Part shown: positions 1 through 64,000 of the stretch, piece by piece | How positions within the stretch are numbered: the first letter of the stretch is position 1 | How the letters are laid out: every line of letters begins with the position of its first letter | Program-made: the position numbers and the translations under genes | Virus record (IMG/VR): IMGVR_UViG_3300044630_004720 | DNA length: 64,000 nt | From: a virus | Lineage: Duplodnaviria; Caudoviricetes | Direction: 5' to 3' (one strand) | Notes under the pieces: generated by a model | What the model was told of the DNA's origin: nothing | Seen by the model: only the letters and a program-made list of their open reading frames with translations | Database searches by the model: none

Positions 1-1
1 T

Positions 2-3000
2 CAAAACTCAACTGACGACACATACTCTGGTGGTATGTTACTATCTGGACCAAGAAACACCGGTTCTTTGGGCGACGAGCCTGGTTTAATAAGTGGTAGA
101 ATTGTAAAGTCAATTGGTGGTGACCATATTGATGTGTCTATCATATCTGAAACCGGAACAACTATTACAGTTGGTGGTGATTTGGTTGCTAATTCAATAA
201 CAGGTGCTTTTGATTTTTATGGTTTGGTAAACAGACCTACTTTAGTATCAGGTTCATCACAAATTGAAATTACAGGGACAACCGGATATTCAGATTTTAG
301 TTCTTCTATAAAAGATAGAATAGATGTTGTCACTGGTTCAATTACTGACCTATCATCTTCTGTTAAAGATAGAATTGACATCGTTACAGGGTCAATAACA
401 GATTTAAGTTCGTCAGTTAAGGACCGAATTGATATTGTCACCGGTTCAATTACAGATTTAAGTTCATCAGTTAAAGATAGAATTGATGTAGTTACAGGCT
501 CAATTACTGACCTGTCATCTTCCGTTAAAGATAGGATTGATGTTGTTACCGGTTCAATCACTGACCTATCATCTTCTGTTAAAGATAGAATAGATACTGT
601 CACTGGTTCAATCACCGATTTAAGCTCTTCTGTTAAAGATAGAATAGATGTTGTCACCGGTTCTGTTGATTCTTTAAATTTATTTACGAGTTCATATACC
701 ACAAATTCATTCACAGGTTCATTTATTGGTGATGGTTCAGGTTTATACAATATTCCGGCAAGTGGTGTTACAGGATTACAATTAGATAAAATTATTAATG
801 GTAATGCAAGTGCTTCAATTAATAATAGTGGATTTTATGTAAACAGAGATGTTTTTGTTGACGGTACAATTACCGCAAAAGAAATTCATATTGATTATGT
901 AACATCTTCAGTTCTATATCAATCAGGTTCCACAAAATTTGGTGATTCAAATGACGACACACACCAATTCACAGGTTCCGTTAAAATTTCAGGTTCATTA
1001 CAATCCGATTCTATTACAGGTTCATTCACGGGTTCATTTGCCGGAAACGCTTCAGGGTTAGTAAATGTTCCTTTTCATATTTCAGGTTCCGATGTTGATG
1101 GTGGAACATATGATAAACAATTTTCAAAATTACAATTTGACGATAGTACAGGATTAAATGTTAGTGAATCAGTCGCAGGAACAGCATTCATATCGATTGG
1201 GTCACACTTTAGAGATATTTTTGTTTCAGGTTCGGATATGTTAAGAGCAACTGGTTCAGATGCTTTTGAAATTATACCTGAAGGAGGTATTGAAGTTACA
1301 ACTTCAATCACCGACACCAATTCAAATGGTTATGTAAAAGAATTAAGATTAAGTACAACAACGTTATCATCATCTCTTGATACAAGAATTGATAACTTAT
1401 CAAGTAGTGTAGTTTACCAATCAGAAACATCGTCAATGACGGTGTTGAGCTCATCATACGCATTAACTGCATCATTTGCATTAAACGCAGGTGGAGGAAG
1501 TGAAGGTAGAACTTATATACATACACAATCATCAGCATCAACAACTTGGACGGTTACACATAACTTAGGTGAACAATATCCGGCAATTGTGGTATTTGAT
1601 TCGTCAGATAACGTAATTGTTCCGGGTACAATAACAGCAGTAAACGATACTAGCTTCACAGTAACTTTCCCAAGTGCACAAACAGGTAAAGTGAGTGCAA
1701 CTGTTGGTGGTGGATTACCATTTGTTAGTGCAAGTTTTGTTGATTATGTTTTAGCTGTTAATAATGATATTCCATATTGGAAAGGAGGTGTTATATCAGG
1801 TTCGGCTCAAATCATATTAACAGGAACAACGGGATATTCTACGTTTAGTTCTTCAGTTGCAACAACAACATTAAATATAAAAAATAGGGTAGATTCTATT
1901 GAAGTAAAAACAGGTAGTTATGCAACAACAGGTTCTAATTTATTTATTGGTACACAAACACTTAGTGGTTCTATATTACCATCTGTTGATAATTTATATG
2001 ATTTAGGTAGTTCAACACATCAATGGAGAGATGTTTACATTTCTTCTGGGTCTCTTTATATCGATGGAACAAAAGTTATTAGTAGCACAACGCAAGAACT
2101 ACAAATCACAACTGATTCAGGTCAATCAATTAAAATATTAGAAAACGGAACAGATTCAATTATTTTACAAACCGCTGATGGTGATGTTGAATTAAAGTCT
2201 AGCGGCGATGGTGATATATTATTAGACCCAACTAATGGTAAGATAATGTTAAAAGGTCCTGTTGAAATATTAAACGGACAAAAAATACAATCATCAGTTG
2301 GAGGTACACCTGTTGTTTTTGCAAACGATATTGTAGTTTCTGGTTCTATAGAATTAACGGGTACAATTGATGGAATTGATTTAACATCATTTAGTTCATC
2401 GGCTAATACAAGATTAACAAATTTAGAAAGTAGCGGAGGTAGTTTAAATTCATTTACGGCGTCAGCAAACACAAGATTAGGTGCGTTAGAAACACAAAGC
2501 GGTAGTATAAATTCATTTACCGCTTCTGCAAATACGAGATTAGGGGACTTAGAAACAGAAAGCGGTAGCGTAAGATTTGATTTAAATTCTCATATCTCAA
2601 GTGCAAACGGAAGATTAACCTCAATTGAAACATCGACAGGTTCATTAAATTCATTTAGTTCTTCGACCTCGACAAGATTATCATCAATTGAAATATCGAC
2701 TGGCTCGTTAAACTCATTTACTTCCTCAACTGCCGGAAGTTTAATTGCAATTCAAACAAGTACATCGAGTTTGAATTCATTTACTTCCTCAACTGCCGAA
2801 AGTTTAATTGCAATTCAAACAAGTACATCAAGTTTAAATAGCTTTACTGCATCAACAAATACAAGATTGGGAGCGTTAGAAACTTCTACATCGAGCCTTA
2901 ATACATTTAGTTCTTCTACAAATGGTAGATTAACATCAATTGAAACATCTACAGCTTCATTAAATTCATTTACATCTTCTACTGAGGGAAGTTTAATCGC

Positions 3001-6000
3001 AATTCAAACAAGCACAGCAAGTTTAAATAGTTTTAGTTCTTCTACTAATACAAGATTAGGGGCATTAGAAACAGAAAGCGGTTCTATTAGAACGGCATTC
3101 AATAGCTACACCTCATCTAACGATAGTACAAATACAACTCAGAATAATAGATTAACGGCGTTAGAAACTTCTACATCAAGCCTTAATACATTTAGTTCAT
3201 CTACTAATACAAGATTAGGGTCGTTAGAAACAGAAAGCGGTTCTATTAGGACTGCATTTAATAGTTATACATCATCCAATGATGGAACAAATACAACTCA
3301 GAATAATAGGCTAACGGCATTAGAAACTTCCACATCAAGTTTAAATAGTTTTAGTTCTTCTACAAATAGTAAACTAACATCTATTGAGACAAGTACAGGT
3401 AGTTTAAACACATTTAGTTCTTCTACTAATACAAGAGTAGGAGCATTAGAAACTGAAAGTGGAAGCATTAGAACAGCATTTAATAATTATACATCATCCA
3501 ATGATGGAACAAATACAACACAAAATAGTAGATTAACATCATTAGAAGGGAAGACAGGTAGTTATGCTACAACAGGTTCCAACGTGTTCATTGGTGACCA
3601 AACAATAACAGGGTCTTTGTATATTTCACAAAACCTTATAATTGCGGGTTCATCTTCAATACAACACATCACATCTTCTCAACTTAATATTGGTGATAAC
3701 ATTATCACGGTAAATGCTCAAAACCCAAGTATTAGATTTGGTGGTCTTGCGGTTATTGATAGTGGTTCTTCACCACAAGTATCCGGTTCAATTTTATTTG
3801 ATTCAACAAATGACCAATGGATATTTGTTCATCAAAATCAAAGTACCATTACCTCTTCTGTTTTATTAATGGGTCCTGAGACCTATAACAATTTAGGTGG
3901 AGAATCTTACTTAACACAAAATAGAATTCCAAAAGGAAGTGGTATTGAACATTTAAATGATAGTAATATTAGTGACACCGGAACAAAGGTTTCAATCAAT
4001 TCAAATACAGAAATCACCGGTACATTTGTTGCAACAGGAACGGCATTAGTTTCGGGTTCTGCTCAGATTTCATTCAATGGTATAACTGATAAACCAACAT
4101 TAGTTTCAGGTTCGTCTCAAATTACTTTCTTAAGTATTAGTAACATACCATCAGGACTTGTTTCAGGTTCTTCACAAGTATTAAACGGAAGTGGAGTATG
4201 GTCGGGTTCAGCACAATTACCATCAGGAACCGTGTCAGGTTCTTCACAAGTATTAAACGGAAGTGGAGTATGGTCGGGTTCAGCACAATTACCTGCGGGT
4301 GTTGTGTCTGGCTCAAGTCAAGTTTTAAATGGTAGTGGAGTATGGTCAGGCTCAGCACAATTACCATCAGGTGTTGTGTCAGGTTCAAGTCAAATTACGT
4401 ATTCATCTATTAGTGGTATTCCTACAGGTATTGTTTCAGGCTCATCACAAGTATCTTTCGGTGGTATTAGTGGAGTACCTTCAGGATTAGTTTCAGGTTC
4501 ATCACAAGTGGCATTTGGTTCGTTAAGTGGTTTACCTTCAGGTATCATATCAGGTTCATCACAAATATCATTTGGTAGTATTAGTGGAGTACCTTCAGGT
4601 TTAGTGTCAGGTAGTTCACAAGTGGCGTTTGGTTCATTAAGTGGATTACCGTCTGGTTTAGTATCTGGTTCTTCACAAATATCATTTGGTTCAATATCGA
4701 ACATTCCTTCGGGGTTGGTATCAGGTTCATCACAAATATCATTTGGTAGTATATCAGGACTACCACCAGGATTAGTGTCAGGCTCTTCACAAATTTCAAT
4801 CGCATCGACAAGTGGATTCGGTACCTATATAAATCAAGCGCTTTTAACAACATCTACACCCACATTCTCAACAGTATCTGCAACAACATTTACGGGAGCA
4901 TTAAGTGGTAATGCAACAACCGCAAGTTCAACTCAACGTCTTGATGATGTGAACAACTATACTTGGTCACAATCTTCACTACCACAAAGTTATTCAGAAG
5001 GGATGCAGTTAAGCTTTGTTGGACCAAGTGCAGGTGAGGGGAGTTGGCAGAATTATGGTACGGTAATAAATGCAAGAACATATTCTGGTGGAGGTGGTAG
5101 TTTGCAAATGTATGTACCATATGGGCCAAGTAACGGCGGAGCAGCACTACAGGTTCGTTTTGGTGATTATAGTGCTCCATCTTACGGTAATCAATGGACA
5201 GCTTGGAAGACGTTGTTACAATCTGACAACTACAACTCTTACGCTCCCACCCTAACAGGTGGTGGTGCAAGTGGAACTTGGGGTATTAATATCACTGGTA
5301 ATGCGGCAACGGCCACTTCGGCCACCGATTCAACAAAACTTCCACTAGCAGGTGGAACGTTAACAGGTGATTTAAGATTTAATAATGCGGGATATGGTAG
5401 AATTGCGTTTACCGATAACTATCACGGTTTAATTCTTAGAGGAAATCCAAATAACGCCGCAGGTGACATAACAGCAGGTGATGTAACTTCATTAGTACAA
5501 CATAGTGGTGATTTTAGGTTTTACAGAACAAACGGAAGTATAAATGAAGTTTATTTCCAAGTTAATGCAACAGCACCATATTGGAGAGGAAATGTAATAT
5601 ATCACGCGGGTAACATCCCAACTTGGAATCAAAATACTAGTGGTACCGCCGGTTCAATATCGGGATTTAATAACCCCACAACATCGGCAACAGCTAACAC
5701 AATCGCCTATAGAGATAGTGGTGGTGATTTATATGCGAGATATATGTTTGCCGTTCATTTTAATCAGTCTGGAGGAAATAGTGAAAATCCAACAATTGGA
5801 CAAATTTGGACACAAAACACCACGGATAACTATTGTAGAAAATCAACACCTGCACACTTTATTAGTCAATTGGGATTAATAACAACATCCAATATTGGTT
5901 CACAATCTGTTAGTTACGCAAATAGTGCGGGTAGTGCACCTAACGGAACTAATCAAAATTCGGTCTACAATGTAACACCTGGTGAAGGTAATGGATTGAA

Positions 6001-6436
6001 ATTTTGGTCTGAGGACAGTTATAAAATTAGTATGGGTGTTAGTAGTGTGTACCAATATGGGACCGTTACGGATTATTCAATTAAAACCCAAATGAATTCG
6101 GGAGACGCCGGAAGAGGATTTACTTGGGGAAGAATTGGTGTGGTTCCAATTGCATCATTAAACGCAACGTCAGGTAATATGCAACTTGCGGGGTCATTAA
6201 CAACAGGTGGAAGTATATTACCATTAAGTAATAACTCTGTTAATTTAGGTTCAGCATCTTTAGGTTGGGCAAACGTTTATACAAACGACTTACATTTAAG
6301 TAATATGAATAAACCTGAAGGTAATGATATTGATGGTACAAATGGTAACTGGACAATTCAAGAAGGAGCAGAAAATCTGTATATTATCAATAATAATAAC
6401 GGAAAGAAATATAAAATATCGTTAGAAGAAATATAA
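2..6436 (+). CDS. Giant Ser/Thr/Gly-rich fibre-like (tail fibre/adhesin) protein A, 5'-truncated
   Basis: The frame is open to the window edge (QNSTDDTYSGG before the listed ATG at 35). It has 18-aa and ~21-aa coiled-coil-like repeats, GxVSGSxQ repeats, variable distal domains and the C-terminal module WANVYTNDLHLSN...WTIQEGAENLYIINN..GKKYKI. It is paralogous to 44082-48743. Confidence 0.75.
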   Translation, partial: QNSTDDTYSGGMLLSGPRNTGSLGDEPGLISGRIVKSIGGDHIDVSIISETGTTITVGGDLVANSITGAFDFYGLVNRPTLVSGSSQIEITGTTGYSDFSSSIKDRIDVVTGSITDLSSSVKDRIDIVTGSITDLSSSVKDRIDIVTGSITDLSSSVKDRIDVVTGSITDLSSSVKDRIDVVTGSITDLSSSVKDRIDTVTGSITDLSSSVKDRIDVVTGSVDSLNLFTSSYTTNSFTGSFIGDGSGLYNIPASGVTGLQLDKIINGNASASINNSGFYVNRDVFVDGTITAKEIHIDYVTSSVLYQSGSTKFGDSNDDTHQFTGSVKISGSLQSDSITGSFTGSFAGNASGLVNVPFHISGSDVDGGTYDKQFSKLQFDDSTGLNVSESVAGTAFISIGSHFRDIFVSGSDMLRATGSDAFEIIPEGGIEVTTSITDTNSNGYVKELRLSTTTLSSSLDTRIDNLSSSVVYQSETSSMTVLSSSYALTASFALNAGGGSEGRTYIHTQSSASTTWTVTHNLGEQYPAIVVFDSSDNVIVPGTITAVNDTSFTVTFPSAQTGKVSATVGGGLPFVSASFVDYVLAVNNDIPYWKGGVISGSAQIILTGTTGYSTFSSSVATTTLNIKNRVDSIEVKTGSYATTGSNLFIGTQTLSGSILPSVDNLYDLGSSTHQWRDVYISSGSLYIDGTKVISSTTQELQITTDSGQSIKILENGTDSIILQTADGDVELKSSGDGDILLDPTNGKIMLKGPVEILNGQKIQSSVGGTPVVFANDIVVSGSIELTGTIDGIDLTSFSSSANTRLTNLESSGGSLNSFTASANTRLGALETQSGSINSFTASANTRLGDLETESGSVRFDLNSHISSANGRLTSIETSTGSLNSFSSSTSTRLSSIEISTGSLNSFTSSTAGSLIAIQTSTSSLNSFTSSTAESLIAIQTSTSSLNSFTASTNTRLGALETSTSSLNTFSSSTNGRLTSIETSTASLNSFTSSTEGSLIAIQTSTASLNSFSSSTNTRLGALETESGSIRTAFNSYTSSNDSTNTTQNNRLTALETSTSSLNTFSSSTNTRLGSLETESGSIRTAFNSYTSSNDGTNTTQNNRLTALETSTSSLNSFSSSTNSKLTSIETSTGSLNTFSSSTNTRVGALETESGSIRTAFNNYTSSNDGTNTTQNSRLTSLEGKTGSYATTGSNVFIGDQTITGSLYISQNLIIAGSSSIQHITSSQLNIGDNIITVNAQNPSIRFGGLAVIDSGSSPQVSGSILFDSTNDQWIFVHQNQSTITSSVLLMGPETYNNLGGESYLTQNRIPKGSGIEHLNDSNISDTGTKVSINSNTEITGTFVATGTALVSGSAQISFNGITDKPTLVSGSSQITFLSISNIPSGLVSGSSQVLNGSGVWSGSAQLPSGTVSGSSQVLNGSGVWSGSAQLPAGVVSGSSQVLNGSGVWSGSAQLPSGVVSGSSQITYSSISGIPTGIVSGSSQVSFGGISGVPSGLVSGSSQVAFGSLSGLPSGIISGSSQISFGSISGVPSGLVSGSSQVAFGSLSGLPSGLVSGSSQISFGSISNIPSGLVSGSSQISFGSISGLPPGLVSGSSQISIASTSGFGTYINQALLTTSTPTFSTVSATTFTGALSGNATTASSTQRLDDVNNYTWSQSSLPQSYSEGMQLSFVGPSAGEGSWQNYGTVINARTYSGGGGSLQMYVPYGPSNGGAALQVRFGDYSAPSYGNQWTAWKTLLQSDNYNSYAPTLTGGGASGTWGINITGNAATATSATDSTKLPLAGGTLTGDLRFNNAGYGRIAFTDNYHGLILRGNPNNAAGDITAGDVTSLVQHSGDFRFYRTNGSINEVYFQVNATAPYWRGNVIYHAGNIPTWNQNTSGTAGSISGFNNPTTSATANTIAYRDSGGDLYARYMFAVHFNQSGGNSENPTIGQIWTQNTTDNYCRKSTPAHFISQLGLITTSNIGSQSVSYANSAGSAPNGTNQNSVYNVTPGEGNGLKFWSEDSYKISMGVSSVYQYGTVTDYSIKTQMNSGDAGRGFTWGRIGVVPIASLNATSGNMQLAGSLTTGGSILPLSNNSVNLGSASLGWANVYTNDLHLSNMNKPEGNDIDGTNGNWTIQEGAENLYIINNNNGKKYKISLEEI
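299..676 (+). repeat. 7 x 54-bp (18-aa) tandem repeat SSSVKDRIDVVTGSITDL in fibre A
   Basis: Seven consecutive units were read directly. The protein units are almost identical while synonymous codons differ between copies. Confidence 0.95.
2380..3560 (+). repeat. Degenerate ~21-aa (with 25/32-aa variants) S/T-rich repeat SLNSFxSSxNxRLxxLETSTx, predicted coiled-coil stalk
   Basis: The motif recurs many times in the translation. Boundaries are approximate. Confidence 0.8.
4163..4800 (+). repeat. GxVSGSxQ repeats (24-aa and 19-aa units); includes an exact 59-bp direct repeat at 4163 and 4235
   Basis: tcaggttcttcacaagtattaaacggaagtggagtatggtcgggttcagcacaattacc occurs twice, 72 bp apart. Confidence 0.9.
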
Positions 6437-6437
6437 G

Positions 6438-7160
6438 ATGCCATTAAATGTTAAAAATAATGTAATAAGTTCAAATGACATTACGAGTGCCGGCATTTTT
6501 GATACTAAAGTTGTTAAAGATGGTTTGATATTACACTTGGATGCTGCCGATGTGGATTCGTATCCGGGTAGTGGTTCTGTGTGGTATGATAAAAGTGGTC
6601 TTGGACATAACTTAACAATTAGCGGACCTACTTGGACAACAGTTGGAAGTAGAACTGCATTTAATTTTACATCCAATGTTAATGTGGTTTCTGGTAGTAT
6701 TAGTTCATTCCCAACAACAGAATTAACTTATGAGGTTTGGTTATATCCCGCTTCAAGTGAAATAACTGCAGACGATAGAGGATGTGTCATATTGTGTAAT
6801 GGTGGTGCAGGTGCATATATGAGTTGGAATAAATCAAATCAATATATGTCAAATTATTGGTATTCACATTCACCAGAAGGATATCACGAATCGAATGGCC
6901 CATCATCAAGAAATGCGTGGCATCATTGGTGTGCAGTGTGGGATAATAGAGGTCTTAATCAATGGGTTGATGGTAACTATTCTGTGGTAAGAAATATTAT
7001 GGGTCCGTCTTCTGCAAATACTGCTATACAAATCGGAAATGAAGGAGGAGGTAGACAATTTAGTGGTGGTATTGCGGTTGTTAGAATTTATAATAGAGCA
7101 TTAAATAATTACGAGGTATACGAAAACTTCCAAGCTCAAAGAGGAAGATTTGGTATATAA
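6438..7160 (+). CDS. LamG / concanavalin A-like lectin domain protein (putative fibre head/adhesin)
   Basis: DGLILHLDAA..SYPGSGSVWYDKSG start, WHHWCAVWD, GGIAVVRIYNRAL...NFQAQRGRFGI end. Confidence 0.75.
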   Translation: MPLNVKNNVISSNDITSAGIFDTKVVKDGLILHLDAADVDSYPGSGSVWYDKSGLGHNLTISGPTWTTVGSRTAFNFTSNVNVVSGSISSFPTTELTYEVWLYPASSEITADDRGCVILCNGGAGAYMSWNKSNQYMSNYWYSHSPEGYHESNGPSSRNAWHHWCAVWDNRGLNQWVDGNYSVVRNIMGPSSANTAIQIGNEGGGRQFSGGIAVVRIYNRALNNYEVYENFQAQRGRFGI

Positions 7161-7171
7161 ATGAATATAGT

Positions 7172-7951
7172 ATGGGAGTAATATTAGGAGGAAAAAATTT
7201 AGCAGCAATCAACTTTAATACTTTAGGACAAATACCAACAACACCTAAAGTAATTACTGATGGATTGGTTCTACATTTAGATGCTGGTGATTCTAACTCA
7301 TTCATAAACACGGCAACAAATTACTATGATTGTGGATATGGATATCAATATTATGCATCAAATCCTGGATGTACCGCCGCACAATCTAAATGGGTTGATA
7401 TAAGTGGTTACGGACACGATTGGACTCCCGCTGGAACTTATAACGGAAACTTTTTTACATTTAATAGTCAATCAACATCGAAAGCCGCCCCTGCTGATTG
7501 GGCAACAACATCAGAAAGAACAATAGATACTTGGTTTTATCCTGTGTCTGGTGGTATCAATACCGGTTGTTGTGAGACTATATTTGGTTCATACTGGTTT
7601 AGATTTTTTATGATTGGACAGAGTATCTATACTATGATTGGTTTTGCAAATGGTGACGGTTCGTATAACACTTACCAACACCCCGCATTTACAATATCGT
7701 ACGATGCTTGGCATCACATAGTTGGAATGAGAAGAGGTAATAACTATATAATTTGGGTTGATGGTGTTGAAATGTATAATACAACATTTGGCAGTGGATT
7801 AATTTTATATGACCCATATGGTACATATTACATTAGTAATAACTCACATACTAATGTTAGAATTGCTAGTGTTAAAATATACAATAGAGGATTAACTGAT
7901 GCGGAACTTTTAGAAAATTTTAACGCAGGAAGACAAAGATTTGGAATATGA
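7172..7951 (+). CDS. LamG-like domain protein with inserted YYDCGYG mini-module
   Basis: DGLVLHLDAGDSNS, WHHIVGMR, IASVKIYNRGL...NFNAGRQRFGI. Confidence 0.75.
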   Translation: MGVILGGKNLAAINFNTLGQIPTTPKVITDGLVLHLDAGDSNSFINTATNYYDCGYGYQYYASNPGCTAAQSKWVDISGYGHDWTPAGTYNGNFFTFNSQSTSKAAPADWATTSERTIDTWFYPVSGGINTGCCETIFGSYWFRFFMIGQSIYTMIGFANGDGSYNTYQHPAFTISYDAWHHIVGMRRGNNYIIWVDGVEMYNTTFGSGLILYDPYGTYYISNNSHTNVRIASVKIYNRGLTDAELLENFNAGRQRFGI

Positions 7952-8127
7952 TAAATTTAAAAATTGTTGAAATACCGGATAATGAAATAAATGCAGATGA
8001 CCCATCTTGTATTTTAAACGCTTTCCCATTTATGGTGGAAGATGAAAATGGTGCAAGATGGTTTGGTGCAAACACATTAGAAGAATGTGAAGAATATTTA
8101 ATAAAACATACAACAACTGAAGAATAA
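7948..8127 (+). CDS. Small acidic protein, 59 aa (not in ORF track)
   Basis: MINLKIVEIPDNEINADDPSCILNAFPFMVEDENGARWFGANTLEECEEYLIKHTTTEE. It has an ATGA overlap with the upstream stop and a TAATG overlap with the downstream start. Confidence 0.75.
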   Translation: MINLKIVEIPDNEINADDPSCILNAFPFMVEDENGARWFGANTLEECEEYLIKHTTTEE

Positions 8128-9785
8128 TGCCAGTAATTTTTAGAAGGTCAAATATTTTAGACCCATATTCTTGGACAACTGGTTCGGGAGGAATCGGTAG
8201 TTTTAGTCAAAACGGAAGTACTGATGAAAATGAAAGAGTAATTGGTACAGACCCTTTTGGTAATAGTTCTGTTTTATGGGAAACAAGGGCAAACGGTTCT
8301 GCTGCCGATGATGGTGGTTGGAATCATAGTTCCTTTTCTGTTGATAATACTAAATTATATAGAATGTCTGTTTGGGTTAGAAGGACATCAAGTTCCGCCG
8401 GCGGAACATTTTATCTTGGAACAAATGGTGGAGGACAATGTGTACTTAGACTATCTGATTTTGGCGAAGAATGTAATCCATATTGGGATTGTGTAGGCAC
8501 TGGTGCATTTACACAAAACGTATGGTATTTAGTTGTTGGTCACGTTTTTCCTGTCTCTTATCCAAATTCTAATCAACACGCAGACACAGGTAGATGGGTT
8601 ATAGGTAGTGGTAAGGTTTCAGGTATTAATGGTTGTAATGTGGGTAATGATATGAAATTCGGTCCGAGTACAACATCATTAAATCACAGAACATATCACT
8701 ATTATTGTGGTGATAACACTACAAGATTACAATTTTTTGAACCAAGAGTAGATTTATGTGATGGTTCAGAACCAAGAATAACAGATTTACTTAATAATAC
8801 ACAAAGTAGAATTCAATCAAGTACCGTTACTGTTGAAGGAGCATCAAACGAGAATCAAAAAATAATGGCAACAGGTGGTGTCATAACGGAACACGGAGAA
8901 TGGAGAATACATCGTTTTAATAGTTCAGGCACTTTTACATTATCATCACTAATAGGTACATCACTACACGTTGAATACTTAATCGTTGGTGGTGGCGGTG
9001 GAGGTGGTATGGATATGGGTGGAGGTGGAGGAGGCGGTGGTGTCCTTTCAGGAAAACACGTTTTAACACCGGGTTCATATACTATTACGGTTGGTGCTGG
9101 AGGTACTGGTGCACCCGCGGCGGGTACTAACGGACAGCCAGGAGGCCACCAATACACTATACCTGCAACCGCAGGAGGTAATTCATCATTCAATGGACTA
9201 ACATCGATTGGTGGTGGATTTGGTGGTAGTTCCTATAGAGGATATTCACCAGGTATCGCAGGTGGTAACGGAGGTTCAGGTGGAGGTGCTAGCGGATATA
9301 ACGACAATGCCGGTACATTCAATGGTGGTTCAGGAACATCAGGACAAGGATTTAGAGGAGGAAACTCAACCGCAGCTTATTATTCTGGTGGTGGTGGAGG
9401 TGCAGATGCGCAAGGTACCGATTCAACATCAATTGCTAATGGTGGGTCAGGAAGACTAAATAGAATTTTAGGAAGACCATTCTATTGGGGTGGTGGAGGT
9501 GGTGGAGCAGGTTATTCCACATTTGGTGGTGCAGGTGGAAGAGGTGGTGGAGGAGCAGGTGCACCTAATAGTTTCGCAAACAATTATGGACAAGGTGGAA
9601 GAGACTCCATTGAATGGGGTAGAGATACTCTAAATGGATGTACAGGTTGTTGGACCAATCTTCCGGGTGGAGATGGGGGAACCAACACTGGTGGAGGTGG
9701 TGGTGGAGGAGCTCACTACAATTCAAATAATAAAGGAGGTAACGGTGGTTCAGGTATCGTTATCATTAGATATAAAAAGAAATAA
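8127..9785 (+). CDS. Virion accessory protein: N-terminal beta-sandwich (CBM-like) domain + C-terminal glycine-rich domain
   Basis: C-half has VEYLIVGGGGGGG...GGGGGGGV and ends GGNGGSGIVIIRY, typical of phage Gly-rich domains. Confidence 0.65.
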   Translation: MPVIFRRSNILDPYSWTTGSGGIGSFSQNGSTDENERVIGTDPFGNSSVLWETRANGSAADDGGWNHSSFSVDNTKLYRMSVWVRRTSSSAGGTFYLGTNGGGQCVLRLSDFGEECNPYWDCVGTGAFTQNVWYLVVGHVFPVSYPNSNQHADTGRWVIGSGKVSGINGCNVGNDMKFGPSTTSLNHRTYHYYCGDNTTRLQFFEPRVDLCDGSEPRITDLLNNTQSRIQSSTVTVEGASNENQKIMATGGVITEHGEWRIHRFNSSGTFTLSSLIGTSLHVEYLIVGGGGGGGMDMGGGGGGGGVLSGKHVLTPGSYTITVGAGGTGAPAAGTNGQPGGHQYTIPATAGGNSSFNGLTSIGGGFGGSSYRGYSPGIAGGNGGSGGGASGYNDNAGTFNGGSGTSGQGFRGGNSTAAYYSGGGGGADAQGTDSTSIANGGSGRLNRILGRPFYWGGGGGGAGYSTFGGAGGRGGGGAGAPNSFANNYGQGGRDSIEWGRDTLNGCTGCWTNLPGGDGGTNTGGGGGGGAHYNSNNKGGNGGSGIVIIRYKKK

Positions 9786-9786
9786 G

Positions 9787-10149
9787 ATGGCACATTTCGC
9801 ACGAATAGATAATAATAATATTGTACAAGAAGTTTTAGTTGTACCTGATGAACAACAACACAGAGGAGAAGAATTCCTATCAAGTGATTTAGGTCTCGGA
9901 GGTAGATGGATTCAAACATCCTACAATAGTAATGTGAGAAAAATATATGCAGGAGTCGGATATTCATACAATGAAGAGTTAGATGTATTCTTAGCACCAA
10001 AACCATATCCATCTTGGGTAATCAACCCCATTGAACAAGTATGGGTTTCCCCTATTGCGAGACCTGAAGTTGAAAACGATAAAGTTGCAATTTGGGACGA
10101 AGAGAATCAAGAATGGAGAATTGAAGATTTACCACCAATTATTCAATAA
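9787..10149 (+). CDS. Conserved phage protein typically adjacent to Gly-rich fibre genes (possible assembly factor)
   Basis: Start re-set to MAHFARIDNNNIVQEVLVV (ATG 9787, just after the 9785 stop). Contains WIQTSYN...YAGVGYSY...FLAPKPYPSW. Confidence 0.6.
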   Translation: MAHFARIDNNNIVQEVLVVPDEQQHRGEEFLSSDLGLGGRWIQTSYNSNVRKIYAGVGYSYNEELDVFLAPKPYPSWVINPIEQVWVSPIARPEVENDKVAIWDEENQEWRIEDLPPIIQ

Positions 10150-10176
10150 TCCGAATAATTTTTTTATATTTTACCT

Positions 10177-10920
10177 ATGAACAACATAGGTTTTGGAATA
10201 TTTTGTTTTGGTGAAGAATATTATTTCAACGGAGCGTTTGAAAAAATAAACAATATTCTTAATGAGGGGTATCATTGTTATGTTCTAACAGATACCCCTG
10301 AAATTTTTACTGCAAAATATACCGATACTTTCGTTCACGTTATTCCATATTTTAGAACATTCAAATCATATTCAGATAAGATGTTACTACCCAAATACAT
10401 CTTAAAGAAACACGACATTAGTATTCTAATTGATGCTGACACACACATCACAGATTATGGTTTCTTAAAAGAATTTAAAAACTATAATTTCAAATACGGA
10501 ATCACATATATTAACACATTAAAAAATCACGCTTCTCATAGAGAATTTGTTAAAGATTTAATTACGATAGATAACCCTGAGTGGAATTCATATCACACAT
10601 ATGCAAGTAAATTATATCCTCCATATGGTGAATATGAAACTATATGGGAATACTTTTTAATAGTTAATAAGATTGGTTTTAATGTTGATGCGTTTTATAA
10701 TTGGTATGAAAAATTACAAATAGCAAAAGAGTTTTCTGATTTAAATCACAATAAAGAGGTGAACGGTGCGGGAGAAGGTGTATCAGTTAGAATAAGTGCT
10801 AGATTATCGGCAACAATGATACAAAGAGATTTATATCTTTATGATTTACTAAAAGATAAAATGATAAGTGTCAGTAAAAGATACACACCAAAACATCTTT
10901 GGCCAGATTGGATGAAATGA
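10177..10920 (+). CDS. Putative GT-A-fold glycosyltransferase-like protein (paralogue of 33338-33970)
   Basis: ILIDAD DxD-like motif. Shares GE(E/F)Y, (S/N)Y(S/F)DK and (G/A)EG motifs with 33338-33970. Confidence 0.4.
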   Translation: MNNIGFGIFCFGEEYYFNGAFEKINNILNEGYHCYVLTDTPEIFTAKYTDTFVHVIPYFRTFKSYSDKMLLPKYILKKHDISILIDADTHITDYGFLKEFKNYNFKYGITYINTLKNHASHREFVKDLITIDNPEWNSYHTYASKLYPPYGEYETIWEYFLIVNKIGFNVDAFYNWYEKLQIAKEFSDLNHNKEVNGAGEGVSVRISARLSATMIQRDLYLYDLLKDKMISVSKRYTPKHLWPDWMK

Positions 10921-11645
10921 TAAGTAACGAAGATTATATTAAGAAATTTATCACCAATAATGATGATGTTCCCGTTACATATAGATGGACACACGGAGCA
11001 ACTGATTTACATATGGGTGATGGTATACTCGTGTATTCGATTATCCAACATATGAGAGCAAAGAATTGTGTTTGTATTGGTTCTGGTGGTGGGTTTATAC
11101 CACGTATTATGACACAAGCGAGAATAGATTTACATAAACAAAAAATATTTGATGGAAACAATGATTATAATTGGGGGGATATTGGGTGCACTTATCTTGT
11201 CGACGCTTGTAATGGTGTTGGTGGGCCTAACGACCTTGAAGACGAGTCCTCATTCTTCAGGAGCACGTTTTACCCGCGTCTTATTAAAGCGACTTCAGTC
11301 GATGCCTACTATGACTTTTTTATTAGACAAGATATTAAAATAGATGTCCTTTTTATTGATGGAGACCATTCATATGAAGGGGTAAAAAAAGACTTTGAAC
11401 TTTACTCACAAATACTATCAGATAATGGTATTATTTTTATACACGACACAGATGCCGACTATGAAGAAACATTAATAGTTTCTGAAGATTCTAAAAAAGA
11501 CCATTATAGATTTGATGGTCCGGCAAAATTTATAAAAGAATTACAAGAAGACTCCGAGTGGAACTTGATTAATCTCTTTAATTTTCGTATATTATCAACA
11601 AAGCCATCATCTAGTGGCATTACGTTGATAAACAGAAGAAAATGA
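10917..11645 (+). CDS. Class I SAM-dependent methyltransferase (Methyltransf_24-like)
   Basis: CIGSGGG motif I and DVLFIDGDHSYEGVKKDF...GIIFIHD. Start re-set to MISNEDY (ATGA overlap). Confidence 0.8.
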   Translation: MISNEDYIKKFITNNDDVPVTYRWTHGATDLHMGDGILVYSIIQHMRAKNCVCIGSGGGFIPRIMTQARIDLHKQKIFDGNNDYNWGDIGCTYLVDACNGVGGPNDLEDESSFFRSTFYPRLIKATSVDAYYDFFIRQDIKIDVLFIDGDHSYEGVKKDFELYSQILSDNGIIFIHDTDADYEETLIVSEDSKKDHYRFDGPAKFIKELQEDSEWNLINLFNFRILSTKPSSSGITLINRRK

Positions 11646-12493
11646 TAAGATTGTTATCAGTTATTGGACACGGAACGGAATTAATTCCACACTTTGTTAA
11701 TCACTACTCAAAATATGTAGATGAAATACAATTCGTGGTATATCAATCTGCCATTCATCCTTCATTAATCAATGATGTCAAAGAAAAAATAAAAGACTAT
11801 AGTAATGTTAAAGTTGTAAAAACAGTTGAGGATAGAATTTTCGATTGGAATAAGGTAACCGCTTTATATAATTTAATTAAATCAAAGAAACCAAATGATT
11901 GGTGGGTTATTGCTGATATTGATGAGTTTCATTTATATCCAAATGATGATTTATATGATTTAATTCAAGATTGTGAAAAAAATGGGTGGGATATTGTTAG
12001 AGGTGGATTTATTGATAGAATCGGACCCGATGGGGAGTTTTCTGAACTAAATGATGACGTGGAAATCTTTAAACAATTTCCAAATATGGGATTTTTCAGA
12101 TATCCTATGAGCCAAGCTTGTCCAAATAAAGTTTGCGTGATAAGAGGTGGGATTGAAATAACATCAGGACAACATTATGCAAAGATTAATGGACAAACAA
12201 CTTGGAGATGGCAAGGTTGGAATCATCCTTTAATTAACTCAGATTCATATGTTCAAGTGCACCATTTTAAATGGGATAGTACATCCATAGATAGAATCAA
12301 AGCAGTTGCATCTATTAAACAAGAATATGCATATTCTGATGAATATGGTAAAATGTACGATGCATTAAGAAAAACAAAATTTAAAATAGATTTAAATAAT
12401 CCTGAATTTATGGTTGAATCAAGTGAAGGTCAAGCAGAGTTTAGGAGATATAGAAAATGGAATAAACTAATAAAAAAAATAATATCAATATGA
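11642..12493 (+). CDS. Glycosyltransferase family 2/92-like protein
   Basis: HFVNHY..YVD, WWVIADIDEF (DxD), NKV...GQHY, VHHFKW. Confidence 0.65.
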   Translation: MIRLLSVIGHGTELIPHFVNHYSKYVDEIQFVVYQSAIHPSLINDVKEKIKDYSNVKVVKTVEDRIFDWNKVTALYNLIKSKKPNDWWVIADIDEFHLYPNDDLYDLIQDCEKNGWDIVRGGFIDRIGPDGEFSELNDDVEIFKQFPNMGFFRYPMSQACPNKVCVIRGGIEITSGQHYAKINGQTTWRWQGWNHPLINSDSYVQVHHFKWDSTSIDRIKAVASIKQEYAYSDEYGKMYDALRKTKFKIDLNNPEFMVESSEGQAEFRRYRKWNKLIKKIISI

Positions 12494-12711
12494 GTGAAAA
12501 AACAAAAGACCCTCAAGTAGAATTGTTAGAACTTGAGAAAAGAAAAGTAAAAGCAATTGAGAAAATTGCAAATTCCTTGGACGCACTTACAGTATGGTTT
12601 GAAGAAATCGACAAACAAGAATGGAGTGACAGAATCCAATATTATTTAGCGGAATGGCATAGTTCAACACAAGACCCTAATAGTCCCACTAATAAAAAAT
12701 TAAAGGGTTAA
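12490..12711 (+). CDS. Hypothetical protein, 73 aa
   Basis: Overlap-coupled ORF in a co-oriented gene run. Confidence 0.6.
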   Translation: MSEKTKDPQVELLELEKRKVKAIEKIANSLDALTVWFEEIDKQEWSDRIQYYLAEWHSSTQDPNSPTNKKLKG

Positions 12712-12718
12712 GTATTGA

Positions 12719-14134
12719 ATGGCAAAAAAGTTAGGATTAATAGTACCATATAGAAATAGACCTAAACATTTAGAACTATTTCAAAAAAGAGTTACAAGAT
12801 ATCTTGATAGACATAAGATACCGTATGAGATTATCATTGTCGAACAAGATGAAGCTAAACTTTTTAATAGAGGTATGCTCCTTAACATTGGTTTTGCTTA
12901 TGCTAAAAAAATGAATTGTGATTATGTGGTTTTTCACGATGTGGATATGGTTCCACTTCACGTGGATTACTCATATTCAAAATTTCCGGTACATTTAGCA
13001 ACAGGGTTTAAACAAGAAGATTGGGAAACACCAAGAATGTTATTTGACACATATTTTGGAGGCGTTACAATGTTCACAGTTGATGACTTTGAAAAAATAG
13101 ACGGATACTCAAACAAATATTGGGGGTGGGGTTATGAAGATGATGATTTGTTATTGAGATGTGTTAAGAAAAAATTAAAGCTAGACACAAAAGTTGTTAA
13201 AAACGTTGGTATTGATGGGCAGAAGTTAAAATTTAACGGATATAACGCATATGTGATTGGTGAAAACAAATTAAACTATAGTAAAGAAAATACAATCTTT
13301 ATTTCTTTTTTTCCAGATGAATTAACTTGTAATCACGAAAAACATAACGACGACTTTTCAATATTTTCAATACCTGGTTTTGATTTTGCAATTTCATATA
13401 ACTCATTTTCAAGATATAACTTTTGTGCATTTGATTCAACTAAGAAACCTATCTATGTTAATTCATTAATCAAAACCAATTACCAAACAAACATAACGAT
13501 TACAATTAATCCCGAGTATAAAAAAATTAGAGTGTTCCAAGATGGACAATTTATAGGAGAAACCGAAGATTTTGATACACTCTACTACTATAAGAAAGAA
13601 AAAAATTTTTATATCGGAGTTGGTAATCCTGAACGAGAAGAAAATCCAAATTATTTCAGAGGATACTTTGATAAATTCATCATATTCAACGATGTACTAA
13701 CTGATGATGAGATTGAACATTTATCAAATAATCACGATGAGGGCGTAATGAAAATGTTTGGTAAAGAAAAACACATTCAACTATACTATAATTCTAAGTT
13801 TGTTGACAATTATCATTTAACAGACTTAACGGGTAATGGTAAACACGGAAAAATAGTTAATTGTGAAATTGTGAATTTGTCATTAGATAATAAAAGGAAA
13901 ATTAATATACCATTTAGAAGAGATTCTGTTTTTATTACCCAACATCACGAAGATAATGGTTTTAGTGGAAACAGATGGAAAACACAAGCAACAAGGTGGA
14001 ATCAATTAAGATACTATAACGAGGTTTCTAAAAATGATGATTTGTTAGATAATGACGGACTATCTACTTTAGAATTTGTGGAGCACGGAAAAACAAAAAA
14101 TAATAATATAACACATATTAATGTAGGAATATGA
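12719..14134 (+). CDS. GT7 (beta-1,4-galactosyltransferase-like) glycosyltransferase with inserted LamG-like domain
   Basis: IVPYRNR, FNRGMLLNIG, FHDVD, YFGGV, GYSNKYWGWGYEDDDL are GT7 hallmarks. A ~230-aa jelly-roll-like insert precedes the terminal GT7 segment. Confidence 0.8.
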   Translation: MAKKLGLIVPYRNRPKHLELFQKRVTRYLDRHKIPYEIIIVEQDEAKLFNRGMLLNIGFAYAKKMNCDYVVFHDVDMVPLHVDYSYSKFPVHLATGFKQEDWETPRMLFDTYFGGVTMFTVDDFEKIDGYSNKYWGWGYEDDDLLLRCVKKKLKLDTKVVKNVGIDGQKLKFNGYNAYVIGENKLNYSKENTIFISFFPDELTCNHEKHNDDFSIFSIPGFDFAISYNSFSRYNFCAFDSTKKPIYVNSLIKTNYQTNITITINPEYKKIRVFQDGQFIGETEDFDTLYYYKKEKNFYIGVGNPEREENPNYFRGYFDKFIIFNDVLTDDEIEHLSNNHDEGVMKMFGKEKHIQLYYNSKFVDNYHLTDLTGNGKHGKIVNCEIVNLSLDNKRKINIPFRRDSVFITQHHEDNGFSGNRWKTQATRWNQLRYYNEVSKNDDLLDNDGLSTLEFVEHGKTKNNNITHINVGI

Positions 14135-15540
14135 GTCACAAATTAGGAATCTGTATACCTTATAGAAATAGGAAACATCATATAGATAAATTAATACCGA
14201 ACCTATCAAAATATTTAACAAAACATAAAATTGACCATAAATTTTATGTTGGACATCAAGTTGATGACAAATTATTTAATAGAGGTGCAATGAAAAACAT
14301 CGCAGCTCATTATGCATTTCAAGAGGGTTGCGACTACATAGCTTGGCACGATGTTGATATGTTACCATATGATGAACAAGGTGTGATTCCTGATTATACA
14401 TATCCTGCCGAACATCCGAGACACATTGCAACAAGACTTTCCAAATACAATTACGGAATATTATATGACCAATACTTCGGAGGAGTGGTTCTTTTCACAA
14501 AAGAACAAGCACTTCAAACAAATGGGTATTCAAATGATTATTGGGATTGGGGTCAAGAAGACGATGATTTATTTTGGAGAGCACATTTTGAAGGGATGAC
14601 AACTGGAAGAGTTATCAAAACTTACCAAAATAAAAAAGTAGCAAACTTTAATGGTGATGATTCTTATTTAGTAATTCCCACAAATAGAGAGTTAAGTTCT
14701 TGTTTACATAATGACCACACAATTACAATAACCTTCAATGCGGAACAACAGGACCACAAAGTTCCAATTTGGTTGGTGGGAGATACTCAAAAGAGATTTG
14801 TAGAATATCCATTACTAAGAAAAGATGGTTCATTTACTTGGGGGATTTCATTCAATAATTCAAGAGCGGTAACAATGTCTCTTTTAGATAGAGAATCAAG
14901 AAATCACTACAATTGGGCAAAACGTTTTGAGGGGATGTGGACACAAGTAACTTTATCATATAATAGTGAGGAAAAGAATGCGTATTTTTACGTAAATGAT
15001 GAATTGATTTCACAGATGAACGGAATAAAACAAGGTATACCGTTCCCTATAGGTAGAGACCTTAAAACACACGATGGTATAAAACCATTTTTATTAGGTT
15101 TTTGTAATCATATGAAAACTTTTTACAAAGGAAAAATTTCTGATGTAAAAATATATGACACATATTTTAGCGACATCAATGAAATGGAATCTAACACTGA
15201 AAATTTAGTAATGGATTTCAATGATGTTAATGAAAAACTGATTAATAACAATGTTACATTCACAAATGAAGACATTGAAATTATAGAGAACATCGTTCCT
15301 TATAGAAAACAAGGAATGTTTTATTGTTTACCACACCAAGACGAAGGTTTTATCAATGGTAAGTGGGCGAAGGGTGAAACAACCGCAAGAAATGAAAAAC
15401 GTTTCGTAACTGAAATGCAACAAAAGAAAATAAATTATAAAGAGGAAGGTTTAAATAAAATTACTGAAGTAACTGAAATTGTTGAACTAGATGAAAAATT
15501 GTATCCAAATACAATGTTCATAAATTGTAAAATGAAATGA
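14131..15540 (+). CDS. GT7 glycosyltransferase with inserted LamG-like domain (paralogue)
   Basis: CIPYRNR, FNRGAMKN, WHDVD, YFGGV, GYSNDYWDWGQEDDDL. The insert has WTQVTLSY...YFYVND...YKGKISDVKIYD. Confidence 0.8.
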   Translation: MSHKLGICIPYRNRKHHIDKLIPNLSKYLTKHKIDHKFYVGHQVDDKLFNRGAMKNIAAHYAFQEGCDYIAWHDVDMLPYDEQGVIPDYTYPAEHPRHIATRLSKYNYGILYDQYFGGVVLFTKEQALQTNGYSNDYWDWGQEDDDLFWRAHFEGMTTGRVIKTYQNKKVANFNGDDSYLVIPTNRELSSCLHNDHTITITFNAEQQDHKVPIWLVGDTQKRFVEYPLLRKDGSFTWGISFNNSRAVTMSLLDRESRNHYNWAKRFEGMWTQVTLSYNSEEKNAYFYVNDELISQMNGIKQGIPFPIGRDLKTHDGIKPFLLGFCNHMKTFYKGKISDVKIYDTYFSDINEMESNTENLVMDFNDVNEKLINNNVTFTNEDIEIIENIVPYRKQGMFYCLPHQDEGFINGKWAKGETTARNEKRFVTEMQQKKINYKEEGLNKITEVTEIVELDEKLYPNTMFINCKMK

Positions 15541-16955
15541 TAGATTTTAATATAACTAAAGATAAACTTAATGGTGTTGGTTGTGGATTTTGCCTCGCAA
15601 AGTGGACACAAGTAACAATGCATTTACACAATGGGACAACCCATTCTTGTCACCACCCGTCACCACATAAGGTACCTTTAGACGAAATCGAGAGGAACTA
15701 CACTGCACTTCACAATAGCAATACAAAAAAGTATGCTCGTAAAGAAATGTTAACGGGTAAGAGACCGAAAGAATGTGGATATTGTTGGAATGTTGAAGAT
15801 AATTCTAATTCATTTTCAGATAGAATATTTAAAAGTGCGGAACCTTGGAGTGAACCATATTTCGATGAAGTATCCAATTTACATTGGAGAGCAGATTACA
15901 ATCCAAAATATGTTGAGGTAAACTTTTCAAATACGTGTAATTTTAAATGTGCCTATTGCGGACCTGAGTACTCTACAAAATGGATGGAGGAAATAAATGA
16001 GTTTGGTGAATATAAATTGGGTTTCGACTATAATGGTATGAAACAAATGGATGACAATAAAACCAGACCATATAAACAAACTGAGTTTAATCCTTATGTT
16101 GAAGCATTTTGGAAATGGTGGCCTGAGTTATATCAGACATTAGATACTTTCAGAATTACAGGTGGAGAACCTTTATTGTCTAAAGATACTTGGAAGGTGT
16201 TAGATAAGATAATTGAAACCGAGGAACCTAATAGAGAATTAAAATTATCGATTAACAGTAATTTAGGAGTTAATGATGAATTGATAGATAGATTAATCTT
16301 AAAATTGGATAAGATAATTAGTGAGGACCGAGTTAAGGAAGTTGTCATCTTTACATCTTGTGATGCGTACGGCAAGCAATCCGAATATGTTAGATACGGA
16401 TTAAACTTTGAACAACTTTTTAGTAACATAGATAAAATTCTAACAGTACTCCCTAAAGTAACTGTCGTCATAATGTCGACGTTTAACATCTTTAGTATAT
16501 TCTCATACGAAATGTTGATAAAGAAGGTGTTAGACCTAAAACTTAAACATTTCAACACCGAAAGATATTGGAATTCGGCACTCATTTTAGACACTTCTTA
16601 TCTTAGGTTCCCTGAGTTCCTAAGTTTCAGAATACTAAAAGGTTTCTTAGATGTTGAGTATTTCAATAGGTGGGAGAAGTTTATGAAATTCAATTCAACC
16701 TACAGAAGTTTAAATTTCTACGAGCAACAAACAATCGATGATGTTGGATTTTCAACCAAAGAGATAGAAAAAATAACGAGAATAAAAGACCTATTCATTA
16801 GTGACTCTAAATCGGATATTTCATTTGATGACAATAAAAGAGATTTTGTGATGTTTATCGATGAATATGAAAAAAGAAGAGGATTGAATTGCCAAGAATA
16901 TTATCCTGAATTAACTGACTTTATAAAAAATATAAGAAATGAGAATAAGATTTAA
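15537..16955 (+). CDS. Radical SAM enzyme with N-terminal Cys-rich (Twitch/SPASM-like) segment
   Basis: CNFKCAYC (CxxxCxxC), RITGGEP, and N-terminal FCLAKW..SCHH..ECGYCW. Confidence 0.85.
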   Translation: MIDFNITKDKLNGVGCGFCLAKWTQVTMHLHNGTTHSCHHPSPHKVPLDEIERNYTALHNSNTKKYARKEMLTGKRPKECGYCWNVEDNSNSFSDRIFKSAEPWSEPYFDEVSNLHWRADYNPKYVEVNFSNTCNFKCAYCGPEYSTKWMEEINEFGEYKLGFDYNGMKQMDDNKTRPYKQTEFNPYVEAFWKWWPELYQTLDTFRITGGEPLLSKDTWKVLDKIIETEEPNRELKLSINSNLGVNDELIDRLILKLDKIISEDRVKEVVIFTSCDAYGKQSEYVRYGLNFEQLFSNIDKILTVLPKVTVVIMSTFNIFSIFSYEMLIKKVLDLKLKHFNTERYWNSALILDTSYLRFPEFLSFRILKGFLDVEYFNRWEKFMKFNSTYRSLNFYEQQTIDDVGFSTKEIEKITRIKDLFISDSKSDISFDDNKRDFVMFIDEYEKRRGLNCQEYYPELTDFIKNIRNENKI

Positions 16956-17682
16956 AGAACCGTATTGGGTAAAATATAAATGGGATTTAGATACTCACCA
17001 CGAGAATCAATATGTTACAAAATTTAATAAAACAGATATTGAAGAAATAAAGACATTATTTCACCAAGAAAAATTTGTTGTAACCATAGAGGCAAGAGTT
17101 TTAGATGTCTATAGTCGAGACAGTGTTTTCGCGTTGTATGGAAAACCTGGAAAGAATATGGGGTTAACATATAATAATGAAAGTAAGATAATGGCATTTG
17201 AATTTTGGACAAAGTCGGATACCGAAGAATGGGATGATTTTAACTTTGTTTCTTTTGATAATGTTAGACCTGAAGATATTAAAAATGGTGTTACATTATC
17301 TGTTGCAAGAAACAAGGATTCATTCACTCTATATAAAAATTTCGAACCTGTAAATAAAATTAGATTTAAGAATAATCTAATTGATGATTACAAATACACT
17401 GGTTTGTTTTTAGGTTGCGGTAATCCCGGTTCTCCCGTTCCTGAACATCGACAACACGGAGAATATGATATCCATCATTTCTCTATTTTACAAAATACTT
17501 CTGACATAAAATATGCAAGAGAAATATACGAATCAAAACCGGAGGTTTTACTAAAGAAACCATTTTATTCTGATATTTTATGTCTTTATAATTTTAAAAC
17601 AATCAACAACATCGGAATCATATTCGATGAATCTAAAAACAATAATTTTTTAGAAAGAGTACCTAACGATTTCGTATTGTAA
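16939..17682 (+). CDS. Stand-alone LamG-like protein related to the GT7 inserts
   Basis: LFLGCGNP matches FYIGVGNP in 12719-14134. Similar beta-strand pattern and terminal xDxSxNxN. Confidence 0.45.
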   Translation: MRIRFKEPYWVKYKWDLDTHHENQYVTKFNKTDIEEIKTLFHQEKFVVTIEARVLDVYSRDSVFALYGKPGKNMGLTYNNESKIMAFEFWTKSDTEEWDDFNFVSFDNVRPEDIKNGVTLSVARNKDSFTLYKNFEPVNKIRFKNNLIDDYKYTGLFLGCGNPGSPVPEHRQHGEYDIHHFSILQNTSDIKYAREIYESKPEVLLKKPFYSDILCLYNFKTINNIGIIFDESKNNNFLERVPNDFVL

Positions 17683-17719
17683 GTATTTTTTTTTATATTT
17701 TAATTAAATTGAAAATATT

Positions 17720-19174
17720 ATGTCTAATGAACTAAGAGAATGGCGAAATAAAAACCTTAATTGTGTAAGTAAAAGTTTCTGTGCTGCTAAATGGTATAAT
17801 GCAAGTTTACATTTGGGACACGGATACACCAATTCTTGCCATTTACCACTCCCACACCCAATTGATTTGGAGGAGATTAAAACAAATCCATCAGCATTAC
17901 ATAACACCAAACATAAGAAAGAAGCACGAAGAATGATGTTGACAGGTATTAGACCTGCTGAATGTTCTTATTGTTGGAAAATTGAAGATATTGGTAGAGA
18001 CAACATATCTGACCGAGTTTATAAGAGTCAGATTTATAGTGAAGAGGACATTGCACTATTGAAAGATATTCCATATGATGAAGATATACTACTTAAAACC
18101 GTAGAGGTAAGCTTTGACAGAATTTGTAATTTTGCTTGTAGTTATTGTAACTCTGGTTATAGTACTACTTGGGCAAAAGACATTAAGAATAACGGAGCAT
18201 ATCAAAAGTTTCAAACAAGTAGTGCAGGTGCTTATTATGCTGACGGGTCTTGGTCTGAAAAGTGGGGTAAATTTAATGAAAAGAACCCATATGTACAGGC
18301 ATTTTTAGAATGGTGGCCTGAACTTTCAAAGACACTACAGGAGATTAGAATTACGGGTGGAGAACCATCACAGAGTCACAATTTTTGGGAGTTTATTGAA
18401 GTAATGAAACAATACCCATCTGAAAATTTAAGACTCGCAGTGAACTCTAATTTGGGTTTAAACGAAGCGACACTTTTCAAACTAGTTAGTATCTCTCACG
18501 AGTTACAAATTAAAGAGTTTGACCTATATACAAGTAATGAATCATTCGGAGCTCACGCTGAATATATCAGAGATGGTTTGAAATATGATGTTTGGAGAAG
18601 TAATATGATTAAGTTCATTGAGAACGCTAAATTCCGTTCATTAACCATTATGATGACGATTAATAGTTTATGTTTATTCAGTATCACTGAGTTCTTGGAT
18701 GATATGATTATACTGAAAGAGAAATATGGACCTAACAGACCTAATGTTGATTTTAACATATTGAGATGGCCATCATTTATGTCTCCATTATCACTACCCG
18801 ATAATGTTAAATCAAAATTACATCTTAAATTAAAAACTTGGTACGATAAACATAAAGATAGTCCACTTTTTAGCATTCACGAGAAAGCTCAAATCGAAAG
18901 ATTAATTGATTATATCGAAGTTGTTAGAAGAGGTCATAACCAAACTGAGTTGGATTTTGATAAACAGGCTCACGACTTCAAAAGTTTTTATGAACAATAT
19001 GATGTTAGAAGAAATAAAGATTTCAGGGCAACATTTACAGACCCTGAATTACTTGAGTGGTATGATAGTATCAAAGTAGATTATTCAATCCCTGATGTTG
19101 AAGTAACAAACGGAGCAATAACACATTATGAACCTGGTGAGTATGTGTCAGATGTTAAAACAAATATCATTTAA
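17720..19174 (+). CDS. Radical SAM enzyme with N-terminal Cys-rich segment (paralogue)
   Basis: CNFACSYC, RITGGEP, FCAAKW..SCHL..ECSYCW. Confidence 0.85.
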   Translation: MSNELREWRNKNLNCVSKSFCAAKWYNASLHLGHGYTNSCHLPLPHPIDLEEIKTNPSALHNTKHKKEARRMMLTGIRPAECSYCWKIEDIGRDNISDRVYKSQIYSEEDIALLKDIPYDEDILLKTVEVSFDRICNFACSYCNSGYSTTWAKDIKNNGAYQKFQTSSAGAYYADGSWSEKWGKFNEKNPYVQAFLEWWPELSKTLQEIRITGGEPSQSHNFWEFIEVMKQYPSENLRLAVNSNLGLNEATLFKLVSISHELQIKEFDLYTSNESFGAHAEYIRDGLKYDVWRSNMIKFIENAKFRSLTIMMTINSLCLFSITEFLDDMIILKEKYGPNRPNVDFNILRWPSFMSPLSLPDNVKSKLHLKLKTWYDKHKDSPLFSIHEKAQIERLIDYIEVVRRGHNQTELDFDKQAHDFKSFYEQYDVRRNKDFRATFTDPELLEWYDSIKVDYSIPDVEVTNGAITHYEPGEYVSDVKTNII

Positions 19175-20460
19175 TGAAATTAGTATTCGAAGATATTGGA
19201 AATCTACATAACTTTAAAAGTTGTCCTGATGTAAACCCATCAGGAATTAAAAGATTTACATATGCTCCTTTAATCAATGCGACTAATATGTTCTTCAGTT
19301 TCAGTAGAACTGAATCTTTTTTAAAGTTCATTGAATTTAATCCCGAAGTTGAAAACTATATTATACCGGCAGCAGTAAATCATAGTCCTGATGATTGGAC
19401 AGGGTACAATGATAAAGTTAAAAGTTTATTTGAATACCTAAATCCGAAGTACATCAAAGACTTAAGAAATAAGAAAGCTTTGTTATTATTGGACCAAAGT
19501 TTTGAAGGATATCAGACAAGTTGGTTATGGGACTTTTTCCACACACACTGCAAACAATACGATGTGCCACCATCAAGTATCATTTATGTGACAGGTAATA
19601 TGATTGCAGATGAGACATATGAAAAGTTTTGTTATGAAAATGATATCCAAGATAAAATGAAAGTCATTCCATATGCTCATTTTGAATTGGACGTTGGAAT
19701 GACTTGTTATCATATGGACCAAACGGGATTGTTACCTAATTTCAACACACATTTAAATTACAAGAAAAAAAATAAAAAAAATATAAAAACGTTTTCTTGT
19801 TTAAATAAGAGAATTAGACCTCATAGGGTATGGTTCTATAAGTATATGTTTGAAAATGACATTATTAAAGATGGGTTAGTGAGTATGAACGAATTCTCAA
19901 AACACCAATACCCATTTGAAAATAATCTTATTGACTTAGATGTGATTGATAAGATAAGTGAAAACTTACCGTTATTGATTTATGATAAACGCAACAATGA
20001 ACTTGACGATAACTATTACATTAGAAGATTAAACGAACAGATTTGTTTAGATAGTTTTATTAGTGTTGTTAGTGAAGCACATTGTGGAGATAGTGATGAG
20101 ACAATGTTTTTAAGTGAAAAACTTTTTAAACCGATTGCGTGTCGTCACCCTTGGATGGTTATGGGTAATAAGGATAGTTTATCGATGATGAAGAAAATGG
20201 GATATAAAACATTTTCCAATTTTGTTAACGAAGACTACGATAGTTTACCAACACACGAAAGAATGTTATCGATTATTGAAAGTATAAAAAAAGTAATCGA
20301 TGTTAAAGATAAAATTGAGTGGTACGAATCAACAAGAGAAATTGTTGAACATAACCACAAAAACTTAATTGATAAATTATATAAACTTCCTGAATCATTT
20401 GTTGAGGTATTGAAATATTACAATGAATATTTTACAGGAGAAAAAAACAAACTAATATGA
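19174..20460 (+). CDS. GT10/exostosin-like GT-B-fold putative glycosyltransferase (SEK family, copy 1)
   Basis: CLNKRIRPHR ... ISVVSE ... FLSEKLFKPIACRHPWMVMG. Confidence 0.5.
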   Translation: MKLVFEDIGNLHNFKSCPDVNPSGIKRFTYAPLINATNMFFSFSRTESFLKFIEFNPEVENYIIPAAVNHSPDDWTGYNDKVKSLFEYLNPKYIKDLRNKKALLLLDQSFEGYQTSWLWDFFHTHCKQYDVPPSSIIYVTGNMIADETYEKFCYENDIQDKMKVIPYAHFELDVGMTCYHMDQTGLLPNFNTHLNYKKKNKKNIKTFSCLNKRIRPHRVWFYKYMFENDIIKDGLVSMNEFSKHQYPFENNLIDLDVIDKISENLPLLIYDKRNNELDDNYYIRRLNEQICLDSFISVVSEAHCGDSDETMFLSEKLFKPIACRHPWMVMGNKDSLSMMKKMGYKTFSNFVNEDYDSLPTHERMLSIIESIKKVIDVKDKIEWYESTREIVEHNHKNLIDKLYKLPESFVEVLKYYNEYFTGEKNKLI

Positions 20461-20861
20461 GCGAAAGAAAATATTTACCAACACTATCGGAGTTAATAGA
20501 TAGATTGAGCATTGTACAATTAAAAGAAGTTTTTATTTCAGAACACAAAGATGAATATAGTCAAGAAATTGGAGACATATTACACGACATTCAATTACTC
20601 CTTAATCAAAATGATGACAAAATTACCTCCGAGACTATTAGAGCTATTGTTGTTTTATCTCAGATGAATCTTCATATTTGGCACAACGAGTCAAATTATA
20701 GGAAAGGAATTAGAGATGGTAATAACTTAGAACTAACTCACGGTTTGAATGGTATTAGAAACACTGCTAAGAATAAAATACAAGAGATTGTGGGTGGAAG
20801 AAAGGATTATAAAATTGACTGTTTAGCCGCAGAGTTTAAAGACTGGGAAATAAGTTGGTAG
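20457..20861 (+). CDS. DUF6165-like helical protein
   Basis: LSELIDRLSIVQLKE...LHIWHNESNYRK...NGIRNTAKNKI resembles this family, often seen near sugar-transferase genes. Confidence 0.45.
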   Translation: MSERKYLPTLSELIDRLSIVQLKEVFISEHKDEYSQEIGDILHDIQLLLNQNDDKITSETIRAIVVLSQMNLHIWHNESNYRKGIRDGNNLELTHGLNGIRNTAKNKIQEIVGGRKDYKIDCLAAEFKDWEISW

Positions 20862-20908
20862 GATTTACTTAACCAACAAAAATTAATAAATTTATTAAAA
20901 AGAAAATT

Positions 20909-21685
20909 ATGTTTAAACACTTATCAGATTTGGAAATCCAGCAAATGACATTTGATTGGAGATACAGAGGTTTCACAGTATTAGAATTGTTAACAGAAGA
21001 CGAATGTGACGCAATTAATGAAGAGTTAGACCGTTTAAGAATGGAAAGAAAGAACACACCTACTGAAGACGGTAAAGAGTGGGGTGATTGGGACCCTTTT
21101 GCATACCCACATAAATTATCACCAATGATTGAGAAGATGTTCTGTCACCCTAAAGTGATTGAGGCTTGTGAATTTTTGATGGGTGGTGATATTGTAGGAA
21201 TGCAAACTTGGTGTTACTTTAAACCACCCGGACAATTAGGTAGAGATATGCACCAAAATGCATTTTATACCGGTTGTAAACACAATGAAATCATCAACAC
21301 TGCATTGGCATTGGATAATCACGACCCTGAGAATGGTGCGGTATGGAACTACGAAGGTTCTCACAGATTACCAACGTTGGAAATTGAAGTAGATGAAGAA
21401 AGAACAAAAACCAATCCATCATTTTGGAGAAATGAAAGAGGTAAACCTTGTGTAATGCCGGAAGGTCACGACTTCAAAAAAGTAGAAGGTTATTTGAGAA
21501 AAGGTCAAATTGTTCTTTTACACTCACACGTTGTTCACGGTTCAGAACCTAACAATTCAAACCGTATGAGAAGAAACTTATTAGGTGGATATCTCAAGAA
21601 GGGAGCCCACTTTAATCAAGGTGGTCATATGAAAAGAGAACCAATTGATGTTCACGAATTGAGAGTACAACATTGGGGTAAATAA
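20909..21685 (+). CDS. PhyH-like Fe(II)/2-oxoglutarate dioxygenase
   Basis: GFTV start, YFKPPG, HQN (HxD position), ALALD...ENGA...GSH, HGSEPN.S..R. Confidence 0.8.
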   Translation: MFKHLSDLEIQQMTFDWRYRGFTVLELLTEDECDAINEELDRLRMERKNTPTEDGKEWGDWDPFAYPHKLSPMIEKMFCHPKVIEACEFLMGGDIVGMQTWCYFKPPGQLGRDMHQNAFYTGCKHNEIINTALALDNHDPENGAVWNYEGSHRLPTLEIEVDEERTKTNPSFWRNERGKPCVMPEGHDFKKVEGYLRKGQIVLLHSHVVHGSEPNNSNRMRRNLLGGYLKKGAHFNQGGHMKREPIDVHELRVQHWGK

Positions 21686-21689
21686 AAAT

Positions 21690-21717
21690 AAAAAGGGACT
21701 TAATAGTCCCTTTTTTT
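21690..21717. terminator. Bidirectional intrinsic terminator between convergent genes
   Basis: aaaagggact-taat-agtccctttt with an A tract before and a T tract after. Confidence 0.85.
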
Positions 21718-22264
21718 ATGCCTCATAATATAACTCGGGGTATTCTACAATTACATTGATACCACCATTTTCATAACAGTATTCATAGAGGTCCTCAATC
21801 GAATCCCATTTTTTTAAATCAAAGAACCCAATATTTGGACAAAGTTTTCTATATTCTTCTATGTAATTTCCTCTATGTTGATGACCCGGGTCCAAAGGTT
21901 TATCCGAACCCTTACCTAATCTTATAATCATATTTGGTTTCCAATCACCCTTACTCATTAAACCTATTTTGTCTACGTGATTAACCAATTGGTTTGTTGC
22001 ACAAATAATAAAATCCCAACGAGGATAGAATGTAATTACAAATTTACCTGCCATTGCCATTCCTAAACTCATACCCATTTGAGATTCTTCCATAACAGGA
22101 AGTTCAATCATTTTAGACTTAGGTACTTCTCCTAATGTTGTACTCATCGGATTACCCGGAAATAATATTTGTTGACCAATGAATATTGTATCGTCTTTTT
22201 TTCCTAAAACTGACATTGCATTTGTTAATGCGTCTTTATATCTTGTGTATTGTGGTGAACTCAT
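21716..22264 (-). CDS. TPP-dependent E1 beta-like subunit (transketolase pyrimidine-binding domain only)
   Basis: IELPVMEESQMGMSLGMAMAG, FIICATNQLVNH, GHQH. At 182 aa it has no C-terminal transketolase domain. Confidence 0.8.
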   Translation of the reverse strand: MSSPQYTRYKDALTNAMSVLGKKDDTIFIGQQILFPGNPMSTTLGEVPKSKMIELPVMEESQMGMSLGMAMAGKFVITFYPRWDFIICATNQLVNHVDKIGLMSKGDWKPNMIIRLGKGSDKPLDPGHQHRGNYIEEYRKLCPNIGFFDLKKWDSIEDLYEYCYENGGINVIVEYPELYYEA

Positions 22265-23070
22265 AATGACTCAATTTTTTTAATTATTGCATCTGCAATT
22301 AATTTATGACACTCCTTAGATGGGTGAGAATCTACGGGTGGATTTGGACCTAAACCTTCAGTATCGTATCTAACCAATAAATGAGGATACAATCTTTGTA
22401 TATAATCTAAATTTGTATATTGTTTTCCATCATAATCAAAGTATATCATTCTTTCGTGAAGATATGGGTCCTCAACTACATATTTCACATAATCATCTTG
22501 CCAATTCCATATTAAACATTTAATACCTAACGCTTCATATTTTTCAAACAATTGCTTGATGCGACTAACTTGTTGTTTACAATGTTCAACATACCATTCA
22601 GGAAATCCACCGATATTATTATCTTCCATCCATTCAAAAAATAATTTTTGTGTTCCTTTATCAGAACCAATCCAATTCATTTTGTGGTTGTAACCTTTGT
22701 GTGTAAAGTTAAATGAAGACCTACCTGGTTGAGTAGTTTGAAATATAATATATCCAATTTCTTCAGGTTGGAATGTCTCTTGAATTAAATGGGTATAATG
22801 ATGGTTTTTATCAAAACATATATCAACGAACTTTAAAGATTCATCTTCACTACCACCATTCTCCTTTTTTACTAGTTCAAATGTTTCAAAGTGATTTGCA
22901 ACTAACCTCGGATATCGAATTGTCGACATATATCTTCTATGTGCGTCATTCACTAAAGTATTATCAAATTGTTCAGGTGCAGGTTGTTTTAATGTACTCA
23001 GATTGGAGTAATAGTATAACCCTTGACCCCAAGTGAAAGAACAACCGGCAAATATCATTCCTTTTTTCAT
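22261..23070 (-). CDS. SGNH/GDSL-like protein (copy 1)
   Basis: IFAGCSFTWG, NGGS, DSHP near the C-terminus. Confidence 0.55.
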   Translation of the reverse strand: MKKGMIFAGCSFTWGQGLYYYSNLSTLKQPAPEQFDNTLVNDAHRRYMSTIRYPRLVANHFETFELVKKENGGSEDESLKFVDICFDKNHHYTHLIQETFQPEEIGYIIFQTTQPGRSSFNFTHKGYNHKMNWIGSDKGTQKLFFEWMEDNNIGGFPEWYVEHCKQQVSRIKQLFEKYEALGIKCLIWNWQDDYVKYVVEDPYLHERMIYFDYDGKQYTNLDYIQRLYPHLLVRYDTEGLGPNPPVDSHPSKECHKLIADAIIKKIESL

Positions 23071-24041
23071 TTAAATTCTTCTTTGTTTTTTAGATACCAA
23101 TCATAGGCCATTTTTAGACCTGATTCTAATGATGTTTTAGCTTCCCAACCCAATTGGTTTTTAATTTTATTTGAGTCAATTTTTCTTGTTGGAATCATTG
23201 ATGGTTTACCTGAAATAAATTCAGTAGGTGCGTCGTATTGTGCAACACGTTTCATAATATCTAACACTTCTAAAACTGAATACACTTTATTTGAACCAAT
23301 GTTGTATACCTCAAACATAACTTCTTCTTTTTCCATCACAACTTGTAACGCCTCAACAAAGTCTTCTATGTATAGTAAATCTCTTAGTTCAGTGCCATCA
23401 CCCCAAACAGGTATCGGATTCATTTTATCTGCAACTTTACGAATTGTTGCAGGTGTTACGTGACACTTATTGAAATCGTACTTATCGTGAGGGCCAAACA
23501 AATTCGCTGGTCTAATAACTGTACACTTCATTGTTCGTGGTAAGTATTTTGCATAGAGTTCACATTGAACTTCAGCGTAACGTTTCATCCAACCAACTGG
23601 AAAATAAACGGGATAAGGTTCATCAAATAAGAAATCCGTTTCAACAACCGGTTCATCACCTTTTGGTGGATACACAGTGTTTGATGATATAAATATGTAA
23701 TGTTTCACACCATTTCTCCAAGCAGTATCGATAAGGAAGTTATTCATTGCTACGTTAGGTGTAACGTGAGCTAATGGGTCAACAACAGTATCCACGGCAT
23801 TTGAAGTTGACGCTGCGGCGTGAAAAACAACATCCACATCTTTTGTTGCCAACATACAACCTTCGTATGTTTGTAAATCACAATGAGTATATTCAACGTT
23901 ATCGTATGTTTGTCTAACACCTCTATTGTGTAGATTTACTCTTAAATTTGTGTAACCTTCTTTAATAAGTCTTGCGGTTAAATTCTGACCCACTAAACCA
24001 GAACCACCCGTAATTAAAATTTTTGCGTTTTTATTTATCAT
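23067..24041 (-). CDS. Extended SDR, GDP-L-fucose synthase-like NDP-sugar epimerase/reductase (atypical active site)
   Basis: ILITGGSGLVG, RPANLFGPHD, VWGDG...RDLLYIED. VGWMK stands where YxxxK is expected. Confidence 0.75.
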   Translation of the reverse strand: MINKNAKILITGGSGLVGQNLTARLIKEGYTNLRVNLHNRGVRQTYDNVEYTHCDLQTYEGCMLATKDVDVVFHAAASTSNAVDTVVDPLAHVTPNVAMNNFLIDTAWRNGVKHYIFISSNTVYPPKGDEPVVETDFLFDEPYPVYFPVGWMKRYAEVQCELYAKYLPRTMKCTVIRPANLFGPHDKYDFNKCHVTPATIRKVADKMNPIPVWGDGTELRDLLYIEDFVEALQVVMEKEEVMFEVYNIGSNKVYSVLEVLDIMKRVAQYDAPTEFISGKPSMIPTRKIDSNKIKNQLGWEAKTSLESGLKMAYDWYLKNKEEFK

Positions 24042-25801
24042 ATAAATTTAGTTTTTCCATCGAAATTATTTTCCAATTCTTTACCATATGTCGTATCAAC
24101 ATCAGGTTCCCATACCATCTCAACTTTTTTATTTCCCACGTATCTTGGAATTATTTTAAAGGGTCCAACACTAATGAAATTTATGTATGTAAACCTTTTA
24201 AAATCATTTTTAACAGCCTCAACTGCGTGATTCACATTATTTTTAGAAAAATCAAGAATCGCAAAATTCACGTCAACAGGAACAACTTCGTCATAGTTAC
24301 CTTTATCTTGCAATATTAACTTTCCGCCACCATCAATATATTCTTTTTCAGGTGTTAAGTAAATCAATACCACACAATATCTTGTAGGATTTTGCCCATC
24401 GATGTGTGACTCAATAAAATCACCATTTTCATATATTGTGATACCATCATCATTGTGTGTGTTCCATTCTTTCAAATCAGGGTAAAGTTTATATAGGAAT
24501 CTTTGAATTTTTTCCCTAAAGTATTCTAAAAATTCCAACCACTCCCCACTTTTATAATTCAATTCCCACCAATGCTGTATAGTTTCCCAACCATTATCCG
24601 ATATGAATTGTCTTCTCTCCTCAATTTCTTCCTGAGTCTCTAAACTCCTTTTAAAGTTTAAAATTTCTTCATCTGTAACGGTATTAGGAACTCTATATTC
24701 ATATCTGTATGAGTAATATTTTTTATCTTCAGATAATTTAAAAATTTTATCACAAATTTCTTTGTGTTTTTCCCATTCGTCTTTTCTTATGAACTCACTA
24801 ACTTTTCCAACATAGTATCCCTTTTCAAAAAATTCATTCAAATCAACATTCAATGGGTTCTCACCATAATGTCTTGTATAAAATTCATAGGTTAACCTCA
24901 ATCCCTCCTTAAAACTATGTTTTGGTAATAATGCATAACCAGTTTGTCTATGTACAGACATTTTTCTATGCATATCACCATTTGGTTTCGTCTTATCCCA
25001 TTCGATTGATAATTTCTTACCACTCACCTCAATTATATTTTTAATCATTGATTCTATAGTAATAGACTCACCAGAACCAACGTTAACAACATCGGCGATT
25101 TGTCTTCTATAAGATTCTAACACCGCGGTTGCAACATCTTTAGCATACACAAAATCTCTTTGAGGTGTTCCATCACCCCAAGCAATTATAGTGTCACCAT
25201 CTTTCGCCTCACATACCTTTTTTATGGTACTCGCAATTACAGTACCATTACCACTAAAATCATCGTACTCACCAAAAATATTAGCCGGTCTAATTATAGT
25301 GAATTTTCTATAATTGTATTGTTTTTTATATGCACCTAACAAAAGTTCACCCATTCTTTTCGACCAAGAAGGAAACCAATCGTTTTCAGATGGTAATGTT
25401 TTCCAAACATCATCTTCGTAAAATGTTTCCGCAGGAGCATATACACCAACAGAACTTAGAAACACTAACCAAACATTATTTTTTGCGCACTGATGAATAA
25501 TTTCTGTATTAATTTTAAATGAAGGATATAAGAAATCAACAGGTTGTTGTTTTGCTTTAAGTGGTGAACCCTTTACACCAAAACAATTAAATACCGCATC
25601 TGGTCTCTCCTCCTCAAATATTTCTTTAATTAATGATTCAACCATTAAGTCTACATTTAAAAACTTAAAGTATTCAGATTCAGGTAAATCATCTGATTTT
25701 TTTATATCTACGCCGATAACATAGTCGCCTCTTTCCAAAGTTTCTTTAACAAGATGTACTCCGACTAAACCTGAACATCCGGTAATTAATATTTTTTTCA
25801 T
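24038..25801 (-). CDS. Fusion: NDP-sugar epimerase/reductase (extended SDR) + C-terminal 2OG-Fe(II) oxygenase
   Basis: N-part: ILITGCSGLVG, RPANIFG, WGDGTPQRDFVY. C-part: IESHIDG...GGGKL...HAVEAV...R. Confidence 0.75.
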   Translation of the reverse strand: MKKILITGCSGLVGVHLVKETLERGDYVIGVDIKKSDDLPESEYFKFLNVDLMVESLIKEIFEEERPDAVFNCFGVKGSPLKAKQQPVDFLYPSFKINTEIIHQCAKNNVWLVFLSSVGVYAPAETFYEDDVWKTLPSENDWFPSWSKRMGELLLGAYKKQYNYRKFTIIRPANIFGEYDDFSGNGTVIASTIKKVCEAKDGDTIIAWGDGTPQRDFVYAKDVATAVLESYRRQIADVVNVGSGESITIESMIKNIIEVSGKKLSIEWDKTKPNGDMHRKMSVHRQTGYALLPKHSFKEGLRLTYEFYTRHYGENPLNVDLNEFFEKGYYVGKVSEFIRKDEWEKHKEICDKIFKLSEDKKYYSYRYEYRVPNTVTDEEILNFKRSLETQEEIEERRQFISDNGWETIQHWWELNYKSGEWLEFLEYFREKIQRFLYKLYPDLKEWNTHNDDGITIYENGDFIESHIDGQNPTRYCVVLIYLTPEKEYIDGGGKLILQDKGNYDEVVPVDVNFAILDFSKNNVNHAVEAVKNDFKRFTYINFISVGPFKIIPRYVGNKKVEMVWEPDVDTTYGKELENNFDGKTKFI

Positions 25802-25802
25802 T

Positions 25803-27077
25803 TTATCTTTTTATAAGTGATGCAAAGAACTGAGCATCGTCAGTGTTATTTAGTAAGCTAATTAATCTATTTTCATTCTCTAAAAATCTATCTTCTAATT
25901 CAGGATAGATTTTCATAATACTCTGTTTATTTTTATATAATCTTTTTATTTCTTCGAATAATTTAAAGAGTCTTTTTCTATCATCACTTTCACTATCATA
26001 AGAATGGTCAATGACATCTTCAAATAAATCAAAACCATATACGTCTTTGGTTATTTTTGCGTGATTTGCACTGGCAACATATAATGGAAATTGATGAAAA
26101 AAGAATGGTTTGAATGTCTTTTCACTCAAGTGGACAACATCTCTTCTACTAAAACAAGATTCGGTTGTTATGTTGATATAACTATTTTGATACGTCTGTT
26201 TATCATAAACCTGATTCCATTCAATGTGCATAGGTTCTTGATTCACGTGACACCTCCAATCCCTATCAAACCAATCTAACCATTCTTCATATCTACTTTT
26301 TTTAATGTCAATCTCCTCAAAAAAATCAATATCAGATTTCATTTTTTTAATTTCACTTTCAGTAAAAATGAACCTATAAAAATTATTAATGTTTGAATAT
26401 TTCATCTCATCTTTATGGTTCCACCCCATAACCAAAGACCAATCAACCTCCTGAAGTAATTTATTTTTCCGTAATAAAACCAACAATGCGTACCGATGTA
26501 GTTTTGGTGTTCTATTATGACACATAAAGAAATTCGATTCCTTTTCTGGTTTGAAATCAATTGAATGTAAATCCAATTCTCTAGCAACTTTTATCGGTAA
26601 AAATTTTACAGTATGGAAATTTAAAGATAATTTGTTTCTTTTCTTGTATTCAGATAAATTGTAATTGTTATTAATTACATAAAACCTGTCGGGTTCTAAA
26701 CCTAAAGAAATTATTTTTTTATTTAATAATATTATAGTTTCTTCAGTTTCTATTTCGTGTTCATTAATGAATATAACAAATAGGTTTTTGTTATCTTTCA
26801 TTGATTTAATTACAGTTTCAGGTAGAGGTATTTCGTTTCTCGCCTTTAATGCCCACCCTAATTCGTGAATATGTCCAATAACATAATAGAAATTCTCATC
26901 GGGGTGTTTACCAACGTCAGTAAGTCTAAACTTTTTGAAATTTTTAAAATTAAAAAATTGTAAAAGTCCATCAAACCTTCTAAATGAGTTTTGCCCAAAT
27001 TGTTTTTCACAATTTATATTTGGCTCTAAATCTTTATCAGGCCAATTATCATAAACTAAATTTAAAAAATTACCCAT
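25803..27077 (-). CDS. GT10/exostosin-like SEK family protein (copy 2)
   Basis: CHNRTPKLHR, INITTES, HLSEKTFKPF. Start re-set to ATG MGNFLN. Confidence 0.5.
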   Translation of the reverse strand: MGNFLNLVYDNWPDKDLEPNINCEKQFGQNSFRRFDGLLQFFNFKNFKKFRLTDVGKHPDENFYYVIGHIHELGWALKARNEIPLPETVIKSMKDNKNLFVIFINEHEIETEETIILLNKKIISLGLEPDRFYVINNNYNLSEYKKRNKLSLNFHTVKFLPIKVARELDLHSIDFKPEKESNFFMCHNRTPKLHRYALLVLLRKNKLLQEVDWSLVMGWNHKDEMKYSNINNFYRFIFTESEIKKMKSDIDFFEEIDIKKSRYEEWLDWFDRDWRCHVNQEPMHIEWNQVYDKQTYQNSYINITTESCFSRRDVVHLSEKTFKPFFFHQFPLYVASANHAKITKDVYGFDLFEDVIDHSYDSESDDRKRLFKLFEEIKRLYKNKQSIMKIYPELEDRFLENENRLISLLNNTDDAQFFASLIKR

Positions 27078-27691
27078 TTCCCTGTTCCGTAGTGCGGCCA
27101 CTGCTTATTATAATTATACCAAATCACATCCTGAGGTGGTTCGGATTTTACTTCCCAAGTCTCAACTGTCGGTGTGTTTGTAGATACACCATTATCCTCA
27201 ACAACAAATACAATCGGCAAATCAAAATTCTTTGCATACTTATAATTTTCCATAAAAGTACCAGTCTCAAACGCCATATCACCAACAAAACACCACACCT
27301 TATCTTTACTACCTTCTTGTTTTAACGCCATAGCAACTCCAACGGCAATTGGAATAGCACCACCAACTATTGCAGTTGAATAAAACTTTTCTTTTTTATT
27401 AACAATAGTGATTGACCTACCAGCTAAAATTTCATCTTCTAACCATTCAGACGGTACCCCTTTAAGTAATGCGTGATAGTGAGACCTCCAAGTGGAAAAA
27501 ACCCAATCACTCTTTTTAACTCGTTTAAAAATTTCTATTAGTTGTTCTTCATTTCCTCCACTTAAATGTATTGGACCCCTTACCCTTCCTGCTTCCCAAT
27601 GGTCTGCCATTTTTCTCTCAAATCCAATTAATCCGTGTTTATCCCATAATGGTTTACTTATCACAGGATATTGTTCTAAATTTTTTATCAT
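27062..27691 (-). CDS. TPP-dependent E1 alpha-like subunit (dehydrogenase E1 / TPP-binding domain)
   Basis: GPIHLSGGNEE, STWRSHYHAL, AIVGG.IPIAVGVA, VGDM...VVEDN (GDG..N TPP motif variant). Confidence 0.85.
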   Translation of the reverse strand: MIKNLEQYPVISKPLWDKHGLIGFERKMADHWEAGRVRGPIHLSGGNEEQLIEIFKRVKKSDWVFSTWRSHYHALLKGVPSEWLEDEILAGRSITIVNKKEKFYSTAIVGGAIPIAVGVAMALKQEGSKDKVWCFVGDMAFETGTFMENYKYAKNFDLPIVFVVEDNGVSTNTPTVETWEVKSEPPQDVIWYNYNKQWPHYGTGKWVIF

Positions 27692-28233
27692 TTATCTCTT
27701 TTTTGTAATATTGGGTTATTTGTTGGCCATTCCATTTGATATTCTGGGTCATTCCATTTAACAACTCCTTGTTCATTTGCATCGACATAACCATCTTTAT
27801 AAAATAAGTTATAATGGAATATACAATCAGTTAATGCGAAATGTCCATTTGCAAATCCTGGCGGAACCAACACTTGATTTCTATCTTTTTCAGTTATCAT
27901 AAATGATTCCCACTCACCAAATGTTGGTGATTTTTCTCTCATATCTAAAACAACTAAATAAATGTCACCAACGGCAGCTTGAACCAATTTCCAAGTTTTG
28001 TTATCATAATGTAATCCTCTTAATACTCCCTTATATGATTTTGAAAATCTACCGTGAATACTAATTTCAGATTTTTCATAATGAATGTGCCTCATCACCG
28101 GATGTTCTTCACTATGAAAAGTTGTGAATATTTCACCCCTATATTCTCTATAAATTGAAGGTGTGAAAATAGGTACTTGATACCCGAATTTTTTTGATGG
28201 AGTTTCTTTGAACTCATCCCATTTATTACTCAT
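27688..28233 (-). CDS. rmlC: dTDP-4-dehydrorhamnose 3,5-epimerase-like cupin
   Basis: GVLRGLHY, KLVQ...G.IY.V.LD.R..SPTFGEW, VPPGFANGH, WNDP. Confidence 0.85.
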   Translation of the reverse strand: MSNKWDEFKETPSKKFGYQVPIFTPSIYREYRGEIFTTFHSEEHPVMRHIHYEKSEISIHGRFSKSYKGVLRGLHYDNKTWKLVQAAVGDIYLVVLDMREKSPTFGEWESFMITEKDRNQVLVPPGFANGHFALTDCIFHYNLFYKDGYVDANEQGVVKWNDPEYQMEWPTNNPILQKRDK

Positions 28234-28234
28234 A

Positions 28235-29203
28235 CTATGTCTGATTTGCATAACCTAATGGAAAACCGTTTCTAAACTCTGAAGTCATTTTAGGTATCAA
28301 CACCTGATATGTTTTCATTAATTCTTTAATTCCATCATCTAATGACCAATTTGGTCTCCAACCCGTATTCTCAATCTTTTCGTTTGATACGATATAGTCT
28401 CGTTTATCGGGGTCTTCATAATAATCAGAATATGTGATTGCAAAATCAGGTACATACAATTGTATTTTTTCTAACAATTCTTGTTTACTTAAATTTGCAT
28501 CACTTAATCCAACATTATATACATTCTCTTTCATTCTATCATAGTTATCCAACGCAAATGTGAATACATCACCAACATCTTGAATATGAATGAAATTTCT
28601 TTTAAAATGTTTCTCAAATACAACAATGTATTTGTCCGTCATTGCTTTATAAACAAATTCATTAACTAATAAATCAGTTCTCATCCTCGGTGATGAACCA
28701 AATACCGTTGCCAATCTGAAGCAAATAGCGTTAGTATAATTAAGAAGTTTCTTTTCGGCTGCACACTTTGTTTCACCATATACCGATATCGGATTTAATG
28801 GTGATTCCTCGGTACAGAACTTATCATCCTTACCAATACCATAACCACTATTAGTGTTAGGGTATATAATGTATTGATTAGGACTAAGATAATCCATCAA
28901 GTTAGTTATTTGAACATAGTTAATCTGATTTGCTAATTCAGGGTCTTTCTTACAAGCGGGAAACCCCACAATTGCCGCTAATGGAATTATCACATCGTGA
29001 GATTTCACTTCCCTCTCTAATAATTTTGTGTTTCTAACATCACCATAGATGAAATTATAATTTGGGTTATAAGTAAATTGTAACGGGGATATTTGATTAA
29101 AAACCAAATTATCAATGACAGTTACCTTATGACCTAAATCTAAAAATTTTTTGGTTATAACGGAACCTAAATAACCCGCACCACCTGTTATCAATATCTT
29201 CAT
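28235..29203 (-). CDS. NAD-dependent NDP-sugar epimerase/dehydratase (extended SDR)
   Basis: MKILITGGAGYLGS, PLAAIVG, YGETK (YxxxK), FRLATVFG. Confidence 0.85.
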   Translation of the reverse strand: MKILITGGAGYLGSVITKKFLDLGHKVTVIDNLVFNQISPLQFTYNPNYNFIYGDVRNTKLLEREVKSHDVIIPLAAIVGFPACKKDPELANQINYVQITNLMDYLSPNQYIIYPNTNSGYGIGKDDKFCTEESPLNPISVYGETKCAAEKKLLNYTNAICFRLATVFGSSPRMRTDLLVNEFVYKAMTDKYIVVFEKHFKRNFIHIQDVGDVFTFALDNYDRMKENVYNVGLSDANLSKQELLEKIQLYVPDFAITYSDYYEDPDKRDYIVSNEKIENTGWRPNWSLDDGIKELMKTYQVLIPKMTSEFRNGFPLGYANQT

Positions 29204-29256
29204 ATAAACGTTGTAATTCACTTTAAATTTAAATAAAAATTTTCTATATTTAAACA

Positions 29257-30528
29257 GTGAACGAAAAAATTATTTGTAGTTTAGAAGATTGGGATAGTAT
29301 TCTAAATTATTGGAGACCAAACGGTTCTTCAAAGACTTGGTACATCAAAGAAATGAAAAAACTTTCCATACCACATATGTGGGGGGAATGGAATGTTTAC
29401 ACCGAACAAGGAGAAATGTTCGAAGAGGGTCATTTGAGTAATGCAATAACCCCAATGCATAGTAGTTTAGTAAAATACACACCAAAAGACGAGATAGGGG
29501 ATTCTAAACACATATACATCATAAACGTTTATACTCACGATTTTTTCACACATAATTCACATATTGGATTAAAGTGTATATCTCCAGAATATGTCGAAGA
29601 TATTAAATGCGGTAAAGCAAAGATTTTAATGTTCTTTATATATGAAGGTTATTCAGGTATTTGGGGTAATAGTGATTTTGAGATGATTGAGAGATGGAGA
29701 AATGAAATGGGATTTCCAGTTAACTCCATTTATTATGTTTGTGGTAATCTATTATCTGAAAAAATTGTAAAGGAGAGAGGTTTTGGATATAAGGCAAGAG
29801 GTATTCACTATTTTGAACCTTGGAACCAATACAAAGGACCAATGGTGGGATTTACCCCACAACCCGAAAAGTATTTGTTCTTGTCATATAACAGACAACC
29901 AAGACACCATAGAATTAGATTTATGATTGATTTGTATGAAAGAAATTTAATTAATGATGGTTTAATTAGTTTAAATAAAATTGATAGGATTCCATATAGA
30001 GTGGGTCCCAACACTGAACTTTTTTTCCAAGAGAACACACCGCTAATTATTGATAGTTTACCCGAATTGAGGTATAATTTAGCTTGTAACATTACCACAG
30101 AAGACTTTGAAAGGACATTTGTTTCCGTTGTAACTGAAACATTGGTTGATGACGGAACACTATTCTTTTCTGAAAAAATTTGGAAACCGATTATGGTTGG
30201 ACATCCATTTATGATATATGGTAATAAGGGTTCATTAAGTTATTTAAAATCAATTGGTTATAAAACATTTGATAGATGGTGGGATGAATCATATGATGAT
30301 GAACCTGACAAAGACAGAAGAAGTATTATGATTGCAAATGAGTTGTTGAAACTGAAAACAAAGTCAATTGATGAATTAAAAGTAATTAGAAATGAAATGT
30401 TGGAAGTTATAAATCACAATAAAGAAAACTATAACAAAGTCTACCAAGAAAAATATAGTGAAGGAGACCAGTCATCTACAATAAGGGAGGTATTGTTAGA
30501 AATGTGGCAGGAATTAAAGAACGATTAA
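29257..30528 (+). CDS. GT10/exostosin-like SEK family protein (copy 3)
   Basis: SYNRQPRHHR, VSVVTET, FFSEKIWKPIMVGHPF. GTG start. Confidence 0.5.
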   Translation: MNEKIICSLEDWDSILNYWRPNGSSKTWYIKEMKKLSIPHMWGEWNVYTEQGEMFEEGHLSNAITPMHSSLVKYTPKDEIGDSKHIYIINVYTHDFFTHNSHIGLKCISPEYVEDIKCGKAKILMFFIYEGYSGIWGNSDFEMIERWRNEMGFPVNSIYYVCGNLLSEKIVKERGFGYKARGIHYFEPWNQYKGPMVGFTPQPEKYLFLSYNRQPRHHRIRFMIDLYERNLINDGLISLNKIDRIPYRVGPNTELFFQENTPLIIDSLPELRYNLACNITTEDFERTFVSVVTETLVDDGTLFFSEKIWKPIMVGHPFMIYGNKGSLSYLKSIGYKTFDRWWDESYDDEPDKDRRSIMIANELLKLKTKSIDELKVIRNEMLEVINHNKENYNKVYQEKYSEGDQSSTIREVLLEMWQELKND

Positions 30529-30529
30529 T

Positions 30530-31567
30530 ATGAAGATTATACACACATATCAAAATACAGATAATGGTGGACCTTTAACAAGAAGTACTTTCTATTATAT
30601 GACTCTTTCTGCGTTACTGGCAAAAAGACACTACGGATACGTTGTTCTTTATACCAATAATGAGATAGCTGAGATGGTTAGAAAAATAGGTATTCCGTAT
30701 GATGAGATTAACACTGATTTATTAAATGAAGTTAGGGTTAAAACATTTTCGATTCCTAAAATGATGGTGTATACGGTACAAGAAGAACCTTTCATCCATA
30801 TTGATTTGGATTCCTTTATTTTTAAATCTATTGATTTTCCTAAGACAGATTTAATCTATTCAACATACGCTGAAGGGGATGGAGATGTTTTAAATTTTGA
30901 CACAAGTAATTCCGCGTTTTATAACACATACATCAAACGAACTTTTGAAATTCAAAATAAACTACCAAAAGAGTTTTTAAAATTTGTTAAGTTTAACAAA
31001 ATACCTAATATGTCAATTTTTGGTGGTAGCAATTATAAATTGATTAAAGAAGCCACCGAATATTGTTTAAACATATATAAAGAAACTCCGAGTTTATTTG
31101 ATAACAATTATTATAATGCTTGTGTAATCGAACAGTTATTCATTCCGTCTGCTATTAGAATGATATTGAACAATGTGAATCACGAATCGTTTAGATTTCT
31201 ATTTAAAGGAAATCCGTCATTTGTTGATTTTGTACCTGGCAATGATTGGGAATATCCATTTACCATAAGGTCCCAAAATGACAAGATTAAAATTGAGGAC
31301 AATGAGATTCTTTTTAAACACGTTATGTACGATTTTAATGGTTTTCTCCATTTGAATGGGTATAAAACGATGGAAGAACTTGTATTCTTGTTGAGACAAA
31401 GGATAATTGAAGATTTTGATGGTACAAAATATATAAAAGTTATTGATGAATATTTCCCTAAAAAGACTAAAGCGGATAAACTAATGATACTTTATCAAAG
31501 AAGGTTAAAATACTTTTCGGATAACATAACAACATTGATAACTAATAACAAAAGCGACACTAACTAA
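30530..31567 (+). CDS. DUF6734-like protein (GT-A/nucleotide-diphospho-sugar transferase-like)
   Basis: MKIIHTY, LYTN, FIHIDLDSFI, PNMSIFGG, IEQ. Confidence 0.5.
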   Translation: MKIIHTYQNTDNGGPLTRSTFYYMTLSALLAKRHYGYVVLYTNNEIAEMVRKIGIPYDEINTDLLNEVRVKTFSIPKMMVYTVQEEPFIHIDLDSFIFKSIDFPKTDLIYSTYAEGDGDVLNFDTSNSAFYNTYIKRTFEIQNKLPKEFLKFVKFNKIPNMSIFGGSNYKLIKEATEYCLNIYKETPSLFDNNYYNACVIEQLFIPSAIRMILNNVNHESFRFLFKGNPSFVDFVPGNDWEYPFTIRSQNDKIKIEDNEILFKHVMYDFNGFLHLNGYKTMEELVFLLRQRIIEDFDGTKYIKVIDEYFPKKTKADKLMILYQRRLKYFSDNITTLITNNKSDTN

Positions 31568-31579
31568 TACTTATTGTAG

Positions 31580-33226
31580 ATGTATACAATTGGAATTTCT
31601 GCATATTATCACGATTCGTCCGCCTGTCTCTTCAAAGACGATAAATTACTTTTCGCCTGTGAAGAAGAGAAGTTCACTGGTATCAAACACGACAGCTCTT
31701 TTCCTAAAAAAACAATTGAATATATATTCAATCATTACAATTTAACTAAAGACGATATTGAGGCGGTTTGCTATTACGAGAACCCGAAACTTAGATTTAA
31801 ACGAAAAAAATCTTTCCTCACCTCACTCCAAACAAATTTAAAAGTTTGGTGGAATCTAAGAAAAATATCAAATAATATTCATTATACACCACACCATATG
31901 TCACATATGGCGTACTCATATCTGTCATCAAATTTTGATAAATCAGTTATAGTTTCAATTGATGGGGTAGGTGAAACCACCACGATTTCATTTGGTAAGG
32001 GTGTAGGAGGTTCGTATTTTAAGATTAAAGATATTGATTATCCACATTCATTAGGTTTATTTTATTCCGCAATGACTGCGTTTTTAGGATTTAAACCAAA
32101 TGAAGGAGAGTATAAGGTTATGGGTTTAGCTGCATACGGTAACCCTGAAAAGTATAGACAAAAAGTAAAACAACTAATAAACTTCAACAACCTTACATTG
32201 ACTTGTAATTTAGAATGTTTCAATTGGAATCGTTCTAAAGATATGATGTTCACTCATAATCTGGTCGAACATTTGGGTATTGATAACAGACTACCTAACG
32301 AACCAATTACCGAAGACCACAAAGACTTAGCAGCGTCGATACAAGAAAGATATGAGGAATTATTTTTTGAAATTATAAAAGACGCTCAAGCGTTTTTCTA
32401 TTCTGAGAATTTAAGTTTAGGTGGAGGTTGTGCGTACAATGGTTGTGCAAATGGTAAAGTAATTGAAAAAGGATTATTTAAAAAATTATGGGTACCTCCC
32501 GCACCTTCAGATGCCGGTTCTTGTATTGGTAGTTGTCTTGATTATTTGGTTAATGTTAAAAAATTAAAAGTTAGAATACCACCAAATCCATTTTTGGGTC
32601 CATCATTTACCGATAATGAAATCCAATCTGTCCTAAACAAATATGGTAATAAAGTTTTTTATAGAAAACAGACCAAAGATAAATTAGTTAGCAGAACCGC
32701 ACACTACCTAAACTTAGGTTTGGTTGTAGGGTGGTTTCAAGATAATATTGAATTTGGTGCAAGAGCATTAGGTAATAGGTCAATACTTGCTAATCCGACC
32801 TTCCCTAAAATGCAAGAGAAAATTAACAAGGTGATAAAAAAACGAGAAGGGTTTAGACCATTTGCACCAATGGTTATTTTCGAACAACAAGATAAGTTTT
32901 TTGAGTCGAGAGAATTTATTCCATATATGAATCAGGTAGTTAAAGTTAGAGCTGAACATAGGGATAAATTACCTGCAGTTACTCACGTAGATGGAACTGC
33001 TAGGGTACAGTCAGTACTTCCAAATAGTTTGATTTATCAGTTGTTAAAAGAATTTGAACAACGAAGTGGATACCCGATTTTATTAAACACTTCTTTTAAT
33101 GTTAAAGACAAAACAATGGTATTAACACCAGAGGATGCAATTCTTACATACTTAGATACCGCAATGGATATTTTAGTTATGGGAGATTATATAATTTATA
33201 AAAATGATAAAAATAACACAAGATGA
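31580..33226 (+). CDS. O-carbamoyltransferase (NodU/CmcH family)
   Basis: GISAYYHDSSA, EEEKF...KH, HHMSH, GEYKVMGLAAYG, GGCAYN, EFGARALGNRSIL, FRPFAP, VTHVDGTARVQ, LNTSFN. Confidence 0.93.
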   Translation: MYTIGISAYYHDSSACLFKDDKLLFACEEEKFTGIKHDSSFPKKTIEYIFNHYNLTKDDIEAVCYYENPKLRFKRKKSFLTSLQTNLKVWWNLRKISNNIHYTPHHMSHMAYSYLSSNFDKSVIVSIDGVGETTTISFGKGVGGSYFKIKDIDYPHSLGLFYSAMTAFLGFKPNEGEYKVMGLAAYGNPEKYRQKVKQLINFNNLTLTCNLECFNWNRSKDMMFTHNLVEHLGIDNRLPNEPITEDHKDLAASIQERYEELFFEIIKDAQAFFYSENLSLGGGCAYNGCANGKVIEKGLFKKLWVPPAPSDAGSCIGSCLDYLVNVKKLKVRIPPNPFLGPSFTDNEIQSVLNKYGNKVFYRKQTKDKLVSRTAHYLNLGLVVGWFQDNIEFGARALGNRSILANPTFPKMQEKINKVIKKREGFRPFAPMVIFEQQDKFFESREFIPYMNQVVKVRAEHRDKLPAVTHVDGTARVQSVLPNSLIYQLLKEFEQRSGYPILLNTSFNVKDKTMVLTPEDAILTYLDTAMDILVMGDYIIYKNDKNNTR

Positions 33227-33336
33227 AAATTTTTAATTGGATAAAGAACAAGATAGTTCAATGGAAAAAGAAAAGGGAATTTAAAAAGAAATTAGCGGAA
33301 TTGAAAAAAAGAGACCCATTTGTTTACAAGCATTAA
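33223..33336 (+). CDS. Small basic protein, 37 aa (not in ORF track)
   Basis: MKIFNWIKNKIVQWKKKREFKKKLAELKKRDPFVYKH. It has an ATGA overlap with the carbamoyltransferase stop and ends 1 nt before the next ATG. Confidence 0.7.
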   Translation: MKIFNWIKNKIVQWKKKREFKKKLAELKKRDPFVYKH

Positions 33337-33337
33337 T

Positions 33338-33970
33338 ATGGTTGATGATATCATAGCATTAGTCGCTGTTGGTGAATTTTATATCCAAGAAATTAAAGAC
33401 TATTACTGGGATTTAAAAAAAGATGGTTTCACAATTAAAGTGCTAACCGACGATTCGTCACATTTTGATGTTAATGATGTTACCATATACAAAAGACCTG
33501 TTTTCAATTACTTTGATAAATTACATTTTTCACTTAGTCTCGTTGAGAGGTATGGTAAAAATGTAATCTATATGGACGGTACGTCCGCACTACCAAAACA
33601 CATTGTTGCGAACATATCATCTCGTTCAGATTCTGATTTCATATACACATCAAATTGGCCAAAAGGTAATTTTTATGGTTACGAAGATGACCCCTGTTTT
33701 AGATATTTGTTTGAATATTTCCATTATAAAAATATACCAATAATTGACTATCCAACAATATTAGAACAAGTTATGGTTTTTAAAAAAACCATCAATTACG
33801 AACTAATTAATAAAGAACTTCAAATAATACAAACGGTATTTGATTACATATCTGTAATGAATAACAACACATACATAAGACCATTTGTATTGGGTTCGGC
33901 GGAAGGATTAGCACTTTCTATAGTACTAACAAATAATAACATTCCATTTACTAAAATTAACATAGAATGA
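33338..33970 (+). CDS. Putative GT-A-like protein (paralogue of 10177-10920)
   Basis: VAVGEFY, NYFDK, IYMDG, SAEGLAL. Start re-set to MVDDII. Confidence 0.4.
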   Translation: MVDDIIALVAVGEFYIQEIKDYYWDLKKDGFTIKVLTDDSSHFDVNDVTIYKRPVFNYFDKLHFSLSLVERYGKNVIYMDGTSALPKHIVANISSRSDSDFIYTSNWPKGNFYGYEDDPCFRYLFEYFHYKNIPIIDYPTILEQVMVFKKTINYELINKELQIIQTVFDYISVMNNNTYIRPFVLGSAEGLALSIVLTNNNIPFTKINIE

Positions 33971-34911
33971 AGATAATTTTTGTAAATTGGACTAAACCCT
34001 TCTTTCACAGGGATAAATTTGATGGGTATAAGAAAGATATAACAATTGTTGATGAAGGGGAAGAATATCAATTACAACCATATGAGTTGTATATGCAACT
34101 GGCTGCGATAACTAGTGCGAAGAAATTTGGAGGAGTACCTATAAAGTTATATACCGATACTGTTGGTTATGACTACTATACAAAAATTGGATTTATTGAT
34201 TTATTTGATGAGATTGATATTGATGTATTAAATAAGTTAGATAGTACATTGGTGAATCCCGCACAGTTTTGGACTAGTGGTAAGATATTCTCAATATGTC
34301 ACGAGAAGCCCCCATTTATATTTTTAGACTTAGATTTAATTATCAAATCACCATTACCTAAGTGGTTATTTAATTATGATGTAGTCCACACCCATTGGGA
34401 GATGTTAAGAGGTCATATGTTTATACACGACTATCAACTAAGGGAGGTTAAATTACATATGCCGGAGTTTGAAGAGAGAATGGCTATACCTAACACTTCA
34501 TTTTTATTTATTAACAACAATTTACTACTCAAGAAATATCGAGAGCTTCATATGAGGATTGTTAATAAAACTTATGAAAGAGTCTCGGATTGGTTATGGT
34601 TAATGTCGGACCAAAACATATTAGGGTACACCATTAGAAATTTAGATTTAAAGGTTGGAGACATTGAGAATCGTATCTTCATCCAATTCGCAGACCCATA
34701 TGACAAAAGACATATGCAAGGTTATATTTCAGATTGGATGGAATATGATGGATGTGAAAAAAACATCCCAAAAATAGAATATGACCACATATGGTTGAAA
34801 AAATCACATATCGTTAATAATGAGGAATACAGAACAAAGAGAATTAACGATTTTAAACATATCACAATCGACAACGGATACGAAAGTTATTTAAGTAAGT
34901 TAAGTAGTTGA
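33967..34911 (+). CDS. DUF6734-like protein (second copy)
   Basis: LYTDTVG, FW..GK, FIFLDLDLII, PNTSFL, DQ. Confidence 0.5.
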   Translation: MKIIFVNWTKPFFHRDKFDGYKKDITIVDEGEEYQLQPYELYMQLAAITSAKKFGGVPIKLYTDTVGYDYYTKIGFIDLFDEIDIDVLNKLDSTLVNPAQFWTSGKIFSICHEKPPFIFLDLDLIIKSPLPKWLFNYDVVHTHWEMLRGHMFIHDYQLREVKLHMPEFEERMAIPNTSFLFINNNLLLKKYRELHMRIVNKTYERVSDWLWLMSDQNILGYTIRNLDLKVGDIENRIFIQFADPYDKRHMQGYISDWMEYDGCEKNIPKIEYDHIWLKKSHIVNNEEYRTKRINDFKHITIDNGYESYLSKLSS

Positions 34912-34936
34912 TTTTCTCTTAATTTTTATGTATATT
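34908..34936 (+). promoter_or_regulatory. sigma70-type promoter
   Basis: TTGATT-N17-TATATT with TG just upstream of the -10, 8 nt before the cysC ATG. Confidence 0.6.
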
Positions 34937-34943
34937 ATATCTT

Positions 34944-35381
34944 ATGATATACTGGTTCACAGGACAACCCGGCGCAGGTAAAACTACCCTATCAAAACAT
35001 CTGATTTCGTATTTAGAAAATACCGAAAAAGTGATTCACATTGATGGGGATGACCTAAGATTAATTTTTGAAAACAAAGACTTTTCAGAAACAGGCAGAA
35101 GAAAAAACATAGAAAGAGCACAAGACATTGCTCGTTTTATGAATGAAAAGGGATACACAGTTGTGGTGTCATTAGTTTCTCCATATAAAGATATGAGAGA
35201 TAACTTTAAAACTCACAATTCGGTGATTGAATTTTATGTACACACAACTGAAACAAGAGGAAGAGAATCGTTTCACGTGTCAAATTACGAACCCCCAACA
35301 GAAAATTTTATTGATATTAATACCACTAACAAAGATGAAAGAGAATCTTTCATCGAATTAATTAAATTTATAGATTTATGA
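34944..35381 (+). CDS. cysC: Adenylyl-sulfate (APS) kinase
   Basis: WFTGQPGAGKTTL P-loop, IDGDDLR, DFSETGRRKNI, SLVSPY..R, YEPP. Confidence 0.9.
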   Translation: MIYWFTGQPGAGKTTLSKHLISYLENTEKVIHIDGDDLRLIFENKDFSETGRRKNIERAQDIARFMNEKGYTVVVSLVSPYKDMRDNFKTHNSVIEFYVHTTETRGRESFHVSNYEPPTENFIDINTTNKDERESFIELIKFIDL

Positions 35382-35761
35382 AAAAGTATGCATTGTACAT
35401 CGGAAGATGGCAAAATTGGCACGCAGGACACGAATGGTTAATTAGCCAACAATTAGATAAAGGGAAAAATGTATGGGTGGCTATTAGGGATGTTGAAGTT
35501 GATGAGAACAACCCTAAAACCGCACAAGAAGTATTCCAAGAACTAATCAAAGTACCATTTTTTAATGAGAATTTTGATAAAATACTTCTCTCAATTATAC
35601 CTGATATCGAATCCGTAAACTATGGTAGAGGTGTAGGTTATGAGGTGATTTATCATAATCCCCCATCGGATATTGAAAGTATCAGCGGAACCAAAATAAG
35701 ACAAGGTTATATGGACAGCAACGGAGACGTTATTGTCTATTCAGTAGATGATGTGAAATGA
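35378..35761 (+). CDS. HIGH-family nucleotidylyltransferase (candidate minimal sulfate adenylyltransferase)
   Basis: YIGRWQNWHAGH (HxGH) and ISGTKIR. Overlap-coupled to cysC. Confidence 0.65.
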   Translation: MKKYALYIGRWQNWHAGHEWLISQQLDKGKNVWVAIRDVEVDENNPKTAQEVFQELIKVPFFNENFDKILLSIIPDIESVNYGRGVGYEVIYHNPPSDIESISGTKIRQGYMDSNGDVIVYSVDDVK

Positions 35762-35979
35762 TAGTAGAACGTAAAAGACACATAGCCAAAACAATATCAT
35801 ATAGAGTAGTATCAACCTTAATCGGGTTTGGTATAATGTGGTGGTTGAGTGGGGACCTTAAAGTAGGGGCGGCGTTCGGTGTCGCGGAACTTGTCTATAA
35901 ACCAATCCAATATTACATACACGAAAGAGTTTGGTATAGGTGGATAAAATACGGTTTAAAAGATAAAAATAAGTTATAA
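35758..35979 (+). CDS. DUF2061-like small membrane protein
   Basis: RHIAKTISYRVVST...YYIHERVW. Confidence 0.75.
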   Translation: MIVERKRHIAKTISYRVVSTLIGFGIMWWLSGDLKVGAAFGVAELVYKPIQYYIHERVWYRWIKYGLKDKNKL

Positions 35980-36540
35980 ATGGATAAATTATATACGGTT
36001 GAAAATTTTCTTAGTGAAAATGAATGTTTGAGTATCTTAACAAAATACAAATCCGAATTAAAACTAAAACCCGCTGAAGTGGCGGTAAAGGAGGGCAATA
36101 CATTTAGTGATAAAAGGAAATCATCCATTGCATTTATTGACGGTATAGAAACGATAGATGAGAGAATTAAGAACACATTAAAGAATCTTATACAAATCAA
36201 AGGATTTGAAGTAACAGGTTTAGGTCCATACCAATTTACGGAATATAAAGTCGGTGAGTATTATGATTGGCACACCGACTCATCATCAATTGGAGATGAA
36301 TATAAGGACAGATTTTGCTCTATTGTCATTCAGATTAATGATGAATATGATGGTGGATATCTTCAATTAAAAGATGAGAATGGAAATAATATTCAATTGG
36401 ATAAGGGTATTGGTACAATGTATATATTTTATTCAAATATAGTACATAGAGTGGTTCCGGTCACTAATGGAGTTAGGTATTCTTTAGTTAATTGGGTATC
36501 TCTTAGAAAATTAGAAAATTTTAAAAAAACACTATTGTAA
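35980..36540 (+). CDS. 2OG-Fe(II) oxygenase (prolyl 4-hydroxylase-like)
   Basis: YDWHTD, YDGGYL, HRVVPVTNGVRYSLV. Confidence 0.88.
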   Translation: MDKLYTVENFLSENECLSILTKYKSELKLKPAEVAVKEGNTFSDKRKSSIAFIDGIETIDERIKNTLKNLIQIKGFEVTGLGPYQFTEYKVGEYYDWHTDSSSIGDEYKDRFCSIVIQINDEYDGGYLQLKDENGNNIQLDKGIGTMYIFYSNIVHRVVPVTNGVRYSLVNWVSLRKLENFKKTLL

Positions 36541-36555
36541 CATACACCCATCCCA

Positions 36556-36584
36556 TTGATAAAAAAAATACCCATATTTATAAT
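36556..36584 (+). promoter_or_regulatory. sigma70-type promoter (overlaps a TATTTATA element)
   Basis: TTGATA-N17-TATAAT, 24 nt upstream of the ATG at 36609. Confidence 0.7.
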
Positions 36585-36608
36585 AGAATAAAAAAATAAT
36601 AAGACAAT

Positions 36609-38060
36609 ATGAAATCACTATTAATCGCGACGGACTTAATAAAAACAGTTTCAGGAGATGTAAAAGTACTGGAAACAAACACAAACGCTCTTGTAAATTA
36701 TAAATTTGACGATAATATACATTATTTGGATAATCTTACTGCGTTTATCCAATCCAACCAATTCCAAACGGTACATTGTATATATCCAATTTACTCTTCT
36801 AATTTTACCAAAAAGCTAAAAGAAATATGTGAATCATTAAACATATCTGTCGTTCAGCACCCTACGGATACCGGTTCAGTTACCGTTCCATACATTGAAG
36901 ATTCAGAAGATATTTTGATTATTAGAATTTCATATGATACGACTGCGATAATTGATGAGGAGTACTGTAAAGACAAATTCAAATTACAGAGCATTATTAA
37001 TAACAAAACCTATGGTTCTAAAACATTTATACCAAACGAAATAGATAATTTTGCGTCAATATCAGATTTTCAATATTCAGACGATGTACCAAATTTCATA
37101 GTAAAAAAGAGATTTCCTAATTATGATAGAGAAATTTATCCCAAATTATATAAAGTACAAAACTTGGCAGAATTAAACGAATTAAAGACTACAATAGAAT
37201 CCGATTGTTATTTACAAGAATTCCACCATTCAGAATTAGTACAGGGTAAAAGATGTGTTATAAGAAGTTTAGACCTTCTTTATGGTAGTAATTTAGATGT
37301 GTTAAATATTTGTAGTTTTTATAAGACAAACCAATTGGCTGAGAATCAATGGGAAAACACATATAATGAGGAGGGGTTGTTGGATAAAAAAGATAGACCA
37401 AAATATATAACAAACACAAACGAAAATCATAATTCTTTTTGGCCTTACGTTTATGATGTTGACCAAGAATTGGTTATGGGTGATGGAGGTAGAAAACCAT
37501 TTAATGAATTACAAATTGGTAATAGTGTTAAAACTGTACATATTGATGGGTTAGATTTGGATGAAAGAGCATATAAAATGTTTGAGTGGGTCGGAAACTA
37601 TAATGATTTTGTATCTAATATTTATCTTAAAGAAACCCAGGTAACATCTATATTTACATCTCCCCCAACATCACAATTATTTTTAAGAGTTACTTTAGAT
37701 GACGGAGTAACAGAATGGGATGATTTGAATGAAACACCCCTATTAGTTAAGGTTGGTGAAACAATAATTTTTAAGGAGTTTGGAGACCTTGAAATTGGAG
37801 ATAGTATTGTAACTTTTAACTTTGAAACTAATTTACCTGAAATTAAAAACGTACAATCTATTGATGTTGTCTTTAAAGATGAACAAGTGTTAGGTTCTAT
37901 TGATGTTGAACCAGAAGATGTCTATATGCCGTTGGTTTCACAATATATTACGATTATTCAACACAACCAATGTAATAAAGGTTGTAAAGCAACAGGATGT
38001 GCGGATGCATATTATTGTGGAGATTGTACACCTGTTTTTTGTGGACCACCCCCAAAATAA
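36609..38060 (+). CDS. Circularly permuted ATP-grasp-like domain + Hint (intein-like) domain + 30-aa Cys-rich C-terminal peptide
   Basis: N-terminal ATDLIKTVSGDVKVLETNTN, IVKKR and YLQEF resemble CP-ATP-grasp motifs. Residues 281-453 carry Hint blocks (LVMGDGGRKPFNELQIGNSV; DLEIGD; IDVE...IIQHN). Confidence 0.6.
   Translation: MKSLLIATDLIKTVSGDVKVLETNTNALVNYKFDDNIHYLDNLTAFIQSNQFQTVHCIYPIYSSNFTKKLKEICESLNISVVQHPTDTGSVTVPYIEDSEDILIIRISYDTTAIIDEEYCKDKFKLQSIINNKTYGSKTFIPNEIDNFASISDFQYSDDVPNFIVKKRFPNYDREIYPKLYKVQNLAELNELKTTIESDCYLQEFHHSELVQGKRCVIRSLDLLYGSNLDVLNICSFYKTNQLAENQWENTYNEEGLLDKKDRPKYITNTNENHNSFWPYVYDVDQELVMGDGGRKPFNELQIGNSVKTVHIDGLDLDERAYKMFEWVGNYNDFVSNIYLKETQVTSIFTSPPTSQLFLRVTLDDGVTEWDDLNETPLLVKVGETIIFKEFGDLEIGDSIVTFNFETNLPEIKNVQSIDVVFKDEQVLGSIDVEPEDVYMPLVSQYITIIQHNQCNKGCKATGCADAYYCGDCTPVFCGPPPK
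37449..37967 (+). other. Hint/intein-like domain (Val281-Asn453), C-terminal His-Asn retained, N-terminal Cys and block-B TxxH absent
   Basis: VYDVDQELVMGDG aligns to the CxxxxTxVxMADG pattern. The terminal codons cac-aac (HN) lie at 37962-37967. Confidence 0.65.
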
Positions 38061-38096
38061 ATTTAAAAATAAAAATAAAAATAAAAATTATATATT

Positions 38097-38207
38097 ATGT
38101 TAATACAAACTATATTTGCACCTACGGAACAAGGAACTAAAACAGGAGTTGAAACCACAATACAAGATATGGTTTTAACAATTTTATCCGATGTCCAATC
38201 TTCTTAA
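38097..38207 (+). CDS. Small Thr-rich peptide, 36 aa (not in ORF track)
   Basis: MLIQTIFAPTEQGTKTGVETTIQDMVLTILSDVQSS fills the gap between two genes and has an A-rich leader. Confidence 0.55.
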   Translation: MLIQTIFAPTEQGTKTGVETTIQDMVLTILSDVQSS

Positions 38208-38228
38208 TTAATTGTTTAATTCAAACCG

Positions 38229-38522
38229 ATGCCAATAGATATACGAGAAATTACGGTAGCTTGGTGGGATTCTTATTTTGCGGATGATAATCAAAAAAAA
38301 TTAGCTAAAGAAAGGTTAAGTATTTGTGAAAGTTGTCCATCATTAGAACAAAAATTTAAAAAAATAAGAAAAATAACTATTAGTGTTTGCGGAGAATGTG
38401 GATGCCCAATTACCAAAAAAGTATTTTCAAATAAGTTTAATGCGTGTCCTTTGGGTAAATGGAAAGAAGTAGATGAATCACAACCAGAATTTTTTAAAAT
38501 TAAAAAGGATAAATTAATATGA
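38229..38522 (+). CDS. Small Cys-rich, probably Zn-binding protein (DUF6171-like)
   Basis: RLSICESCP...CGECGCP...CPLGKW. Confidence 0.6.
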   Translation: MPIDIREITVAWWDSYFADDNQKKLAKERLSICESCPSLEQKFKKIRKITISVCGECGCPITKKVFSNKFNACPLGKWKEVDESQPEFFKIKKDKLI

Positions 38523-39118
38523 GTTACCCCTTTTATCAGGAAGTTATTTTTACAGACGAAGAGTGTAAAAAAATAATAGAATATTCTAAAGTTTATCCTG
38601 CAAATGCTGAAAAGAGAAAATTAGAACCTAATATAAATCTTGAAACAAATAGGGCGGAACAAAATATACCATCTATTGATGGAAAGAAAAAAGGAAAAGC
38701 CTTCTTTGTTTATGATATTGATAGGGAGGAAAATACAGAATGGGTTTTTCAAAAACTATTAAATTGGTTTCAAAAAGTTTCAAATATTAAATTAAAAGAA
38801 ACACATACATTAAATGGTATGACTCTACTTAACTATAAAGTTGGTGATTTTTTTATGAGACATACTGACATATATCCAAATTTTGAGTGGAGGAGATGGA
38901 CAATAAACATTCAGTTGGGTGACCAATATAAAGGAGGTGATTATGTTTTATATTTGGATGAGAAGGAAATTGTTTTGAACAAAGAAGTAGGTAACGCAAT
39001 TGCATATTGGGCAGGAACCGAACACGAAGTTAAAGAAATCAAAGAAGGTGAAAGATGGTCTATTGTGTGTTCGGTGGGAAAACACCTGATTATTGAGAAC
39101 GAAAAAAAGTTATTGTAA
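38519..39118 (+). CDS. 2OG-Fe(II) oxygenase
   Basis: RHTD, YKGGDY, EHEVKEIKEGERWSIV. Confidence 0.85.
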   Translation: MSYPFYQEVIFTDEECKKIIEYSKVYPANAEKRKLEPNINLETNRAEQNIPSIDGKKKGKAFFVYDIDREENTEWVFQKLLNWFQKVSNIKLKETHTLNGMTLLNYKVGDFFMRHTDIYPNFEWRRWTINIQLGDQYKGGDYVLYLDEKEIVLNKEVGNAIAYWAGTEHEVKEIKEGERWSIVCSVGKHLIIENEKKLL

Positions 39119-39119
39119 A

Positions 39120-39818
39120 ATGTCATTATTAATAAATAATGAATTAATTTGGATATCTGTTCCAAGATGTGCCAGTTATTCAATCGAAACATCTTTTTAC
39201 AACTCAAATTTAAAAATAGAACATTATAATAATTCGTTTAATCATTTAGCACCGGGTGATGTTGGGTTTGTACACGAACACTTTAATTTATATAATTTAA
39301 ATAATAGATGGTTAAATAAAAAAACAATTAGAATCAAAAGAGACTGGATGGAAAGATGGTTATCTGCTTTAGAACATCTTTGGTTCAGTATTGAGAAAGC
39401 AAACAATAGAAAGCCTATTATACCTTATGAGGAAATTGATAACGATTTTATTTATCAAACATTCACAAAAAAATTTGGAAATGAACTATATTCTGAAGGA
39501 GGTCAGTATAAAATATTTTACCATTTAATAAAAGATTTTGTACTTACAGAAAGTTTCAAATTAGGAACGAGGACCGGATTACTATGGTCTCAAAACTATT
39601 GGTTAAGTGGTGAAAAAAAGTGTGACTTCGAATTTGATATAAATGAATTAGATAAGTTCGCGGATTTTATCGAAAAAAAGTATGGTGAAAAATTAATTAT
39701 TGAACATCAAAACAAATCAAAAAAGAAAACGAACAAAATCATTATAAATGATGATTTAAAAAATCACATATGGGATGTCTTTGAATCTCCATTTCATAAA
39801 GTTTCAAAAATTTTTTAA
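39120..39818 (+). CDS. Sulfotransferase family 2-like protein
   Basis: WISVPRCASYSI (5'-PSB loop) and RDWMERWLSA (3'-PB), SQNYWL. Start re-set to MSLLIN. Confidence 0.65.
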   Translation: MSLLINNELIWISVPRCASYSIETSFYNSNLKIEHYNNSFNHLAPGDVGFVHEHFNLYNLNNRWLNKKTIRIKRDWMERWLSALEHLWFSIEKANNRKPIIPYEEIDNDFIYQTFTKKFGNELYSEGGQYKIFYHLIKDFVLTESFKLGTRTGLLWSQNYWLSGEKKCDFEFDINELDKFADFIEKKYGEKLIIEHQNKSKKKTNKIIINDDLKNHIWDVFESPFHKVSKIF

Positions 39819-39835
39819 CTTTCAATAAATAAAAT

Positions 39836-40207
39836 ATGATTATTAAAAATGAAATTCAATTAGAGGTAAAATATATAGACGAAACAATGGGTTTTGGTGT
39901 TTTTGCTCTTCAAGATATTGATGAAGGTATTATTGTTGAAACTTGTTATAGTATTAAAACATATAACCAAGTGTTTAATCCTTGTTTTGATTACCTTTTT
40001 AGTTTAAGTAACACGGAATCCTTATTACCTTTGGGATATGGTTCAATATATAATCATAGTTACACACCAAATATACATTGGAGAATAGTAAATATGGAAA
40101 AATCAGTCATTGAATTTTACGCACTAAAAAAAATAAGGACGGGTGATGAGTTGTGCCACAACTATGGGCAACACTATTGGAAAGTGAGGGAAAAAAAATT
40201 ATTATAA
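39836..40207 (+). CDS. SET-domain protein (Lys methyltransferase fold)
   Basis: GFGVFA..DI..G, YNHSYTPN, ALKKIRTGDELCHNYG. Confidence 0.88.
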   Translation: MIIKNEIQLEVKYIDETMGFGVFALQDIDEGIIVETCYSIKTYNQVFNPCFDYLFSLSNTESLLPLGYGSIYNHSYTPNIHWRIVNMEKSVIEFYALKKIRTGDELCHNYGQHYWKVREKKLL

Positions 40208-40230
40208 ACGAAAAACAAAATTAATTTGAT

Positions 40231-40896
40231 ATGTCAAATCTTTGGACATTTGGAGATTCGTTTACGGCGGGCGATGGATGTGTGGAAAATATACCTATTA
40301 GAGATGGTGATTTTAAATATTATAACGAATATAAACAATCAGATAGTGATATATGGCCAAACATATTAGGTGAAACTATTAGATATAACGTAAAAAATAT
40401 GGGAAAAAGTGGGGCAAGTAATGATTATATTTTAGATTCTATTATTGACAATTTCAATATGATAGAACCAGATGATGTAGTTATAATTGAAAAAACATTT
40501 TACCAAAGATTCGATGTTCCTAAATTAAATAGTAATGAATTTCACACAATATATGGTGAAGCGCTTTATATAATGGATACTGATTTAAAAAAAAATAAAT
40601 ATAATAAAGATAAATTAGAAATTGAAACAATATTAAATTATGGTGTTTTATTTTGTCAAAACTCTTTGTTTCAGGAAAGGCAGAACAAACGATTTCGATT
40701 TATTCAAACATTATTAAAATCAAACGTAAAAAAAATTTTAATTTGGGATATTGATAGTGATTTAAGAAAATCAATCGAAACAATTTCACAACATACAAAA
40801 GGTAAAATAAAGGATTATCATTTTAGCTTTAATGGTCATAAAGAATTTAGTGAACTGCTGTATAAAAAATTATTTACTAAACCCATATTAATTTAA
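40231..40896 (+). CDS. SGNH/GDSL-like protein (copy 2)
   Basis: WTFGDSFTAG, GKSGASN, DYHF. Confidence 0.6.
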   Translation: MSNLWTFGDSFTAGDGCVENIPIRDGDFKYYNEYKQSDSDIWPNILGETIRYNVKNMGKSGASNDYILDSIIDNFNMIEPDDVVIIEKTFYQRFDVPKLNSNEFHTIYGEALYIMDTDLKKNKYNKDKLEIETILNYGVLFCQNSLFQERQNKRFRFIQTLLKSNVKKILIWDIDSDLRKSIETISQHTKGKIKDYHFSFNGHKEFSELLYKKLFTKPILI

Positions 40897-40915
40897 GTGA
40901 AAAATAAGGATTGAT

Positions 40916-41413
40916 ATGATAGTACAAAGACAAATTTTTACTGAAATCGAATGTACCCAAATAATAAATTTAATAAAGGAAAATCAAAATATTTGGGAGA
41001 ATAGTGATAGGAGATATGAATCTAAGTCAATATTCTATAATGAAAAAACTAAATGGATTTTCGATAAGATGGTTAATTTTTTCCAAGAATCCACGCACCA
41101 TCAAATTTTAGAACTAAAAAAAGAAATTCATTTTCACACATACAATAAAGGCGATTGGTTCGGTAAACACAATGACACTAGAGATAGGAGAGTATACTCT
41201 GTGGGTGCATTGTTAAATTCTGATTTTGATGGAGGAGATTTTAAAATATATACCCCACAGGAAACGACATTAACTAAAAATGCAGGCAATGCGTATGTAT
41301 TTGATGTGACTTATGAACACGAAATAACAAGAATTACTAACGGAATCAAATATTCAATTATATGGTTCGTACAAGATAATCACATTAAAATTAAACAATT
41401 ATCAATTATATAA
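40916..41413 (+). CDS. 2OG-Fe(II) oxygenase
   Basis: GKHND, FDGGDF, EHEITRITNGIKYSI. Confidence 0.82.
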   Translation: MIVQRQIFTEIECTQIINLIKENQNIWENSDRRYESKSIFYNEKTKWIFDKMVNFFQESTHHQILELKKEIHFHTYNKGDWFGKHNDTRDRRVYSVGALLNSDFDGGDFKIYTPQETTLTKNAGNAYVFDVTYEHEITRITNGIKYSIIWFVQDNHIKIKQLSII

Positions 41414-41414
41414 T

Positions 41415-42665
41415 ATGTTGACCATATATGTTCACCATTTTTACACTAATTTATTATTTCAAAAATTATTTCACAATGTTAAAGACAAAGAAATTTTTGA
41501 AATAGACAATACTAATGGTGCAATAAGAGAGATTACTTTCAATTATAATAACCACAGTTTTAAAGTTATTTTTAACCCCGAAATCATTGATGATGAGGGA
41601 TTACATATTATTGATTATTTCGGTGCACTTAGACAAAGAGGACAGGGACATACGTTATTTGAAAATACTGAAATGAATGGTTCAGAATCATTTGCAGTAC
41701 TGGAGAGAATCGTTGAATTGATTGAGGATAAGAAAAATTGGATTATAACTCTTTTCAGAACAGAAAAACTTTTCATACTAAATGATAATACAAAAGTAAA
41801 ACTTGGGGGGACGGAGCAAATAGGTGAAACAGAACAAAAAATATTAAAACTATCAAACCATCAAATTTTAACTGATAGTGTTTTTATTGATGAACTTGTA
41901 AAAAATAAGTACTTAAACGTACACAATGCGTTTACCAATATAATTTTTCAATGGAATGAATTGATTAGTATTAGGTGGTTTTATGATTATAAAAACATAG
42001 CAGAAACAAATAATCCTAAATATAAATTAGGTTACAGTGTCAGGAGACATAAACCATACAGAATTAAACTAGCAAAAAGGTTATCAAAAATTGATGACAT
42101 ATTTGTTTCACAAACAAATTCAATCAACGAACCGAACTCAATGACGTACTATGAAAAAATAGATAGTATATATTTCAACGACATTGATTCAGAAATTGAC
42201 TTCCAAAACATTAGAGGTATTGATAATTTAACAATCGGACTTGATTTCTTTTTAAGAATTCTTTCAATGTATAAGTTACAAATATGTGATGAATCTTGGT
42301 CTGATAATGCTTCTAACTACACTAGTCAATATTTGAGTGAGAAAACTATCGGTTTAATATTAGCGAATGTCCCATTCATTTGTACTCATTCATATCCTTA
42401 TGATTGTTTAACTAAATTAATAGACGCCCCTAAACACCCGTTTTACGAGGAGTCTAAAAAATACCAAGGTAATGTCGACCTCTTTGTTGAATTTGTGGAA
42501 ACATTTTTAAGTGACTTCGATAGAAACTATAAATTATGTAAAGATTGGGTTGAGGAATGTCATAACATTTTTATGGATAGATTACATAACGAGAACTCAA
42601 TGCTCGATATGATTATTAATGATGAGATAAAAAGTAGAGAACAGATTAAATTTAATTTAATTTAA
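41415..42665 (+). CDS. Divergent GT10-like SEK family protein (copy 4)
   Basis: RRHKPYR, CDESW, YLSEKTIGLILANVPF. Confidence 0.4.
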   Translation: MLTIYVHHFYTNLLFQKLFHNVKDKEIFEIDNTNGAIREITFNYNNHSFKVIFNPEIIDDEGLHIIDYFGALRQRGQGHTLFENTEMNGSESFAVLERIVELIEDKKNWIITLFRTEKLFILNDNTKVKLGGTEQIGETEQKILKLSNHQILTDSVFIDELVKNKYLNVHNAFTNIIFQWNELISIRWFYDYKNIAETNNPKYKLGYSVRRHKPYRIKLAKRLSKIDDIFVSQTNSINEPNSMTYYEKIDSIYFNDIDSEIDFQNIRGIDNLTIGLDFFLRILSMYKLQICDESWSDNASNYTSQYLSEKTIGLILANVPFICTHSYPYDCLTKLIDAPKHPFYEESKKYQGNVDLFVEFVETFLSDFDRNYKLCKDWVEECHNIFMDRLHNENSMLDMIINDEIKSREQIKFNLI

Positions 42666-42671
42666 AAAATT

Positions 42672-43256
42672 GTGGTCATTAAGATATACGATAACAAAAT
42701 TTTATCGCCAGTTAAATGTGGTACAAGATACTTAGATAAAATTTGGTTGAATAAACTTGTTGAGTACACACATAATGATTACTTGAGATTTCCTAAAGTA
42801 AAATATATTATTGTTAGGTCACCATTAGAACATTTAATAACCGCACTTCATACTGAAACCGTTGGATACATAAATGAATTTGGTAAAGTAATGGATTTCT
42901 ACCACCAACTCAATGATTTTATTAGTCCAATTGGGGCAACACATTGGTCAACACAATTTTACAAATATCTTTATTATTACAGAAATAGATACGGAAGTGA
43001 TGTTGAGGTAGTTGAACTATCAAACTTAACTACCTTATTACAAAATTTAGGTTATGATTTGGAGTATAACTCGGAAGAGTATAATTTTAAAAAGTATGAA
43101 CATTGGTGGGAAAAGAACGAATTATTTGATATTTTAAAAGAAGCCTATCCCCAAGAAATCAAATGGCTTCTTGAAAAGGTAGAAGAACAAAATGTTTATT
43201 ATAATAAACTTTTAAACAATGAAACAGATAATAATCTGATTGGTAATTTAATATGA
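42672..43256 (+). CDS. Degenerate sulfotransferase-like protein
   Basis: PVKCGTRYL and IIVRSPLEHLITAL resemble PAPS-binding motifs. GTG start. Confidence 0.45.
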   Translation: MVIKIYDNKILSPVKCGTRYLDKIWLNKLVEYTHNDYLRFPKVKYIIVRSPLEHLITALHTETVGYINEFGKVMDFYHQLNDFISPIGATHWSTQFYKYLYYYRNRYGSDVEVVELSNLTTLLQNLGYDLEYNSEEYNFKKYEHWWEKNELFDILKEAYPQEIKWLLEKVEEQNVYYNKLLNNETDNNLIGNLI

Positions 43257-44026
43257 AAGCATTAAAGTTTTGGTCCAAGTCAGGATTCGATGTTGCAAGT
43301 TATAAATGGAAGTTAGAGGAAAGAAGAAATAAATCCTTTAATGGTTCTGGTTCTGATGAAAGCGGAACCAACAAGTACACCTACAACGAAATGGGGTTTA
43401 GGGGAGACTCAATATACAAAGACGGTTTTAGAATTATGTCGGTTGGTTGCTCCCATACCGAAGGTGTCGGGGTGAATGATTGGGAAACCTGGCCACACTT
43501 GTTTTCCAAATTAATACCAAATGGAGTCGATTTAAACCTTGGATTTGGTGGAAGGAGTAATGATTATGTTGCTCGAGCTATTGTGTCATTAATAGACACT
43601 ATGAGACCGAATTTGGTTAATATTATGTATACCTACCCTTCTCGTAAGGAATACTACAAATATAATGGTGATTTGGAACCATTCCATATGACACCTTGGG
43701 GATACTTTAAGGAGGATTCTGAGGGACAGGAAGAGTACAAATCGATAGCAAGAGTTACCCACGATGAGAATGATTTAATTGGATGGTACAAAAATCATTT
43801 ACTCATCACCAACTTTTTAGAGAATAGAAATATTCCATATATATGGAACGGAAGCTTCCTTATGGATGGTGAGTATACTGATAAAAATAGGTTCGATGGT
43901 GACTATGGAGACTTCAGAGAGTTTTCTGTGGATGGTAAACACGCAACCGCCAAACACAATGAGGAATACTCCAAAAAACTATATGGATTTATAAAATCCA
44001 ATTTCCCCAATTATTTACCCAAATAA
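43253..44026 (+). CDS. SGNH/GDSL-like protein (copy 3)
   Basis: SVGCSHTEG, NLGFGGRSN, DGKHA. Confidence 0.6.
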   Translation: MKALKFWSKSGFDVASYKWKLEERRNKSFNGSGSDESGTNKYTYNEMGFRGDSIYKDGFRIMSVGCSHTEGVGVNDWETWPHLFSKLIPNGVDLNLGFGGRSNDYVARAIVSLIDTMRPNLVNIMYTYPSRKEYYKYNGDLEPFHMTPWGYFKEDSEGQEEYKSIARVTHDENDLIGWYKNHLLITNFLENRNIPYIWNGSFLMDGEYTDKNRFDGDYGDFREFSVDGKHATAKHNEEYSKKLYGFIKSNFPNYLPK

Positions 44027-44081
44027 CCCGAAGTCATAAAGGACAAACAAAGTATTTATCTAAGTATAATATTATATTTAG

Positions 44082-47000
44082 ATGAAAATATTTGACGCAC
44101 ACATATCCGGGTCTTTATCCGTATCGAGCTCAGCTCACATTGAAGGGGATTTAACGGTTTTAGGTACGTTATTTGCAACTGTTAGTGGTACAACCACCAA
44201 CGCATTAACGGCCTCTGAGGCTCCGAGGTATACACTTACTTCGAGTTTTAACTCATTTACCTCTTCATATACAACAGGTTCTTTCACCGGTTCATTTATC
44301 GGTGATGGAGGTAATTTATATAATATTCCGGCTAGTGGAGTTACCGGACTTAATCTTAACAAAATAACCAGCGGGAGTGTTAGTGCGTCAATCTCTCCTG
44401 ACAGAGGTTTAGAAGTTAATACCGACTTAAATGTTGTGGGTATAATCACAGCAAAAGAAATCCACACATCAATTGTTACATCATCGGTACTTTTTGAATC
44501 GGGTTCAACAATATTCGGTAACACTTCAGATGACACTCACCAAATAACAGGTTCGGTTGGTATAACGGGTTCATTAACTTTAAATAATGACCCTGTTGTT
44601 GTTAACACCACATTTAATTCTTTCACATCAAGTGCGAATGGTAGACTAAATTCAATCGAAACCTCAACGAGTTCATTAAATAGTTTCACGTCGAGTGCTA
44701 ATGGAAGATTATCTTCAATTGAGGGAGTAACAGGTTCAATTACATTATTAAATACCTACACAGGTAGTAACAATACGGTGATTGGTACGTTACAAACGTC
44801 CACCAGTAGTTTAAATTCATTTACTTCATCTATTGATACCACAATTAAAAATAAACTTAATAGTGATAATGTAATATCTGGTTCGGCACAAGTTATAATT
44901 ACAGGAACCACAGGATATTCCAATTTTAGTTCTTCGATTGGATTTACAACAATTACAATTGAAAACAGAGTAGGTTCTTTAGAGACTGAAAGTGGAAGTA
45001 TAAGAACAGACTTCAATAGTTACACCTCATCAAACAACGGCACAAATACAACTCAAAACAATAGATTAACAGCAATAGAAACCTCTACAGGTTCACTAAA
45101 TACATTTACATCTTCTGCCAGTGGTCGTTTAAATTCACTTGAATCAACTAGTGGAGCATTAAACACGTATACATCAAGTGCGAATGGTAGACTAAATTCA
45201 ATCGAAACCTCAACAGGAAGTCTTAATTCCTTTAGTAGTTCTACATTAAGTAGTTTAACCGCGATTCATACTTCAACAGGTTCATTGAATACATTCAGTT
45301 CATCTACATTAACAAGATTAACAAATTTAGAAAGTGCTAGCTCTTCAATTAGAAGTGATTTCAATTCCTACACATCAAGCGCAAATGGTAGACTAAGTTC
45401 AATTGAAACATCAACAGGTTCATTGAACACGTTTAGTTCGTCAACATTAACGAGATTAACCGCAATTGAAACGTCAACAAGTAGTTTAAATTCATACACG
45501 AGTTCGAACACTACAAATATAAATGCCATTCATACTGCAACTGCAAGTTTGAATTCATTCTCTTCAAGTGCGGATGGTAGACTAACATCTATTGAGGGGG
45601 TAACAGGTTCAATTGCGGCGTTGAATACTTACACAGGTTCAAATAACACCGCAATCAATGCGTTAAATTCTTATACGAGTAGTAACACTACTAATATTAA
45701 TGCGATTCATACCGCAACAAGTAGTTTAAATTCATACACAAGTAGTAACACGACAAACATAAATGCTATCCATACTGCAACAAGTAGTTTAAATAGTTTT
45801 ACAAGTAGTGCTTCGGGTAGATTAACCGCGTTAGAAACTGCATCAAGTAGTTTAAATTCTTACACAAGTAGTAACACAACCGCAATTACTGCGTTGAATT
45901 CATTTACCACATCATTTAATACTGCATTTGGTTTAAGTGGTGCAAACGTTACCGTTAAAGGTAATTTAACCGTACAAGGTTCCACAACTCAAGTTGATTC
46001 GACAACTGTTAATATTGGTGATAACATTATTCAATTAAATGGTACAGGGGCAACCAATGCAGGTATTGTTGTTAGAGATGCGACATCACCAACACTTACT
46101 TCAGGTTCATTCCTTTGGGACTCAACAAATGATAAATGGGTTGCAGGTCCATTAGGTTCTGAAGACGAAGTTGTATTAAAGACAGCATCACAAGCATTAA
46201 CAAACAAAACAATTAGTGGAGGTTCTAACACATTATCAAATATTGGTAACTCTTCACTTACAAATAGTTCAATCACAATTGCGGGTACGAGTACATCATT
46301 AGGGGGTTCAATAACCGCAGCAACGATATTAACATCCACAGGTGTTTGGTCAGGTTCCGCACAATTACCATCAGGAGTTGTTAGTGGTTCTGCACAGGTA
46401 ATTGCAAATTTACCATCAGGAACTGTATCAGGTTCTTCCCAAGTACTTGCAGGGACAACAATACATTCGGGAGCGTTTTTTAATGGAATATCTGTTGTGT
46501 CTGGTTCTGGTCAAATATCTTTTAACGGAATCACTGATAAACCTACGTTGGTTTCAGGTTCTTCACAAGTATTAAACGGAAGTGGAGTTTGGTCAGGTTC
46601 CGCACAACTTCCAAGTGGAGTTGTTTCGGGTTCATCACAAATAACATTTGGTTCAATAAGTAGTATACCATCAGGACTAGTATCAGGTTCATCACAAATA
46701 ACATTTGGTTCAATAAGTAGTATACCATCAGGTTTAGTTTCAGGTTCATCTCAAATTGCAATCGCGTCAACAAGTGGGTTTGGAACATATTTGAACCAAG
46801 CTGTTTTAACAACATCAACACCAACATTTGACCAGGTTATTACAAGTAACAACGGTAATGGTACAAACTTTAGATTAGGGGACGACACTTGGATAGGTGA
46901 TATTAATGTTGCAAATACTTTTAGAGTTACGGGTCTCCAAGATGCCACACAAGGTTACATTGTATTTGGTAACAGTAACGCAACGGCATTAGGTAGAAGT

Positions 47001-48743
47001 GGTACAGGAGCATTAACATATGGTGGAAACACAATATGGCACGCAGGGAACGATGGTTCGGGTACAGGATTAGATGCGGATTTATTAGATGGTAGTCACG
47101 CATCTGCGTTCTCACCTGTGGCAGGTAGTTCATCAATAACAACTGTTGGAACAATTAGTAGTGGTACTTGGAATGGTTCTTCCATTTCAACAACATACAC
47201 AGACGCAAAAGTTACAAGTGTAAGTGCAGGTACTGGAATTAGTGTAAATGCTACGACAGGTGCTGTTACAGTGACCAACACCGGCACATTAACCGTAGCA
47301 GGAACTGCAAACCAAGTATTAATAAATGGTGGAACAGCGGCCGCTAATGGTAACATTACATTATCGTTACCACAAAGTTTAGGTACAGGTAGTTCACCAA
47401 CATTTGCCGCAATTACAGTTGGTAAATCGGGAACCGATTCAACAATTACGTTCCCCGCACAAACCAATGACCCAGGCTATATTAAACATTATGAAAGTAA
47501 TAACACCGCAATAATGTACTTTAACGTATCTGACGATACGAATGATGAGTTTCATTTTGGTTATAGTGCAGACGCTTCAACATTTAGATTAAGAGCGGAC
47601 GGTGTTGTTCTAGAGGGTACTTGGCAAGGTTCTGCAATTGGTGATTCATATATTAGTTCTGCGTCAAATTGGAATACAGCATATAATAAGAGACCATCAT
47701 CTTTAGGTTTTACAAGTTCAACTGTAACATTAACACTTGGGGATGGTTCTACCGTCACAGCATCTGTACCGACATTTAATCAGAATACAACAGGTAATGC
47801 TGGATATGCAACTACGGCAGGTGCATTAACTTCAATGAATATATCTCAGTTCACTAACAACTCAGGATATATTACCAGTTCTTCAACAATTAGTGGAGCT
47901 GCTGGTAGACTTTCAACTAGAGATTTAAGAACTATTGCACCTAACTCCGAGAATGCTGCGGAATTAAGATTTGGATTTACATCTTTCGCTAATAATAATA
48001 CATCTCCTTGGGCTGATTACTTACATCTTCGTTCGTATAGTGATGGTAGTGGTGGTGCTGACAATTTAGTGATGTTTTCAAAGAGTGGTATTGGTATGAG
48101 AATATACCAACAAACATTTGGTTCAGGGACTGCATATTCATCATACGCGGACGTACTGCATTCTTCTAATTACAACTCTTATTCACCAACCTTAACAGGT
48201 ACAGGTGCGTCTGGAACTTGGGGTATCAACATCACAGGTAATGCTGCAACACTTGGTAATATATCGGCATCAGGTTTTTGGCAAGCTAGTGGTTCTTGGG
48301 GTGCGGATTTAACATCAAATGGGTATACAAGACAGATTGGTCTCGCATACGCTGGTGGAGAATTTGTTATATTAACAAGTAGTGGACAAATTTCGACTTT
48401 AATTGACGGTTCATATTTTGCTGGTGAACAAGGAGGTTTTTACTCAATGAATACATCAAACCAATTTTCATCTAGAGTTGGTTTTAACAGAGATAGTAGT
48501 GGTAACGCATCGTTTAACGCTAGTATTGTTCCAACAACAAATGGTACTTTGAACTTAGGTTCGTCATCGGCTAGATGGAACACAGTGTTCACATCTGACT
48601 TAAGTATGTCGAATGGCATTGGTGATTATACAATTGTTGAAGGTGAAGAAGATTTATTTATTTATAATAATAAAACCAATAAGGTGTTCAAGTTCTTATT
48701 ACAAGAAGTTGACTCATCAATAGTACCGGCTAAAAAGATTTAA
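44082..48743 (+). CDS. Giant Ser/Thr-rich fibre-like protein B (paralogue of fibre A)
   Basis: Shares GSFIGDG..LYNIPASGVTGL, SGSTxFG..DDTHQ, S/T repeats, GxVSGSxQ repeats and the C-terminal module (WNTVFTSDL..YTIVEGEEDLFIYNNKT). Confidence 0.75.
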   Translation: MKIFDAHISGSLSVSSSAHIEGDLTVLGTLFATVSGTTTNALTASEAPRYTLTSSFNSFTSSYTTGSFTGSFIGDGGNLYNIPASGVTGLNLNKITSGSVSASISPDRGLEVNTDLNVVGIITAKEIHTSIVTSSVLFESGSTIFGNTSDDTHQITGSVGITGSLTLNNDPVVVNTTFNSFTSSANGRLNSIETSTSSLNSFTSSANGRLSSIEGVTGSITLLNTYTGSNNTVIGTLQTSTSSLNSFTSSIDTTIKNKLNSDNVISGSAQVIITGTTGYSNFSSSIGFTTITIENRVGSLETESGSIRTDFNSYTSSNNGTNTTQNNRLTAIETSTGSLNTFTSSASGRLNSLESTSGALNTYTSSANGRLNSIETSTGSLNSFSSSTLSSLTAIHTSTGSLNTFSSSTLTRLTNLESASSSIRSDFNSYTSSANGRLSSIETSTGSLNTFSSSTLTRLTAIETSTSSLNSYTSSNTTNINAIHTATASLNSFSSSADGRLTSIEGVTGSIAALNTYTGSNNTAINALNSYTSSNTTNINAIHTATSSLNSYTSSNTTNINAIHTATSSLNSFTSSASGRLTALETASSSLNSYTSSNTTAITALNSFTTSFNTAFGLSGANVTVKGNLTVQGSTTQVDSTTVNIGDNIIQLNGTGATNAGIVVRDATSPTLTSGSFLWDSTNDKWVAGPLGSEDEVVLKTASQALTNKTISGGSNTLSNIGNSSLTNSSITIAGTSTSLGGSITAATILTSTGVWSGSAQLPSGVVSGSAQVIANLPSGTVSGSSQVLAGTTIHSGAFFNGISVVSGSGQISFNGITDKPTLVSGSSQVLNGSGVWSGSAQLPSGVVSGSSQITFGSISSIPSGLVSGSSQITFGSISSIPSGLVSGSSQIAIASTSGFGTYLNQAVLTTSTPTFDQVITSNNGNGTNFRLGDDTWIGDINVANTFRVTGLQDATQGYIVFGNSNATALGRSGTGALTYGGNTIWHAGNDGSGTGLDADLLDGSHASAFSPVAGSSSITTVGTISSGTWNGSSISTTYTDAKVTSVSAGTGISVNATTGAVTVTNTGTLTVAGTANQVLINGGTAAANGNITLSLPQSLGTGSSPTFAAITVGKSGTDSTITFPAQTNDPGYIKHYESNNTAIMYFNVSDDTNDEFHFGYSADASTFRLRADGVVLEGTWQGSAIGDSYISSASNWNTAYNKRPSSLGFTSSTVTLTLGDGSTVTASVPTFNQNTTGNAGYATTAGALTSMNISQFTNNSGYITSSSTISGAAGRLSTRDLRTIAPNSENAAELRFGFTSFANNNTSPWADYLHLRSYSDGSGGADNLVMFSKSGIGMRIYQQTFGSGTAYSSYADVLHSSNYNSYSPTLTGTGASGTWGINITGNAATLGNISASGFWQASGSWGADLTSNGYTRQIGLAYAGGEFVILTSSGQISTLIDGSYFAGEQGGFYSMNTSNQFSSRVGFNRDSSGNASFNASIVPTTNGTLNLGSSSARWNTVFTSDLSMSNGIGDYTIVEGEEDLFIYNNKTNKVFKFLLQEVDSSIVPAKKI
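44600..45910 (+). repeat. ~21-aa S/T-rich repeats in fibre B (SLNSYTSSNTTNINAIHTATS etc.)
   Basis: Recurrent units in the translation. Boundaries are approximate. Confidence 0.8.
46629..46732 (+). repeat. Exact 47-bp direct repeat, period 57 bp (19 aa)
   Basis: ggttcatcacaaataacatttggttcaataagtagtataccatcagg at 46629 and 46686. Confidence 0.9.
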
Positions 48744-48745
48744 TT

Positions 48746-48883
48746 ATGGAAAGAATATATCATAGATTATTTGAAAATGAAGATGGTAAATGGTGTGTTG
48801 AATATACAATAATTGAAAACGCTCTTGTTGAGACTCAATGTTTTGATACAAATGAAGAAGCGGTAGAATTTTATATGAGTTAA
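48746..48883 (+). CDS. Small acidic protein, 45 aa (not in ORF track)
   Basis: MERIYHRLFENEDGKWCVEYTIIENALVETQCFDTNEEAVEFYMS fits exactly between fibre B and the next gene. Confidence 0.75.
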   Translation: MERIYHRLFENEDGKWCVEYTIIENALVETQCFDTNEEAVEFYMS

Positions 48884-48886
48884 ATT

Positions 48887-49642
48887 ATGCCGATAAATGT
48901 TAATGGTGATATTATATCATCCAGCTCATTAGGTTCGAATTCGTTAATAAATAACGTTGTACTAAATGGTTTACAATGTTACTTGGATGCCGGTGATAAA
49001 AATAGTTATCCTGGTTCAGGAAACGTTTGGTATGATTTAAGTGGGTTAGGTAAACACGCAACTTGGAACGCTACACCATCTTGGACATCGAATGGTGCAG
49101 CTTCATTTTTTTCACCATATGGTAATATGTGTAGAGGTTTAAATTCTGAAAACTACGGATTAGATAACACTACCGGATACTCAATCATATGGGCATCTCA
49201 AACAAATAATGGAGGAGCAAACGCCGTTTTTAAATTTGTTGCACCAACAAGGACACTTACAAGAGGAATTTTCGTTCACCCTGGTTGGTCTAATAACACA
49301 ATTTATTTTGACCAAGGAGGATGTTGTGATTCAGACACTAGAACAAACTATACGTTTACTTTAGGTGATATGACGAATTGGAGAATTTGGGCAGTCACAA
49401 GAAACGGTAATGATAGAAGAATCTATATGAACGGAGTTCAATATGCGAAAAACACCGCAGGGGCTGCCGACATTACGTTAGGAGGTACCCAATTATATAT
49501 TGGTGGAGATAATGACTATTCAAGTGCCACTTCATCCAATTGGGACGGTAAGTTAGCAATGTTTATGGTTTATAATAGAGGATTAAGTTCTGCTGAGATA
49601 TATCAGAATTATTTTGTACAAAAAAATAAATTTAGCATTTAA
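48887..49642 (+). CDS. LamG-like domain protein
   Basis: NGLQCYLDAGDKNSYPGSGNVWYDLSG, WRIWAVTRN, GKLAMFMVYNRGL. Confidence 0.75.
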   Translation: MPINVNGDIISSSSLGSNSLINNVVLNGLQCYLDAGDKNSYPGSGNVWYDLSGLGKHATWNATPSWTSNGAASFFSPYGNMCRGLNSENYGLDNTTGYSIIWASQTNNGGANAVFKFVAPTRTLTRGIFVHPGWSNNTIYFDQGGCCDSDTRTNYTFTLGDMTNWRIWAVTRNGNDRRIYMNGVQYAKNTAGAADITLGGTQLYIGGDNDYSSATSSNWDGKLAMFMVYNRGLSSAEIYQNYFVQKNKFSI

Positions 49643-49643
49643 T

Positions 49644-50231
49644 ATGGGATTTGATATAGGAGGAAAAATATTATCGTCAGAATTAGTAACACCAGATGGT
49701 ACTCTCTATGCTCAGAGATTTAGAAGAGTGACTGCCAATATGATTGATGCAGTAAATACGTCAGGTACGTCAAGTATTAACTCTTCAGGTAACGATTCAA
49801 ATGGATACTATAGATTAAATTTCCAACATAGTAACAGTGGTTGTGATAGTAGTGGGTTTGCAATAAAAATAAAAAGAGATATTGAATGGTCATTTTTAAT
49901 GTGTGATTTTTATATGGAAGGAGGAGCATCCTGTTGGAATTTTAACGCTGATGGATATTCACCATCTTCAGGTATGTTGACTTGGGATGCTAATAGTGGT
50001 GATTTATTTATGGATGCATTCAATTCATTTGAATTGCCTCAGTACACCAAAAAATCAAACGCCTGTGATAATGAACCAACTAATTTTATGCACGGAGGAT
50101 ATCTTACAGGTAGTAATAGGGGGTTTACAATGTTATCAAGAAGAAACGGAACATCATATGCGGGACCAACACACGGAAGGGCTTGTAATGGTTCAGGAAT
50201 AACAATAGTATCAAACATTATAATTTTTTAA
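49644..50231 (+). CDS. Hypothetical fibre-associated protein
   Basis: Start re-set to MGFDIGGKILSS. The N-terminus resembles those of neighbouring head proteins. Gly/Ser/Cys-containing beta-rich body. Confidence 0.55.
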   Translation: MGFDIGGKILSSELVTPDGTLYAQRFRRVTANMIDAVNTSGTSSINSSGNDSNGYYRLNFQHSNSGCDSSGFAIKIKRDIEWSFLMCDFYMEGGASCWNFNADGYSPSSGMLTWDANSGDLFMDAFNSFELPQYTKKSNACDNEPTNFMHGGYLTGSNRGFTMLSRRNGTSYAGPTHGRACNGSGITIVSNIIIF

Positions 50232-50233
50232 GT

Positions 50234-50440
50234 ATGGGTTACGTAATTTTAAAACAACTTTTACCGGTAATTGAGGGTGATGATAATTTTAATTACATAG
50301 ATAAATGTAGTTGTATTGATAATGATGAAATTTTTTGTTACAATACAGAAGAAGAAGCGTTAAACAAAATAACAGAATTACAAACCGATGAGAGATATGT
50401 CGGTAGAAATTTTAAAATAGTAGAAAGAGAATGCCATTAA
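50234..50440 (+). CDS. Small acidic protein, 68 aa
   Basis: Contains CYNTEEEALNKI, similar to 7948-8127 and 48746-48883. Confidence 0.7.
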   Translation: MGYVILKQLLPVIEGDDNFNYIDKCSCIDNDEIFCYNTEEEALNKITELQTDERYVGRNFKIVERECH

Positions 50441-51618
50441 ACCTTAGTGGAAATATTGTTTTATCTAAGTCTATAGACGGCTCTGGTACACAAATGTCAG
50501 GAGTAGTTAGAGACGGTTTAGTTTTGTATTTGGATGCTGGAAATAGTAACAGTTATTCAACTACAAGAACATTTGTCGCAGCTAGAATATACTCAGTGTT
50601 TAGTGGATTAAGGTCAGCCAATTACTCAGTACAATGGAGTGATGATAATTCGAATTGGACAACCGCTTTTAGTGGTGTTATGTCAAATAATTCCGACTTT
50701 GGTGTCCAAACGGGAACCATAACAAGTTCATCTCCAACACCACCACATAGATATTGGAGATACGTGGAAGGAAGTGCGGTTAACTCACACCACCCAAGAG
50801 TATCGAGAATTATGTTGGTTACCAATTCAGGTGATGAGACAACATTAATCAGATACACAGACGATAATCAAAGTGATTCAGGGACATATATTGTTGGTAC
50901 GGTTGGTATTGATTATGCTTCTGTATGGACTGATTTAACTTTAAACGGTTTAAATTTTAATATAAACTCGGGAGCATATAATTCCACTGGTCCAAAGTAT
51001 ATGGATTTTAATGGAAGTTATGGGTGTGCAAAAAACGATAGTGATATTTCACTTAGTGACACGAATGGAGTAACATACATTGTTTGGACAAGGGTAAAGA
51101 ACTCAACCTCAGAATGGAGAACACTAACAAGGTCATATGTAAGTGACCACCACGTCATTATCCAAGCCGGTGCTTGGGATATTGGTATATACGATAACGA
51201 TAGTGTGGGATTCATTGATAGTGGATACGACCAAACGTCATTACCTGGTTACAATACGGGTGTTTGGAATATGATGGCTTTTAGATTTAGACCATCATCA
51301 CCACATTATATAGTATCAATAAATAACTCACACGAAACTTATAGAGGTACAATAGCAAATGAAAATGCAAGATACAACAGAGGTTTTGGTAGTATAGGTG
51401 CATACCATAATGGGAATACATCAGTTAATAGTGCTTCACAATATTGGGGAGACATAGGTATTTTTCAAGTATATAATAGAGAACTATCATATAGAGAATT
51501 AAATCAGAATTATTACGCGACGGTCAATAGATTCGGTTCAAATTATTATGATTGTGGGTATGGTTGTCAATACTATACGTATAATCCGAGTTGTACCGCT
51601 TGTAATCCTGTATCTTAA
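50431..51618 (+). CDS. LamG-like protein with inserted discoidin (F5/8C)-like segment and C-terminal YYDCGYG module
   Basis: DGLVLYLDAGNSNSY; insert YSVQWSDDNSNWT...HRYWRY; GDIGIFQVYNREL; ends NYYDCGYGCQYYTYNPSCTAC. Confidence 0.7.
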   Translation: MPLNLSGNIVLSKSIDGSGTQMSGVVRDGLVLYLDAGNSNSYSTTRTFVAARIYSVFSGLRSANYSVQWSDDNSNWTTAFSGVMSNNSDFGVQTGTITSSSPTPPHRYWRYVEGSAVNSHHPRVSRIMLVTNSGDETTLIRYTDDNQSDSGTYIVGTVGIDYASVWTDLTLNGLNFNINSGAYNSTGPKYMDFNGSYGCAKNDSDISLSDTNGVTYIVWTRVKNSTSEWRTLTRSYVSDHHVIIQAGAWDIGIYDNDSVGFIDSGYDQTSLPGYNTGVWNMMAFRFRPSSPHYIVSINNSHETYRGTIANENARYNRGFGSIGAYHNGNTSVNSASQYWGDIGIFQVYNRELSYRELNQNYYATVNRFGSNYYDCGYGCQYYTYNPSCTACNPVS

Positions 51619-51620
51619 TA

Positions 51621-51649
51621 TTGACTTTTAAACTATTTTTATTTATAAT
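51621..51649 (+). promoter_or_regulatory. Near-consensus sigma70 promoter
   Basis: TTGACT-N17-TATAAT, 6 nt upstream of the ATG at 51656. Confidence 0.8.
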
Positions 51650-51655
51650 TAAATT

Positions 51656-52111
51656 ATGGAAAAAGTAAAACTATCGTTAAAGGACGCTTTACAATTAGAA
51701 AGCGAATTAAATGGTTTGGTTAATCAACAAACCGGGGAAATTATTTATGAAGGGTTTTTAAAGCAAAACCTATCCATCATTAAGAAATACGAACTAAAGG
51801 AAACTGTGGACTTTCTTCAAAATGAAAGAAAGAAAGTAAATGAACTTAAAGATGAGTTAATAAAAAAACACGGAGAAGATGACGGCAAAGGCGGTCTTAT
51901 GGTTAGAACGTTTGACGAGGTCGTAGATGATAAGGGTCTTGTTATTAGTAGAAAGTTTAATGAAAAGTATCTTGAGTTTGATAAAGAATATGCAGAGCTA
52001 CTAAAAAAGGAAATTGAATTTGATGTTCCTGAGGTTACTAAAGAAGACCTTATAAGAGCAGGAGAAACACAAGATGATTACATTGTCTTATTTAAGTTAG
52101 TAAAAAAATAA
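51656..52111 (+). CDS. Hypothetical charged helical protein
   Basis: 151-aa ORF with its own promoter and terminator. Confidence 0.7.
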   Translation: MEKVKLSLKDALQLESELNGLVNQQTGEIIYEGFLKQNLSIIKKYELKETVDFLQNERKKVNELKDELIKKHGEDDGKGGLMVRTFDEVVDDKGLVISRKFNEKYLEFDKEYAELLKKEIEFDVPEVTKEDLIRAGETQDDYIVLFKLVKK

Positions 52112-52131
52112 AGGAGATTTAAATCTCCTTT
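52110..52131. terminator. Perfect 22-bp palindrome at the convergence point, probable bidirectional terminator
   Basis: aaaggagatttaaatctccttt overlaps both stop codons and is flanked by A and T runs. Confidence 0.8.
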
Positions 52132-53222
52132 TTTATTTCTATTAACATATTACCTATTTGATATTCACCTGGTTCGTAGTATGGTACGGATAACCTCAAT
52201 TTCGTTAACACCTCTATATCTGAATTAGTAAATGGTGCAGTTTCATAAACCATCACATCCACATTATCTGTAAAAGTAAATTTGGTTCTTAAATCATATC
52301 TAGTATTTTTCTGTTCATTAGATATGTATTCCTCTGGTATCTCACCACCAACGTTTAATTTATCGAAGAAAGGTTCAATCTGAAATAATCTTGACTTGCC
52401 ACCAGTGAAACCCATATCGAATATTTTATATTCGAACTTACTATCTTCCCAATATCTTTGTTCGTGAAAGGCTGAGAAAGGTAATCCCCATTTTCTCACA
52501 AAGTTTCTATTGGAATTAAATTCATATTGTGTTCTATTTGATTTATACTCCTCACTAAATCTTGACGTTTGAGAAACAAAATGATAAGTAATTGCACAAT
52601 CAGTTGTCTTGATTCTATATCCTTTAATTTTTGCTCTGAGTAAGAAATCATCATCTTCACAAAACGCAGGAACAAATGTAAATCCATCGAACCCACCTAC
52701 ATCATCGAATAATTTTTTGTATCCACTCATAAAGAATACACCACCATCGTGTAATGTCTTCCTATCTTTATTAAGTTCAACATATTGTTCGAATAAACTA
52801 TGGTTGAAATTATCAAATGAATCACCTAAGTCCATAAGAACCTTGCCCGGTCTTAAATGGCCTTTAAACACTGGTGGTTCTATTGTTGTGTAACATAACA
52901 ACAAATCTTCTTCCAACATATTATCGAGGTTCTCTAAAAAGTATTTCCCGATAACCATATCGTTATGAATCAAGACACACTTTTCAGTATCAACTAACTT
53001 AATAGCTGCATTGTATGTTTCGGAGAAAGTTAATCTATCATCATCGTGAATAAAAGATAGATGGTCATCTTCTAAAGATTCTAACCATTCCTTTGTTCCA
53101 TCATCTGAACCACCACTACTAATAACTAATGGTGCCAATGGATATATTTCTCTTATCCTTTGATAACATTTTTGTGTTAAGTCTAATTTATTATATACTG
53201 ATAGTACTAGTGTTATATTCAT
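52119..53222 (-). CDS. GT2 family glycosyltransferase
   Basis: SSGGSDDGT, LIHNDM, GGFDG..F...CEDDDF..R, YHFVSQT. Confidence 0.85.
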   Translation of the reverse strand: MNITLVLSVYNKLDLTQKCYQRIREIYPLAPLVISSGGSDDGTKEWLESLEDDHLSFIHDDDRLTFSETYNAAIKLVDTEKCVLIHNDMVIGKYFLENLDNMLEEDLLLCYTTIEPPVFKGHLRPGKVLMDLGDSFDNFNHSLFEQYVELNKDRKTLHDGGVFFMSGYKKLFDDVGGFDGFTFVPAFCEDDDFLLRAKIKGYRIKTTDCAITYHFVSQTSRFSEEYKSNRTQYEFNSNRNFVRKWGLPFSAFHEQRYWEDSKFEYKIFDMGFTGGKSRLFQIEPFFDKLNVGGEIPEEYISNEQKNTRYDLRTKFTFTDNVDVMVYETAPFTNSDIEVLTKLRLSVPYYEPGEYQIGNMLIEIKKEI

Positions 53223-53839
53223 TTAATTTTACCGATTTTTGTTGACCACATATATTCATCTTCTCTAGTTATTGGCCATATCTTTGGTTGAAGAATTGTT
53301 GCGGATATCTGTCCACCAACTTTCCAATTGGTTATTTCATATGGTTGTTTACCTGTCTTTTCGAATAACCAATTATCACCATACCATACTTTAATTTCTT
53401 CAGGTATGTGTCTATAAACATTTTTATGAATGAAAAACAAACAAGCGAATCCACCTCTAAATTGATATATTGGTCTTATACCAAAATTACCTCGTTTATA
53501 TTCCCAACAACCTTCTCCTAAACCGATAATACCTTTATCCTCATTAATGTGTTCATAAACTTCATCAATCAAAGAGAAGTCAGTTATAACATCATCATTA
53601 AGGAACATTAACTTATCGTACTTAGCCATTTCAGCTCCTTTATTCCACGCTGGATTAATGTAAGTATTCTTACCTTCTTGGATGTATATTAGTTTAGGTA
53701 TCTCCTCTGTTATGTGATTACCCTCAACTGTATTATCCATTAATATAAATTCACCTACCAGTGGATGATTACAAACTTCTTTAACTCTATCTACTATTCC
53801 ATCGGGTATAAACATTGATGGCATTATAACACTTATCAT
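53219..53839 (-). CDS. GT2-like glycosyltransferase
   Basis: ISVIMP, ILMDN, YINPAWNKG, MFLNDD. Confidence 0.75.
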   Translation of the reverse strand: MISVIMPSMFIPDGIVDRVKEVCNHPLVGEFILMDNTVEGNHITEEIPKLIYIQEGKNTYINPAWNKGAEMAKYDKLMFLNDDVITDFSLIDEVYEHINEDKGIIGLGEGCWEYKRGNFGIRPIYQFRGGFACLFFIHKNVYRHIPEEIKVWYGDNWLFEKTGKQPYEITNWKVGGQISATILQPKIWPITREDEYMWSTKIGKIK

Positions 53840-53842
53840 ATT

Positions 53843-54841
53843 CTATTTTTTAGTTTTCCAAAATGAATAAATTCCTTTATCTAATTCATATGACGGCCAT
53901 ACGAACCTTTCTCTTACAGGTTGTTTCTTTGCCCATTCCCACATCTTTGTTAACCCTTCCTTTAAGTCTGTCTTAAATTCGAAATCTAACAAGTCAATCG
54001 ACTTCTGCCAAGTTGGTATAGAATGTTTAACCTCGTGTCTTTGTTCGTGGTATTGAACAGACCCACCACCAATTACTTCTCTTAAAATTTCATTTGCTTC
54101 ATTGATTGAGTATTCTTTAATTCCACCAAGGTTAATAATTTGTTTACTCGCTCTTGGGTCTTGAGATGCTTTCCACAATGGTTGTAAACTATCATCTATA
54201 TATGAGAATGCTCTGGTTTGATTACCATCCCCGAAGATTGTCATTGGTTCACCAATCATATGTTGATACATCCAAATACCTAATACGTTTCTGTACTTGT
54301 CCCAAATGTTTTGATTAACACCAAACACATTATGTGGACGGATAATACACCAATCCAATCCGTGTTGTTCACCTGCGATTTGTACGTCCATTTCACAACC
54401 GAACTTTGCAACCCCATATGGGTCAATTGGTTTAGGTATTTGAGTTTCATCAAAGATATTACCATCTTGATGACCATACACCGCCAATGTAGATGTGAAC
54501 ACTAAACGTTTAACATTGTGTTTGATACATTGATTTATAATTCTTGCTGTTGCAACTAAATTGTTTTCGTAGTTGTATTGTCTAATGAATGGTGATAAAC
54601 CTTCAGCTGCGTATGCTGCAAAATGATACACATAATCAAACTCGTGAACTTCAAAACAATTCTCAATTGGATGTGTAACTAAATTCATTTGCCAAAATTC
54701 CACTTTTGGATTTACATTTTCCTTGTATCCGCCGCTCAAATCATCAATACCCACAACTTTAACATCGGGATGATTTTCAATTATATAATCCGATAATCTC
54801 GAACCAAGTAAACCAGCAACACCTGTAATTAATACTTTCAT
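53843..54841 (-). CDS. NAD-dependent epimerase/dehydratase (UDP-glucose 4-epimerase-like)
   Basis: VLITGVAGLLG, HFAA, FTST, YGVAK, RPHNVFG. Confidence 0.88.
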   Translation of the reverse strand: MKVLITGVAGLLGSRLSDYIIENHPDVKVVGIDDLSGGYKENVNPKVEFWQMNLVTHPIENCFEVHEFDYVYHFAAYAAEGLSPFIRQYNYENNLVATARIINQCIKHNVKRLVFTSTLAVYGHQDGNIFDETQIPKPIDPYGVAKFGCEMDVQIAGEQHGLDWCIIRPHNVFGVNQNIWDKYRNVLGIWMYQHMIGEPMTIFGDGNQTRAFSYIDDSLQPLWKASQDPRASKQIINLGGIKEYSINEANEILREVIGGGSVQYHEQRHEVKHSIPTWQKSIDLLDFEFKTDLKEGLTKMWEWAKKQPVRERFVWPSYELDKGIYSFWKTKK

Positions 54842-54843
54842 TG

Positions 54844-55464
54844 TTATATGTTTAAATAAAAATTATTTTGACTTTCCTGTCTTTTTATTTCTTTATTGTG
54901 AATCAGACAGAAGTCCTCATCATCGGGTAAAGATGTTATTGTCTCAGCACCCATTATTCTTTCGTGGACTTTACCGAACCACTTTAATTTTTTTCTGAAT
55001 ATTCTACCTTGTCTATCAGGAAAATTTATCCATCCTTTGGTGTTTGTGCTCCACCCCCACTTTCTAAGATGTTCTTCAGTAATTCCCTCCACTCTATTAA
55101 TTCTTGAAAGATAGTATAAATCAACTTCAGGGTTCGCCTCCAAAATTGTTTTAATATTTCTGATAATAACTTCACCAATCATCTCATCGGCATCTAATTG
55201 AAAAATATAATCACCAGTACAATAATCAGATAATTTATTTTTCCACGACGCAAAATCATTATCGAAATCCAATCCCCTCCAAGTCTGAACATTAGGTAAT
55301 TTATTAAATGTTAAAAGATAATCAAGTACTTCTTTACTACCATTTTTCTCATCGAATAATATTACAATTTCATCATCGGCACCCTTATATTGAATTAGGA
55401 AGGGTAATAGCTCTGATATTTCTTTTAGTTCATTACAAACAGTTATTGCGTAACTTAATTTCAT
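54844..55464 (-). CDS. GT2 family glycosyltransferase (WxGxVHE type)
   Basis: YAITVCNE, GDYIFQLDADE, FPDRQGR, WFGKVHE. Confidence 0.8.
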   Translation of the reverse strand: MKLSYAITVCNELKEISELLPFLIQYKGADDEIVILFDEKNGSKEVLDYLLTFNKLPNVQTWRGLDFDNDFASWKNKLSDYCTGDYIFQLDADEMIGEVIIRNIKTILEANPEVDLYYLSRINRVEGITEEHLRKWGWSTNTKGWINFPDRQGRIFRKKLKWFGKVHERIMGAETITSLPDDEDFCLIHNKEIKRQESQNNFYLNI

Positions 55465-55465
55465 A

Positions 55466-55672
55466 TTATGCTCTTTGGTTTTCTCCTCCGTTTATTCTTC
55501 TAGTTAATGTTCTGATTATATCATTATCTATTTCATTTGCAATTTCTTGAGACATTAATCTAACTAGCTCGTCTTCTTCATAAAAGTTTCTTACAATGTC
55601 ATTATTATATTGAACAGTGAAAACTCTTTGTTTTTCTGATATGCCTCTAAAAAATTTAAAATCTCTAAGCAT
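55466..55672 (-). CDS. Small hypothetical protein beginning MLRDFKFFR
   Basis: Start re-set to ATG at 55672, overlapping the upstream gene stop. Confidence 0.55.
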   Translation of the reverse strand: MLRDFKFFRGISEKQRVFTVQYNNDIVRNFYEEDELVRLMSQEIANEIDNDIIRTLTRRINGGENQRA

Positions 55673-55931
55673 TTTGTCTTTCTCTTGCAAATATTTTGAA
55701 AACTCTTTCATTATCATTAAATGTCACATTACCATTTGGTGATGGTGAGATGTGAATATGTAAATCATTAGGACCTCGCCCGAACACTACAGGTTCTTCA
55801 TCATTAAATTGAAAACAAAACTCAACGTTATCAGTTTGGAACGATGGTTGAGAGATTGTGAACTGAGGTTCATAGTCCATTAAATTTATTACTCCTACCG
55901 ATTCTTCATTTCTAAAAAATTTAAAATCTCT
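55646..55931 (-). repeat. 21-bp direct repeat at the 5' ends of two adjacent genes
   Basis: tctaaaaaatttaaaatctct (plus strand) at 55646-55666 and 55911-55931. Confidence 0.9.
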
Positions 55932-55934
55932 CAT
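55665..55934 (-). CDS. Small hypothetical protein beginning MRDFKFFR
   Basis: Coupled to the upstream GT4 stop. Confidence 0.6.
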   Translation of the reverse strand: MRDFKFFRNEESVGVINLMDYEPQFTISQPSFQTDNVEFCFQFNDEEPVVFGRGPNDLHIHISPSPNGNVTFNDNERVFKIFARERQNA

Positions 55935-57184
55935 TACTTAACTTTAGTTAATTTTGGTAGAACCAATTTATGTTCTTTGGGTTGAGTTGTATATGGTTTA
56001 ATGATATCCAAGAACACCTCTTTCATTTTTTCAAGAGAGAATGATTCTTTATTTTCTTGTCTTAAAATTTCTGACTTATCTAAGAATGTTTCGTAATCAC
56101 GTTTAACCAATCTTAAGACTTCCGCAAATTCATTATAGTTAGCGGTAAACCATTTGGAACCTTTGATAATGAAATTATCAATTGCGCTATCGTGAACGTC
56201 GGTTAAAGAACCACCAATCATTACCGCTTTATCCATTGGTAAAAAATCTTTATGTCCCGACCAATTAGATGCCATAATTGGTTTACCTGTCATCGTAAAT
56301 TCCAATAAAGGTCTCCCGAATCCTTCACCCTTTGTGATAGAAACCATTGATTTAATTTTAGGGTGATTGTACAATTCATTCATTTCTGAATTAGTTAACT
56401 CACCAAATAGAAGATAAACCGAAGGTGGATTTTTATATCCCTTAGTTATTTGTTCTATCTTCATTCTCATATTTTCTCTTTCTTTAATTGAGAATGTAGA
56501 TGATGATGTTTTAAGAATTAGTGCTGGTTTATCTTCATCATCTTTAAATGATTCCATAAAACATTTTATCATCATCCCAATGTCTTTTCTGTCCTGACCT
56601 AAGTCACCCTTCAACCAATGACCAACAAAAAGATAACCAAAATCTTCCTTTATATCGATGTCGATACCTTTATATTCATTGTTAAATATAGTAGTATCAA
56701 CACCCTCAAAAAGAACCTCAATAGGTTTTTCTATTTTATATTGTTTTATTAATTTACCAGTATTGTTTTCAGTTTCGTTGTAGACTGTCGATAATAAAAC
56801 ATCTTTTGAGAACTTAGATGTAACAATAATTAAATCCATTCTATTACAACCATCTATCCAATCTTTTGGGGCAACGGTCGTTTCAATACCTGCTGTAATT
56901 CCAATATTAATTTTACCCATTCTTTGAAATTCATTAGGTACTGTAACTTGAACATAGATGTCAGGAGTCTTTGAGAGTTGTGTGATTATATTTGTTTCAA
57001 TCCATTTGTGAAATGGGTTATCACTTTCTAATGCAGTCAATGGAGTTACACCCCAATTACAACTATCAATCTTAATATCAAACAGGTCCATTTCATATAA
57101 CGCCTGTAGTAAATCTCTTGAGTGAGCACCATAACCACTTCTCGTTTTTACCGGTCCTCTAAATAACAATAAGGGTCTCATCAT
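55934..57184 (-). CDS. GT4-like (GT-B) glycosyltransferase
   Basis: SGYGAHSR, TKGEGFGRPLLE, SNWSGHKDF. Confidence 0.85.
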   Translation of the reverse strand: MMRPLLLFRGPVKTRSGYGAHSRDLLQALYEMDLFDIKIDSCNWGVTPLTALESDNPFHKWIETNIITQLSKTPDIYVQVTVPNEFQRMGKINIGITAGIETTVAPKDWIDGCNRMDLIIVTSKFSKDVLLSTVYNETENNTGKLIKQYKIEKPIEVLFEGVDTTIFNNEYKGIDIDIKEDFGYLFVGHWLKGDLGQDRKDIGMMIKCFMESFKDDEDKPALILKTSSSTFSIKERENMRMKIEQITKGYKNPPSVYLLFGELTNSEMNELYNHPKIKSMVSITKGEGFGRPLLEFTMTGKPIMASNWSGHKDFLPMDKAVMIGGSLTDVHDSAIDNFIIKGSKWFTANYNEFAEVLRLVKRDYETFLDKSEILRQENKESFSLEKMKEVFLDIIKPYTTQPKEHKLVLPKLTKVK

Positions 57185-57862
57185 TTATTTTAATTCTTTC
57201 AATATTTTATTTTTTAAATCAATATGGGCTTTAAACCCGGGATGACCATCATTCTTATATTTTTTAGGAAACTCACTGTCTATTGTAAGTTTCTTTTTAG
57301 ATATGTAATCAATCCAAGACGTGTTTTCCAAGTTATTCTTAAAAGGAAATAACAAAACATTGTCTAAACTTATGTTCTCTTCCTTTTGTAAAAATATAAT
57401 GAAATTTTTTGTCTTTTTTGTCTTTTTAAGAAAATTTAATGTATTAATTGGGTTGGTATATGTGAATAAAAATCTTCTATCCTGCCAAGTAATTGTAAAA
57501 TCTAACAATGCAGAAACTTCATCATAAGATAAACCTGAATATGATTCCTCTTTCATCTTATGCTCAATACCAAAATCTGGCAATCCCGCACTTGATACGT
57601 AAGTGTGTATGTTATTTTTATCTTTGAATAATCCTATCCTATTAAAAAAAGTAAATTGGTAAATTACAACATCACCAGTTTTAATTTTATCAAGGTTTGA
57701 GGTTAATGTGTTGAATATTCTTTCATTACAAAATCCAGGTTCGGCGAAATTATTTGATTTGAAACCCAAATCTTTTGCCAATAGGGAACAATAAGTGTCT
57801 TCCCTTTTTACATCTAAATAACCCGAAGAAAATGAACATCCAAAAGACCAAACATTTTTCAT
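57185..57862 (-). CDS. SGNH/GDSL-like protein (copy 4)
   Basis: WSFGCSFSSG, PGFCN, DGHPG. Confidence 0.6.
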   Translation of the reverse strand: MKNVWSFGCSFSSGYLDVKREDTYCSLLAKDLGFKSNNFAEPGFCNERIFNTLTSNLDKIKTGDVVIYQFTFFNRIGLFKDKNNIHTYVSSAGLPDFGIEHKMKEESYSGLSYDEVSALLDFTITWQDRRFLFTYTNPINTLNFLKKTKKTKNFIIFLQKEENISLDNVLLFPFKNNLENTSWIDYISKKKLTIDSEFPKKYKNDGHPGFKAHIDLKNKILKELK

Positions 57863-59220
57863 ACTATCTTATATAAATCAAATCGTTTTCTAGGTTTCCA
57901 TTTTTTTATTGTTTCATCAATTCCTTCAATCATCTTTTTACACATAATCTTTGATGAAAGATTTTTAATCATAAACTTACGGCCCTTTAATCCAATTTCT
58001 TTTCTAACGTCTCTACCATAACCATAGATTTTCATTATTGCATCAGCAACCTCATCATCATTTACTCTATCGTCAAAAATATATGGAGTTGGTACTGACC
58101 CTTGAACATTAATTGCTGATGGCCATACCGGTATAACCCACTCACCTTCTTGAACTAAATGTCTTGATTTTTCTTTGTGGTGTAACGAACCAATAGTTAT
58201 GTAATCGTCTTCAGAAAATTCAAATCCCATTTGGTCTTGTAAACCACCCGTAACATTTGCAAGTATCGGCGTACCCGCCATTAACGATTCTGCAGTTGTT
58301 AAACCGAATCCCTCGTTGTTTGCGATATTGATTGTACAATCAACAAGGTTGTATATTTCATTTAACTTATCTTGTTCTAATTTTACTCCCGTGAATCTAA
58401 CTTCATAGTCAGGACAAAGAGCATCAATTACAGCAGGTAAATCAGTTCCATTTTCATCAACTGCCGCGGTGTGCATTAGTAACAAACATCTATCAGCTTG
58501 CTCCTTTGTTAGTTTATCACAAAATAATTTATAAGAATAGATTACATCGGATGGTTGCTTTCTTCTTATGTTTCTGTTGTTATAAAATAAAATGAAATCA
58601 TATTCCTTTTCACCATAAACTAATTTCTTAATGTCTTCCGAAACTTCCGGTAGAGGTTTAAAAACATCAGGATTAATTCCGTGAGGAACATATTTTATTT
58701 GCCAATCCTCCAAAGGTTTATATGTGACCTTATCAATCATCTTACCGACTCTATGAACGATACCATATGTTTGTTTTGATATACAACCCAACCAATCACA
58801 GCTCTCATATATGTTTCTATTGTATTTTGGGTCAGGTAAATCATCCCATATATGGTAATATAATAACGGAACACGTTGTCTTATTTCGTGTTCATTATCA
58901 TATAACCACTGCCAATAATGTGGGTCGGTAAAATGTAGAATAGCATCTGGTTTTTCAATGTCTAAAAGTTTCCTTAAAGTTTGAATATCACCATACCCGT
59001 TGCTTGGATATATCTTGAGCGATGCATCCTCAACACCTGTCCTTTTTCTTATGTCATCATTTATATCGATAACTTTACCAATTTCAGGGTGTTTAATTGA
59101 TGCACCTAATTGTACCCAATCGTATTTGTGAATAGTCCCAACAACAATTTCTTTAGACATTGTTGATATACCTGATGTCATCCTCAAGTCATCAGACAAT
59201 AACAATATTTTTTTCTTCAT
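57859..59220 (-). CDS. GT4-like (GT-B) glycosyltransferase
   Basis: NRNIRRKQ, NEGFGLTTAESLMAGTP, TGGLQDQ. Start re-set to MKKKILL. Confidence 0.85.
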   Translation of the reverse strand: MKKKILLLSDDLRMTSGISTMSKEIVVGTIHKYDWVQLGASIKHPEIGKVIDINDDIRKRTGVEDASLKIYPSNGYGDIQTLRKLLDIEKPDAILHFTDPHYWQWLYDNEHEIRQRVPLLYYHIWDDLPDPKYNRNIYESCDWLGCISKQTYGIVHRVGKMIDKVTYKPLEDWQIKYVPHGINPDVFKPLPEVSEDIKKLVYGEKEYDFILFYNNRNIRRKQPSDVIYSYKLFCDKLTKEQADRCLLLMHTAAVDENGTDLPAVIDALCPDYEVRFTGVKLEQDKLNEIYNLVDCTINIANNEGFGLTTAESLMAGTPILANVTGGLQDQMGFEFSEDDYITIGSLHHKEKSRHLVQEGEWVIPVWPSAINVQGSVPTPYIFDDRVNDDEVADAIMKIYGYGRDVRKEIGLKGRKFMIKNLSSKIMCKKMIEGIDETIKKWKPRKRFDLYKIV

Positions 59221-59224
59221 TAAA

Positions 59225-59422
59225 TTAAAATTTTGAACCACTCGACGCTAAACCGTTATGGTTATTAATCTTTTCCCTAAAGTTTTCGTCTTTGTTATAT
59301 AAGTCCAATGACCTATTAACTAATTTTTGTAAATTGATTGAACCTTCGATTGATTTCACTTTAAATTTCTTGTAAACATCATCGAGAATGTTTACACTTG
59401 TGAGTTTTACTTCCGCTTTCAT
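59225..59422 (-). CDS. Small protein, possible ribbon-helix-helix DNA-binding fold
   Basis: Alternating N-terminal strand KLTSVNI followed by two helices (DDVYKKFKVKS; LQKLVNRSLDLY). Confidence 0.4.
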   Translation of the reverse strand: MKAEVKLTSVNILDDVYKKFKVKSIEGSINLQKLVNRSLDLYNKDENFREKINNHNGLASSGSKF

Positions 59423-59462
59423 ATTAGTATATATATTCTTATATATTGATTATGTAATAAAA

Positions 59463-59489
59463 TATCGGACAATTAGTTTTCGTCCGATA
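59463..59489 (-). terminator. Inverted repeat tatcggac-N11-gtccgata (terminator or operator)
   Basis: On the minus strand it follows the 59496 stop and is followed by TTTTATT. Confidence 0.55.
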
Positions 59490-59495
59490 AGTCAA

Positions 59496-59681
59496 TTATT
59501 CTTCTGGATTAGATACGATATCTTTTAATTTATCAGCAATCTCATTAATTAATGTTTGCTGCTCTTCTGTAACAGGTCCAGACTCAGTTACCACCGTTTG
59601 ATTTGAAAAATCTAAATTAACCGCAATTGGCATCGGTGTGTTTTCAGGTTGAGCGTTTCTTTTTTTACATCCACATCCCAT
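59496..59681 (-). CDS. Small protein with N-terminal MGCGCKK motif
   Basis: 61-aa ORF with a TATTTATA element upstream and a hairpin downstream. Confidence 0.65.
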   Translation of the reverse strand: MGCGCKKRNAQPENTPMPIAVNLDFSNQTVVTESGPVTEEQQTLINEIADKLKDIVSNPEE

Positions 59682-59777
59682 AGTGATATTTTTATTTATA
59701 AATATTTTGGTTTATTGTTTTTTAAATGGTATATTTTACTAAAGTGTAACTAAAAAAAAGATAAAAATCAAGAGATA

Positions 59778-60470
59778 ATGAAAATCGGAGTAACTGGATG
59801 TTCACATAGTTCAAAAAACTACGGGGGTAAACCTTGGTGGTATTGGATGGGGGAGGAATATAAGGTTGAAGTAGTTCCAACCTCATCAAGAGGAGGGGCT
59901 AATGAAATCAATATTGAAAAACTAAAGTATATTTTTGATAATTACACAGATATAAGTCACGTCGTTATCCAACTTACTCATCCAGCGAGAATAACAATGG
60001 GGGTAAGTGTTTTAAAAGAGGAAGAAGAGACAGGACCACATTCTCCTACGATGATAAATGGTGCTCAGGTAATAAACTTCACTACGGTAAGAAATGACAA
60101 TTACATAAAGTCAATGTTTTATGAGGACTATACCCCCTCATTAGATTTTATCTACAACCAATCAGTCGCATCTAGATACAACCTTGAATTCAAATTAATT
60201 CATACAATGATGTCAATGGCTTATCTGTGTGAAAAAAACGGAGCAAAACCAATATTTTTCAGTTGGTATGTTGATTTAGAAAAACTTGCTAAAAAAATCA
60301 AATATTTGGATTTGTTAAAAAATATGTGTATAATTAATGGAACGGTGGATGATTTTACGAAAAAAAACAAAGTACCATCATTACCACAAGACTCACATTT
60401 TGGAAATGAATCACAAAAAATCATATTTGAACAATTTATCAACCCACAATTAAAAACATTCTTATCTTAA
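59778..60470 (+). CDS. SGNH/GDSL-like protein (copy 5)
   Basis: VTGCSHS, GGAN, DSHFG. Confidence 0.5.
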   Translation: MKIGVTGCSHSSKNYGGKPWWYWMGEEYKVEVVPTSSRGGANEINIEKLKYIFDNYTDISHVVIQLTHPARITMGVSVLKEEEETGPHSPTMINGAQVINFTTVRNDNYIKSMFYEDYTPSLDFIYNQSVASRYNLEFKLIHTMMSMAYLCEKNGAKPIFFSWYVDLEKLAKKIKYLDLLKNMCIINGTVDDFTKKNKVPSLPQDSHFGNESQKIIFEQFINPQLKTFLS

Positions 60471-60471
60471 A

Positions 60472-61173
60472 ATGGAAAAGGACTTTAAACCGATTAAAAG
60501 TGTTTACAACACGAATGATGATGTTATTAAAAACATTATGAAGCTGTACAATATTGAGCAGTTCGACCTTGATTGTACGTACTCTTCAGGTAATTTTTGG
60601 AAAAACCTAAAGGGGCCTAAAATCAAGACAGATTTGTTTCCTAAAAATGATACAATCATTCAAGCAGATTCCGAAAATTTACCCTTCGAGGACGGTTCAA
60701 TGACAAGTATTATGTACGACCCACCATTCGTAATTGCTGGTAAATCATATAGAGATAATAAAGAGGGTAGTTCCATCATTGCTAAAAGATATGAAGGTTA
60801 TGAAAGTTATGGTCATTTAACTAAAAATTACTATAACACATTAAAAGAATTATATAGAATTACTGAAAAGGGAGGTATTGTGGTTTTTAAATGTCAGGAC
60901 ACAGTGTCGGGAGGAAAGAATCACTTCACACATTGTTTAATTATGAATATGGCTATCAATATTGGATTTTATCCAAGAGATATGTTTGTTCTCCATAACA
61001 ACGTGAGAATCAATAGTTTCGGTACTAAATGGACAAAACAGGAACACGCAAGAAAATACCATTCATACTTTTGGGTATTTGAGAAAGTGAAACCGAGGGT
61101 GAAATATGATTTTACAATTCCGGTGGAGGTAACTATCTCACAGGATTCTGAGGAGTTCCAAGATACATTTTAA
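60472..61173 (+). CDS. Amino-methyltransferase (DNA N6-adenine/N4-cytosine type)
   Basis: DCTYSSGNFW (SAM-binding), MYDPPF catalytic motif, GIVVFKCQD. Confidence 0.75.
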   Translation: MEKDFKPIKSVYNTNDDVIKNIMKLYNIEQFDLDCTYSSGNFWKNLKGPKIKTDLFPKNDTIIQADSENLPFEDGSMTSIMYDPPFVIAGKSYRDNKEGSSIIAKRYEGYESYGHLTKNYYNTLKELYRITEKGGIVVFKCQDTVSGGKNHFTHCLIMNMAINIGFYPRDMFVLHNNVRINSFGTKWTKQEHARKYHSYFWVFEKVKPRVKYDFTIPVEVTISQDSEEFQDTF

Positions 61174-61489
61174 CCTTGTCACCTATTTTCCACCCATTAG
61201 ACGTACCTGATTGAAATTCAATTACGTGGTCGCCAATGCCCGAATATCTTTGGTTACAATCCATATCACAAGGTTGACAATCTCTATGGATATTACTGAT
61301 ACGTCCCTTATTGACAAATACAATATCCAAGGGTATTAAACACTTTTTCATCCAAAATGAATGAGTACCCATACCCATTTTGAATACCATACAACCCTCT
61401 AAACTATCTCTACCCATCATACCTTTCTGAAGGTCATCTGGTTTTTCGAGATACTCGGCGGGAAATGATTTGTTATTGATTATAACCAT
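61133..61489 (-). CDS. DUF192 family protein
   Basis: GMMGR...CMVF...FWMKKCLIPLDIVFV...VIE. Start re-set to MVIINN. Confidence 0.8.
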   Translation of the reverse strand: MVIINNKSFPAEYLEKPDDLQKGMMGRDSLEGCMVFKMGMGTHSFWMKKCLIPLDIVFVNKGRISNIHRDCQPCDMDCNQRYSGIGDHVIEFQSGTSNGWKIGDKVKMYLGTPQNPVR

Positions 61490-61539
61490 ACTACCTATAA
61501 TTATTTGGAATTTACAAAATAATTTACTATTATTGTAAA

Positions 61540-61773
61540 ATGGAAAGTATATTTGGAGGAATCGTAGAATTCCACTCAAAAGAACAATTGAGAGGACTCA
61601 CAGAAGAGTTGACTAAAGGTTTGGCCATCAAAATGATTGAAGCCTCTTTAGAATATTGTAACAAAAATGGAATGTTCTCTTTAGATGAAGCACACATTGT
61701 ATATAAATCATTAGTAAAAATCAAAGAAGATGATGGACTTAACAGCAGAGATGCAGAACTACAACAAGGTTAA
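61540..61773 (+). CDS. Hypothetical protein
   Basis: ORF preceded by TTGGAA-N17-TATTAT. Confidence 0.6.
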   Translation: MESIFGGIVEFHSKEQLRGLTEELTKGLAIKMIEASLEYCNKNGMFSLDEAHIVYKSLVKIKEDDGLNSRDAELQQG

Positions 61774-62023
61774 AGAAATTGTTTTAAGTAAACTTGTTGA
61801 TGAGGGGTTATTAGACAAATCTGACGCAGATGAATTCGGTGAAAGGTGTCAAGTACTCGCATACAAGGGTAAGTGGTTCAGTAAATGGTTTGACAAAAAC
61901 GTTAAAGCAGAAGACCCTAATGCAAAAGAAGATGGATACTATATCCGTATGATTGAACTCAAAGACAGAGAAGATGATGTCGATAAACTTTTAAGAAGAA
62001 CAACCGGTAATTATGACGACTAA
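61730..62023 (+). CDS. Hypothetical protein
   Basis: Co-oriented overlapping ORF. Confidence 0.55.
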   Translation: MMDLTAEMQNYNKVKEIVLSKLVDEGLLDKSDADEFGERCQVLAYKGKWFSKWFDKNVKAEDPNAKEDGYYIRMIELKDREDDVDKLLRRTTGNYDD

Positions 62024-62222
62024 AGAACCCAAATACCTAACTGATTGGTTTTTATATAAGAAGAAACACCATTGGTTTATTATACCAACTATCGTATTTT
62101 TTTATAGAGATGATGTTTTTTTCGAAACAGGAATTACGACTCCCGCAGTAGGTATTTCTTTTAGGTGGTTAATATTTTTTGCGGGGATACAAATCCAACG
62201 AAACGCATATTATGTCAAATAA
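62013..62222 (+). CDS. Small hydrophobic hypothetical protein
   Basis: Aromatic/hydrophobic stretches. Confidence 0.55.
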   Translation: MTTKEPKYLTDWFLYKKKHHWFIIPTIVFFYRDDVFFETGITTPAVGISFRWLIFFAGIQIQRNAYYVK

Positions 62223-62847
62223 ACTTTGGTGTTTTGGAGATAGTTACACCCAAAGGTACAACCCAAATGTTGATTGGTGTAAAAGTTATATTGATTACAA
62301 AGGTTATTTACCAAAAGTTTATTGTGATTTTTTAGGTGAAAAATTAGGAATTGAAAGTGAAAACTTAGGGGTTGGTGGGTACGATAACTATTCTATTTTA
62401 GGAACCTTATGTAATAATGTACATAAGATTAAAGAAAATGATATTGTAATAATCGGTTGGTCGAGTGTAATTAGATTTAGACTTGCATCTAAGGATGGTA
62501 ATTGGGTTAAGTTTGTACCTGGTGCCGTCACTGACTATCACATCACTCATCACACTGATATGTCAAGAAATACGATTGAAGAGATTTTTGTTAACAGAGA
62601 TAATTCAATTTACTACAAAGAAGTTAATGATTGGATTCATTTTATTAATCACACAATGAAGAAAAATAAAATAATTCATTGGACACCGTTTGATGATAAT
62701 GTTGATTTAAATGTACACAAGTTGTTAAAACTTGAAACAATAAAAATGGAGAGTAATAATGTTCTTACGGATAATCACTATGGTGAGAATGCACATAAAA
62801 TTCTCGGCAATATATTTTTTGAATTACTAAAAAATAAATTAATATAA
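62212..62847 (+). CDS. SGNH/GDSL-like protein (copy 6)
   Basis: LWCFGDSYT, NLGVGGYDN, DNHYG. Start re-set to MSNKLW. Confidence 0.6.
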   Translation: MSNKLWCFGDSYTQRYNPNVDWCKSYIDYKGYLPKVYCDFLGEKLGIESENLGVGGYDNYSILGTLCNNVHKIKENDIVIIGWSSVIRFRLASKDGNWVKFVPGAVTDYHITHHTDMSRNTIEEIFVNRDNSIYYKEVNDWIHFINHTMKKNKIIHWTPFDDNVDLNVHKLLKLETIKMESNNVLTDNHYGENAHKILGNIFFELLKNKLI

Positions 62848-63224
62848 TGGAAAATAAAAACGACCAAATCATCAGAGTGGTAATTGGTGTGATTATCATT
62901 ATTATTTTAACCATCATTGCTGTTAGGAAACCGCACGACCTCACACCACCAATATATAATAGTTGTAATGAAGATTCTTTACGTAATGTGATAACTCAAT
63001 TACGAATAGACAATCAAAATGAAGAAGATGGTTGGGACAAAAAAGAGCATAGATATGAAGATGTTTTATTTGAATATGAATTAGGTATATCACATCTTAA
63101 AGATTATCATCCAAAAGCATATCAAGATTTTCATAGAATAATCGGTATGAAAGAAAGATATTCAAATGAACTTGAGAGAGAAAATAAGAAAAGATTACAA
63201 TTAGAAAAGTTTGACTATGAATAA
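62847..63224 (+). CDS. Protein with a single N-terminal transmembrane helix
   Basis: [19 protein letters not shown]. Confidence 0.65.
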
Positions 63225-64000
63225 TTTAGACGCAAGGTATCAAGCACTACTTGAAGATATTCTTCATTGGGGTGTTGAAAAAAAAGATAGGACAGGGACT
63301 GGTACCATATCAGTGTTCGGTAGACAAATCCGTCACAAGATGAGTGAAGGGTTTCCATTACTAACAACAAAGAAAATGCATTGGAACTCCATCGTAACCG
63401 AACTCCTATGGTTTCTACGAGGAGAAACTAATATCAAATTTCTATTGGATTATGATTGTCACATTTGGGATGGAGACGCATATAAAAGATATATGAATGT
63501 CTACGACATAGAAAGTAGAGAAAGCACATACGCTTTAGAAGAACTTCATATGTTATCTAATTTAACAAAGGAACAATTCACCAACAGAATTAAATCAGAT
63601 GACCAATTCGCAAAGAAATGGGGTGAGTTAGGTCCAATCTATGGTAATCAATGGAGAAAGTGGGGTGAAAGAAAACACGATTCTATATCCAATGAATACT
63701 TTATAGGAATAGACCAAATCCAAAATCTAATCAACGACCTTAAAACAAATCCAGACTCAAGACGACTAATGGTTAATGCTTGGAATGTGGGTGAATTAGA
63801 CCAAATGGTGTTACCACCTTGTCATTACGGATTTCAAGTATACACAAGAGAATTGAGTATAGAAGAAAGACTTGATTTAGGATATAAAACATACAAAGAA
63901 CTATTTGAACCTTTTGATTTTTATAAAGTTGACCACGAAGAAATAGATGAGTTATATCCTGTACCTAGACGAGCAATATCATTAATGTGGAATCAAAGAA
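63217..64000 (+). CDS. thyA: Thymidylate synthase, 3'-truncated (not in ORF track)
   Basis: MNNLDARY...[56 protein letters not shown]. Confidence 0.95.

Follow-up and report, generated by a model that had tools for sequence, protein, structure and literature searches.

What does a phage build with some 45 genes of glycan chemistry, and to what acceptor is the product attached? In the window analysed here (the whole stretch of viral DNA, 64,000 nucleotides; genes are named by a position within it), a block of ~34 kb (10177-44026) is densely packed with glycan enzymes and lies between two giant Ser/Thr-rich fibre genes (Table 1). Pfam, NCBIfam and amino acid composition bear out the preliminary description of this DNA as a glycan-building island flanked by two such fibre loci. 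The source is, as judged from its relatives for the T4-like status, a large uncultured freshwater T4-like (jumbo) phage of lake origin with a genome of at least 213 kb. The region is best explained as the tail-fibre ('host recognition') section of such a phage, enlarged to a glycan factory that is self-contained and works entirely in the cytoplasm, and we propose tentatively that the glycan is built in the cytoplasm straight onto a phage protein, the most likely acceptor being the phage's own Ser/Thr-rich fibres.

Table 1. Features of the window, with coordinates, strand and the content or basis of each assignment
Feature	Coordinates	Strand	Content or basis
Fibre protein 1	35..6436	+	2133 aa; S 18.5%, T 11.6%, G 11.4%; paralog of 44082-48743
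Two LamG (Laminin_G_3) proteins, probable fibre-associated virion proteins	6438-7160, 7172-7951	+	Pfam; phrog_8510 'virion structural protein'; paralogs of 48887, 50431
Glycine-rich protein (Gly_rich_2), probably structural	8127..9785	+	24% Gly
Start of core module 1	10177..12711	+	247-aa DxD-like-motif protein (10177), SAM methyltransferase (10899), GT2-like (11642), conserved 73-aa ORF (12490-12711)
Tandem GT7 (beta4GalT-like) glycosyltransferases	12719..15540 (genes 12719, 14131)	+	Pfam, structure comparison
N-terminal-twitch radical SAM enzymes with LamG-like protein between	15537..19174 (15537-16955, 17720-19174; LamG-like 16939-17682)	+
GT-B fold glycosyltransferase, paralog 1	19174..20460	+	Paralogy
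PhyH-type Fe(II)/2OG dioxygenase	20909..21685	+	Pfam
Convergent terminator hairpin	21690-21715		After PhyH-type dioxygenase gene
Eight-gene NDP-sugar operon	21716..29221	-	SDR (28235), RmlC-like 3,5-epimerase (27688), TPP E1-alpha-like (27062), GT-B paralog 2 (25803), SDR fused to 2OG oxygenase (24038), SDR (23067), SGNH-like (22261), TPP E1-beta-like (21716)
GT-B paralog 3 and downstream genes	29257..34911	+	GT-B 29257 (modelled), DUF6734 30530, carbamoyltransferase 31580, protein 33320 without family match, DUF6734-like 33967
APS kinase, then 127-aa HxGH nucleotidyltransferase-like protein	34944..35761	+	Pfam; motif
Fibre-proximal tailoring block	35980..44026	+	2OG-Fe(II) oxygenases 35980, 38519, 40916; 483-aa protein with Hint-like part 36609; SET domain 39836; SGNH-like 40231, 43253; probable GT-B 41415; sulfotransferase-like motif by eye only 39093, 42672
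Upstream element of fibre gene 2	44053..44081	+	TATTTAT core, then conserved leader
Fibre protein 2	44082..48743	+	1553 aa; S 18.4%, T 14.7%
Fibre-associated proteins	48887..51618	+	LamG protein (48887), 205-aa protein (49614), 395-aa protein (50431)
Second transferase cluster	52119..59241	-	GT2 52119, 53219, 54844; SDR 53843; GT4-like 55934, 57859; SGNH-like 57185

The gene content overlaps with that of O-antigen loci, and one relative (G002) is labelled 'provirus' in IMG/VR, as would be expected if the contig were not phage DNA but a bacterial locus for O-antigen or capsule, or a host island beside a prophage. We give this reading practically no credence, given the giant fibre genes on either side of the island, the two sets of related IMG/VR viral loci (62 and 62), one relative with direct terminal repeats and 100% completeness, the T4-type portal (PF07230) in relatives G003, G004 and G005, the absence of tRNA and housekeeping genes from the 64-kb window and a GC content of ~31% that is uniform along it. 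Dozens of IMG/VR viral contigs have the island modules in common, and many of the 62 viral loci with the GT-B family share whole modules; the identification of the contig as viral and not a bacterial O-antigen locus is thus upheld.

The sugar-nucleotide enzymes listed earlier are present as four SDR epimerase/dehydratases, an RmlC-like epimerase and a split TPP E1-like pair. The NDP-sugar operon is syntenic in several related loci (L003-5, L010/11, L017-19), and core module 1 recurs in L001/2, L016-19, L047 and L059-61. Through its SDR dehydratase/epimerase/reductases, RmlC-like epimerase and TPP E1-like pair, the minus-strand operon would make unusual 6-deoxy sugars, perhaps bearing a branch of two carbons, from an NDP-hexose of the host. 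As for the methyl, carbamoyl, sulfo and acyl tailoring enzymes that had been listed, the first two were recovered, as a Pfam match to Methyltransf_24 and as a NodU/CmcH carbamoyltransferase with both Carbam_trans_N and Carbam_trans_C domains (201.5 and 206.8 bits), and an APS kinase was found; the acyl enzymes have weak Pfam matches to GDSL/SGNH, and no sulfotransferase was confirmed, 39093 and 42672 showing the motif by eye only. Homologs of the carbamoyltransferase in cyano- and pelagiphages are annotated 'Nol-like carbamoyltransferase', and it shares 27-30% identity with the enzymes of S-SSM7, P-SSM2 and HTVC008M. The radical SAM pair scored 316.8 and 284.1 bits against NCBIfam NF033640 (cut-off 170), and in 22 sequences the CxxxCxxC motif (C134, C138, C141) is invariant together with C19, C38, C80 and C83. 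The glycan would be completed by radical-SAM and 2OG chemistry and by the addition of methyl and carbamoyl groups and, probably, of sulfate and acyl groups. The gene content supports well the earlier claim that the virus has its own complex, heavily tailored glycan pathway.

The sugars would be added singly and without a lipid carrier by about a dozen soluble transferases (GT7-LamG, GT-B, GT2, GT4 and DUF6734). Both GT7 genes that had been claimed proved sound: they match Pfam GT7N and GT7C (E 1e-17 to 1e-21; PF13733, 75.8 and 62.4 bits; PF02709, 70.1 and 69.6 bits) plus Laminin_G_3, the family profile matches B4GalT1/B4GalT7 at E 1e-45, and Foldseek aligned the enzyme with 6fwt (E 7e-14, 34% identity). 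Residues D74, D76, W135, W137, G138, E140, D141 and D143, within the DVD and WGWGxEDDD motifs, are invariant in 20 GT7 sequences. The catalytic domain is 31-34% identical to that of animal B4GalT1/B4GalT7 over ~157 residues (rmsd 2-3 A) and keeps their DVD metal motif, WGWGxEDDD loop and C-terminal DGL segment, but the phage enzymes are cytoplasmic and have no signal anchor. Furthermore, this domain is not contiguous, as a beta-sandwich of ~230 residues (Laminin_G_3) separates the EDDD loop from the C-terminal His/DGL segment, so that the phage GT7 is a variant architecture with a LamG jelly-roll inside the catalytic domain. By analogy, polypeptide GalNAc-transferases also carry a lectin-type domain attached to a GT-A catalytic domain; unlike in these enzymes, the phage LamG is inserted inside the GT7 domain and not appended. 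The free-standing LamG-like protein matches the GT7 insert (hhalign 92%, E 7e-7), and the LamG domains, whether built into GT7 or encoded beside the radical SAM genes, could be substrate-docking modules.

The other transferase claims stood in part. Three of the four genes described as 'GT10-like' (19174, 25803 and 29257) are mutual paralogs, and the AF2 model of 29257 (pLDDT 80.8) has a GT-B fold; 41415 is probably a fourth member, to judge from a common SEKT motif and a language-model lead. The fucosyltransferases FUT11 (9s6a) and FUT9 (8d0o) gave the lowest rmsd to this model (4.2-4.4 A) with Z 10.7, and the GT4-type 7mi0 and 6eji gave Z 11.0-11.2; with GT10 and GT4-type enzymes tied in Z, the GT10 label is consistent with the fold but not established by it. 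The family had no match in Pfam (including Glyco_transf_10, PF00852), PHROG or NCBIfam, its leads to PF00852 clusters come from a language model (0.79-0.83), and its TET...SEKT motif resembles FENS...TEK as judged by eye. The GT2-like gene 11642 has a Pfam match, with a score (23.8 bits) below the cut-off of 27.5. As for the two DUF6734-like genes, the match is strong in 30530 and weak in 33967, and an atlas lead hints that DUF6734 may be a GT-A enzyme. The two 'GT-A-like' genes, probably 10177 and 33320, matched no family and show a DxD-like motif by eye. At 52-59 kb, the five further GT2/GT4 genes reported were found again: three are GT2 and two GT4-like, and all but one exceed the Pfam cut-offs.

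The question of the acceptor begins with what surrounds these enzymes. No transmembrane segment was found in any island protein, hydrophobic 19-mers being restricted to 27062 (internal) and 62847 (outside the island), and none of the families Wzx, Wzy, ligase, ABC exporter and priming (phosphoglycosyl) transferase was detected by Pfam in 58 ORFs, which therefore do not provide the multi-pass membrane components of a Wzx/Wzy- or ABC-dependent O-antigen/capsule locus. All these data suggest that the pathway works by direct cytoplasmic transfer. The flanking proteins are indeed Ser/Thr-dominated and fibre-like, as had been noted: they are paralogous, with Ser+Thr contents of 30% (fibre 1) and 33% (fibre 2), and contain 21-residue and SGSSQ repeats. 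Fibre 1 has a globular C-terminus, ten 21-residue repeats of the LNSFTSS type and 18 SGS[AS]Q repeats; fibre 2 has fourteen 21-residue and 9 SGS[AS]Q repeats, and its C-terminal domain is common to cyanophage virion proteins. The 395-aa protein 50431 has both termini in common with the LamG proteins. The tailoring block immediately precedes the fibre gene, on the same strand, in 14 of 22 distinct (non-redundant) loci, an order that persists where fibre identity drops to 31%, and the 44053..44081 element is nearly identical in 14 loci with otherwise divergent flanks. These fibre proteins would be the acceptor, yielding O-glycosylated fibres.

Composition cuts both ways. All fibre homologs contain 25-41% Ser+Thr (median 11% for large ORFs of related loci), which favours the fibres as acceptor; but a Ser/Thr/Gly/Asn-rich composition is usual in phage fibres and does not depend on whether the tailoring block is adjacent, and therefore the check proposed earlier, that island presence should co-vary with Ser/Thr-rich fibres, had no discriminating power when it was run. 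The upstream elements speak against this acceptor. Fibre and structural genes of G001, G003 and G004 have the same TATTTAT core ahead of them, and inside the island it is found only before 36609, the main transferase operons being without it; a conserved sigma70-like element (TTGAyT-N17-TATATT) lies upstream of the APS-kinase unit, and the 29257 unit probably has a sigma70-like element too. The island thus consists of several transcription units with differing upstream elements and is not simply co-regulated with the fibres. Contigs from RNA libraries (three lake metatranscriptomes) span both island and fibre genes, which is weak support. The earlier proposal of an O-glycan on fibres or capsid survives as the leading candidate, by virtue of the soluble enzymes, the lack of lipid-carrier and export genes and the tie between tailoring block and fibre gene, but a Ser/Thr richness common to all fibre homologs, with or without an adjacent block, and the lack of the TATTTAT element before the main transferase operons count against it.

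Close behind comes remodelling of the host envelope, possible if rather doubtful, by which the enzymes would change the LPS O-chain, capsule or another surface glycan by way of a lipid carrier, flippase and ligase supplied by the host, so that superinfection would be blocked or recognition by grazers changed. RmlC-like enzymes, SDRs, GT2, GT4 and NodU-type carbamoyltransferases are typical of O-antigen loci, some island units have sigma70-like and not fibre-type upstream elements, and the published reading both of the pelagimyophage 'host recognition cluster' of fibres and transferases and of the cyanomyophage LPS genes is host O-chain modification (PMC7029224; PMC12801897). Soluble transferases could act on host lipid-linked intermediates as well. 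It also speaks against the fibres as acceptor that in the complete relative G004 the island and the fibres are ~25 kb apart, with the portal gene in between, and that few of the 62 GT-B loci have Ser/Thr-rich large ORFs within 10 kb of the GT-B genes. Nevertheless, membrane proteins are absent from the window, as are a priming phosphoglycosyl transferase, a flippase, a polymerase and a ligase, a set of twelve or more transferases plus exotic tailoring is much for editing a host polymer during a lytic cycle, and the order of tailoring block and fibre gene would be left without an obvious reason. It is the soluble enzymes, the lack of these four components and the 14/22 linkage that make us favour the fibres.

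Another soluble acceptor (a non-virion phage or host protein, or a small molecule), or separate modules with separate targets, would accommodate the different upstream elements of the several units and the presence of enzymes typical of peptide or natural-product chemistry, namely the N-twitch radical SAM pair, the Hint-containing protein, the SET domain protein and the 2OG oxygenases; this is unlikely, as the analysis revealed neither a precursor peptide nor a carrier protein and the conserved neighbour is the fibre gene. Far less probable still is DNA hypermodification, in which the transferases would glycosylate modified bases of the phage DNA and so evade restriction. Hypermodification of DNA is a known activity of viral transferases (Pyle 2024, as cited in PMC12619734), and the GT-B model is also similar to the T4 alpha- and beta-glucosyltransferases (Z 9.1-10.2), though not more so than to many other GT-B enzymes. 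However, no pyrimidine hydroxymethylase or equivalent base-modifying step was found in the window, whose sole ThyA-family gene (63211) best matches canonical thymidylate synthases (ThyA, E 6e-54) and not a hydroxymethylase; GATC and CATG are wholly absent from the 64 kb (193 expected each), which points to site avoidance and not to blanket base protection; and known DNA-glycosylation systems get by on one to three transferases, whereas here there are a dozen together with NDP-sugar tailoring.

Glycosylation of the phage's own fibres would have parallels in several known systems. Mycobacteriophages Che8, Corndog and Myrna O-glycosylate their virions (Freeman et al. 2023, as cited in PMC12619734), and, according to that account, their phage-encoded soluble transferases adjoin virion genes and act on the phage's own proteins in the cytoplasm; their cassettes, of 2-4 genes, act on the C-terminal tails of capsid and tail-tube subunits, whereas the present system has ~45 genes and candidate acceptors that are fibres of 1500-2100 aa. 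In serine-rich repeat adhesins, soluble GT-B enzymes (GtfA/B, Gtf3, SdgB) likewise attach sugars to the Ser-rich repeats in successive steps, ahead of export, but the phage fibre repeats are 21-residue units and not SASASAST-type dipeptide tracts; GtfA, Gtf3 (Z 10.5), SdgB and Asp1 are among the structures that the phage GT-B family matches, no better than it does many other GT-B enzymes, and therefore these matches indicate the fold only. Moraphages, which are freshwater jumbo phages, have heat-shock DnaK/HSP70 genes in all members (PMC12619734), and DnaK/HSP70 (PF00012) is absent from five related records, two of them 100% complete.

The layout of an island beside tail fibres is already known in aquatic T4-like phages. 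The large cyanomyophages P-SSM2, S-SCSM1 and S-SCSM2R (PMC12801897) have ten or more transferases, NDP-sugar epimerases, RmlC and a Nol-like carbamoyltransferase, but their transferase families are others, and here the genes lie tightly packed with a fibre gene on either side, and the enzymes have no membrane segment. In the host recognition cluster of pelagimyophages and cyanomyophages, GT8 is the dominant family and host O-chain modification is assumed (Zaragoza-Solas et al. 2020, PMC7029224); it is likewise a large hypervariable region of T4-like aquatic myophages, with tail-fibre genes among many glycosyltransferases, NDP-sugar enzymes, 2OG oxygenases and radical SAM cassettes, and the present phage differs from it in coming from lakes, in its larger size and in its core genes. 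These core genes (the GT7 with inserted LamG, the N-twitch radical SAM pair and the GT-B family) had no match in isolated phages except Ralstonia phage RsoM2USA, in which the matches are limited to radical SAM, carbamoyltransferase and SDR. As in that cluster, tail-fibre genes are interleaved with transferase and sugar genes both here and in G001, which keeps the entire fibre-island-fibre order with the second transferase cluster, also in synteny, beyond it.

The preliminary description had placed a ~34-kb glycan-building island between two Ser/Thr-rich fibre loci, and this arrangement is confirmed by the gene content and by the Ser+Thr content of the two flanking proteins (see the table), for which the reference is a median of 11% in the ORFs of at least 400 aa in related loci. 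Both flank proteins show a fibre architecture with a globular C-terminal part and they are paralogs, with up to 69% identity across their shared segments. Over its last 80-100 residues, fibre 2 matches a 'virion structural protein' of the cyanomyophages S-CAM4, S-WAM2, and ACG-2014e, and also cyanopodophage genes. Directly after each fibre gene there are small Laminin_G_3 proteins with shared N-termini, which match phrog_8510 ('virion structural protein').

Coordinates of the features discussed in the text
Feature	Coordinates	Strand	Description
Fibre 1	35-6436	+	2133 aa; Ser+Thr 30%; 10x 21-residue LNSFTSS-type repeat, 18x SGS[AS]Q
Glycan island	10177-44026		
Small ORF	12490-12711		73 aa
Free LamG-like ORF	16939-17682		
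NDP-sugar operon	21716-29221	-	three SDRs, RmlC-like epimerase, split TPP E1 alpha/beta-like pair
TPP E1-like pair	21716-22264 and 27062-27691		inside the NDP-sugar operon
APS kinase and 35378	34908-35761		
Gene 36609	36609-38060	+	483 aa
Element and leader before fibre 2	44053-44081		contains TATTTAT
Fibre 2	44082-48743	+	1553 aa; Ser+Thr 33%; 14x 21-residue LNSFTSS-type repeat, 9x SGS[AS]Q
Second transferase cluster	52119-59241	-	three GT2, an SDR, two GT4-like
DNA N6/N4 methyltransferase	60472-61173		
Thymidylate synthase	63211-63999		truncated by window end

The 64-kb window has ~31% GC and ~58 densely packed ORFs of at least 100 aa, and no tRNA genes were found in it. Sequencing runs of at least 15 lake and freshwater metagenome studies contain the 28-34 kb stretch. 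The 29257 protein has relatives in 62 IMG/VR loci and the fibre N-terminus has them in another 62, one of which (L083, 99% identical) is evidently the same phage. The related DNA is confined to viral collections and three longer viral records of relatives (G003, G004, and G005) carry the T4-type portal PF07230 (E 1e-70 to 1e-112), which excludes the bacterial O-antigen locus that had been named as a refuting case. The presence of this portal together with the absence of HSP70 from the relatives with long contigs indicates that the group is T4-like, and the moraphage lineage (PMC12619734) was therefore dropped as its home. The 288.7-kb G004 record ends in direct terminal repeats. A 20-kb megablast against 50,697 phage records gave no match, and Ralstonia phage RsoM2USA was discarded as a counterpart, as the only common genes are radical SAM, carbamoyltransferase, and SDR and the adjoining giant protein is not Ser/Thr-rich.

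Within the island, the GT7 identity of 12719 and 14131 is genuine: a profile built from 20 sequences matches B4GalT1 and B4GalT7 at E 1e-45, all 20 keep the DVD and WGWGxEDDD motifs without change, and the AF2 model (pLDDT 88.6), when superposed on B4GalT1, shows 34% identity to it. The catalytic domain is interrupted by a LamG jelly-roll, beyond which the GT7 sequence continues. Homologs of this GT7-LamG protein form 1,709 protein clusters, all unnamed and on contigs of up to 345 kb, and tblastn recovered none in 50,697 deposited phage genomes. The N-terminal-twitch radical SAM family NF033640 is represented by the genes 15537 and 17720, and the free-standing LamG-like ORF between them is homologous to the GT7 insert (hhalign 92%). 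Because this free copy stands between radical SAM genes, it suggests that several enzyme types reuse LamG as an adaptor. The LamG domains of the enzymes and the LamG proteins adjacent to the fibres show no close kinship (hhalign probability 12%).

The paralogs 19174, 25803, and 29257 have no family match in Pfam, PHROG, or NCBIfam. The model of this family from a 36-sequence alignment (pLDDT 80.8) has a GT-B fold, and its matches include GT4-type transferases (Z 11.2), the GT10 enzymes FUT11 and FUT9 (Z 10.7, lowest rmsd), a chlorovirus transferase, and Gtf3. The fold is thus compatible with the 'GT10-like' label initially given to these genes, but with the GT4-type score the GT10 identity is not established. 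Gene 41415 is tied to this group solely by a shared SEKT motif and a language-model lead, and PDB profile searches of the GT-B and 43253 families returned nothing usable. Several other early assignments hold in part: the GT2-like 11642 has a match but its score is under the Pfam cut-off; the DUF6734 pair gave one strong and one weak match, but its GT-A nature is an atlas lead only (0.92, few shared features); and for 10177 and 33320, probably the two 'GT-A-like' genes, the sole sign is a DxD-like pattern seen by eye. Ten island ORFs have no match in Pfam, PHROGs, or NCBIfam. The second transferase cluster at 52-59 kb was found as proposed, with the addition of an SDR. Just past it lie genes for a DNA N6/N4 methyltransferase and a canonical thymidylate synthase.

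Two of the SDRs in the NDP-sugar operon are closest to GDP-fucose synthase and one carries a fused 2OG oxygenase, while the TPP E1-like pair is both split and shortened (209 and 182 aa). In antibiotic pathways such pairs add two-carbon branches onto keto-sugars; by analogy with branched-sugar pathways such as AviB1/AviB2, the pair found here suggests that a two-carbon-branched deoxysugar may be made. Methyl and carbamoyl tailoring enzymes are present as claimed (Methyltransf_24 and a very strong carbamoyltransferase match), together with APS kinase, three 2OG oxygenases, PhyH, and SET domain genes, and the GDSL/SGNH assignments consist of weak matches and motifs only. As for sulfo tailoring, the APS kinase was found, but the 39093/42672 'sulfotransferase' remains a by-eye motif because the Pfam scan of this family was empty and the PDB profile search gave no usable match. 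Gene 35378 encodes a nucleotidyltransferase-like protein of 127 aa of the HxGH (cytidylyl/adenylyl-transferase-like) type (NMNAT, E 8e-4), always directly after the APS kinase and with overlapping reading frames, and the two may constitute a minimal sulfate-activation pair. Gene 36609 and its homologs in related viral loci (L085-L128) combine a Cys-rich C-terminus with a segment resembling Hint/intein domains (profile against inteins, E 9e-4).

The entire order is preserved in G001, another long record (fibres, LamG, Gly-rich protein, island, fibre, and GT2/GT4 cluster). In G003 the island is followed by further tailoring genes and then by LamG and fibre genes, and in G004 the island and the fibre are ~25 kb apart with the portal gene in between. 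In 22 non-redundant loci the sequence extends at least 9 kb upstream from a fibre homolog, and the same-strand genes in this region include a 36609 homolog in 14, APS kinase and 35378 in 12, 39093 in nine, and carbamoyltransferase and 43253 in seven each. This linkage of tailoring genes persists down to 31% fibre N-terminus identity, and the transferase genes proper are mostly outside the 10-kb flank of the fibre. The co-variation of the island with Ser/Thr-rich fibres, which had been put forward as a check, showed no contrast, as all fibre homologs are rich in Ser/Thr (Ser+Thr 0.31-0.35 in loci that have the module upstream, 0.25-0.41 in the others).

The TATTTAT-containing element and leader before the fibre gene are near-invariant in 14 loci, and the core also precedes fibre and structural genes of G001, G003, and G004. 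As seen at 44053-44081 and in the loci L076, L077, L079, and L080, it is located 25-45 nt upstream of the start codons of such genes in this phage and three relatives. This core, a candidate late-promoter element, is found in 13 of 38 intergenic gaps, where base composition would predict ~1.4 by estimate, and elsewhere it is scarcer than expected (20 copies on both strands of the 64 kb, ~74 expected by estimate). Within the island it precedes 36609 alone; upstream of the APS-kinase unit lies a TTGAyT-N17-TATATT element conserved in 12 loci, and upstream of the 29257 unit lies TTTAAA-N17-TATATT. The island is therefore divided into several transcription units and does not simply share the regulation of the fibres, the early or late class of each element being one that we infer. 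A generic sigma70 scan did no better than shuffled controls, and the weight of the sigma70-like elements lies in the conserved alignments only. The T4 late motif TATAAATA precedes one gene only. In three lake metatranscriptomes, contigs of RNA libraries extend over island as well as fibre genes, a weak indication that carries no timing and in which DNA carry-over is possible; 36-44 kb is largely without coverage, a gap that carries no information.

Regarding the target of the glycan, a hydropathy scan gave no membrane segment in any island ORF, and no flippase, polymerase, ligase, exporter, or priming transferase families were found in the island. Judged from the sequences, this would fit direct cytoplasmic transfer to a soluble acceptor. 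The leading mechanism is glycosylation of the phage's own fibres, to which we give somewhat less than an even chance; the earlier proposal of a virus-made, decorated O-glycan on fibres or capsid is favored by the soluble enzymes and the gene order, but not by the Ser/Thr co-variation or the regulation. Another soluble acceptor, or mixed targets, seems improbable. Remodelling of the host envelope ranks after fibre glycosylation and is a doubtful but serious reading, as peripheral enzymes could use host lipid-linked intermediates. Moreover, the island layout matches the host recognition cluster of pelagimyophages and cyanomyophages, a hypervariable region of 34-45 kb in which tail fibres and radical SAM cassettes occur together with numerous transferases and LPS-type sugar genes, and which its authors take to modify the host O-chain (PMC7029224).

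Large cyanomyophages with 13 transferases have been interpreted in terms of host-surface or DNA modification (PMC12801897). DNA modification is very unlikely here: the ThyA homolog is canonical, the number of transferases is far above that of known DNA-glycosylation systems, and the absence of GATC and CATG (0 each in 64 kb, ~193 expected each from base composition) points to strong restriction-site avoidance, which counts against it. CTAG (39), GCGC (7 of 46), AGCT (58), and ACGT (104) are depleted too. If fibre glycosylation is the function, the island of this T4-like jumbo phage would operate as a complete cytoplasmic mucin-like O-glycosylation line on its tail fibres of 1500-2100 residues, in which the lectin domain built into the beta4GalT-like catalytic domain would dock onto the growing glycoprotein, the free LamG adaptors beside the radical SAM enzymes would do likewise, and the glycan would terminate in branched-chain, carbamoylated, methylated, and sulfated sugars. 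All of this taken together, including GT7-LamG phages with sugar-coated fibres, is possible but rather unlikely.

The island is an unusually rich example of an already-known type of phage region. Virion glycosylation has been demonstrated in mycobacteriophages only (Freeman 2023, cited in PMC12619734). If the fibres are decorated, this system would far exceed every known phage protein-glycosylation system in complexity and, given the number of GT7-LamG clusters, would also be a common one. To our knowledge, virion glycosylation is known in a few mycobacteriophages only, each using two to four genes. With fibre decoration as the function, thousands of uncultured aquatic GT7-LamG phages would have sugar-coated fibres, changing our view of host range and decay in lakes, with a bearing on receptor recognition, on resistance to proteases and grazers, and on the 'LPS genes' of aquatic phages that are routinely annotated as auxiliary metabolic genes. 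Even with the host envelope as the target, the chemistry is uncharacterised (lectin-split eukaryote-type beta4GalT, N-twitch radical SAM, and TPP E1-like pair). The LamG-split GT7, the radical SAM/LamG unit, and the GT-B family without family assignment look new. Between the GT2-like and GT7 genes there is also a small conserved ORF, initially missed as it is below the 100-aa threshold, whose coding sequence is kept in eight related loci.

Follow-up and report, generated by a model that had tools for sequence, protein, structure and literature searches.

In the window, that is, the whole 64,000-nucleotide stretch of viral DNA analysed, we identified a cassette of eight genes that we read, with a probability of about 0.5, as a phage-encoded route for remodelling a host GDP-sugar, including a pyruvate-dependent carboligase that would branch a keto-sugar. 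This reading builds on observed domain identities, on the relationship between split and fused forms of a thiamine diphosphate (ThDP) enzyme, on its conservation and gene linkage, and on the absence of E2 from complete phage relatives.

According to the proposed pathway, host-supplied GDP-D-glycero-D-manno-heptose or GDP-mannose would be oxidised at C4 by SDR322, a ping-pong dehydrogenase of the Cj1427 type, and the resulting 4-keto sugar would be epimerised at C3 and/or C5 by the RmlC-like cupin. Two small genes, alpha and beta, would then provide one minimal E1-type ThDP enzyme with PP and PYR domains only, which would decarboxylate a 2-oxo acid (pyruvate being the likeliest) and attach the C2 unit to the sugar ketone, yielding a tertiary alcohol with an acetyl branch. 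SDRs resembling GDP-fucose synthase would act next as reductases, on the new ketone in a step like that of YerF/Pau7, on C4, or on both. The 2OG oxygenase domain may modify the product further, and transfer of the completed GDP-L-sugar onto an acceptor of phage or host would fall to the GT10-like GT-B enzyme. Donor, acceptor, branch position and order of the steps are what we infer for this route.

Organisation of the cassette and its sugar-nucleotide enzymes

Eight tightly packed ORFs, whose stops and starts overlap or abut, fill the minus strand between 21716 and 29203, and their domains were assigned with Pfam and NCBIfam profiles (Table 1). The ORF map and the domain matches thus bear out the minus-strand cassette described in an earlier note on this DNA. 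Translation of SDR322 was placed at the ATG at 29203 (MKILITGG) and not at the GTG at 29221. The hairpin at the beta end, AAAAAGGGACT-TAAT-AGTCCCTTTTT, is plausible as the bidirectional terminator proposed earlier since it lies between an A-run and a T-run. The divergent promoter gap proposed at the other end is indeed AT-rich and lies between divergent genes, but a sigma-70 scan of this gap scored not above shuffles, and the Bacteroidota -7 motif TAnnTTTG was absent from it. The operon, which would remodel a GDP-activated sugar, is carried by a large lake phage.

Table 1. Predicted features of the cassette and its borders.
Feature	Position	Strand	Basis
SDR322, predicted Cj1427-type GDP-sugar C4-dehydrogenase forming a 4-keto sugar	28235..29203	-	57% identity to 6VO6
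RmlC-like cupin epimerase, GDP-4-keto-heptose 3- or 3,5-epimerase type	27688..28251	-	Pfam dTDP_sugar_isom
alpha, PP (diphosphate-binding) half of ThDP enzyme, 209 aa	27062..27691	-	E1_dh
GT10-like GT-B glycosyltransferase, 424-432 aa, probable GDP-L-sugar transferase	25803..27077	-	Fold model, motif
Fusion of GDP-fucose-synthase-like SDR and 2OG-Fe(II) oxygenase	24038..25801	-	Pfam Epimerase + 2OG-FeII_Oxy_3
SDR324, GDP-fucose-synthase/GME-like SDR, candidate branch or C4 ketoreductase	23067..24041	-	Best PDB match
269-aa protein, possibly SGNH/GDSL-like esterase or acyltransferase (weak)	22261..23070	-	Atlas neighbours
beta, PYR (pyrimidine-binding) half of ThDP enzyme, 182 aa	21716..22264	-	Transket_pyr
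Bidirectional intrinsic terminator (plausible) between convergent genes	21690..21717	.	11-bp stem, A-run + T-run
53-nt AT-rich gap between divergent genes, promoter presumed	29204..29256	.	Sequence

SDR322 is 57% identical over 302 aa (E 5e-115) to PDB 6VO6/6VO8, and we take 6VO6 to be Cj1427, the GDP-heptose C4-dehydrogenase. Homologues of SDR322 with about 50% identity accompany alpha and beta in 6 of 7 bacterial and 60 of 80 viral loci. The cupin matched Pfam dTDP_sugar_isom (5.6e-33), and its best PDB matches were the Campylobacter jejuni heptose epimerases 7ANG, 8DCL, 7M14 and 8DCO (E about 3e-35), true RmlC giving a weaker match (3e-23). GDP-fucose synthase was the best PDB match both of SDR324 (4e-33) and of the SDR-2OG fusion, which combines Epimerase (7e-41) and 2OG-FeII_Oxy_3 domains; these two are fused in 13 of 59 loci, the SDR standing alone in the rest. 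The fusion retains the HxD...H motif and its SDR Tyr is replaced (PSWSK), and in SDR324 the active-site Tyr is shifted: Val stands opposite Y136 in the alignment, and K-7 is a conserved Tyr. With the canonical catalytic Tyr missing from both proteins, it is uncertain whether they serve as reductases.

The glycosyltransferase gene product gave no Pfam match. Its AF2 model (pLDDT 87.4) adopts a GT-B fold according to Foldseek and VIA-align, with VIA Z scores of 10.3-11.5 against H. pylori, human and plant GT10 alpha1,3-fucosyltransferases, tied with T4 BGT, and it carries an (H/Y)ITEK-type motif in which E306, E319 and K320 are invariant (TES...ITEK). The previous label GT10-like is therefore moderately supported by fold, Z scores and motif, and the modelled protein is a probable GDP-L-sugar transferase. 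The 269-aa protein, encoded in 36 of 80 loci, also gave no Pfam match; Lipase_GDSL or DUF6071 appeared in 10-20% of the members among its language-model (Atlas) neighbours, which leaves its former designation as SGNH a weak lead.

Together, the GDP-type matches of SDR322, the cupin, the other SDRs and the GT10-like gene point to GDP-4-keto-sugar chemistry and not to a 6-deoxyhexose route. The keto-sugar is probably GDP-4-keto-heptose or GDP-4-keto-hexose from a Cj1427-type C4-dehydrogenase, and probably not the NDP-4-keto-6-deoxyhexose, made by a 4,6-dehydratase, that had been suggested before. The SDR322-6VO6 match, the GDP-heptose type of the cupin, the resemblance of the SDRs to GDP-fucose synthase and the GT10-tied GT-B fold are new here.

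A minimal split ThDP enzyme in glycan loci

Alpha matched Pfam E1_dh (4e-18, 65.8 bits; profile positions 9-172 of 300), with no Transketolase_N match in the Pfam search, and beta matched Transket_pyr (3e-07; positions 5-136 of 174) and PDH E1 beta (1.5e-09), with no Transketolase_C domain found by Pfam. In the 402-aa protein gp198 of cyanophage S-SM2, alpha aligns with the N-terminal half at 45% identity and beta with the C-terminal half at 31%. Both halves form a single chain of ~400 aa in cyanophages S-SM2 and P-TIM68 as well as in about 390 metagenomic proteins, the fused proteins spanning 380-413 aa. Judged from sequence, alpha and beta are two halves of one E1-type ThDP enzyme. The unusual shortness noticed earlier in both subunits is real, given that the canonical E1 alpha ORFs compared have 316-391 aa and Pau11/Pau12 325/345 aa, and by its domain content the enzyme is a stripped-down one, with PP and PYR domains but without the E1 C-terminal parts.

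The window alpha has the ThDP/Mg motif GDM...EDN. Across 23 diverse members, H42, R69, D138 and H200 of alpha are invariant, as are the motifs GD(M/G)...(E/L)(D/N)N and, for the diphosphate, HL.GGNE with R69. Invariant residues of beta include R82, H96, H130 and E59, the Glu that activates the cofactor. The dN/dS values, 0.07-0.22 for alpha and 0.07-0.21 for beta, indicate purifying selection on each half, and from the invariant motifs and this selection the pair is predicted to be catalytically competent. One homologue (P0134) contains an intein at the ThDP loop.

The order RmlC-alpha-...-beta is kept in 80 viral loci, and in 56 of 69 the RmlC-like gene lies immediately before alpha; 7 bacterial loci have alpha and beta side by side. 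In relatives the distance from alpha to the downstream beta ranges from 6 nt to 9 kb, and other lineages have the two fused or adjacent, so that the separation by four genes pointed out before holds here but represents one form of a slot that varies. In all loci compared the pair is found within glycan genes, everywhere with a reductase (SDR, AKR or Zn-ADH) as neighbour, and the upstream RmlC-like gene and the Cj1427-like SDR link it to 4-keto sugar nucleotides in phages and bacteria. Natural fusions of alpha to an SDR324-type SDR (P0277, 36% identical to SDR324), a radical SAM enzyme and an FkbM methyltransferase point to nucleotide-sugar tailoring. Among distant members the neighbours found most consistently are SPASM and B12 radical SAM enzymes, and one cluster (L165) holds a malic enzyme, a pyruvate source. 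Nevertheless, co-occurrence with genes of the Cj1427, Cj1430 and Cj1428 types may only mark a shared glycan cluster, because in C. jejuni these three work without a ThDP enzyme.

Alternative chemistries for the pair

Top profile matches to PDH E1 alpha and beta, and the names given in databases, would agree with an auxiliary gene pair of energy metabolism, a pyruvate or acetoin dehydrogenase E1 using host E2 and E3. We regard this as highly improbable: the scores fall far under the family cut-offs (94.9 vs 393.85 bits; 37.2 vs 321 bits), the C-terminal third is missing from alpha and the E2-docking domain from beta, the pair never lies beside E2 or E3, and neither E2 nor a lipoyl protein is encoded by two CheckV-complete phage relatives. 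Real E1 alpha proteins share only 27-35% identity with alpha, and in the tree the family stands apart from canonical E1 alpha on a branch of length 1.72. The phylogenetic check proposed earlier hence set alpha apart from canonical E1, but also from the L165 E1 alpha, the sole in-cluster full-length proxy for sugar-branching pairs, which counts against the branching reading. Truncation, complete relatives without E2 or lipoyl domain, the long branch and the glycan context uphold the view that this is no PDH of central metabolism, and the warning of mis-annotation is justified since public sources label alpha as pyruvate dehydrogenase E1 alpha.

Alternatively, the pair might be a minimal carboligase akin to transketolase or DXS and make a ketose or aldose phosphate, for instance sedoheptulose-7-P or a longer chain, which SIS isomerase, kinase and nucleotidyltransferase would convert to a GDP-sugar. 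The pair adjoins a sugar kinase and/or SIS isomerase in SAR11, an uncultured MAG and cyanophages (SIS-alpha-beta-GHMP kinase in SAR11; AKR-alpha-beta-GHMP kinase in L165; carbohydrate kinase, nucleotidyltransferase and GmhA next to the fused gene of S-SM2 and P-TIM68), and P0211 is a fusion of an APH-type kinase with alpha; these arrangements hint at sugar-phosphate chemistry, against the branching of a keto-sugar. We nonetheless consider it quite unlikely, given the E1-type sequence that leaves Transketolase_N unmatched, the fusions of alpha to tailoring enzymes, and a SAR11 locus (L168) with its own split transketolase by the kinase besides alpha and beta. Moreover, complete phage relatives keep alpha and beta and encode no SIS, GHMP kinase or NTP_transferase, so the phage would need no sugar-phosphate enzymes of its own; GDP-heptose supply genes were likewise absent from phage relatives. 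Other ThDP chemistry on a sugar nucleotide would share the linkage to nucleotide-sugar enzymes, be it extension of a C6/C7 side-chain aldehyde, formation of a C3 branch, decarboxylation of a sugar with a keto-acid group, or the use of a donor other than pyruvate, such as hydroxypyruvate or, as for ErwE, longer hydroxy-keto acids. Further carbonyls or longer chains could arise from the SPASM/B12 radical SAM neighbours, in cyanophages the gene just upstream is a Zn-ADH, and YerE-like enzymes are known to use a variety of donors. This is also unlikely, if a little less so, as pyruvate is the only donor of those E1-type sugar branchers that have been characterised, which form C2 branches, and the tight coupling of RmlC and alpha fits better with a 4-keto intermediate in the ring. 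Branching of a keto-sugar would be the best-fitting chemistry for the pair, by analogy with the alphaKADH2 class.

Comparison with known systems

Enzymes of the alphaKADH2 class (AviB1/AviB2 of avilamycin, Pau11/Pau12 of paulomycin, AlmDI/DII of aldgamycin, KbDH-alpha/beta of kibdelomycin) are, like the window pair, two-subunit E1-type ThDP enzymes without E2/E3, encoded inside sugar clusters beside keto-sugar-forming enzymes and ketoreductases. They branch C3 or C4 of a keto-sugar with a C2 unit from pyruvate, a ketoreductase acting afterwards, and an in vitro assay is on record for KbDH. In contrast to the PP/PYR-only window pair they are full length (325 and 345 aa in Pau11 and Pau12 vs 209 and 182 aa), belong to actinomycete antibiotic clusters and act on dTDP/NDP-deoxysugars or attached sugars, whereas the window family occurs in phages and in marine and freshwater bacteria with GDP-heptose-type enzymes. 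This comparison is by published descriptions, the tree containing the L165 full-length pair as proxy.

YerE/YerF (yersiniose) and ErwE/ErwF (erwiniose) follow the logic proposed here, in that a 4-keto sugar nucleotide and a 2-oxo acid give an acyl-branched tertiary alcohol whose branch is reduced by an NAD(P)H reductase. However, YerE is a single FAD-containing chain of the decarboxylase superfamily with PYR-TH3-PP order, non-homologous in architecture, and its acceptor is a CDP-3,6-dideoxy-4-keto sugar. The "transketolase central region-containing protein" of S-SM2 (gp198) and P-TIM68 belongs to the same family as a single chain of 380-402 aa, fused where the window pair is split; it lies in a cyanophage sugar island with Zn-ADH, carbohydrate kinase, nucleotidyltransferases and GmhA and not with Cj1427-like or RmlC-like genes. 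Canonical E1 enzymes (PDH, BCKDH, acetoin AcoA/AcoB) have the fold family, the ThDP/Mg motif and the activating Glu of beta in common with the window pair, which differs by the loss of the alpha C-terminal region and the beta Transketolase_C, by lacking E2/E3 and by its separate clade.

The capsular heptose pathway of C. jejuni (Cj1427 C4-dehydrogenase, Cj1430 3,5-epimerase, Cj1428 C4-reductase) has no ThDP enzyme, 2OG oxygenase or GT10-like transferase, and the reductase-like SDRs of the phage differ from it by their non-canonical active sites. The likeness lies in SDR322, in the cupin, nearest to GDP-4-keto-heptose epimerases, and in Cj1428, which resembles GDP-fucose synthase as the other window SDRs do.

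Organization of the cassette and its surroundings

The window derives from a large uncultured lake phage, and its minus-strand cassette comprises eight genes whose ends overlap or abut. A hairpin flanked by an A-run and, opposite, a T-run closes the cassette, and its start is preceded by a 53-nt AT-rich divergent gap. The ORFs, their domain matches and this hairpin bear out the description of an eight-gene cassette with a terminator in the earlier note, which had also assigned a promoter to the divergent gap. That part stood only in so far as the gap is present; no promoter consensus was found in it: a sigma-70 promoter scan did no better than with shuffled sequence, and TAnnTTTG was absent from the gap and not enriched across the window. 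A nucleotide search with the cassette against 50,697 phage records gave no match, and no tRNAs were found in the window.

Coordinates of the cassette genes, in gene order, and of other features
Feature	Position	Strand	Description
Cassette	21716-29203	-	eight genes, from SDR322 to beta
SDR322	28235-29203	-	322-aa SDR
RmlC-like cupin	27688-28251	-	
alpha	27062-27691	-	E1_dh protein, PP half of a ThDP enzyme
GT-B protein	25803-27077	-	
SDR-2OG	24038-25801	-	SDR-2OG-Fe(II) oxygenase fusion
SDR324	23067-24041	-	SDR
269-aa protein	22261-23070	-	SGNH candidate
beta	21716-22264	-	Transket_pyr protein, PYR half
Hairpin	21690-21717		cassette end
Divergent gap	29204-29256		cassette start
Radical SAM genes	15537-19174	+	two genes, ~480 aa each
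134-aa protein	20457-20861	+	four-helix protein
145-aa and 127-aa proteins	34944-35761	+	APS-kinase-like P-loop and HIGH-motif nucleotidyltransferase-like
Second glycan block	52119-59241	-	glycosyltransferases and an extended SDR
Full-length E1 pair, MAG contig L165	2858-4735		310/312 aa
Minimal E1 pair, MAG contig L165	14013-15149		same glycan cluster
Region of the fused alpha-beta gene, groundwater contig L003	698-7452		fused gene between two B12-binding radical SAM enzymes

Glycan genes are abundant in the window, including GT7-LamG transferases, two radical SAM enzymes, a PhyH dioxygenase, a carbamoyltransferase and DUF6734 proteins, together with GT2/GT4-type transferases and giant fibre-like ORFs. 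The second glycan block encodes a galactosyltransferase-like protein, two GT2 and two GT4-like glycosyltransferases, as well as another extended SDR with a canonical YxxxK.

Relationship of alpha and beta to ThDP enzymes

Residues 16-207 of alpha align at 45% identity with the N-terminal half of a 402-aa cyanophage S-SM2 protein annotated as 'transketolase central region-containing protein', and beta aligns with the C-terminal half of the same protein (31% identity); cyanophage P-TIM68 carries the same fused gene. A search restricted to longer proteins returned ~390 proteins at E<=1e-20, most of those listed being 380-413 aa long with both E1_dh and Transket_pyr. Because such fused homologues exist, the alpha and beta halves belong together. 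In seven bacterial loci, their genes lie next to each other.

The pair shows the general signature of ThDP enzymes, a GDG-X(25-30)-N ThDP/Mg2+ motif in PP and an activating Glu in PYR. In alpha, the motif reads G137-D138-M...E165-D166-N167; D138 and H200, the latter in the short C-terminal tail, were invariant in 23 diverse alphas, across which this ThDP/Mg2+ motif, the HL.GGNE motif and R69 were also kept. In 25 betas, the cofactor-activating E59, which aligns with the E1 beta Glu, was invariant, as were H96, H130 and the family-specific R82. The dN/dS of both halves was 0.07-0.22 against ten relatives, with dS near saturation. A reading of the genes as pseudogenes or relics was ruled out by this purifying selection and the invariant catalytic residues. 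Some alpha homologues (P0134, P0174) bear an intein or LAGLIDADG insertion, that in P0134 being an intein close to the ThDP-binding loop.

'Pyruvate dehydrogenase E1 alpha' is the public name for these proteins, and the possibility that the pair is a true PDH E1 was weighed against several lines of evidence. The family scores lay far under the curated cut-offs (TIGR03182, 94.9 bits vs 393.85; NF006667, 37.2 vs 321). Alpha spans only positions 9-172 of the 300 of E1_dh, and beta positions 5-136 of the 174 of Transket_pyr. The two have 209 and 182 aa, respectively, and alpha is unusually short when set against the canonical E1 alpha ORFs compared, which were 316-391 aa long and 27-35% identical to it. 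Neither 2-oxoacid_dh (PF00198) nor a lipoyl domain (PF00364) was detected in three relatives measuring 245-336 kb, of which two are rated 100% complete by CheckV. In a maximum-likelihood tree, whose root is unreliable owing to a very long transketolase outgroup, canonical E1 alpha formed one group separated from the minimal family by a branch of 1.72 (SH-aLRT 91). The 310-aa E1 alpha encoded within the L165 cluster, the sole proxy for branching pairs in this tree, joined canonical E1 on a long branch. A PDH E1 is thus highly improbable, in agreement with the earlier note, whose remark on the short chains and whose warning of mis-annotation also proved well founded.

As to transketolase or DXS, neither Transketolase_N nor Transketolase_C was found in the pair, and DXP_synthase_N scored 27 bits vs 65.8 for E1_dh. 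A YerE-type enzyme, a single chain ordered TPP_enzyme_N, central, TPP_enzyme_C, is likewise at odds with the domain order, PP then PYR with E1/transketolase-type domains, and with the lack of a PF02776 match. The pair belongs to none of the three classes compared, YerE-type enzymes, transketolases and PDH E1.

Linkage in viral and bacterial loci and the neighbouring sugar enzymes

The family comprises 130 clusters at 50% identity (E<1e-30) and matched at least 545 IMG/VR stretches. For the viral comparison we used 80 IMG/VR loci with an alpha identity of 59-89%. Beta was present in 76 of them, always downstream and on the same strand. RmlC occurred in 69, directly upstream of alpha in 56, and SDR322, SDR324 and the SDR of SDR-2OG were each found in about 60 of the 80. 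The four genes that separate alpha and beta in the window, as had been noted earlier, are not a fixed arrangement: the distance ranged from 6 nt to 9.2 kb, the two genes were adjacent in only 6 of 76 loci, and the smallest inserts were a single GDP-fucose synthase-like SDR or a single GT copy. The two halves thus enclose a variable slot, of which the window shows one state. Three natural fusions to alpha were found, to an SDR324-type SDR (36% identity), to a radical SAM domain (P0279) and to an FkbM methyltransferase.

SDR322 was 57% identical to PDB 6VO6/6VO8 over 302 of its 322 aa (E 5e-115); 6VO6 we take to be Cj1427, the GDP-heptose C4-dehydrogenase. This is the close, full-length similarity of a Cj1427-type C4-dehydrogenase (Cj1427 structure paper cited in PMC10680097). 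The best solved relatives of the RmlC-like cupin were GDP-4-keto-heptose 3- and 3,5-epimerases (E ~3e-35), genuine dTDP RmlC following at ~3e-23. Both SDR324 and the SDR part of SDR-2OG matched GDP-fucose synthase best, and in the alignment to that enzyme the catalytic Tyr of YxxxK was replaced in both (VGWMK and PSWSK); SDR324-type proteins retain a Tyr seven residues before the Lys. From these alignments, the two look like a distinct extended-SDR subfamily. With the catalytic Tyr replaced, they are at most candidate C4-reductases of the Cj1428 type. The 2OG domain retains HxD...H, and its fusion to the SDR occurred in only 13 of 59 loci.

The GT-B protein (424-432 aa) was modelled with a confident GT-B fold (pLDDT 87), and in the structural ranking GT10 alpha1,3-fucosyltransferases (Z 10.3-11.5) were tied at the top with T4 BGT. 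It contains a TES...ITEK motif resembling the GT10 nucleotide-binding motif, and PF00852 gave no match. GT10 enzymes use a GDP-beta-L-sugar, a donor type that fits a 3,5-epimerised GDP-sugar. The 269-aa protein, which had no Pfam match and whose Atlas neighbours are annotated in a minority only, has an N-terminal GCS and a C-terminal DSH and is weakly SGNH-like. With the E limit relaxed to 1, Pfam yielded no usable match for the 269-aa, 432-aa, 134-aa, 423-aa and 428-aa proteins.

Further genes of the window recur with the cassette. The two radical SAM genes accompanied it in 36 of the 80 loci, often immediately upstream of RmlC-alpha, and the 145-aa and 127-aa proteins in 11-13; the latter two might serve sugar activation or PAPS supply, Pfam support for the HIGH-motif protein being marginal. 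The 134-aa protein, distantly DUF6165/DUF4254-like, co-occurred with alpha/beta in 40 of the 80 loci, often directly upstream of RmlC or alpha. Identity across relatives is 72-90%, over 60 residues are invariant, a large share of these being polar, and the four-helix-bundle model matched no PDB structure. The protein probably acts in the cassette pathway as an enzyme or partner that has so far gone unrecognised. The extra N-terminus of the alpha homologue P0130 was tested as a fused copy of this protein and ruled out.

Among ~185,000 prokaryotic species, close relatives (45-54% identity) occurred in only seven loci, belonging to SAR11, SAR116, Verrucomicrobiota, a gammaproteobacterium and an uncultured MAG; beyond these came ordinary E1 alpha at 27-35%. 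One SAR11 locus is flanked by suf, glnA and tig genes and is therefore chromosomal. Its genes run GT4, SIS, alpha, beta, GHMP kinase, DegT, B12 radical SAM, RmlC, Cj1427-like SDR, NTP_transferase and GT2, and another SAR11 locus adds a split transketolase. The 588-kb MAG contig L165 encodes an AKR, alpha, beta, a GHMP kinase, two GT2, a malic enzyme, a HAD protein and an NTP_transferase, and additionally RmlC, a Cj1427-like SDR and a second, full-length E1 pair, so that full-length and minimal pairs share one glycan cluster. Its malic enzyme, lying among glycosyltransferases, may be a dedicated supply of pyruvate or NADPH. Distant members of the family adjoin SPASM or B12 radical SAM enzymes and GT2s; the fused gene of the groundwater contig also has a DegT aminotransferase, a SIS isomerase and a NUDIX protein in its vicinity.

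Proposed reaction and comparison with known systems

The decarboxylation of 2-oxo acids by E1-type enzymes leaves an acyl anion bound to ThDP. Without an E2, this anion needs another electrophile, and a sugar ketone is the obvious acceptor, because a 4-keto-forming dehydrogenase and a 4-keto-dependent epimerase constantly accompany the pair and because SDR, AKR or Zn-ADH reductases are adjacent or fused. Alpha/beta would decarboxylate a 2-oxo acid and place the acyl anion on the sugar ketone, a reductase acting afterwards. SIS, GHMP kinase and NTP_transferase were absent from complete phage relatives, which means that the phage has to begin with a nucleotide sugar supplied by its host, GDP-mannose or, provided that the host produces it, GDP-heptose. 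We estimate the probability that alpha/beta branches a keto-sugar derived from such a host nucleotide sugar at about 0.5.

The main rival holds that the pair acts at the sugar-phosphate level. Kinase and SIS neighbours in bacteria and cyanophages and an existing APH-kinase fusion speak for it, and with the sugar-activation genes missing from the complete phage relatives we regard it as improbable. Some other ThDP chemistry on a nucleotide sugar is also unlikely, if less so. Returning to keto-sugar branching, we tentatively propose a fuller scenario, held with less assurance than the branching itself. Among known E1-type thiamine enzymes, the pair would be the smallest (PP and PYR only, as two chains or one of ~400 aa). 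It would be a virus-borne carboligase that converts a GDP-4-keto-hexose or -heptose into a C-branched GDP-octose or GDP-nonose not described so far. Virion fibres or the surface of the infected cell would receive this sugar through a GT10-like enzyme; in this phage group, alpha and beta would bracket a swappable tailoring slot of 1-8 genes, and the enzyme family would also serve glycan islands of SAR11, SAR116 and Verrucomicrobiota and cyanomyophages.

If GDP-keto-sugars are indeed branched, the family would constitute a new class of biocatalyst that forms C-C bonds with a very compact enzyme, and would point to unknown branched sugars on abundant aquatic phages and SAR11-type bacteria, for which recognition between phage and host is settled by surface glycans. 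Through the association with a Cj1427-type dehydrogenase, a specific acceptor substrate is at hand that can be prepared in the laboratory, and the idea is therefore directly testable. Because of the public annotation, viral auxiliary-metabolism surveys would count the family as an energy gene, despite its glycan-operon setting.

No link between a ThDP enzyme and the C. jejuni heptose-modification families, to which the cassette neighbours of alpha/beta belong, is known to us. New here are the identification of the Cj1427 and GDP-4-keto-heptose epimerase relatives, the naturally occurring fusions, the chromosomal setting in SAR11, the measurements of the variable alpha-beta slot and the absence of sugar-activation genes. 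Branching of a sugar ketone followed by reduction is an established scheme in YerE/YerF. With pyruvate as donor, alphaKADH2 enzymes, which are of the E1 type and known from the pathways of aldgamycin, kibdelomycin, paulomycin and avilamycin, attach a C2 branch to C3 or C4; the acetyl branch of paulomycin is subsequently reduced by Pau7, an aldo-keto reductase. Like these enzymes, the window pair is encoded without E2/E3 and has keto-sugar-forming enzymes and a ketoreductase as neighbours in a sugar cluster; it differs from them in falling short of their length. Alpha/beta is classified as part of an uncharacterised lineage of truncated E1 enzymes that occurs in split or fused form, abundantly in aquatic phages and also in a few oligotrophic bacteria.

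Follow-up and report, generated by a model that had tools for sequence, protein, structure and literature searches.

Many-enzyme RiPP clusters are known for the proteusins/polytheonamides and for the microviridin-type graspetides. The conotoxins of cone snails are short, secreted and disulfide-bonded, combine a conserved Cys count with hypervariable loops, and are modified with hydroxy-Pro, bromo-Trp, sulfo-Tyr and epimerised residues. Very short C-terminal address peptides include PTS1 (SKL-COOH), the cargo-loading peptides of encapsulins and the MuA-type ClpX signal. Among ATP-grasp enzymes, GspS, YgiC and YjfC join a peptide C-terminal carboxylate to an amine, according to the passage of PMC12568646 that cites Pederick et al. 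2023. In Pretoxin-HINT/BIL domains, a Hint autopeptidase immediately precedes a variable C-terminal module and is presumed to release it (Zhang et al. 2012, PMC3482391).

We analyzed a stretch of 64,000 nucleotides from an uncultured giant phage of the class Caudoviricetes (IMGVR_UViG_3300044630_004720), hereafter the window, in which a block of genes (positions 35980-44026) can be compared with each of these systems. We give an even chance to the reading that the block encodes the enzymes of a conserved peptide-maturation module of phages, with a fusion gene at its centre. A search of the literature found no paper describing such a module.

Layout of the block and the upstream cassette

Every named gene of the block is encoded on the + strand with intergenic gaps of -4 to 68 nt, and no intrinsic-terminator-like site was found on that strand between 35980 and 44026. 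The co-oriented, tight packing around the fusion gene described in the earlier note is thus confirmed. Because every gap is shorter than 70 nt, the block holds no second candidate precursor.

Immediately upstream, also on the + strand, is a PAPS cassette (34944-35979) made up of a 145-aa APS kinase (34944-35381; PF01583, E 2.6e-18), a 127-aa HxGH nucleotidyltransferase-like protein (35378-35761), and a small membrane protein with a DUF2061 domain (35758-35979; PF09834, E 2.4e-16). The APS kinase probably supplies PAPS to the sulfotransferase(s) of the block. The 127-aa protein, whose NCBIfam matches to NMN adenylyltransferases are weak and do not reach the cut-off (E 1.2e-5), is possibly a small sulfate adenylyltransferase.

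The fusion protein and its small partners

Computation shows the fusion protein to consist of a GspS/YgiC-type ATP-grasp amide-ligase domain (residues 1-270; 36609-37418, + strand; model pLDDT 82), a Hint domain (residues 278-453; 37440-37967, + strand) and a fast-evolving 30-aa tail with six Cys (residues 454-483; 37968-38057, + strand; model pLDDT <50), the candidate released peptide. Foldseek searches with the model of the ATP-grasp domain matched YgiC (7uk8/7uka), YjfC (7uk6), and GspS (2ioa) with E-values from 4e-6 to 5e-5. As in these enzymes (2ioa, 7uk8, 7uk6), the catalytic Lys, the Arg and the Mg-binding ExN are invariant, and the family alignment retains D9, K19, E22, N24, K166, R168, Q203, and R219 throughout. 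Unlike them, the phage domain shows no detectable sequence similarity, has its Mg-site ExN motif at the N-terminus of the protein, is predicted to be completed by a separate 36-aa chain and is fused to a Hint domain.

Foldseek matches of the Hint domain included the Hog domain of Hedgehog (1at0; E 9e-8, TM by target 0.80), BIL2 (6y75), and many inteins, and its C-terminal end is an invariant His452-Asn453. The family alignment contained no conserved Cys/Ser/Thr nucleophile at the start of the domain. Since the block-B TxxH motif is also absent, C-terminal cleavage remains putative. The tail is 26-35 residues long and carries exactly six Cys in 140/146 relatives, while its non-Cys positions have diverged more rapidly than the protein body (e.g., 85% vs 64%); no Pfam family matched it. 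The PPPK ending, regarded in the earlier note as a plausible P4H/SET target, is not conserved, and what is kept is a Lys among the last three residues (55/57 tails). In relatives of 625-650 aa, the other side of the Cys peptide is occupied by a second complete intein-like domain that starts with Cys, ends with HN and matches PF07591, an arrangement that singles out the peptide as a piece that is cut out.

The Hint fold, the invariant His-Asn, the fast-evolving tail and the PF07591 match of the longer relatives are all shared with Pretoxin-HINT/BIL polymorphic toxins. Unlike those toxins, however, the phage protein has neither a secretion/filament region nor a conserved N-terminal nucleophile, its variable piece is a six-Cys peptide of about 30 aa rather than a folded toxin domain, its Hint domain shares a chain with an ATP-grasp ligase, and its neighbours are tailoring enzymes instead of immunity genes.

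Downstream of the fusion gene, a (AAAAAT)x4 microsatellite (38065-38088, + strand), read directly from the sequence, forms part of the leader of a gene for a 36-aa protein (38097-38207, + strand). This open reading frame, listed as unannotated in the earlier note, is a real conserved gene: a small gene encoding 36-52 aa follows the fusion gene in 87/87 loci. In a complex model with the ATP-grasp domain, the 36-mer reached an ipSAE of 0.86, as against 0.00 for the best of three controls, with 33/36 residues in the predicted interface and almost fully buried, contact agreement between runs of at least 93% and a partner pLDDT of at least 86. In the calibration of the tool, 58/80 solved complexes and 2/110 mismatched pairs reached that mark. 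High confidence can therefore be placed in the prediction that the 36-mer binds the ATP-grasp domain as a subunit, and the suggestion that it is itself a substrate for modification was not supported. Herein lies a difference from the graspedtide-type clusters, as the phage ATP-grasp is nearest to GspS/YgiC and not to graspetide ligases, and the 36-aa protein beside it is predicted to be a subunit instead of a precursor.

Next in the block is the 97-aa Cys97 protein (38229-38522, + strand; phrog_13558), which ends in ...KDKLI. Its six invariant Cys (CxxC...CxxCxC...C in the family alignment) agree with the earlier description of a Cys-rich Zn-type protein, and we class it as zinc-ribbon-like; no solved relative was found for it. 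The fusion protein, the 36-mer and the Cys97 protein are the invariable core of the module. In the complex model, a single Cys97 residue was listed in contact with the 36-mer: L96, which belongs to the C-terminal tag described below. This contact is a lead for the reader of the tag. Docking of the tag to the fusion protein is suggested by it as the one contact of its kind, and the chain scored in that model was not the one carrying the tag.

The modifying enzymes and their common C-terminal tag

Three of the block's + strand genes encode 2OG-Fe(II) oxygenases that exceed the Pfam cut-off for PF13640 (2OG-Fe(II)_Oxy_3) and contain an HxD...H triad: a P4H/PKHD-like protein of 186 aa (35980-36540; 55.5 bits; ...KKTLL), one of 199 aa (38519-39118; 38.4 bits; ...EKKLL) and one of 165 aa (40916-41413; 37.1 bits; ...QLSII). 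PDB relatives of the first are PiuC (2e-5) and procollagen-proline dioxygenase (5iax, 3.9e-5). A minimal SET-domain lysine methyltransferase of 123 aa (39836-40207, + strand; ...EKKLL) scored 48 bits against PF00856 (cut-off 22.4), with PBCV-1 vSET (1n3j, E 1.2e-15) as its best solved relative. All four assignments coincide with those of the earlier note. A minimal viral SET protein of about 120 aa is thus known from the chlorella virus PBCV-1, and a P4H-type 2OG oxygenase likewise occurs in a large virus. Unlike vSET and the viral prolyl 4-hydroxylase, the phage genes are part of a tagged operon, and in a bacterial host the target is something other than histones.

Two sulfotransferase-like proteins had been proposed, and one of them stands. 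Although the 232-aa protein read from the ATG at 39120 (39120-39818, + strand; ...VSKIF) had no Pfam match in its window copy, its model (pLDDT 85) aligned best with heparan sulfate 2-O-sulfotransferase (VIA-align; Z 8.5, 162 residues, rmsd 3.9), and its best eight structural matches were all sulfotransferases. Its profile matched 3f5f with E 0.015, 2/21 relatives matched PF03567, and the family alignment keeps P15/S19/S25 and R74...S82, which we take to be the 5'-PSB and 3'-PB PAPS-binding motifs. For the 194-aa protein (42672-43256, + strand; ...GNLI), no profile link to this family was found. Of its 100 nearest Atlas matches, 52 fell in the PF03567-marked set, and the best such cluster carried PF03567 on 20% of its members; sulfotransferase likeness is here a lead only.

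The two SGNH-like proteins resemble each other (BLASTP E 4e-6), and the first, an SGNH/GDSL-like protein of 221 aa (40231-40896, + strand; ...KPILI), contains an FGDS block. This much of the earlier assignment is upheld, but both fall below Pfam cut-offs: 18.9 bits for PF00657 in the 221-aa protein and 13.3 bits for PF13472 in the second, of 257 aa (43253-44026, + strand), which is untagged here. The 416-aa protein p416 (41415-42665, + strand; ...KFNLI) is conserved in relatives, had no Pfam, NCBIfam or PHROG family, and retrieved unnamed viral clusters only from the Atlas. Like the PAPS cassette and the common C-terminal tag, it was absent from the earlier note.

A tag, K-[S/T/K]-[L/I]-[L/I]-COOH, ends 9/10 block proteins versus 6/57 proteins elsewhere in the window (Fisher p 1e-6), and its position is strictly C-terminal. 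It was found in 69/69 members of the sulfotransferase family, 14/15 of the p416 family, 86-90% of the 2OG oxygenases, 14/18 of the SET family and 12/22 of the family of the 257-aa SGNH-like protein. The fusion protein itself almost never carries it (1/68). Makers of the diffusible cofactor lack it as well, since the cofactor-supply genes are untagged (APS kinase, 3/27; nucleotidyltransferase-like protein, 0/36; the neighbouring DUF2061 protein has it in 3/39) whereas the tailoring families are tagged. Two more tagged proteins are encoded beyond the block, at 17720-20460 (+ strand): a radical SAM protein (...KTNII) and one of 428 aa (...KNKLI). The former clusters with radical SAM enzymes of 348-355 aa found inside the modules of relatives.

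Conservation of the module and rival explanations

Synteny was compared across 87 loci with fusion-protein identities of 28-92%. Near the fusion gene, we detected the Cys97 family in 80/87 loci, always adjoining the fusion/36-aa pair, the 2OG oxygenases in 84/87, the 232-aa-type sulfotransferase family in 76/87, and the SGNH family in 66-68 of 87. Less frequent were the DUF2061 (59/87), nucleotidyltransferase-like (46/87), APS kinase (33/87), p416 (20/87) and SET (19/87) families. Gene order is rearranged between clades, yet the zinc-ribbon, sulfotransferase, oxygenase and SGNH families are still found beside the fusion gene. A converse search from the sulfotransferase recovered the fusion gene in 64/71 loci, and the remaining seven are at contig ends. 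The synteny analysis proposed in the earlier note hence comes out for a unit, and the neighbouring enzymes travel with the fusion gene across hundreds of phage contigs. Modules of relatives add an Asp/Arg hydroxylase, a halogenase-like flavoenzyme, and radical SAM enzymes. Accessory enzymes are linked to tail composition (SET with Lys, 3.2 vs 1.1; halogenase-like enzyme with Trp, 2.6 vs 1.0), links that are confounded by phylogeny and have exceptions.

The tagged enzymes might instead decorate the virion, by hydroxylating, sulfating, methylating or (de)acylating fibre or capsid proteins or their glycans, with the fusion gene in a separate role or its peptide placed on the virion. The surroundings in the window fit this reading: a glycan cluster of about 26 kb (glycosyltransferases, epimerases, carbamoyltransferase) lies directly upstream, a 1553-aa Ser/Thr-rich fibre-like protein is encoded directly downstream, and a profile search detected a fibre-like gene in the fetched flanks of 13/87 loci, this window included, often at the block end. 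Several observations also count against the tailoring of a peptide, namely that the nearest structures of the 232-aa model are carbohydrate enzymes and tyrosylprotein sulfotransferases match it at only Z 4.4-4.5, that glycan chemistry is the more usual setting of SGNH enzymes, and that a tagged SDR epimerase/2OG oxygenase fusion of 587 aa (24038-25801, - strand; Pfam; ...KTKFI) sits within the glycan cluster. However, the enzymes follow the fusion gene in 76-84 of 87 loci, compared with 13/87 for fibre/glycosyltransferase genes. The module is seen with and without a flanking glycan cluster: the large cluster abuts it in this genome and in three of the five loci retrieved by exact protein (L001, L004, L006), but none of the genes within 10 kb of it in L003 and L005 is a glycan gene. 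Furthermore, the glycosyltransferases, the carbamoyltransferase (0/17) and a 908-aa GT/MT protein are untagged, and SET enzymes, as vSET, act on protein lysines. We consider virion decoration unlikely.

It is rather improbable that the tag serves as an address or turnover label with another reader (capsid or compartment loading, membrane targeting, a ClpX-type degron), the enzymes acting on host or other phage targets and their link to the fusion gene reflecting co-regulation. By analogy, a short basic and hydrophobic C-terminus on unrelated proteins may recall cargo-loading peptides, PTS1 and the MuA-type ClpX signal, and some tagged proteins of the window are encoded 10-20 kb away from the fusion gene. 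Yet the phage motif differs from those peptides in its sequence and in marking enzymes around one precursor-like gene. Tagged families lie within a few kb of that gene in every locus, the sulfotransferase family hardly ever occurs without it, and such a label would leave the invariable core unexplained. Alternatively, the tagged proteins could be targets whose C-terminal carboxylate is activated by the ATP-grasp domain and ligated to the Hint-freed amine or the conserved tail Lys, each enzyme gaining a Cys-rich appendage. The chemistry of the nearest solved ATP-grasp relatives, the strictly terminal position of the tag, the Lys kept near the tail end and, in the model, a tag residue adjoining the 36-mer on the ATP-grasp domain are consistent with this. 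Against it, there is no reason for only modifying enzymes to be targets, each fusion protein could be used only once, and the fast evolution of the tail is left without a role. We know of no precedent for such an appendage, and judge this reading very improbable.

For the peptide-maturation module, we propose that the tag docks unrelated enzymes onto the platform of fusion protein and 36-mer, where they would hydroxylate, sulfate, methylate or otherwise tailor the still-attached tail, with sulfation drawing PAPS from the untagged upstream cassette. Cyclisation of Asn453 would then cut the chain after His-Asn and free the modified peptide, and the ATP-grasp domain may join a carboxylate to an amine, for example at the tail C-terminus or the conserved Lys. 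On this view the substrate of the enzymes would be the released peptide, and not a virion protein, a glycan or a host protein. The modification repertoire of conotoxins mirrors the enzyme types in the window and its relatives; unlike conotoxins, to which it has no homology, the phage peptide would be made in the bacterial cytoplasm.

As in RiPP clusters, a gene-encoded peptide lies beside hydroxylases, methyltransferases, radical SAM and ATP-grasp enzymes, and a variable core contrasts with conserved surroundings. No RRE-type recognition domain turned up in the phage module, and the enzymes share the C-terminal tag instead. Given a conserved enzyme set around the gene of a six-Cys peptide, with one short tail on nearly all of the enzymes, the module probably represents a previously undescribed route to a decorated peptide. 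Its logic would be that of a RiPP pathway whose 'leader' is a self-cleaving enzyme of 450 aa, equipped with a Hint protease of its own, and whose recognition element is carried by the enzymes.

Conservation and setting of the gene block

The window is low in GC (~31%), and all genes of the block at 35980-44026 lie on the + strand with intergenic gaps of -4 to 68 nt. A scan for promoters and terminators retrieved no + strand terminator-like sites in 35980-44026, and the numbers of sites were below or not above those in shuffles. The best match of the 16.5-kb scan was a sigma-70-like sequence (11/12) at 36556-36584, in the 68-nt gap before the fusion gene (36609-38057), which encodes ATP-grasp and Hint domains followed by a tail with six cysteines; the window shows no enrichment of this motif, and the host may use another type of promoter. 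An (AAAAAT)x4 microsatellite at 38065-38088 lies between the fusion gene's stop codon and the start of the next gene, which encodes a protein of 36 aa (the 36-mer, 38097-38207). Directly upstream of the block (34944-35979) is a cassette of three genes, whose products are an APS kinase, a nucleotidyltransferase-like protein of 127 aa (HxGH type; possibly a minimal sulfate adenylyltransferase), and a membrane protein of the DUF2061 family. These genes recur beside the module in relatives (the nucleotidyltransferase in 46 loci, DUF2061 in 59). Glycan biosynthesis genes are found upstream beyond this trio and again downstream of the block, which is followed by the gene of a 1553-aa Ser/Thr-rich fibre-like protein (44082-48743). 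By megablast, nothing in 50,697 GenBank phage records matched the block.

The fusion gene has 274 relatives in IMG/VR. Five loci were retrieved by exact protein look-up and, out of the 274 relatives, 80 further IMG/VR loci by alignment, after which ORFs were called and labelled with iterated profiles made from the window proteins. A small gene of 36-52 aa directly follows the fusion gene in 87/87 loci (28-92% identity). The loci further encode 2OG oxygenases (84/87, with 2-7 per locus), the family of Cys97, a zinc-ribbon-like protein of 97 aa with six invariant cysteines (38229-38522; 80/87), a 232-aa sulfotransferase family (76/87), and SGNH-like proteins (66-68 loci). Gene order varies by clade while the set is kept: Cys97 and the sulfotransferase follow the small gene in the clade of the window, whereas in distant clades they precede the fusion gene. 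Upstream, three loci (L001, L004, and L006) carry a glycan cluster and an APS kinase, and two (L003 and L005) carry small unknown genes only. Some relatives encode extra enzymes, i.e., radical SAM and B12-radical SAM proteins, an Asp/Arg hydroxylase, a halogenase-like flavoprotein, and methyltransferases. The converse search, from the sulfotransferase profile, recovered the fusion gene in 64 of 71 new loci, and the other seven were at contig ends. Since the set is kept in both search directions, its genes do not reshuffle independently, in agreement with the earlier note, which had placed a post-translational modification pathway around the fusion gene.

The module is common in IMG/VR and very rare in cellular genomes, where a search of 185,579 prokaryote species detected the fusion gene on two MAG contigs only, one of 3.7 kb in a Pelagibacterales MAG (L158) and one of 248 kb binned as a Flavobacteriaceae MAG (L159, CBFHJJ010000001.1). 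The latter is probably the genome of a jumbo phage binned with a host.

The fusion protein and its predicted 36-residue partner

Searches with the fusion protein (483 aa) retrieved no family in Pfam, NCBIfam, PHROGs, or PDB sequences, and tblastn found no match in 50,697 GenBank phage records; more than 130 homologues were found in metagenomes. Modelling from an alignment of 23 sequences (pLDDT 82) gave two domains. Residues 1-270 form an ATP-grasp domain with its catalytic residues kept in the alignment. Its nearest relatives are YgiC, YjfC, and GspS, which link the C-terminal carboxylate of a peptide to an amine according to a passage of PMC12568646 citing Pederick et al. 2023. Residues ~278-453 adopt a Hint fold, with a TM score by target of 0.80 to the Hedgehog Hog domain (1at0) and matches to BIL2 and many inteins (E 1e-8 to 1e-6). 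The pair H452 and N453 is invariant in 23/23 aligned sequences and was found in each of the 87 loci. Near the beginning of the Hint domain the alignment of 23 contains no invariant Cys, Ser, or Thr (the invariant residue there is D283), so that cutting is possible at the C-terminal end only, at best. The block-B TxxH is also missing from this domain. Judging from its sequence, the Hint domain would be at best a cleavage-only variant. Pretoxin-HINT and BIL domains stand just before variable C-terminal toxin modules (PMC3482391). The fusion protein resembles them in the presumed release step, the Hint fold, and the His-Asn pair, but it differs from them in having neither the N-terminal nucleophile nor block B.

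The His-Asn pair is followed by one variable residue and then by a tail of 26-35 residues, which in the window protein comprises 30 aa encoded in frame (37968-38057). Exactly six cysteines were counted in the tails of 140/146 relatives, their spacing varies between clades, and at every distance divergence is faster at the non-Cys positions than in the body, with tail identities of 78, 64, 51, and 40% where the body has 94, 85, 74, and 64%. Ten tails were scanned against Pfam and none matched a known peptide family. Of 57 tails, 55 have a Lys among their three C-terminal residues. The PPPK end of the window tail, which had been put forward as a plausible P4H/SET target, is not a shared feature, as the tails of relatives end otherwise. 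Tail Lys content was 3.2 in loci with SET versus 1.1, and tail Trp content was 2.6 in loci with the halogenase-like gene versus 1.0; both comparisons are confounded by phylogeny and have exceptions, and they are weak hints in favour of the tail as substrate.

Relatives of 625-650 aa (L024:10001-11920, L025:10001-11926, L032:2076-4001, L034:10001-11947, L042:1488-3365, and L045:10001-11953) possess a complete second intein-like domain after the Cys peptide, which is thereby bracketed by two self-processing domains. This second domain begins with Cys, contains a TxGH block, and ends in His-Asn (VHN plus 2-8 mostly basic residues). Its +1 residue is F, N, or K, which makes ordinary splicing look impossible; a thioester at the C-terminus of the Cys peptide would be possible. 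We also considered the tail as a structural metal site, which is unlikely given the clade-specific Cys spacing, the fast-evolving loops, and the second self-cleaving domain of some relatives. Other variants include two proteins of 549 aa (L062:10001-11650 and L066) with tails expanded to 68 aa with ~14 Cys and many Tyr, and one of 581 aa (L022:10001-11746) in which a normal six-Cys peptide precedes a ~70-aa non-Cys extension.

The 36-mer had been proposed as a possible substrate of modification, which the complex model does not support: in the model it is buried in the interface with the ATP-grasp domain. Three chains were modelled together, each as an alignment (the fusion protein, Cys97, and the 36-mer), and the 36-mer was the only chain scored. 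It reached an ipSAE of 0.86 (runs 0.85, 0.86, and 0.86), against 0.00 for the best of three controls. In calibration, the ipSAE mark was reached by 58/80 solved complexes and 2/110 mismatched pairs, which is a rough guide here since our own alignments were used. The runs agreed in at least 93% of contacts, with a partner pLDDT of at least 86. In the model, residues 1-10 of the 36-mer form a strand that pairs with residues 236-244 of the fusion protein, and its helix 17-33 packs against residues 8-23, 119-135, and 211-233; 33 of its 36 residues contribute to the interface. The predicted arrangement agrees with a structural role for the 36-mer, as a subunit completing the ATP-grasp domain. Together with the Thr and Glu positions of the 36-mer, which are not conserved across clades, it speaks against a graspetide-like free precursor.

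Enzyme families and the shared C-terminal tag

The family assignments of the earlier note mostly held, through Pfam for the oxygenases and the SET protein and through model and motifs for the 232-aa sulfotransferase. Three PF13640 2OG-Fe(II) oxygenases scored 55.5, 38.4, and 37.1 bits against a cut-off of 27, with the HxD...H triad visible in their sequences; the first of them shows a distant likeness to PiuC and to a procollagen-proline dioxygenase. The 123-aa SET protein scored 48 bits against a cut-off of 22.4, and its best solved relative is PBCV-1 vSET (1n3j, E 1.2e-15). The 232-aa protein (39120-39818) has no Pfam match, and PF03567 was matched by 2/21 relatives (best 1e-5). Its model (pLDDT 85) was closest to heparan sulfate 2-O-sulfotransferase (3f5f, Z 8.5), and the top eight rows were all sulfotransferases. 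The tool rates a Z of ~8 as middling, and for this reason the sulfotransferase motifs matter. In the family alignment P15, S19, and S25 are invariant or nearly so, as is R74, with S82 eight residues later; we take these to be the 5'-PSB and 3'-PB motifs of PAPS binding. Of the two sulfotransferases claimed, only this one is backed by fold and motifs; the 194-aa protein is a language-model lead, and profile comparison shows no relation between it and the 232-aa family. The two SGNH-like proteins have motifs in common, and the one at 40231-40896 has an FGDS block, but both scored below the Pfam cut-offs (18.9 bits against 23.6 and 13.3 bits against 32.9). No named neighbour was found for a 416-aa protein, and the Cys97 profile retrieved no solved relative and, in the Atlas, unnamed viral clusters only.

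Most proteins of the block end in a common C-terminal tag, K-[S/T/K]-[L/I]-[L/I]-COOH. The last two residues are both L, I, or F in 9/10 block proteins versus 6/57 other proteins of the window (Fisher p 1e-6), and across loci the ending is K-rich, followed by S/T/K, L/I, and I/L. The tag was detected in the sulfotransferase (69/69), the 416-aa family (14/15), the 2OG families (86-90%), SET (14/18), Cys97 (45/63), and radical SAM proteins (27/35). It is nearly absent from the fusion protein (1/68), the APS kinase (3/27), the nucleotidyltransferase (0/36), and DUF2061 (3/39), the last three being untagged in the window too, and is absent from the carbamoyltransferase (0/17) and the 908-aa glycosyltransferase (0/11). 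These counts place the tag on enzymes that would act on macromolecules and show it to be missing from makers of diffusible cofactors and from enzymes of the glycan cluster. Exceptions in the window are three tagged proteins encoded 10-20 kb upstream, i.e., a radical SAM protein (17720-19174), a 428-aa unknown protein (19174-20460), and an SDR epimerase/2OG oxygenase fusion (24038-25801, - strand). As an SGNH-like protein at 62212-62847 is tagged as well, the tagged set of this genome exceeds the coordinates of the block. Two further families are absent from the window: one of ~186 aa and unknown function (69 loci, tag in 62/64, e.g., L001:14906-15403 with 165 aa), and one of ~414 aa (46 loci, tag in 30/34), whose member L003:12993-14192 (399 aa) matches PF04820 Trp_halogenase.

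Pfam and NCBIfam scans detected no RRE-type families, and the shared tag is a candidate equivalent of leader/RRE recognition. The sole residue of Cys97 listed in contact with the 36-mer in the complex model is L96, which lies within its tag. As a lead only, this contact suggests that the tag may dock at a composite surface of the fusion protein and the 36-mer.

A putative peptide-maturation module

Considering the computed domain architecture, conservation pattern, two-way synteny, tag statistics, and predicted 36-mer interface, the best-supported account, to which we give about an even chance, is that the block and the fusion gene form a peptide-maturation module; docking, substrate, order of events, and each chemical step are what we infer within it. 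The fusion protein with its 36-aa subunit would serve as precursor and platform at once, to which tagged enzymes would be recruited and where they would tailor the tail, with PAPS for sulfation coming from the untagged cassette. The ATP-grasp domain would make an amide, perhaps at the C-terminus of the tail or at the conserved Lys, and Asn cyclisation would afterwards free the peptide. Like a RiPP cluster, the module has an encoded precursor with a variable core and tailoring enzymes co-encoded with the fusion gene; unlike one, it has neither a short leader nor an RRE. A graspetide system of the microviridin type, with a short separate precursor cross-linked at Thr/Ser/Lys and Asp/Glu, does not match it, as the 36-mer is modelled as a subunit.

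It is unlikely that the enzymes decorate virion proteins or glycans instead. The glycan and fibre genes that adjoin the block, the carbohydrate type of the sulfotransferase matches, and the tag of the SDR-2OG fusion would all suit such a role, but the enzymes are tied far more tightly to the fusion gene than to any gene for a fibre or a glycosyltransferase, and glycosyltransferases are without the tag. We consider it quite improbable that the tag is an address or a turnover label with its reader elsewhere, and see a slighter chance still that the tagged proteins are themselves the ligation targets of the ATP-grasp domain.

A more radical reading, which we hold less likely than not, is that the phages produce cysteine peptides of a new class, bearing many modifications, by a reversed leader logic. 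The precursor would itself be an enzyme platform (ATP-grasp, 36-aa subunit, and self-cutting Hint), and a dozen unrelated tailoring enzymes would locate it by a four-residue C-terminal tag. The peptide would be closed or capped by the ATP-grasp domain, and Asn cyclisation would release a fast-evolving, conotoxin-like product for phage-host or phage-phage conflict.

Our search of the literature on ATP-grasp and Hint in phages and on jumbo-phage RiPPs found no description of such a system. If the proposal is true, large aquatic phages have a way of producing modified peptides that the literature searched does not describe, with three unusual features: a Hint domain as built-in release protease, a scaffold consisting of an ATP-grasp ligase and a tiny subunit, and one short C-terminal tag that brings many unrelated enzymes to one substrate. 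Peptide natural products would gain a new biosynthetic logic and a portable docking tag for recruiting enzymes, and the numerous genes for 2OG oxygenases, sulfotransferases, and SET proteins in giant phages would receive their first function.
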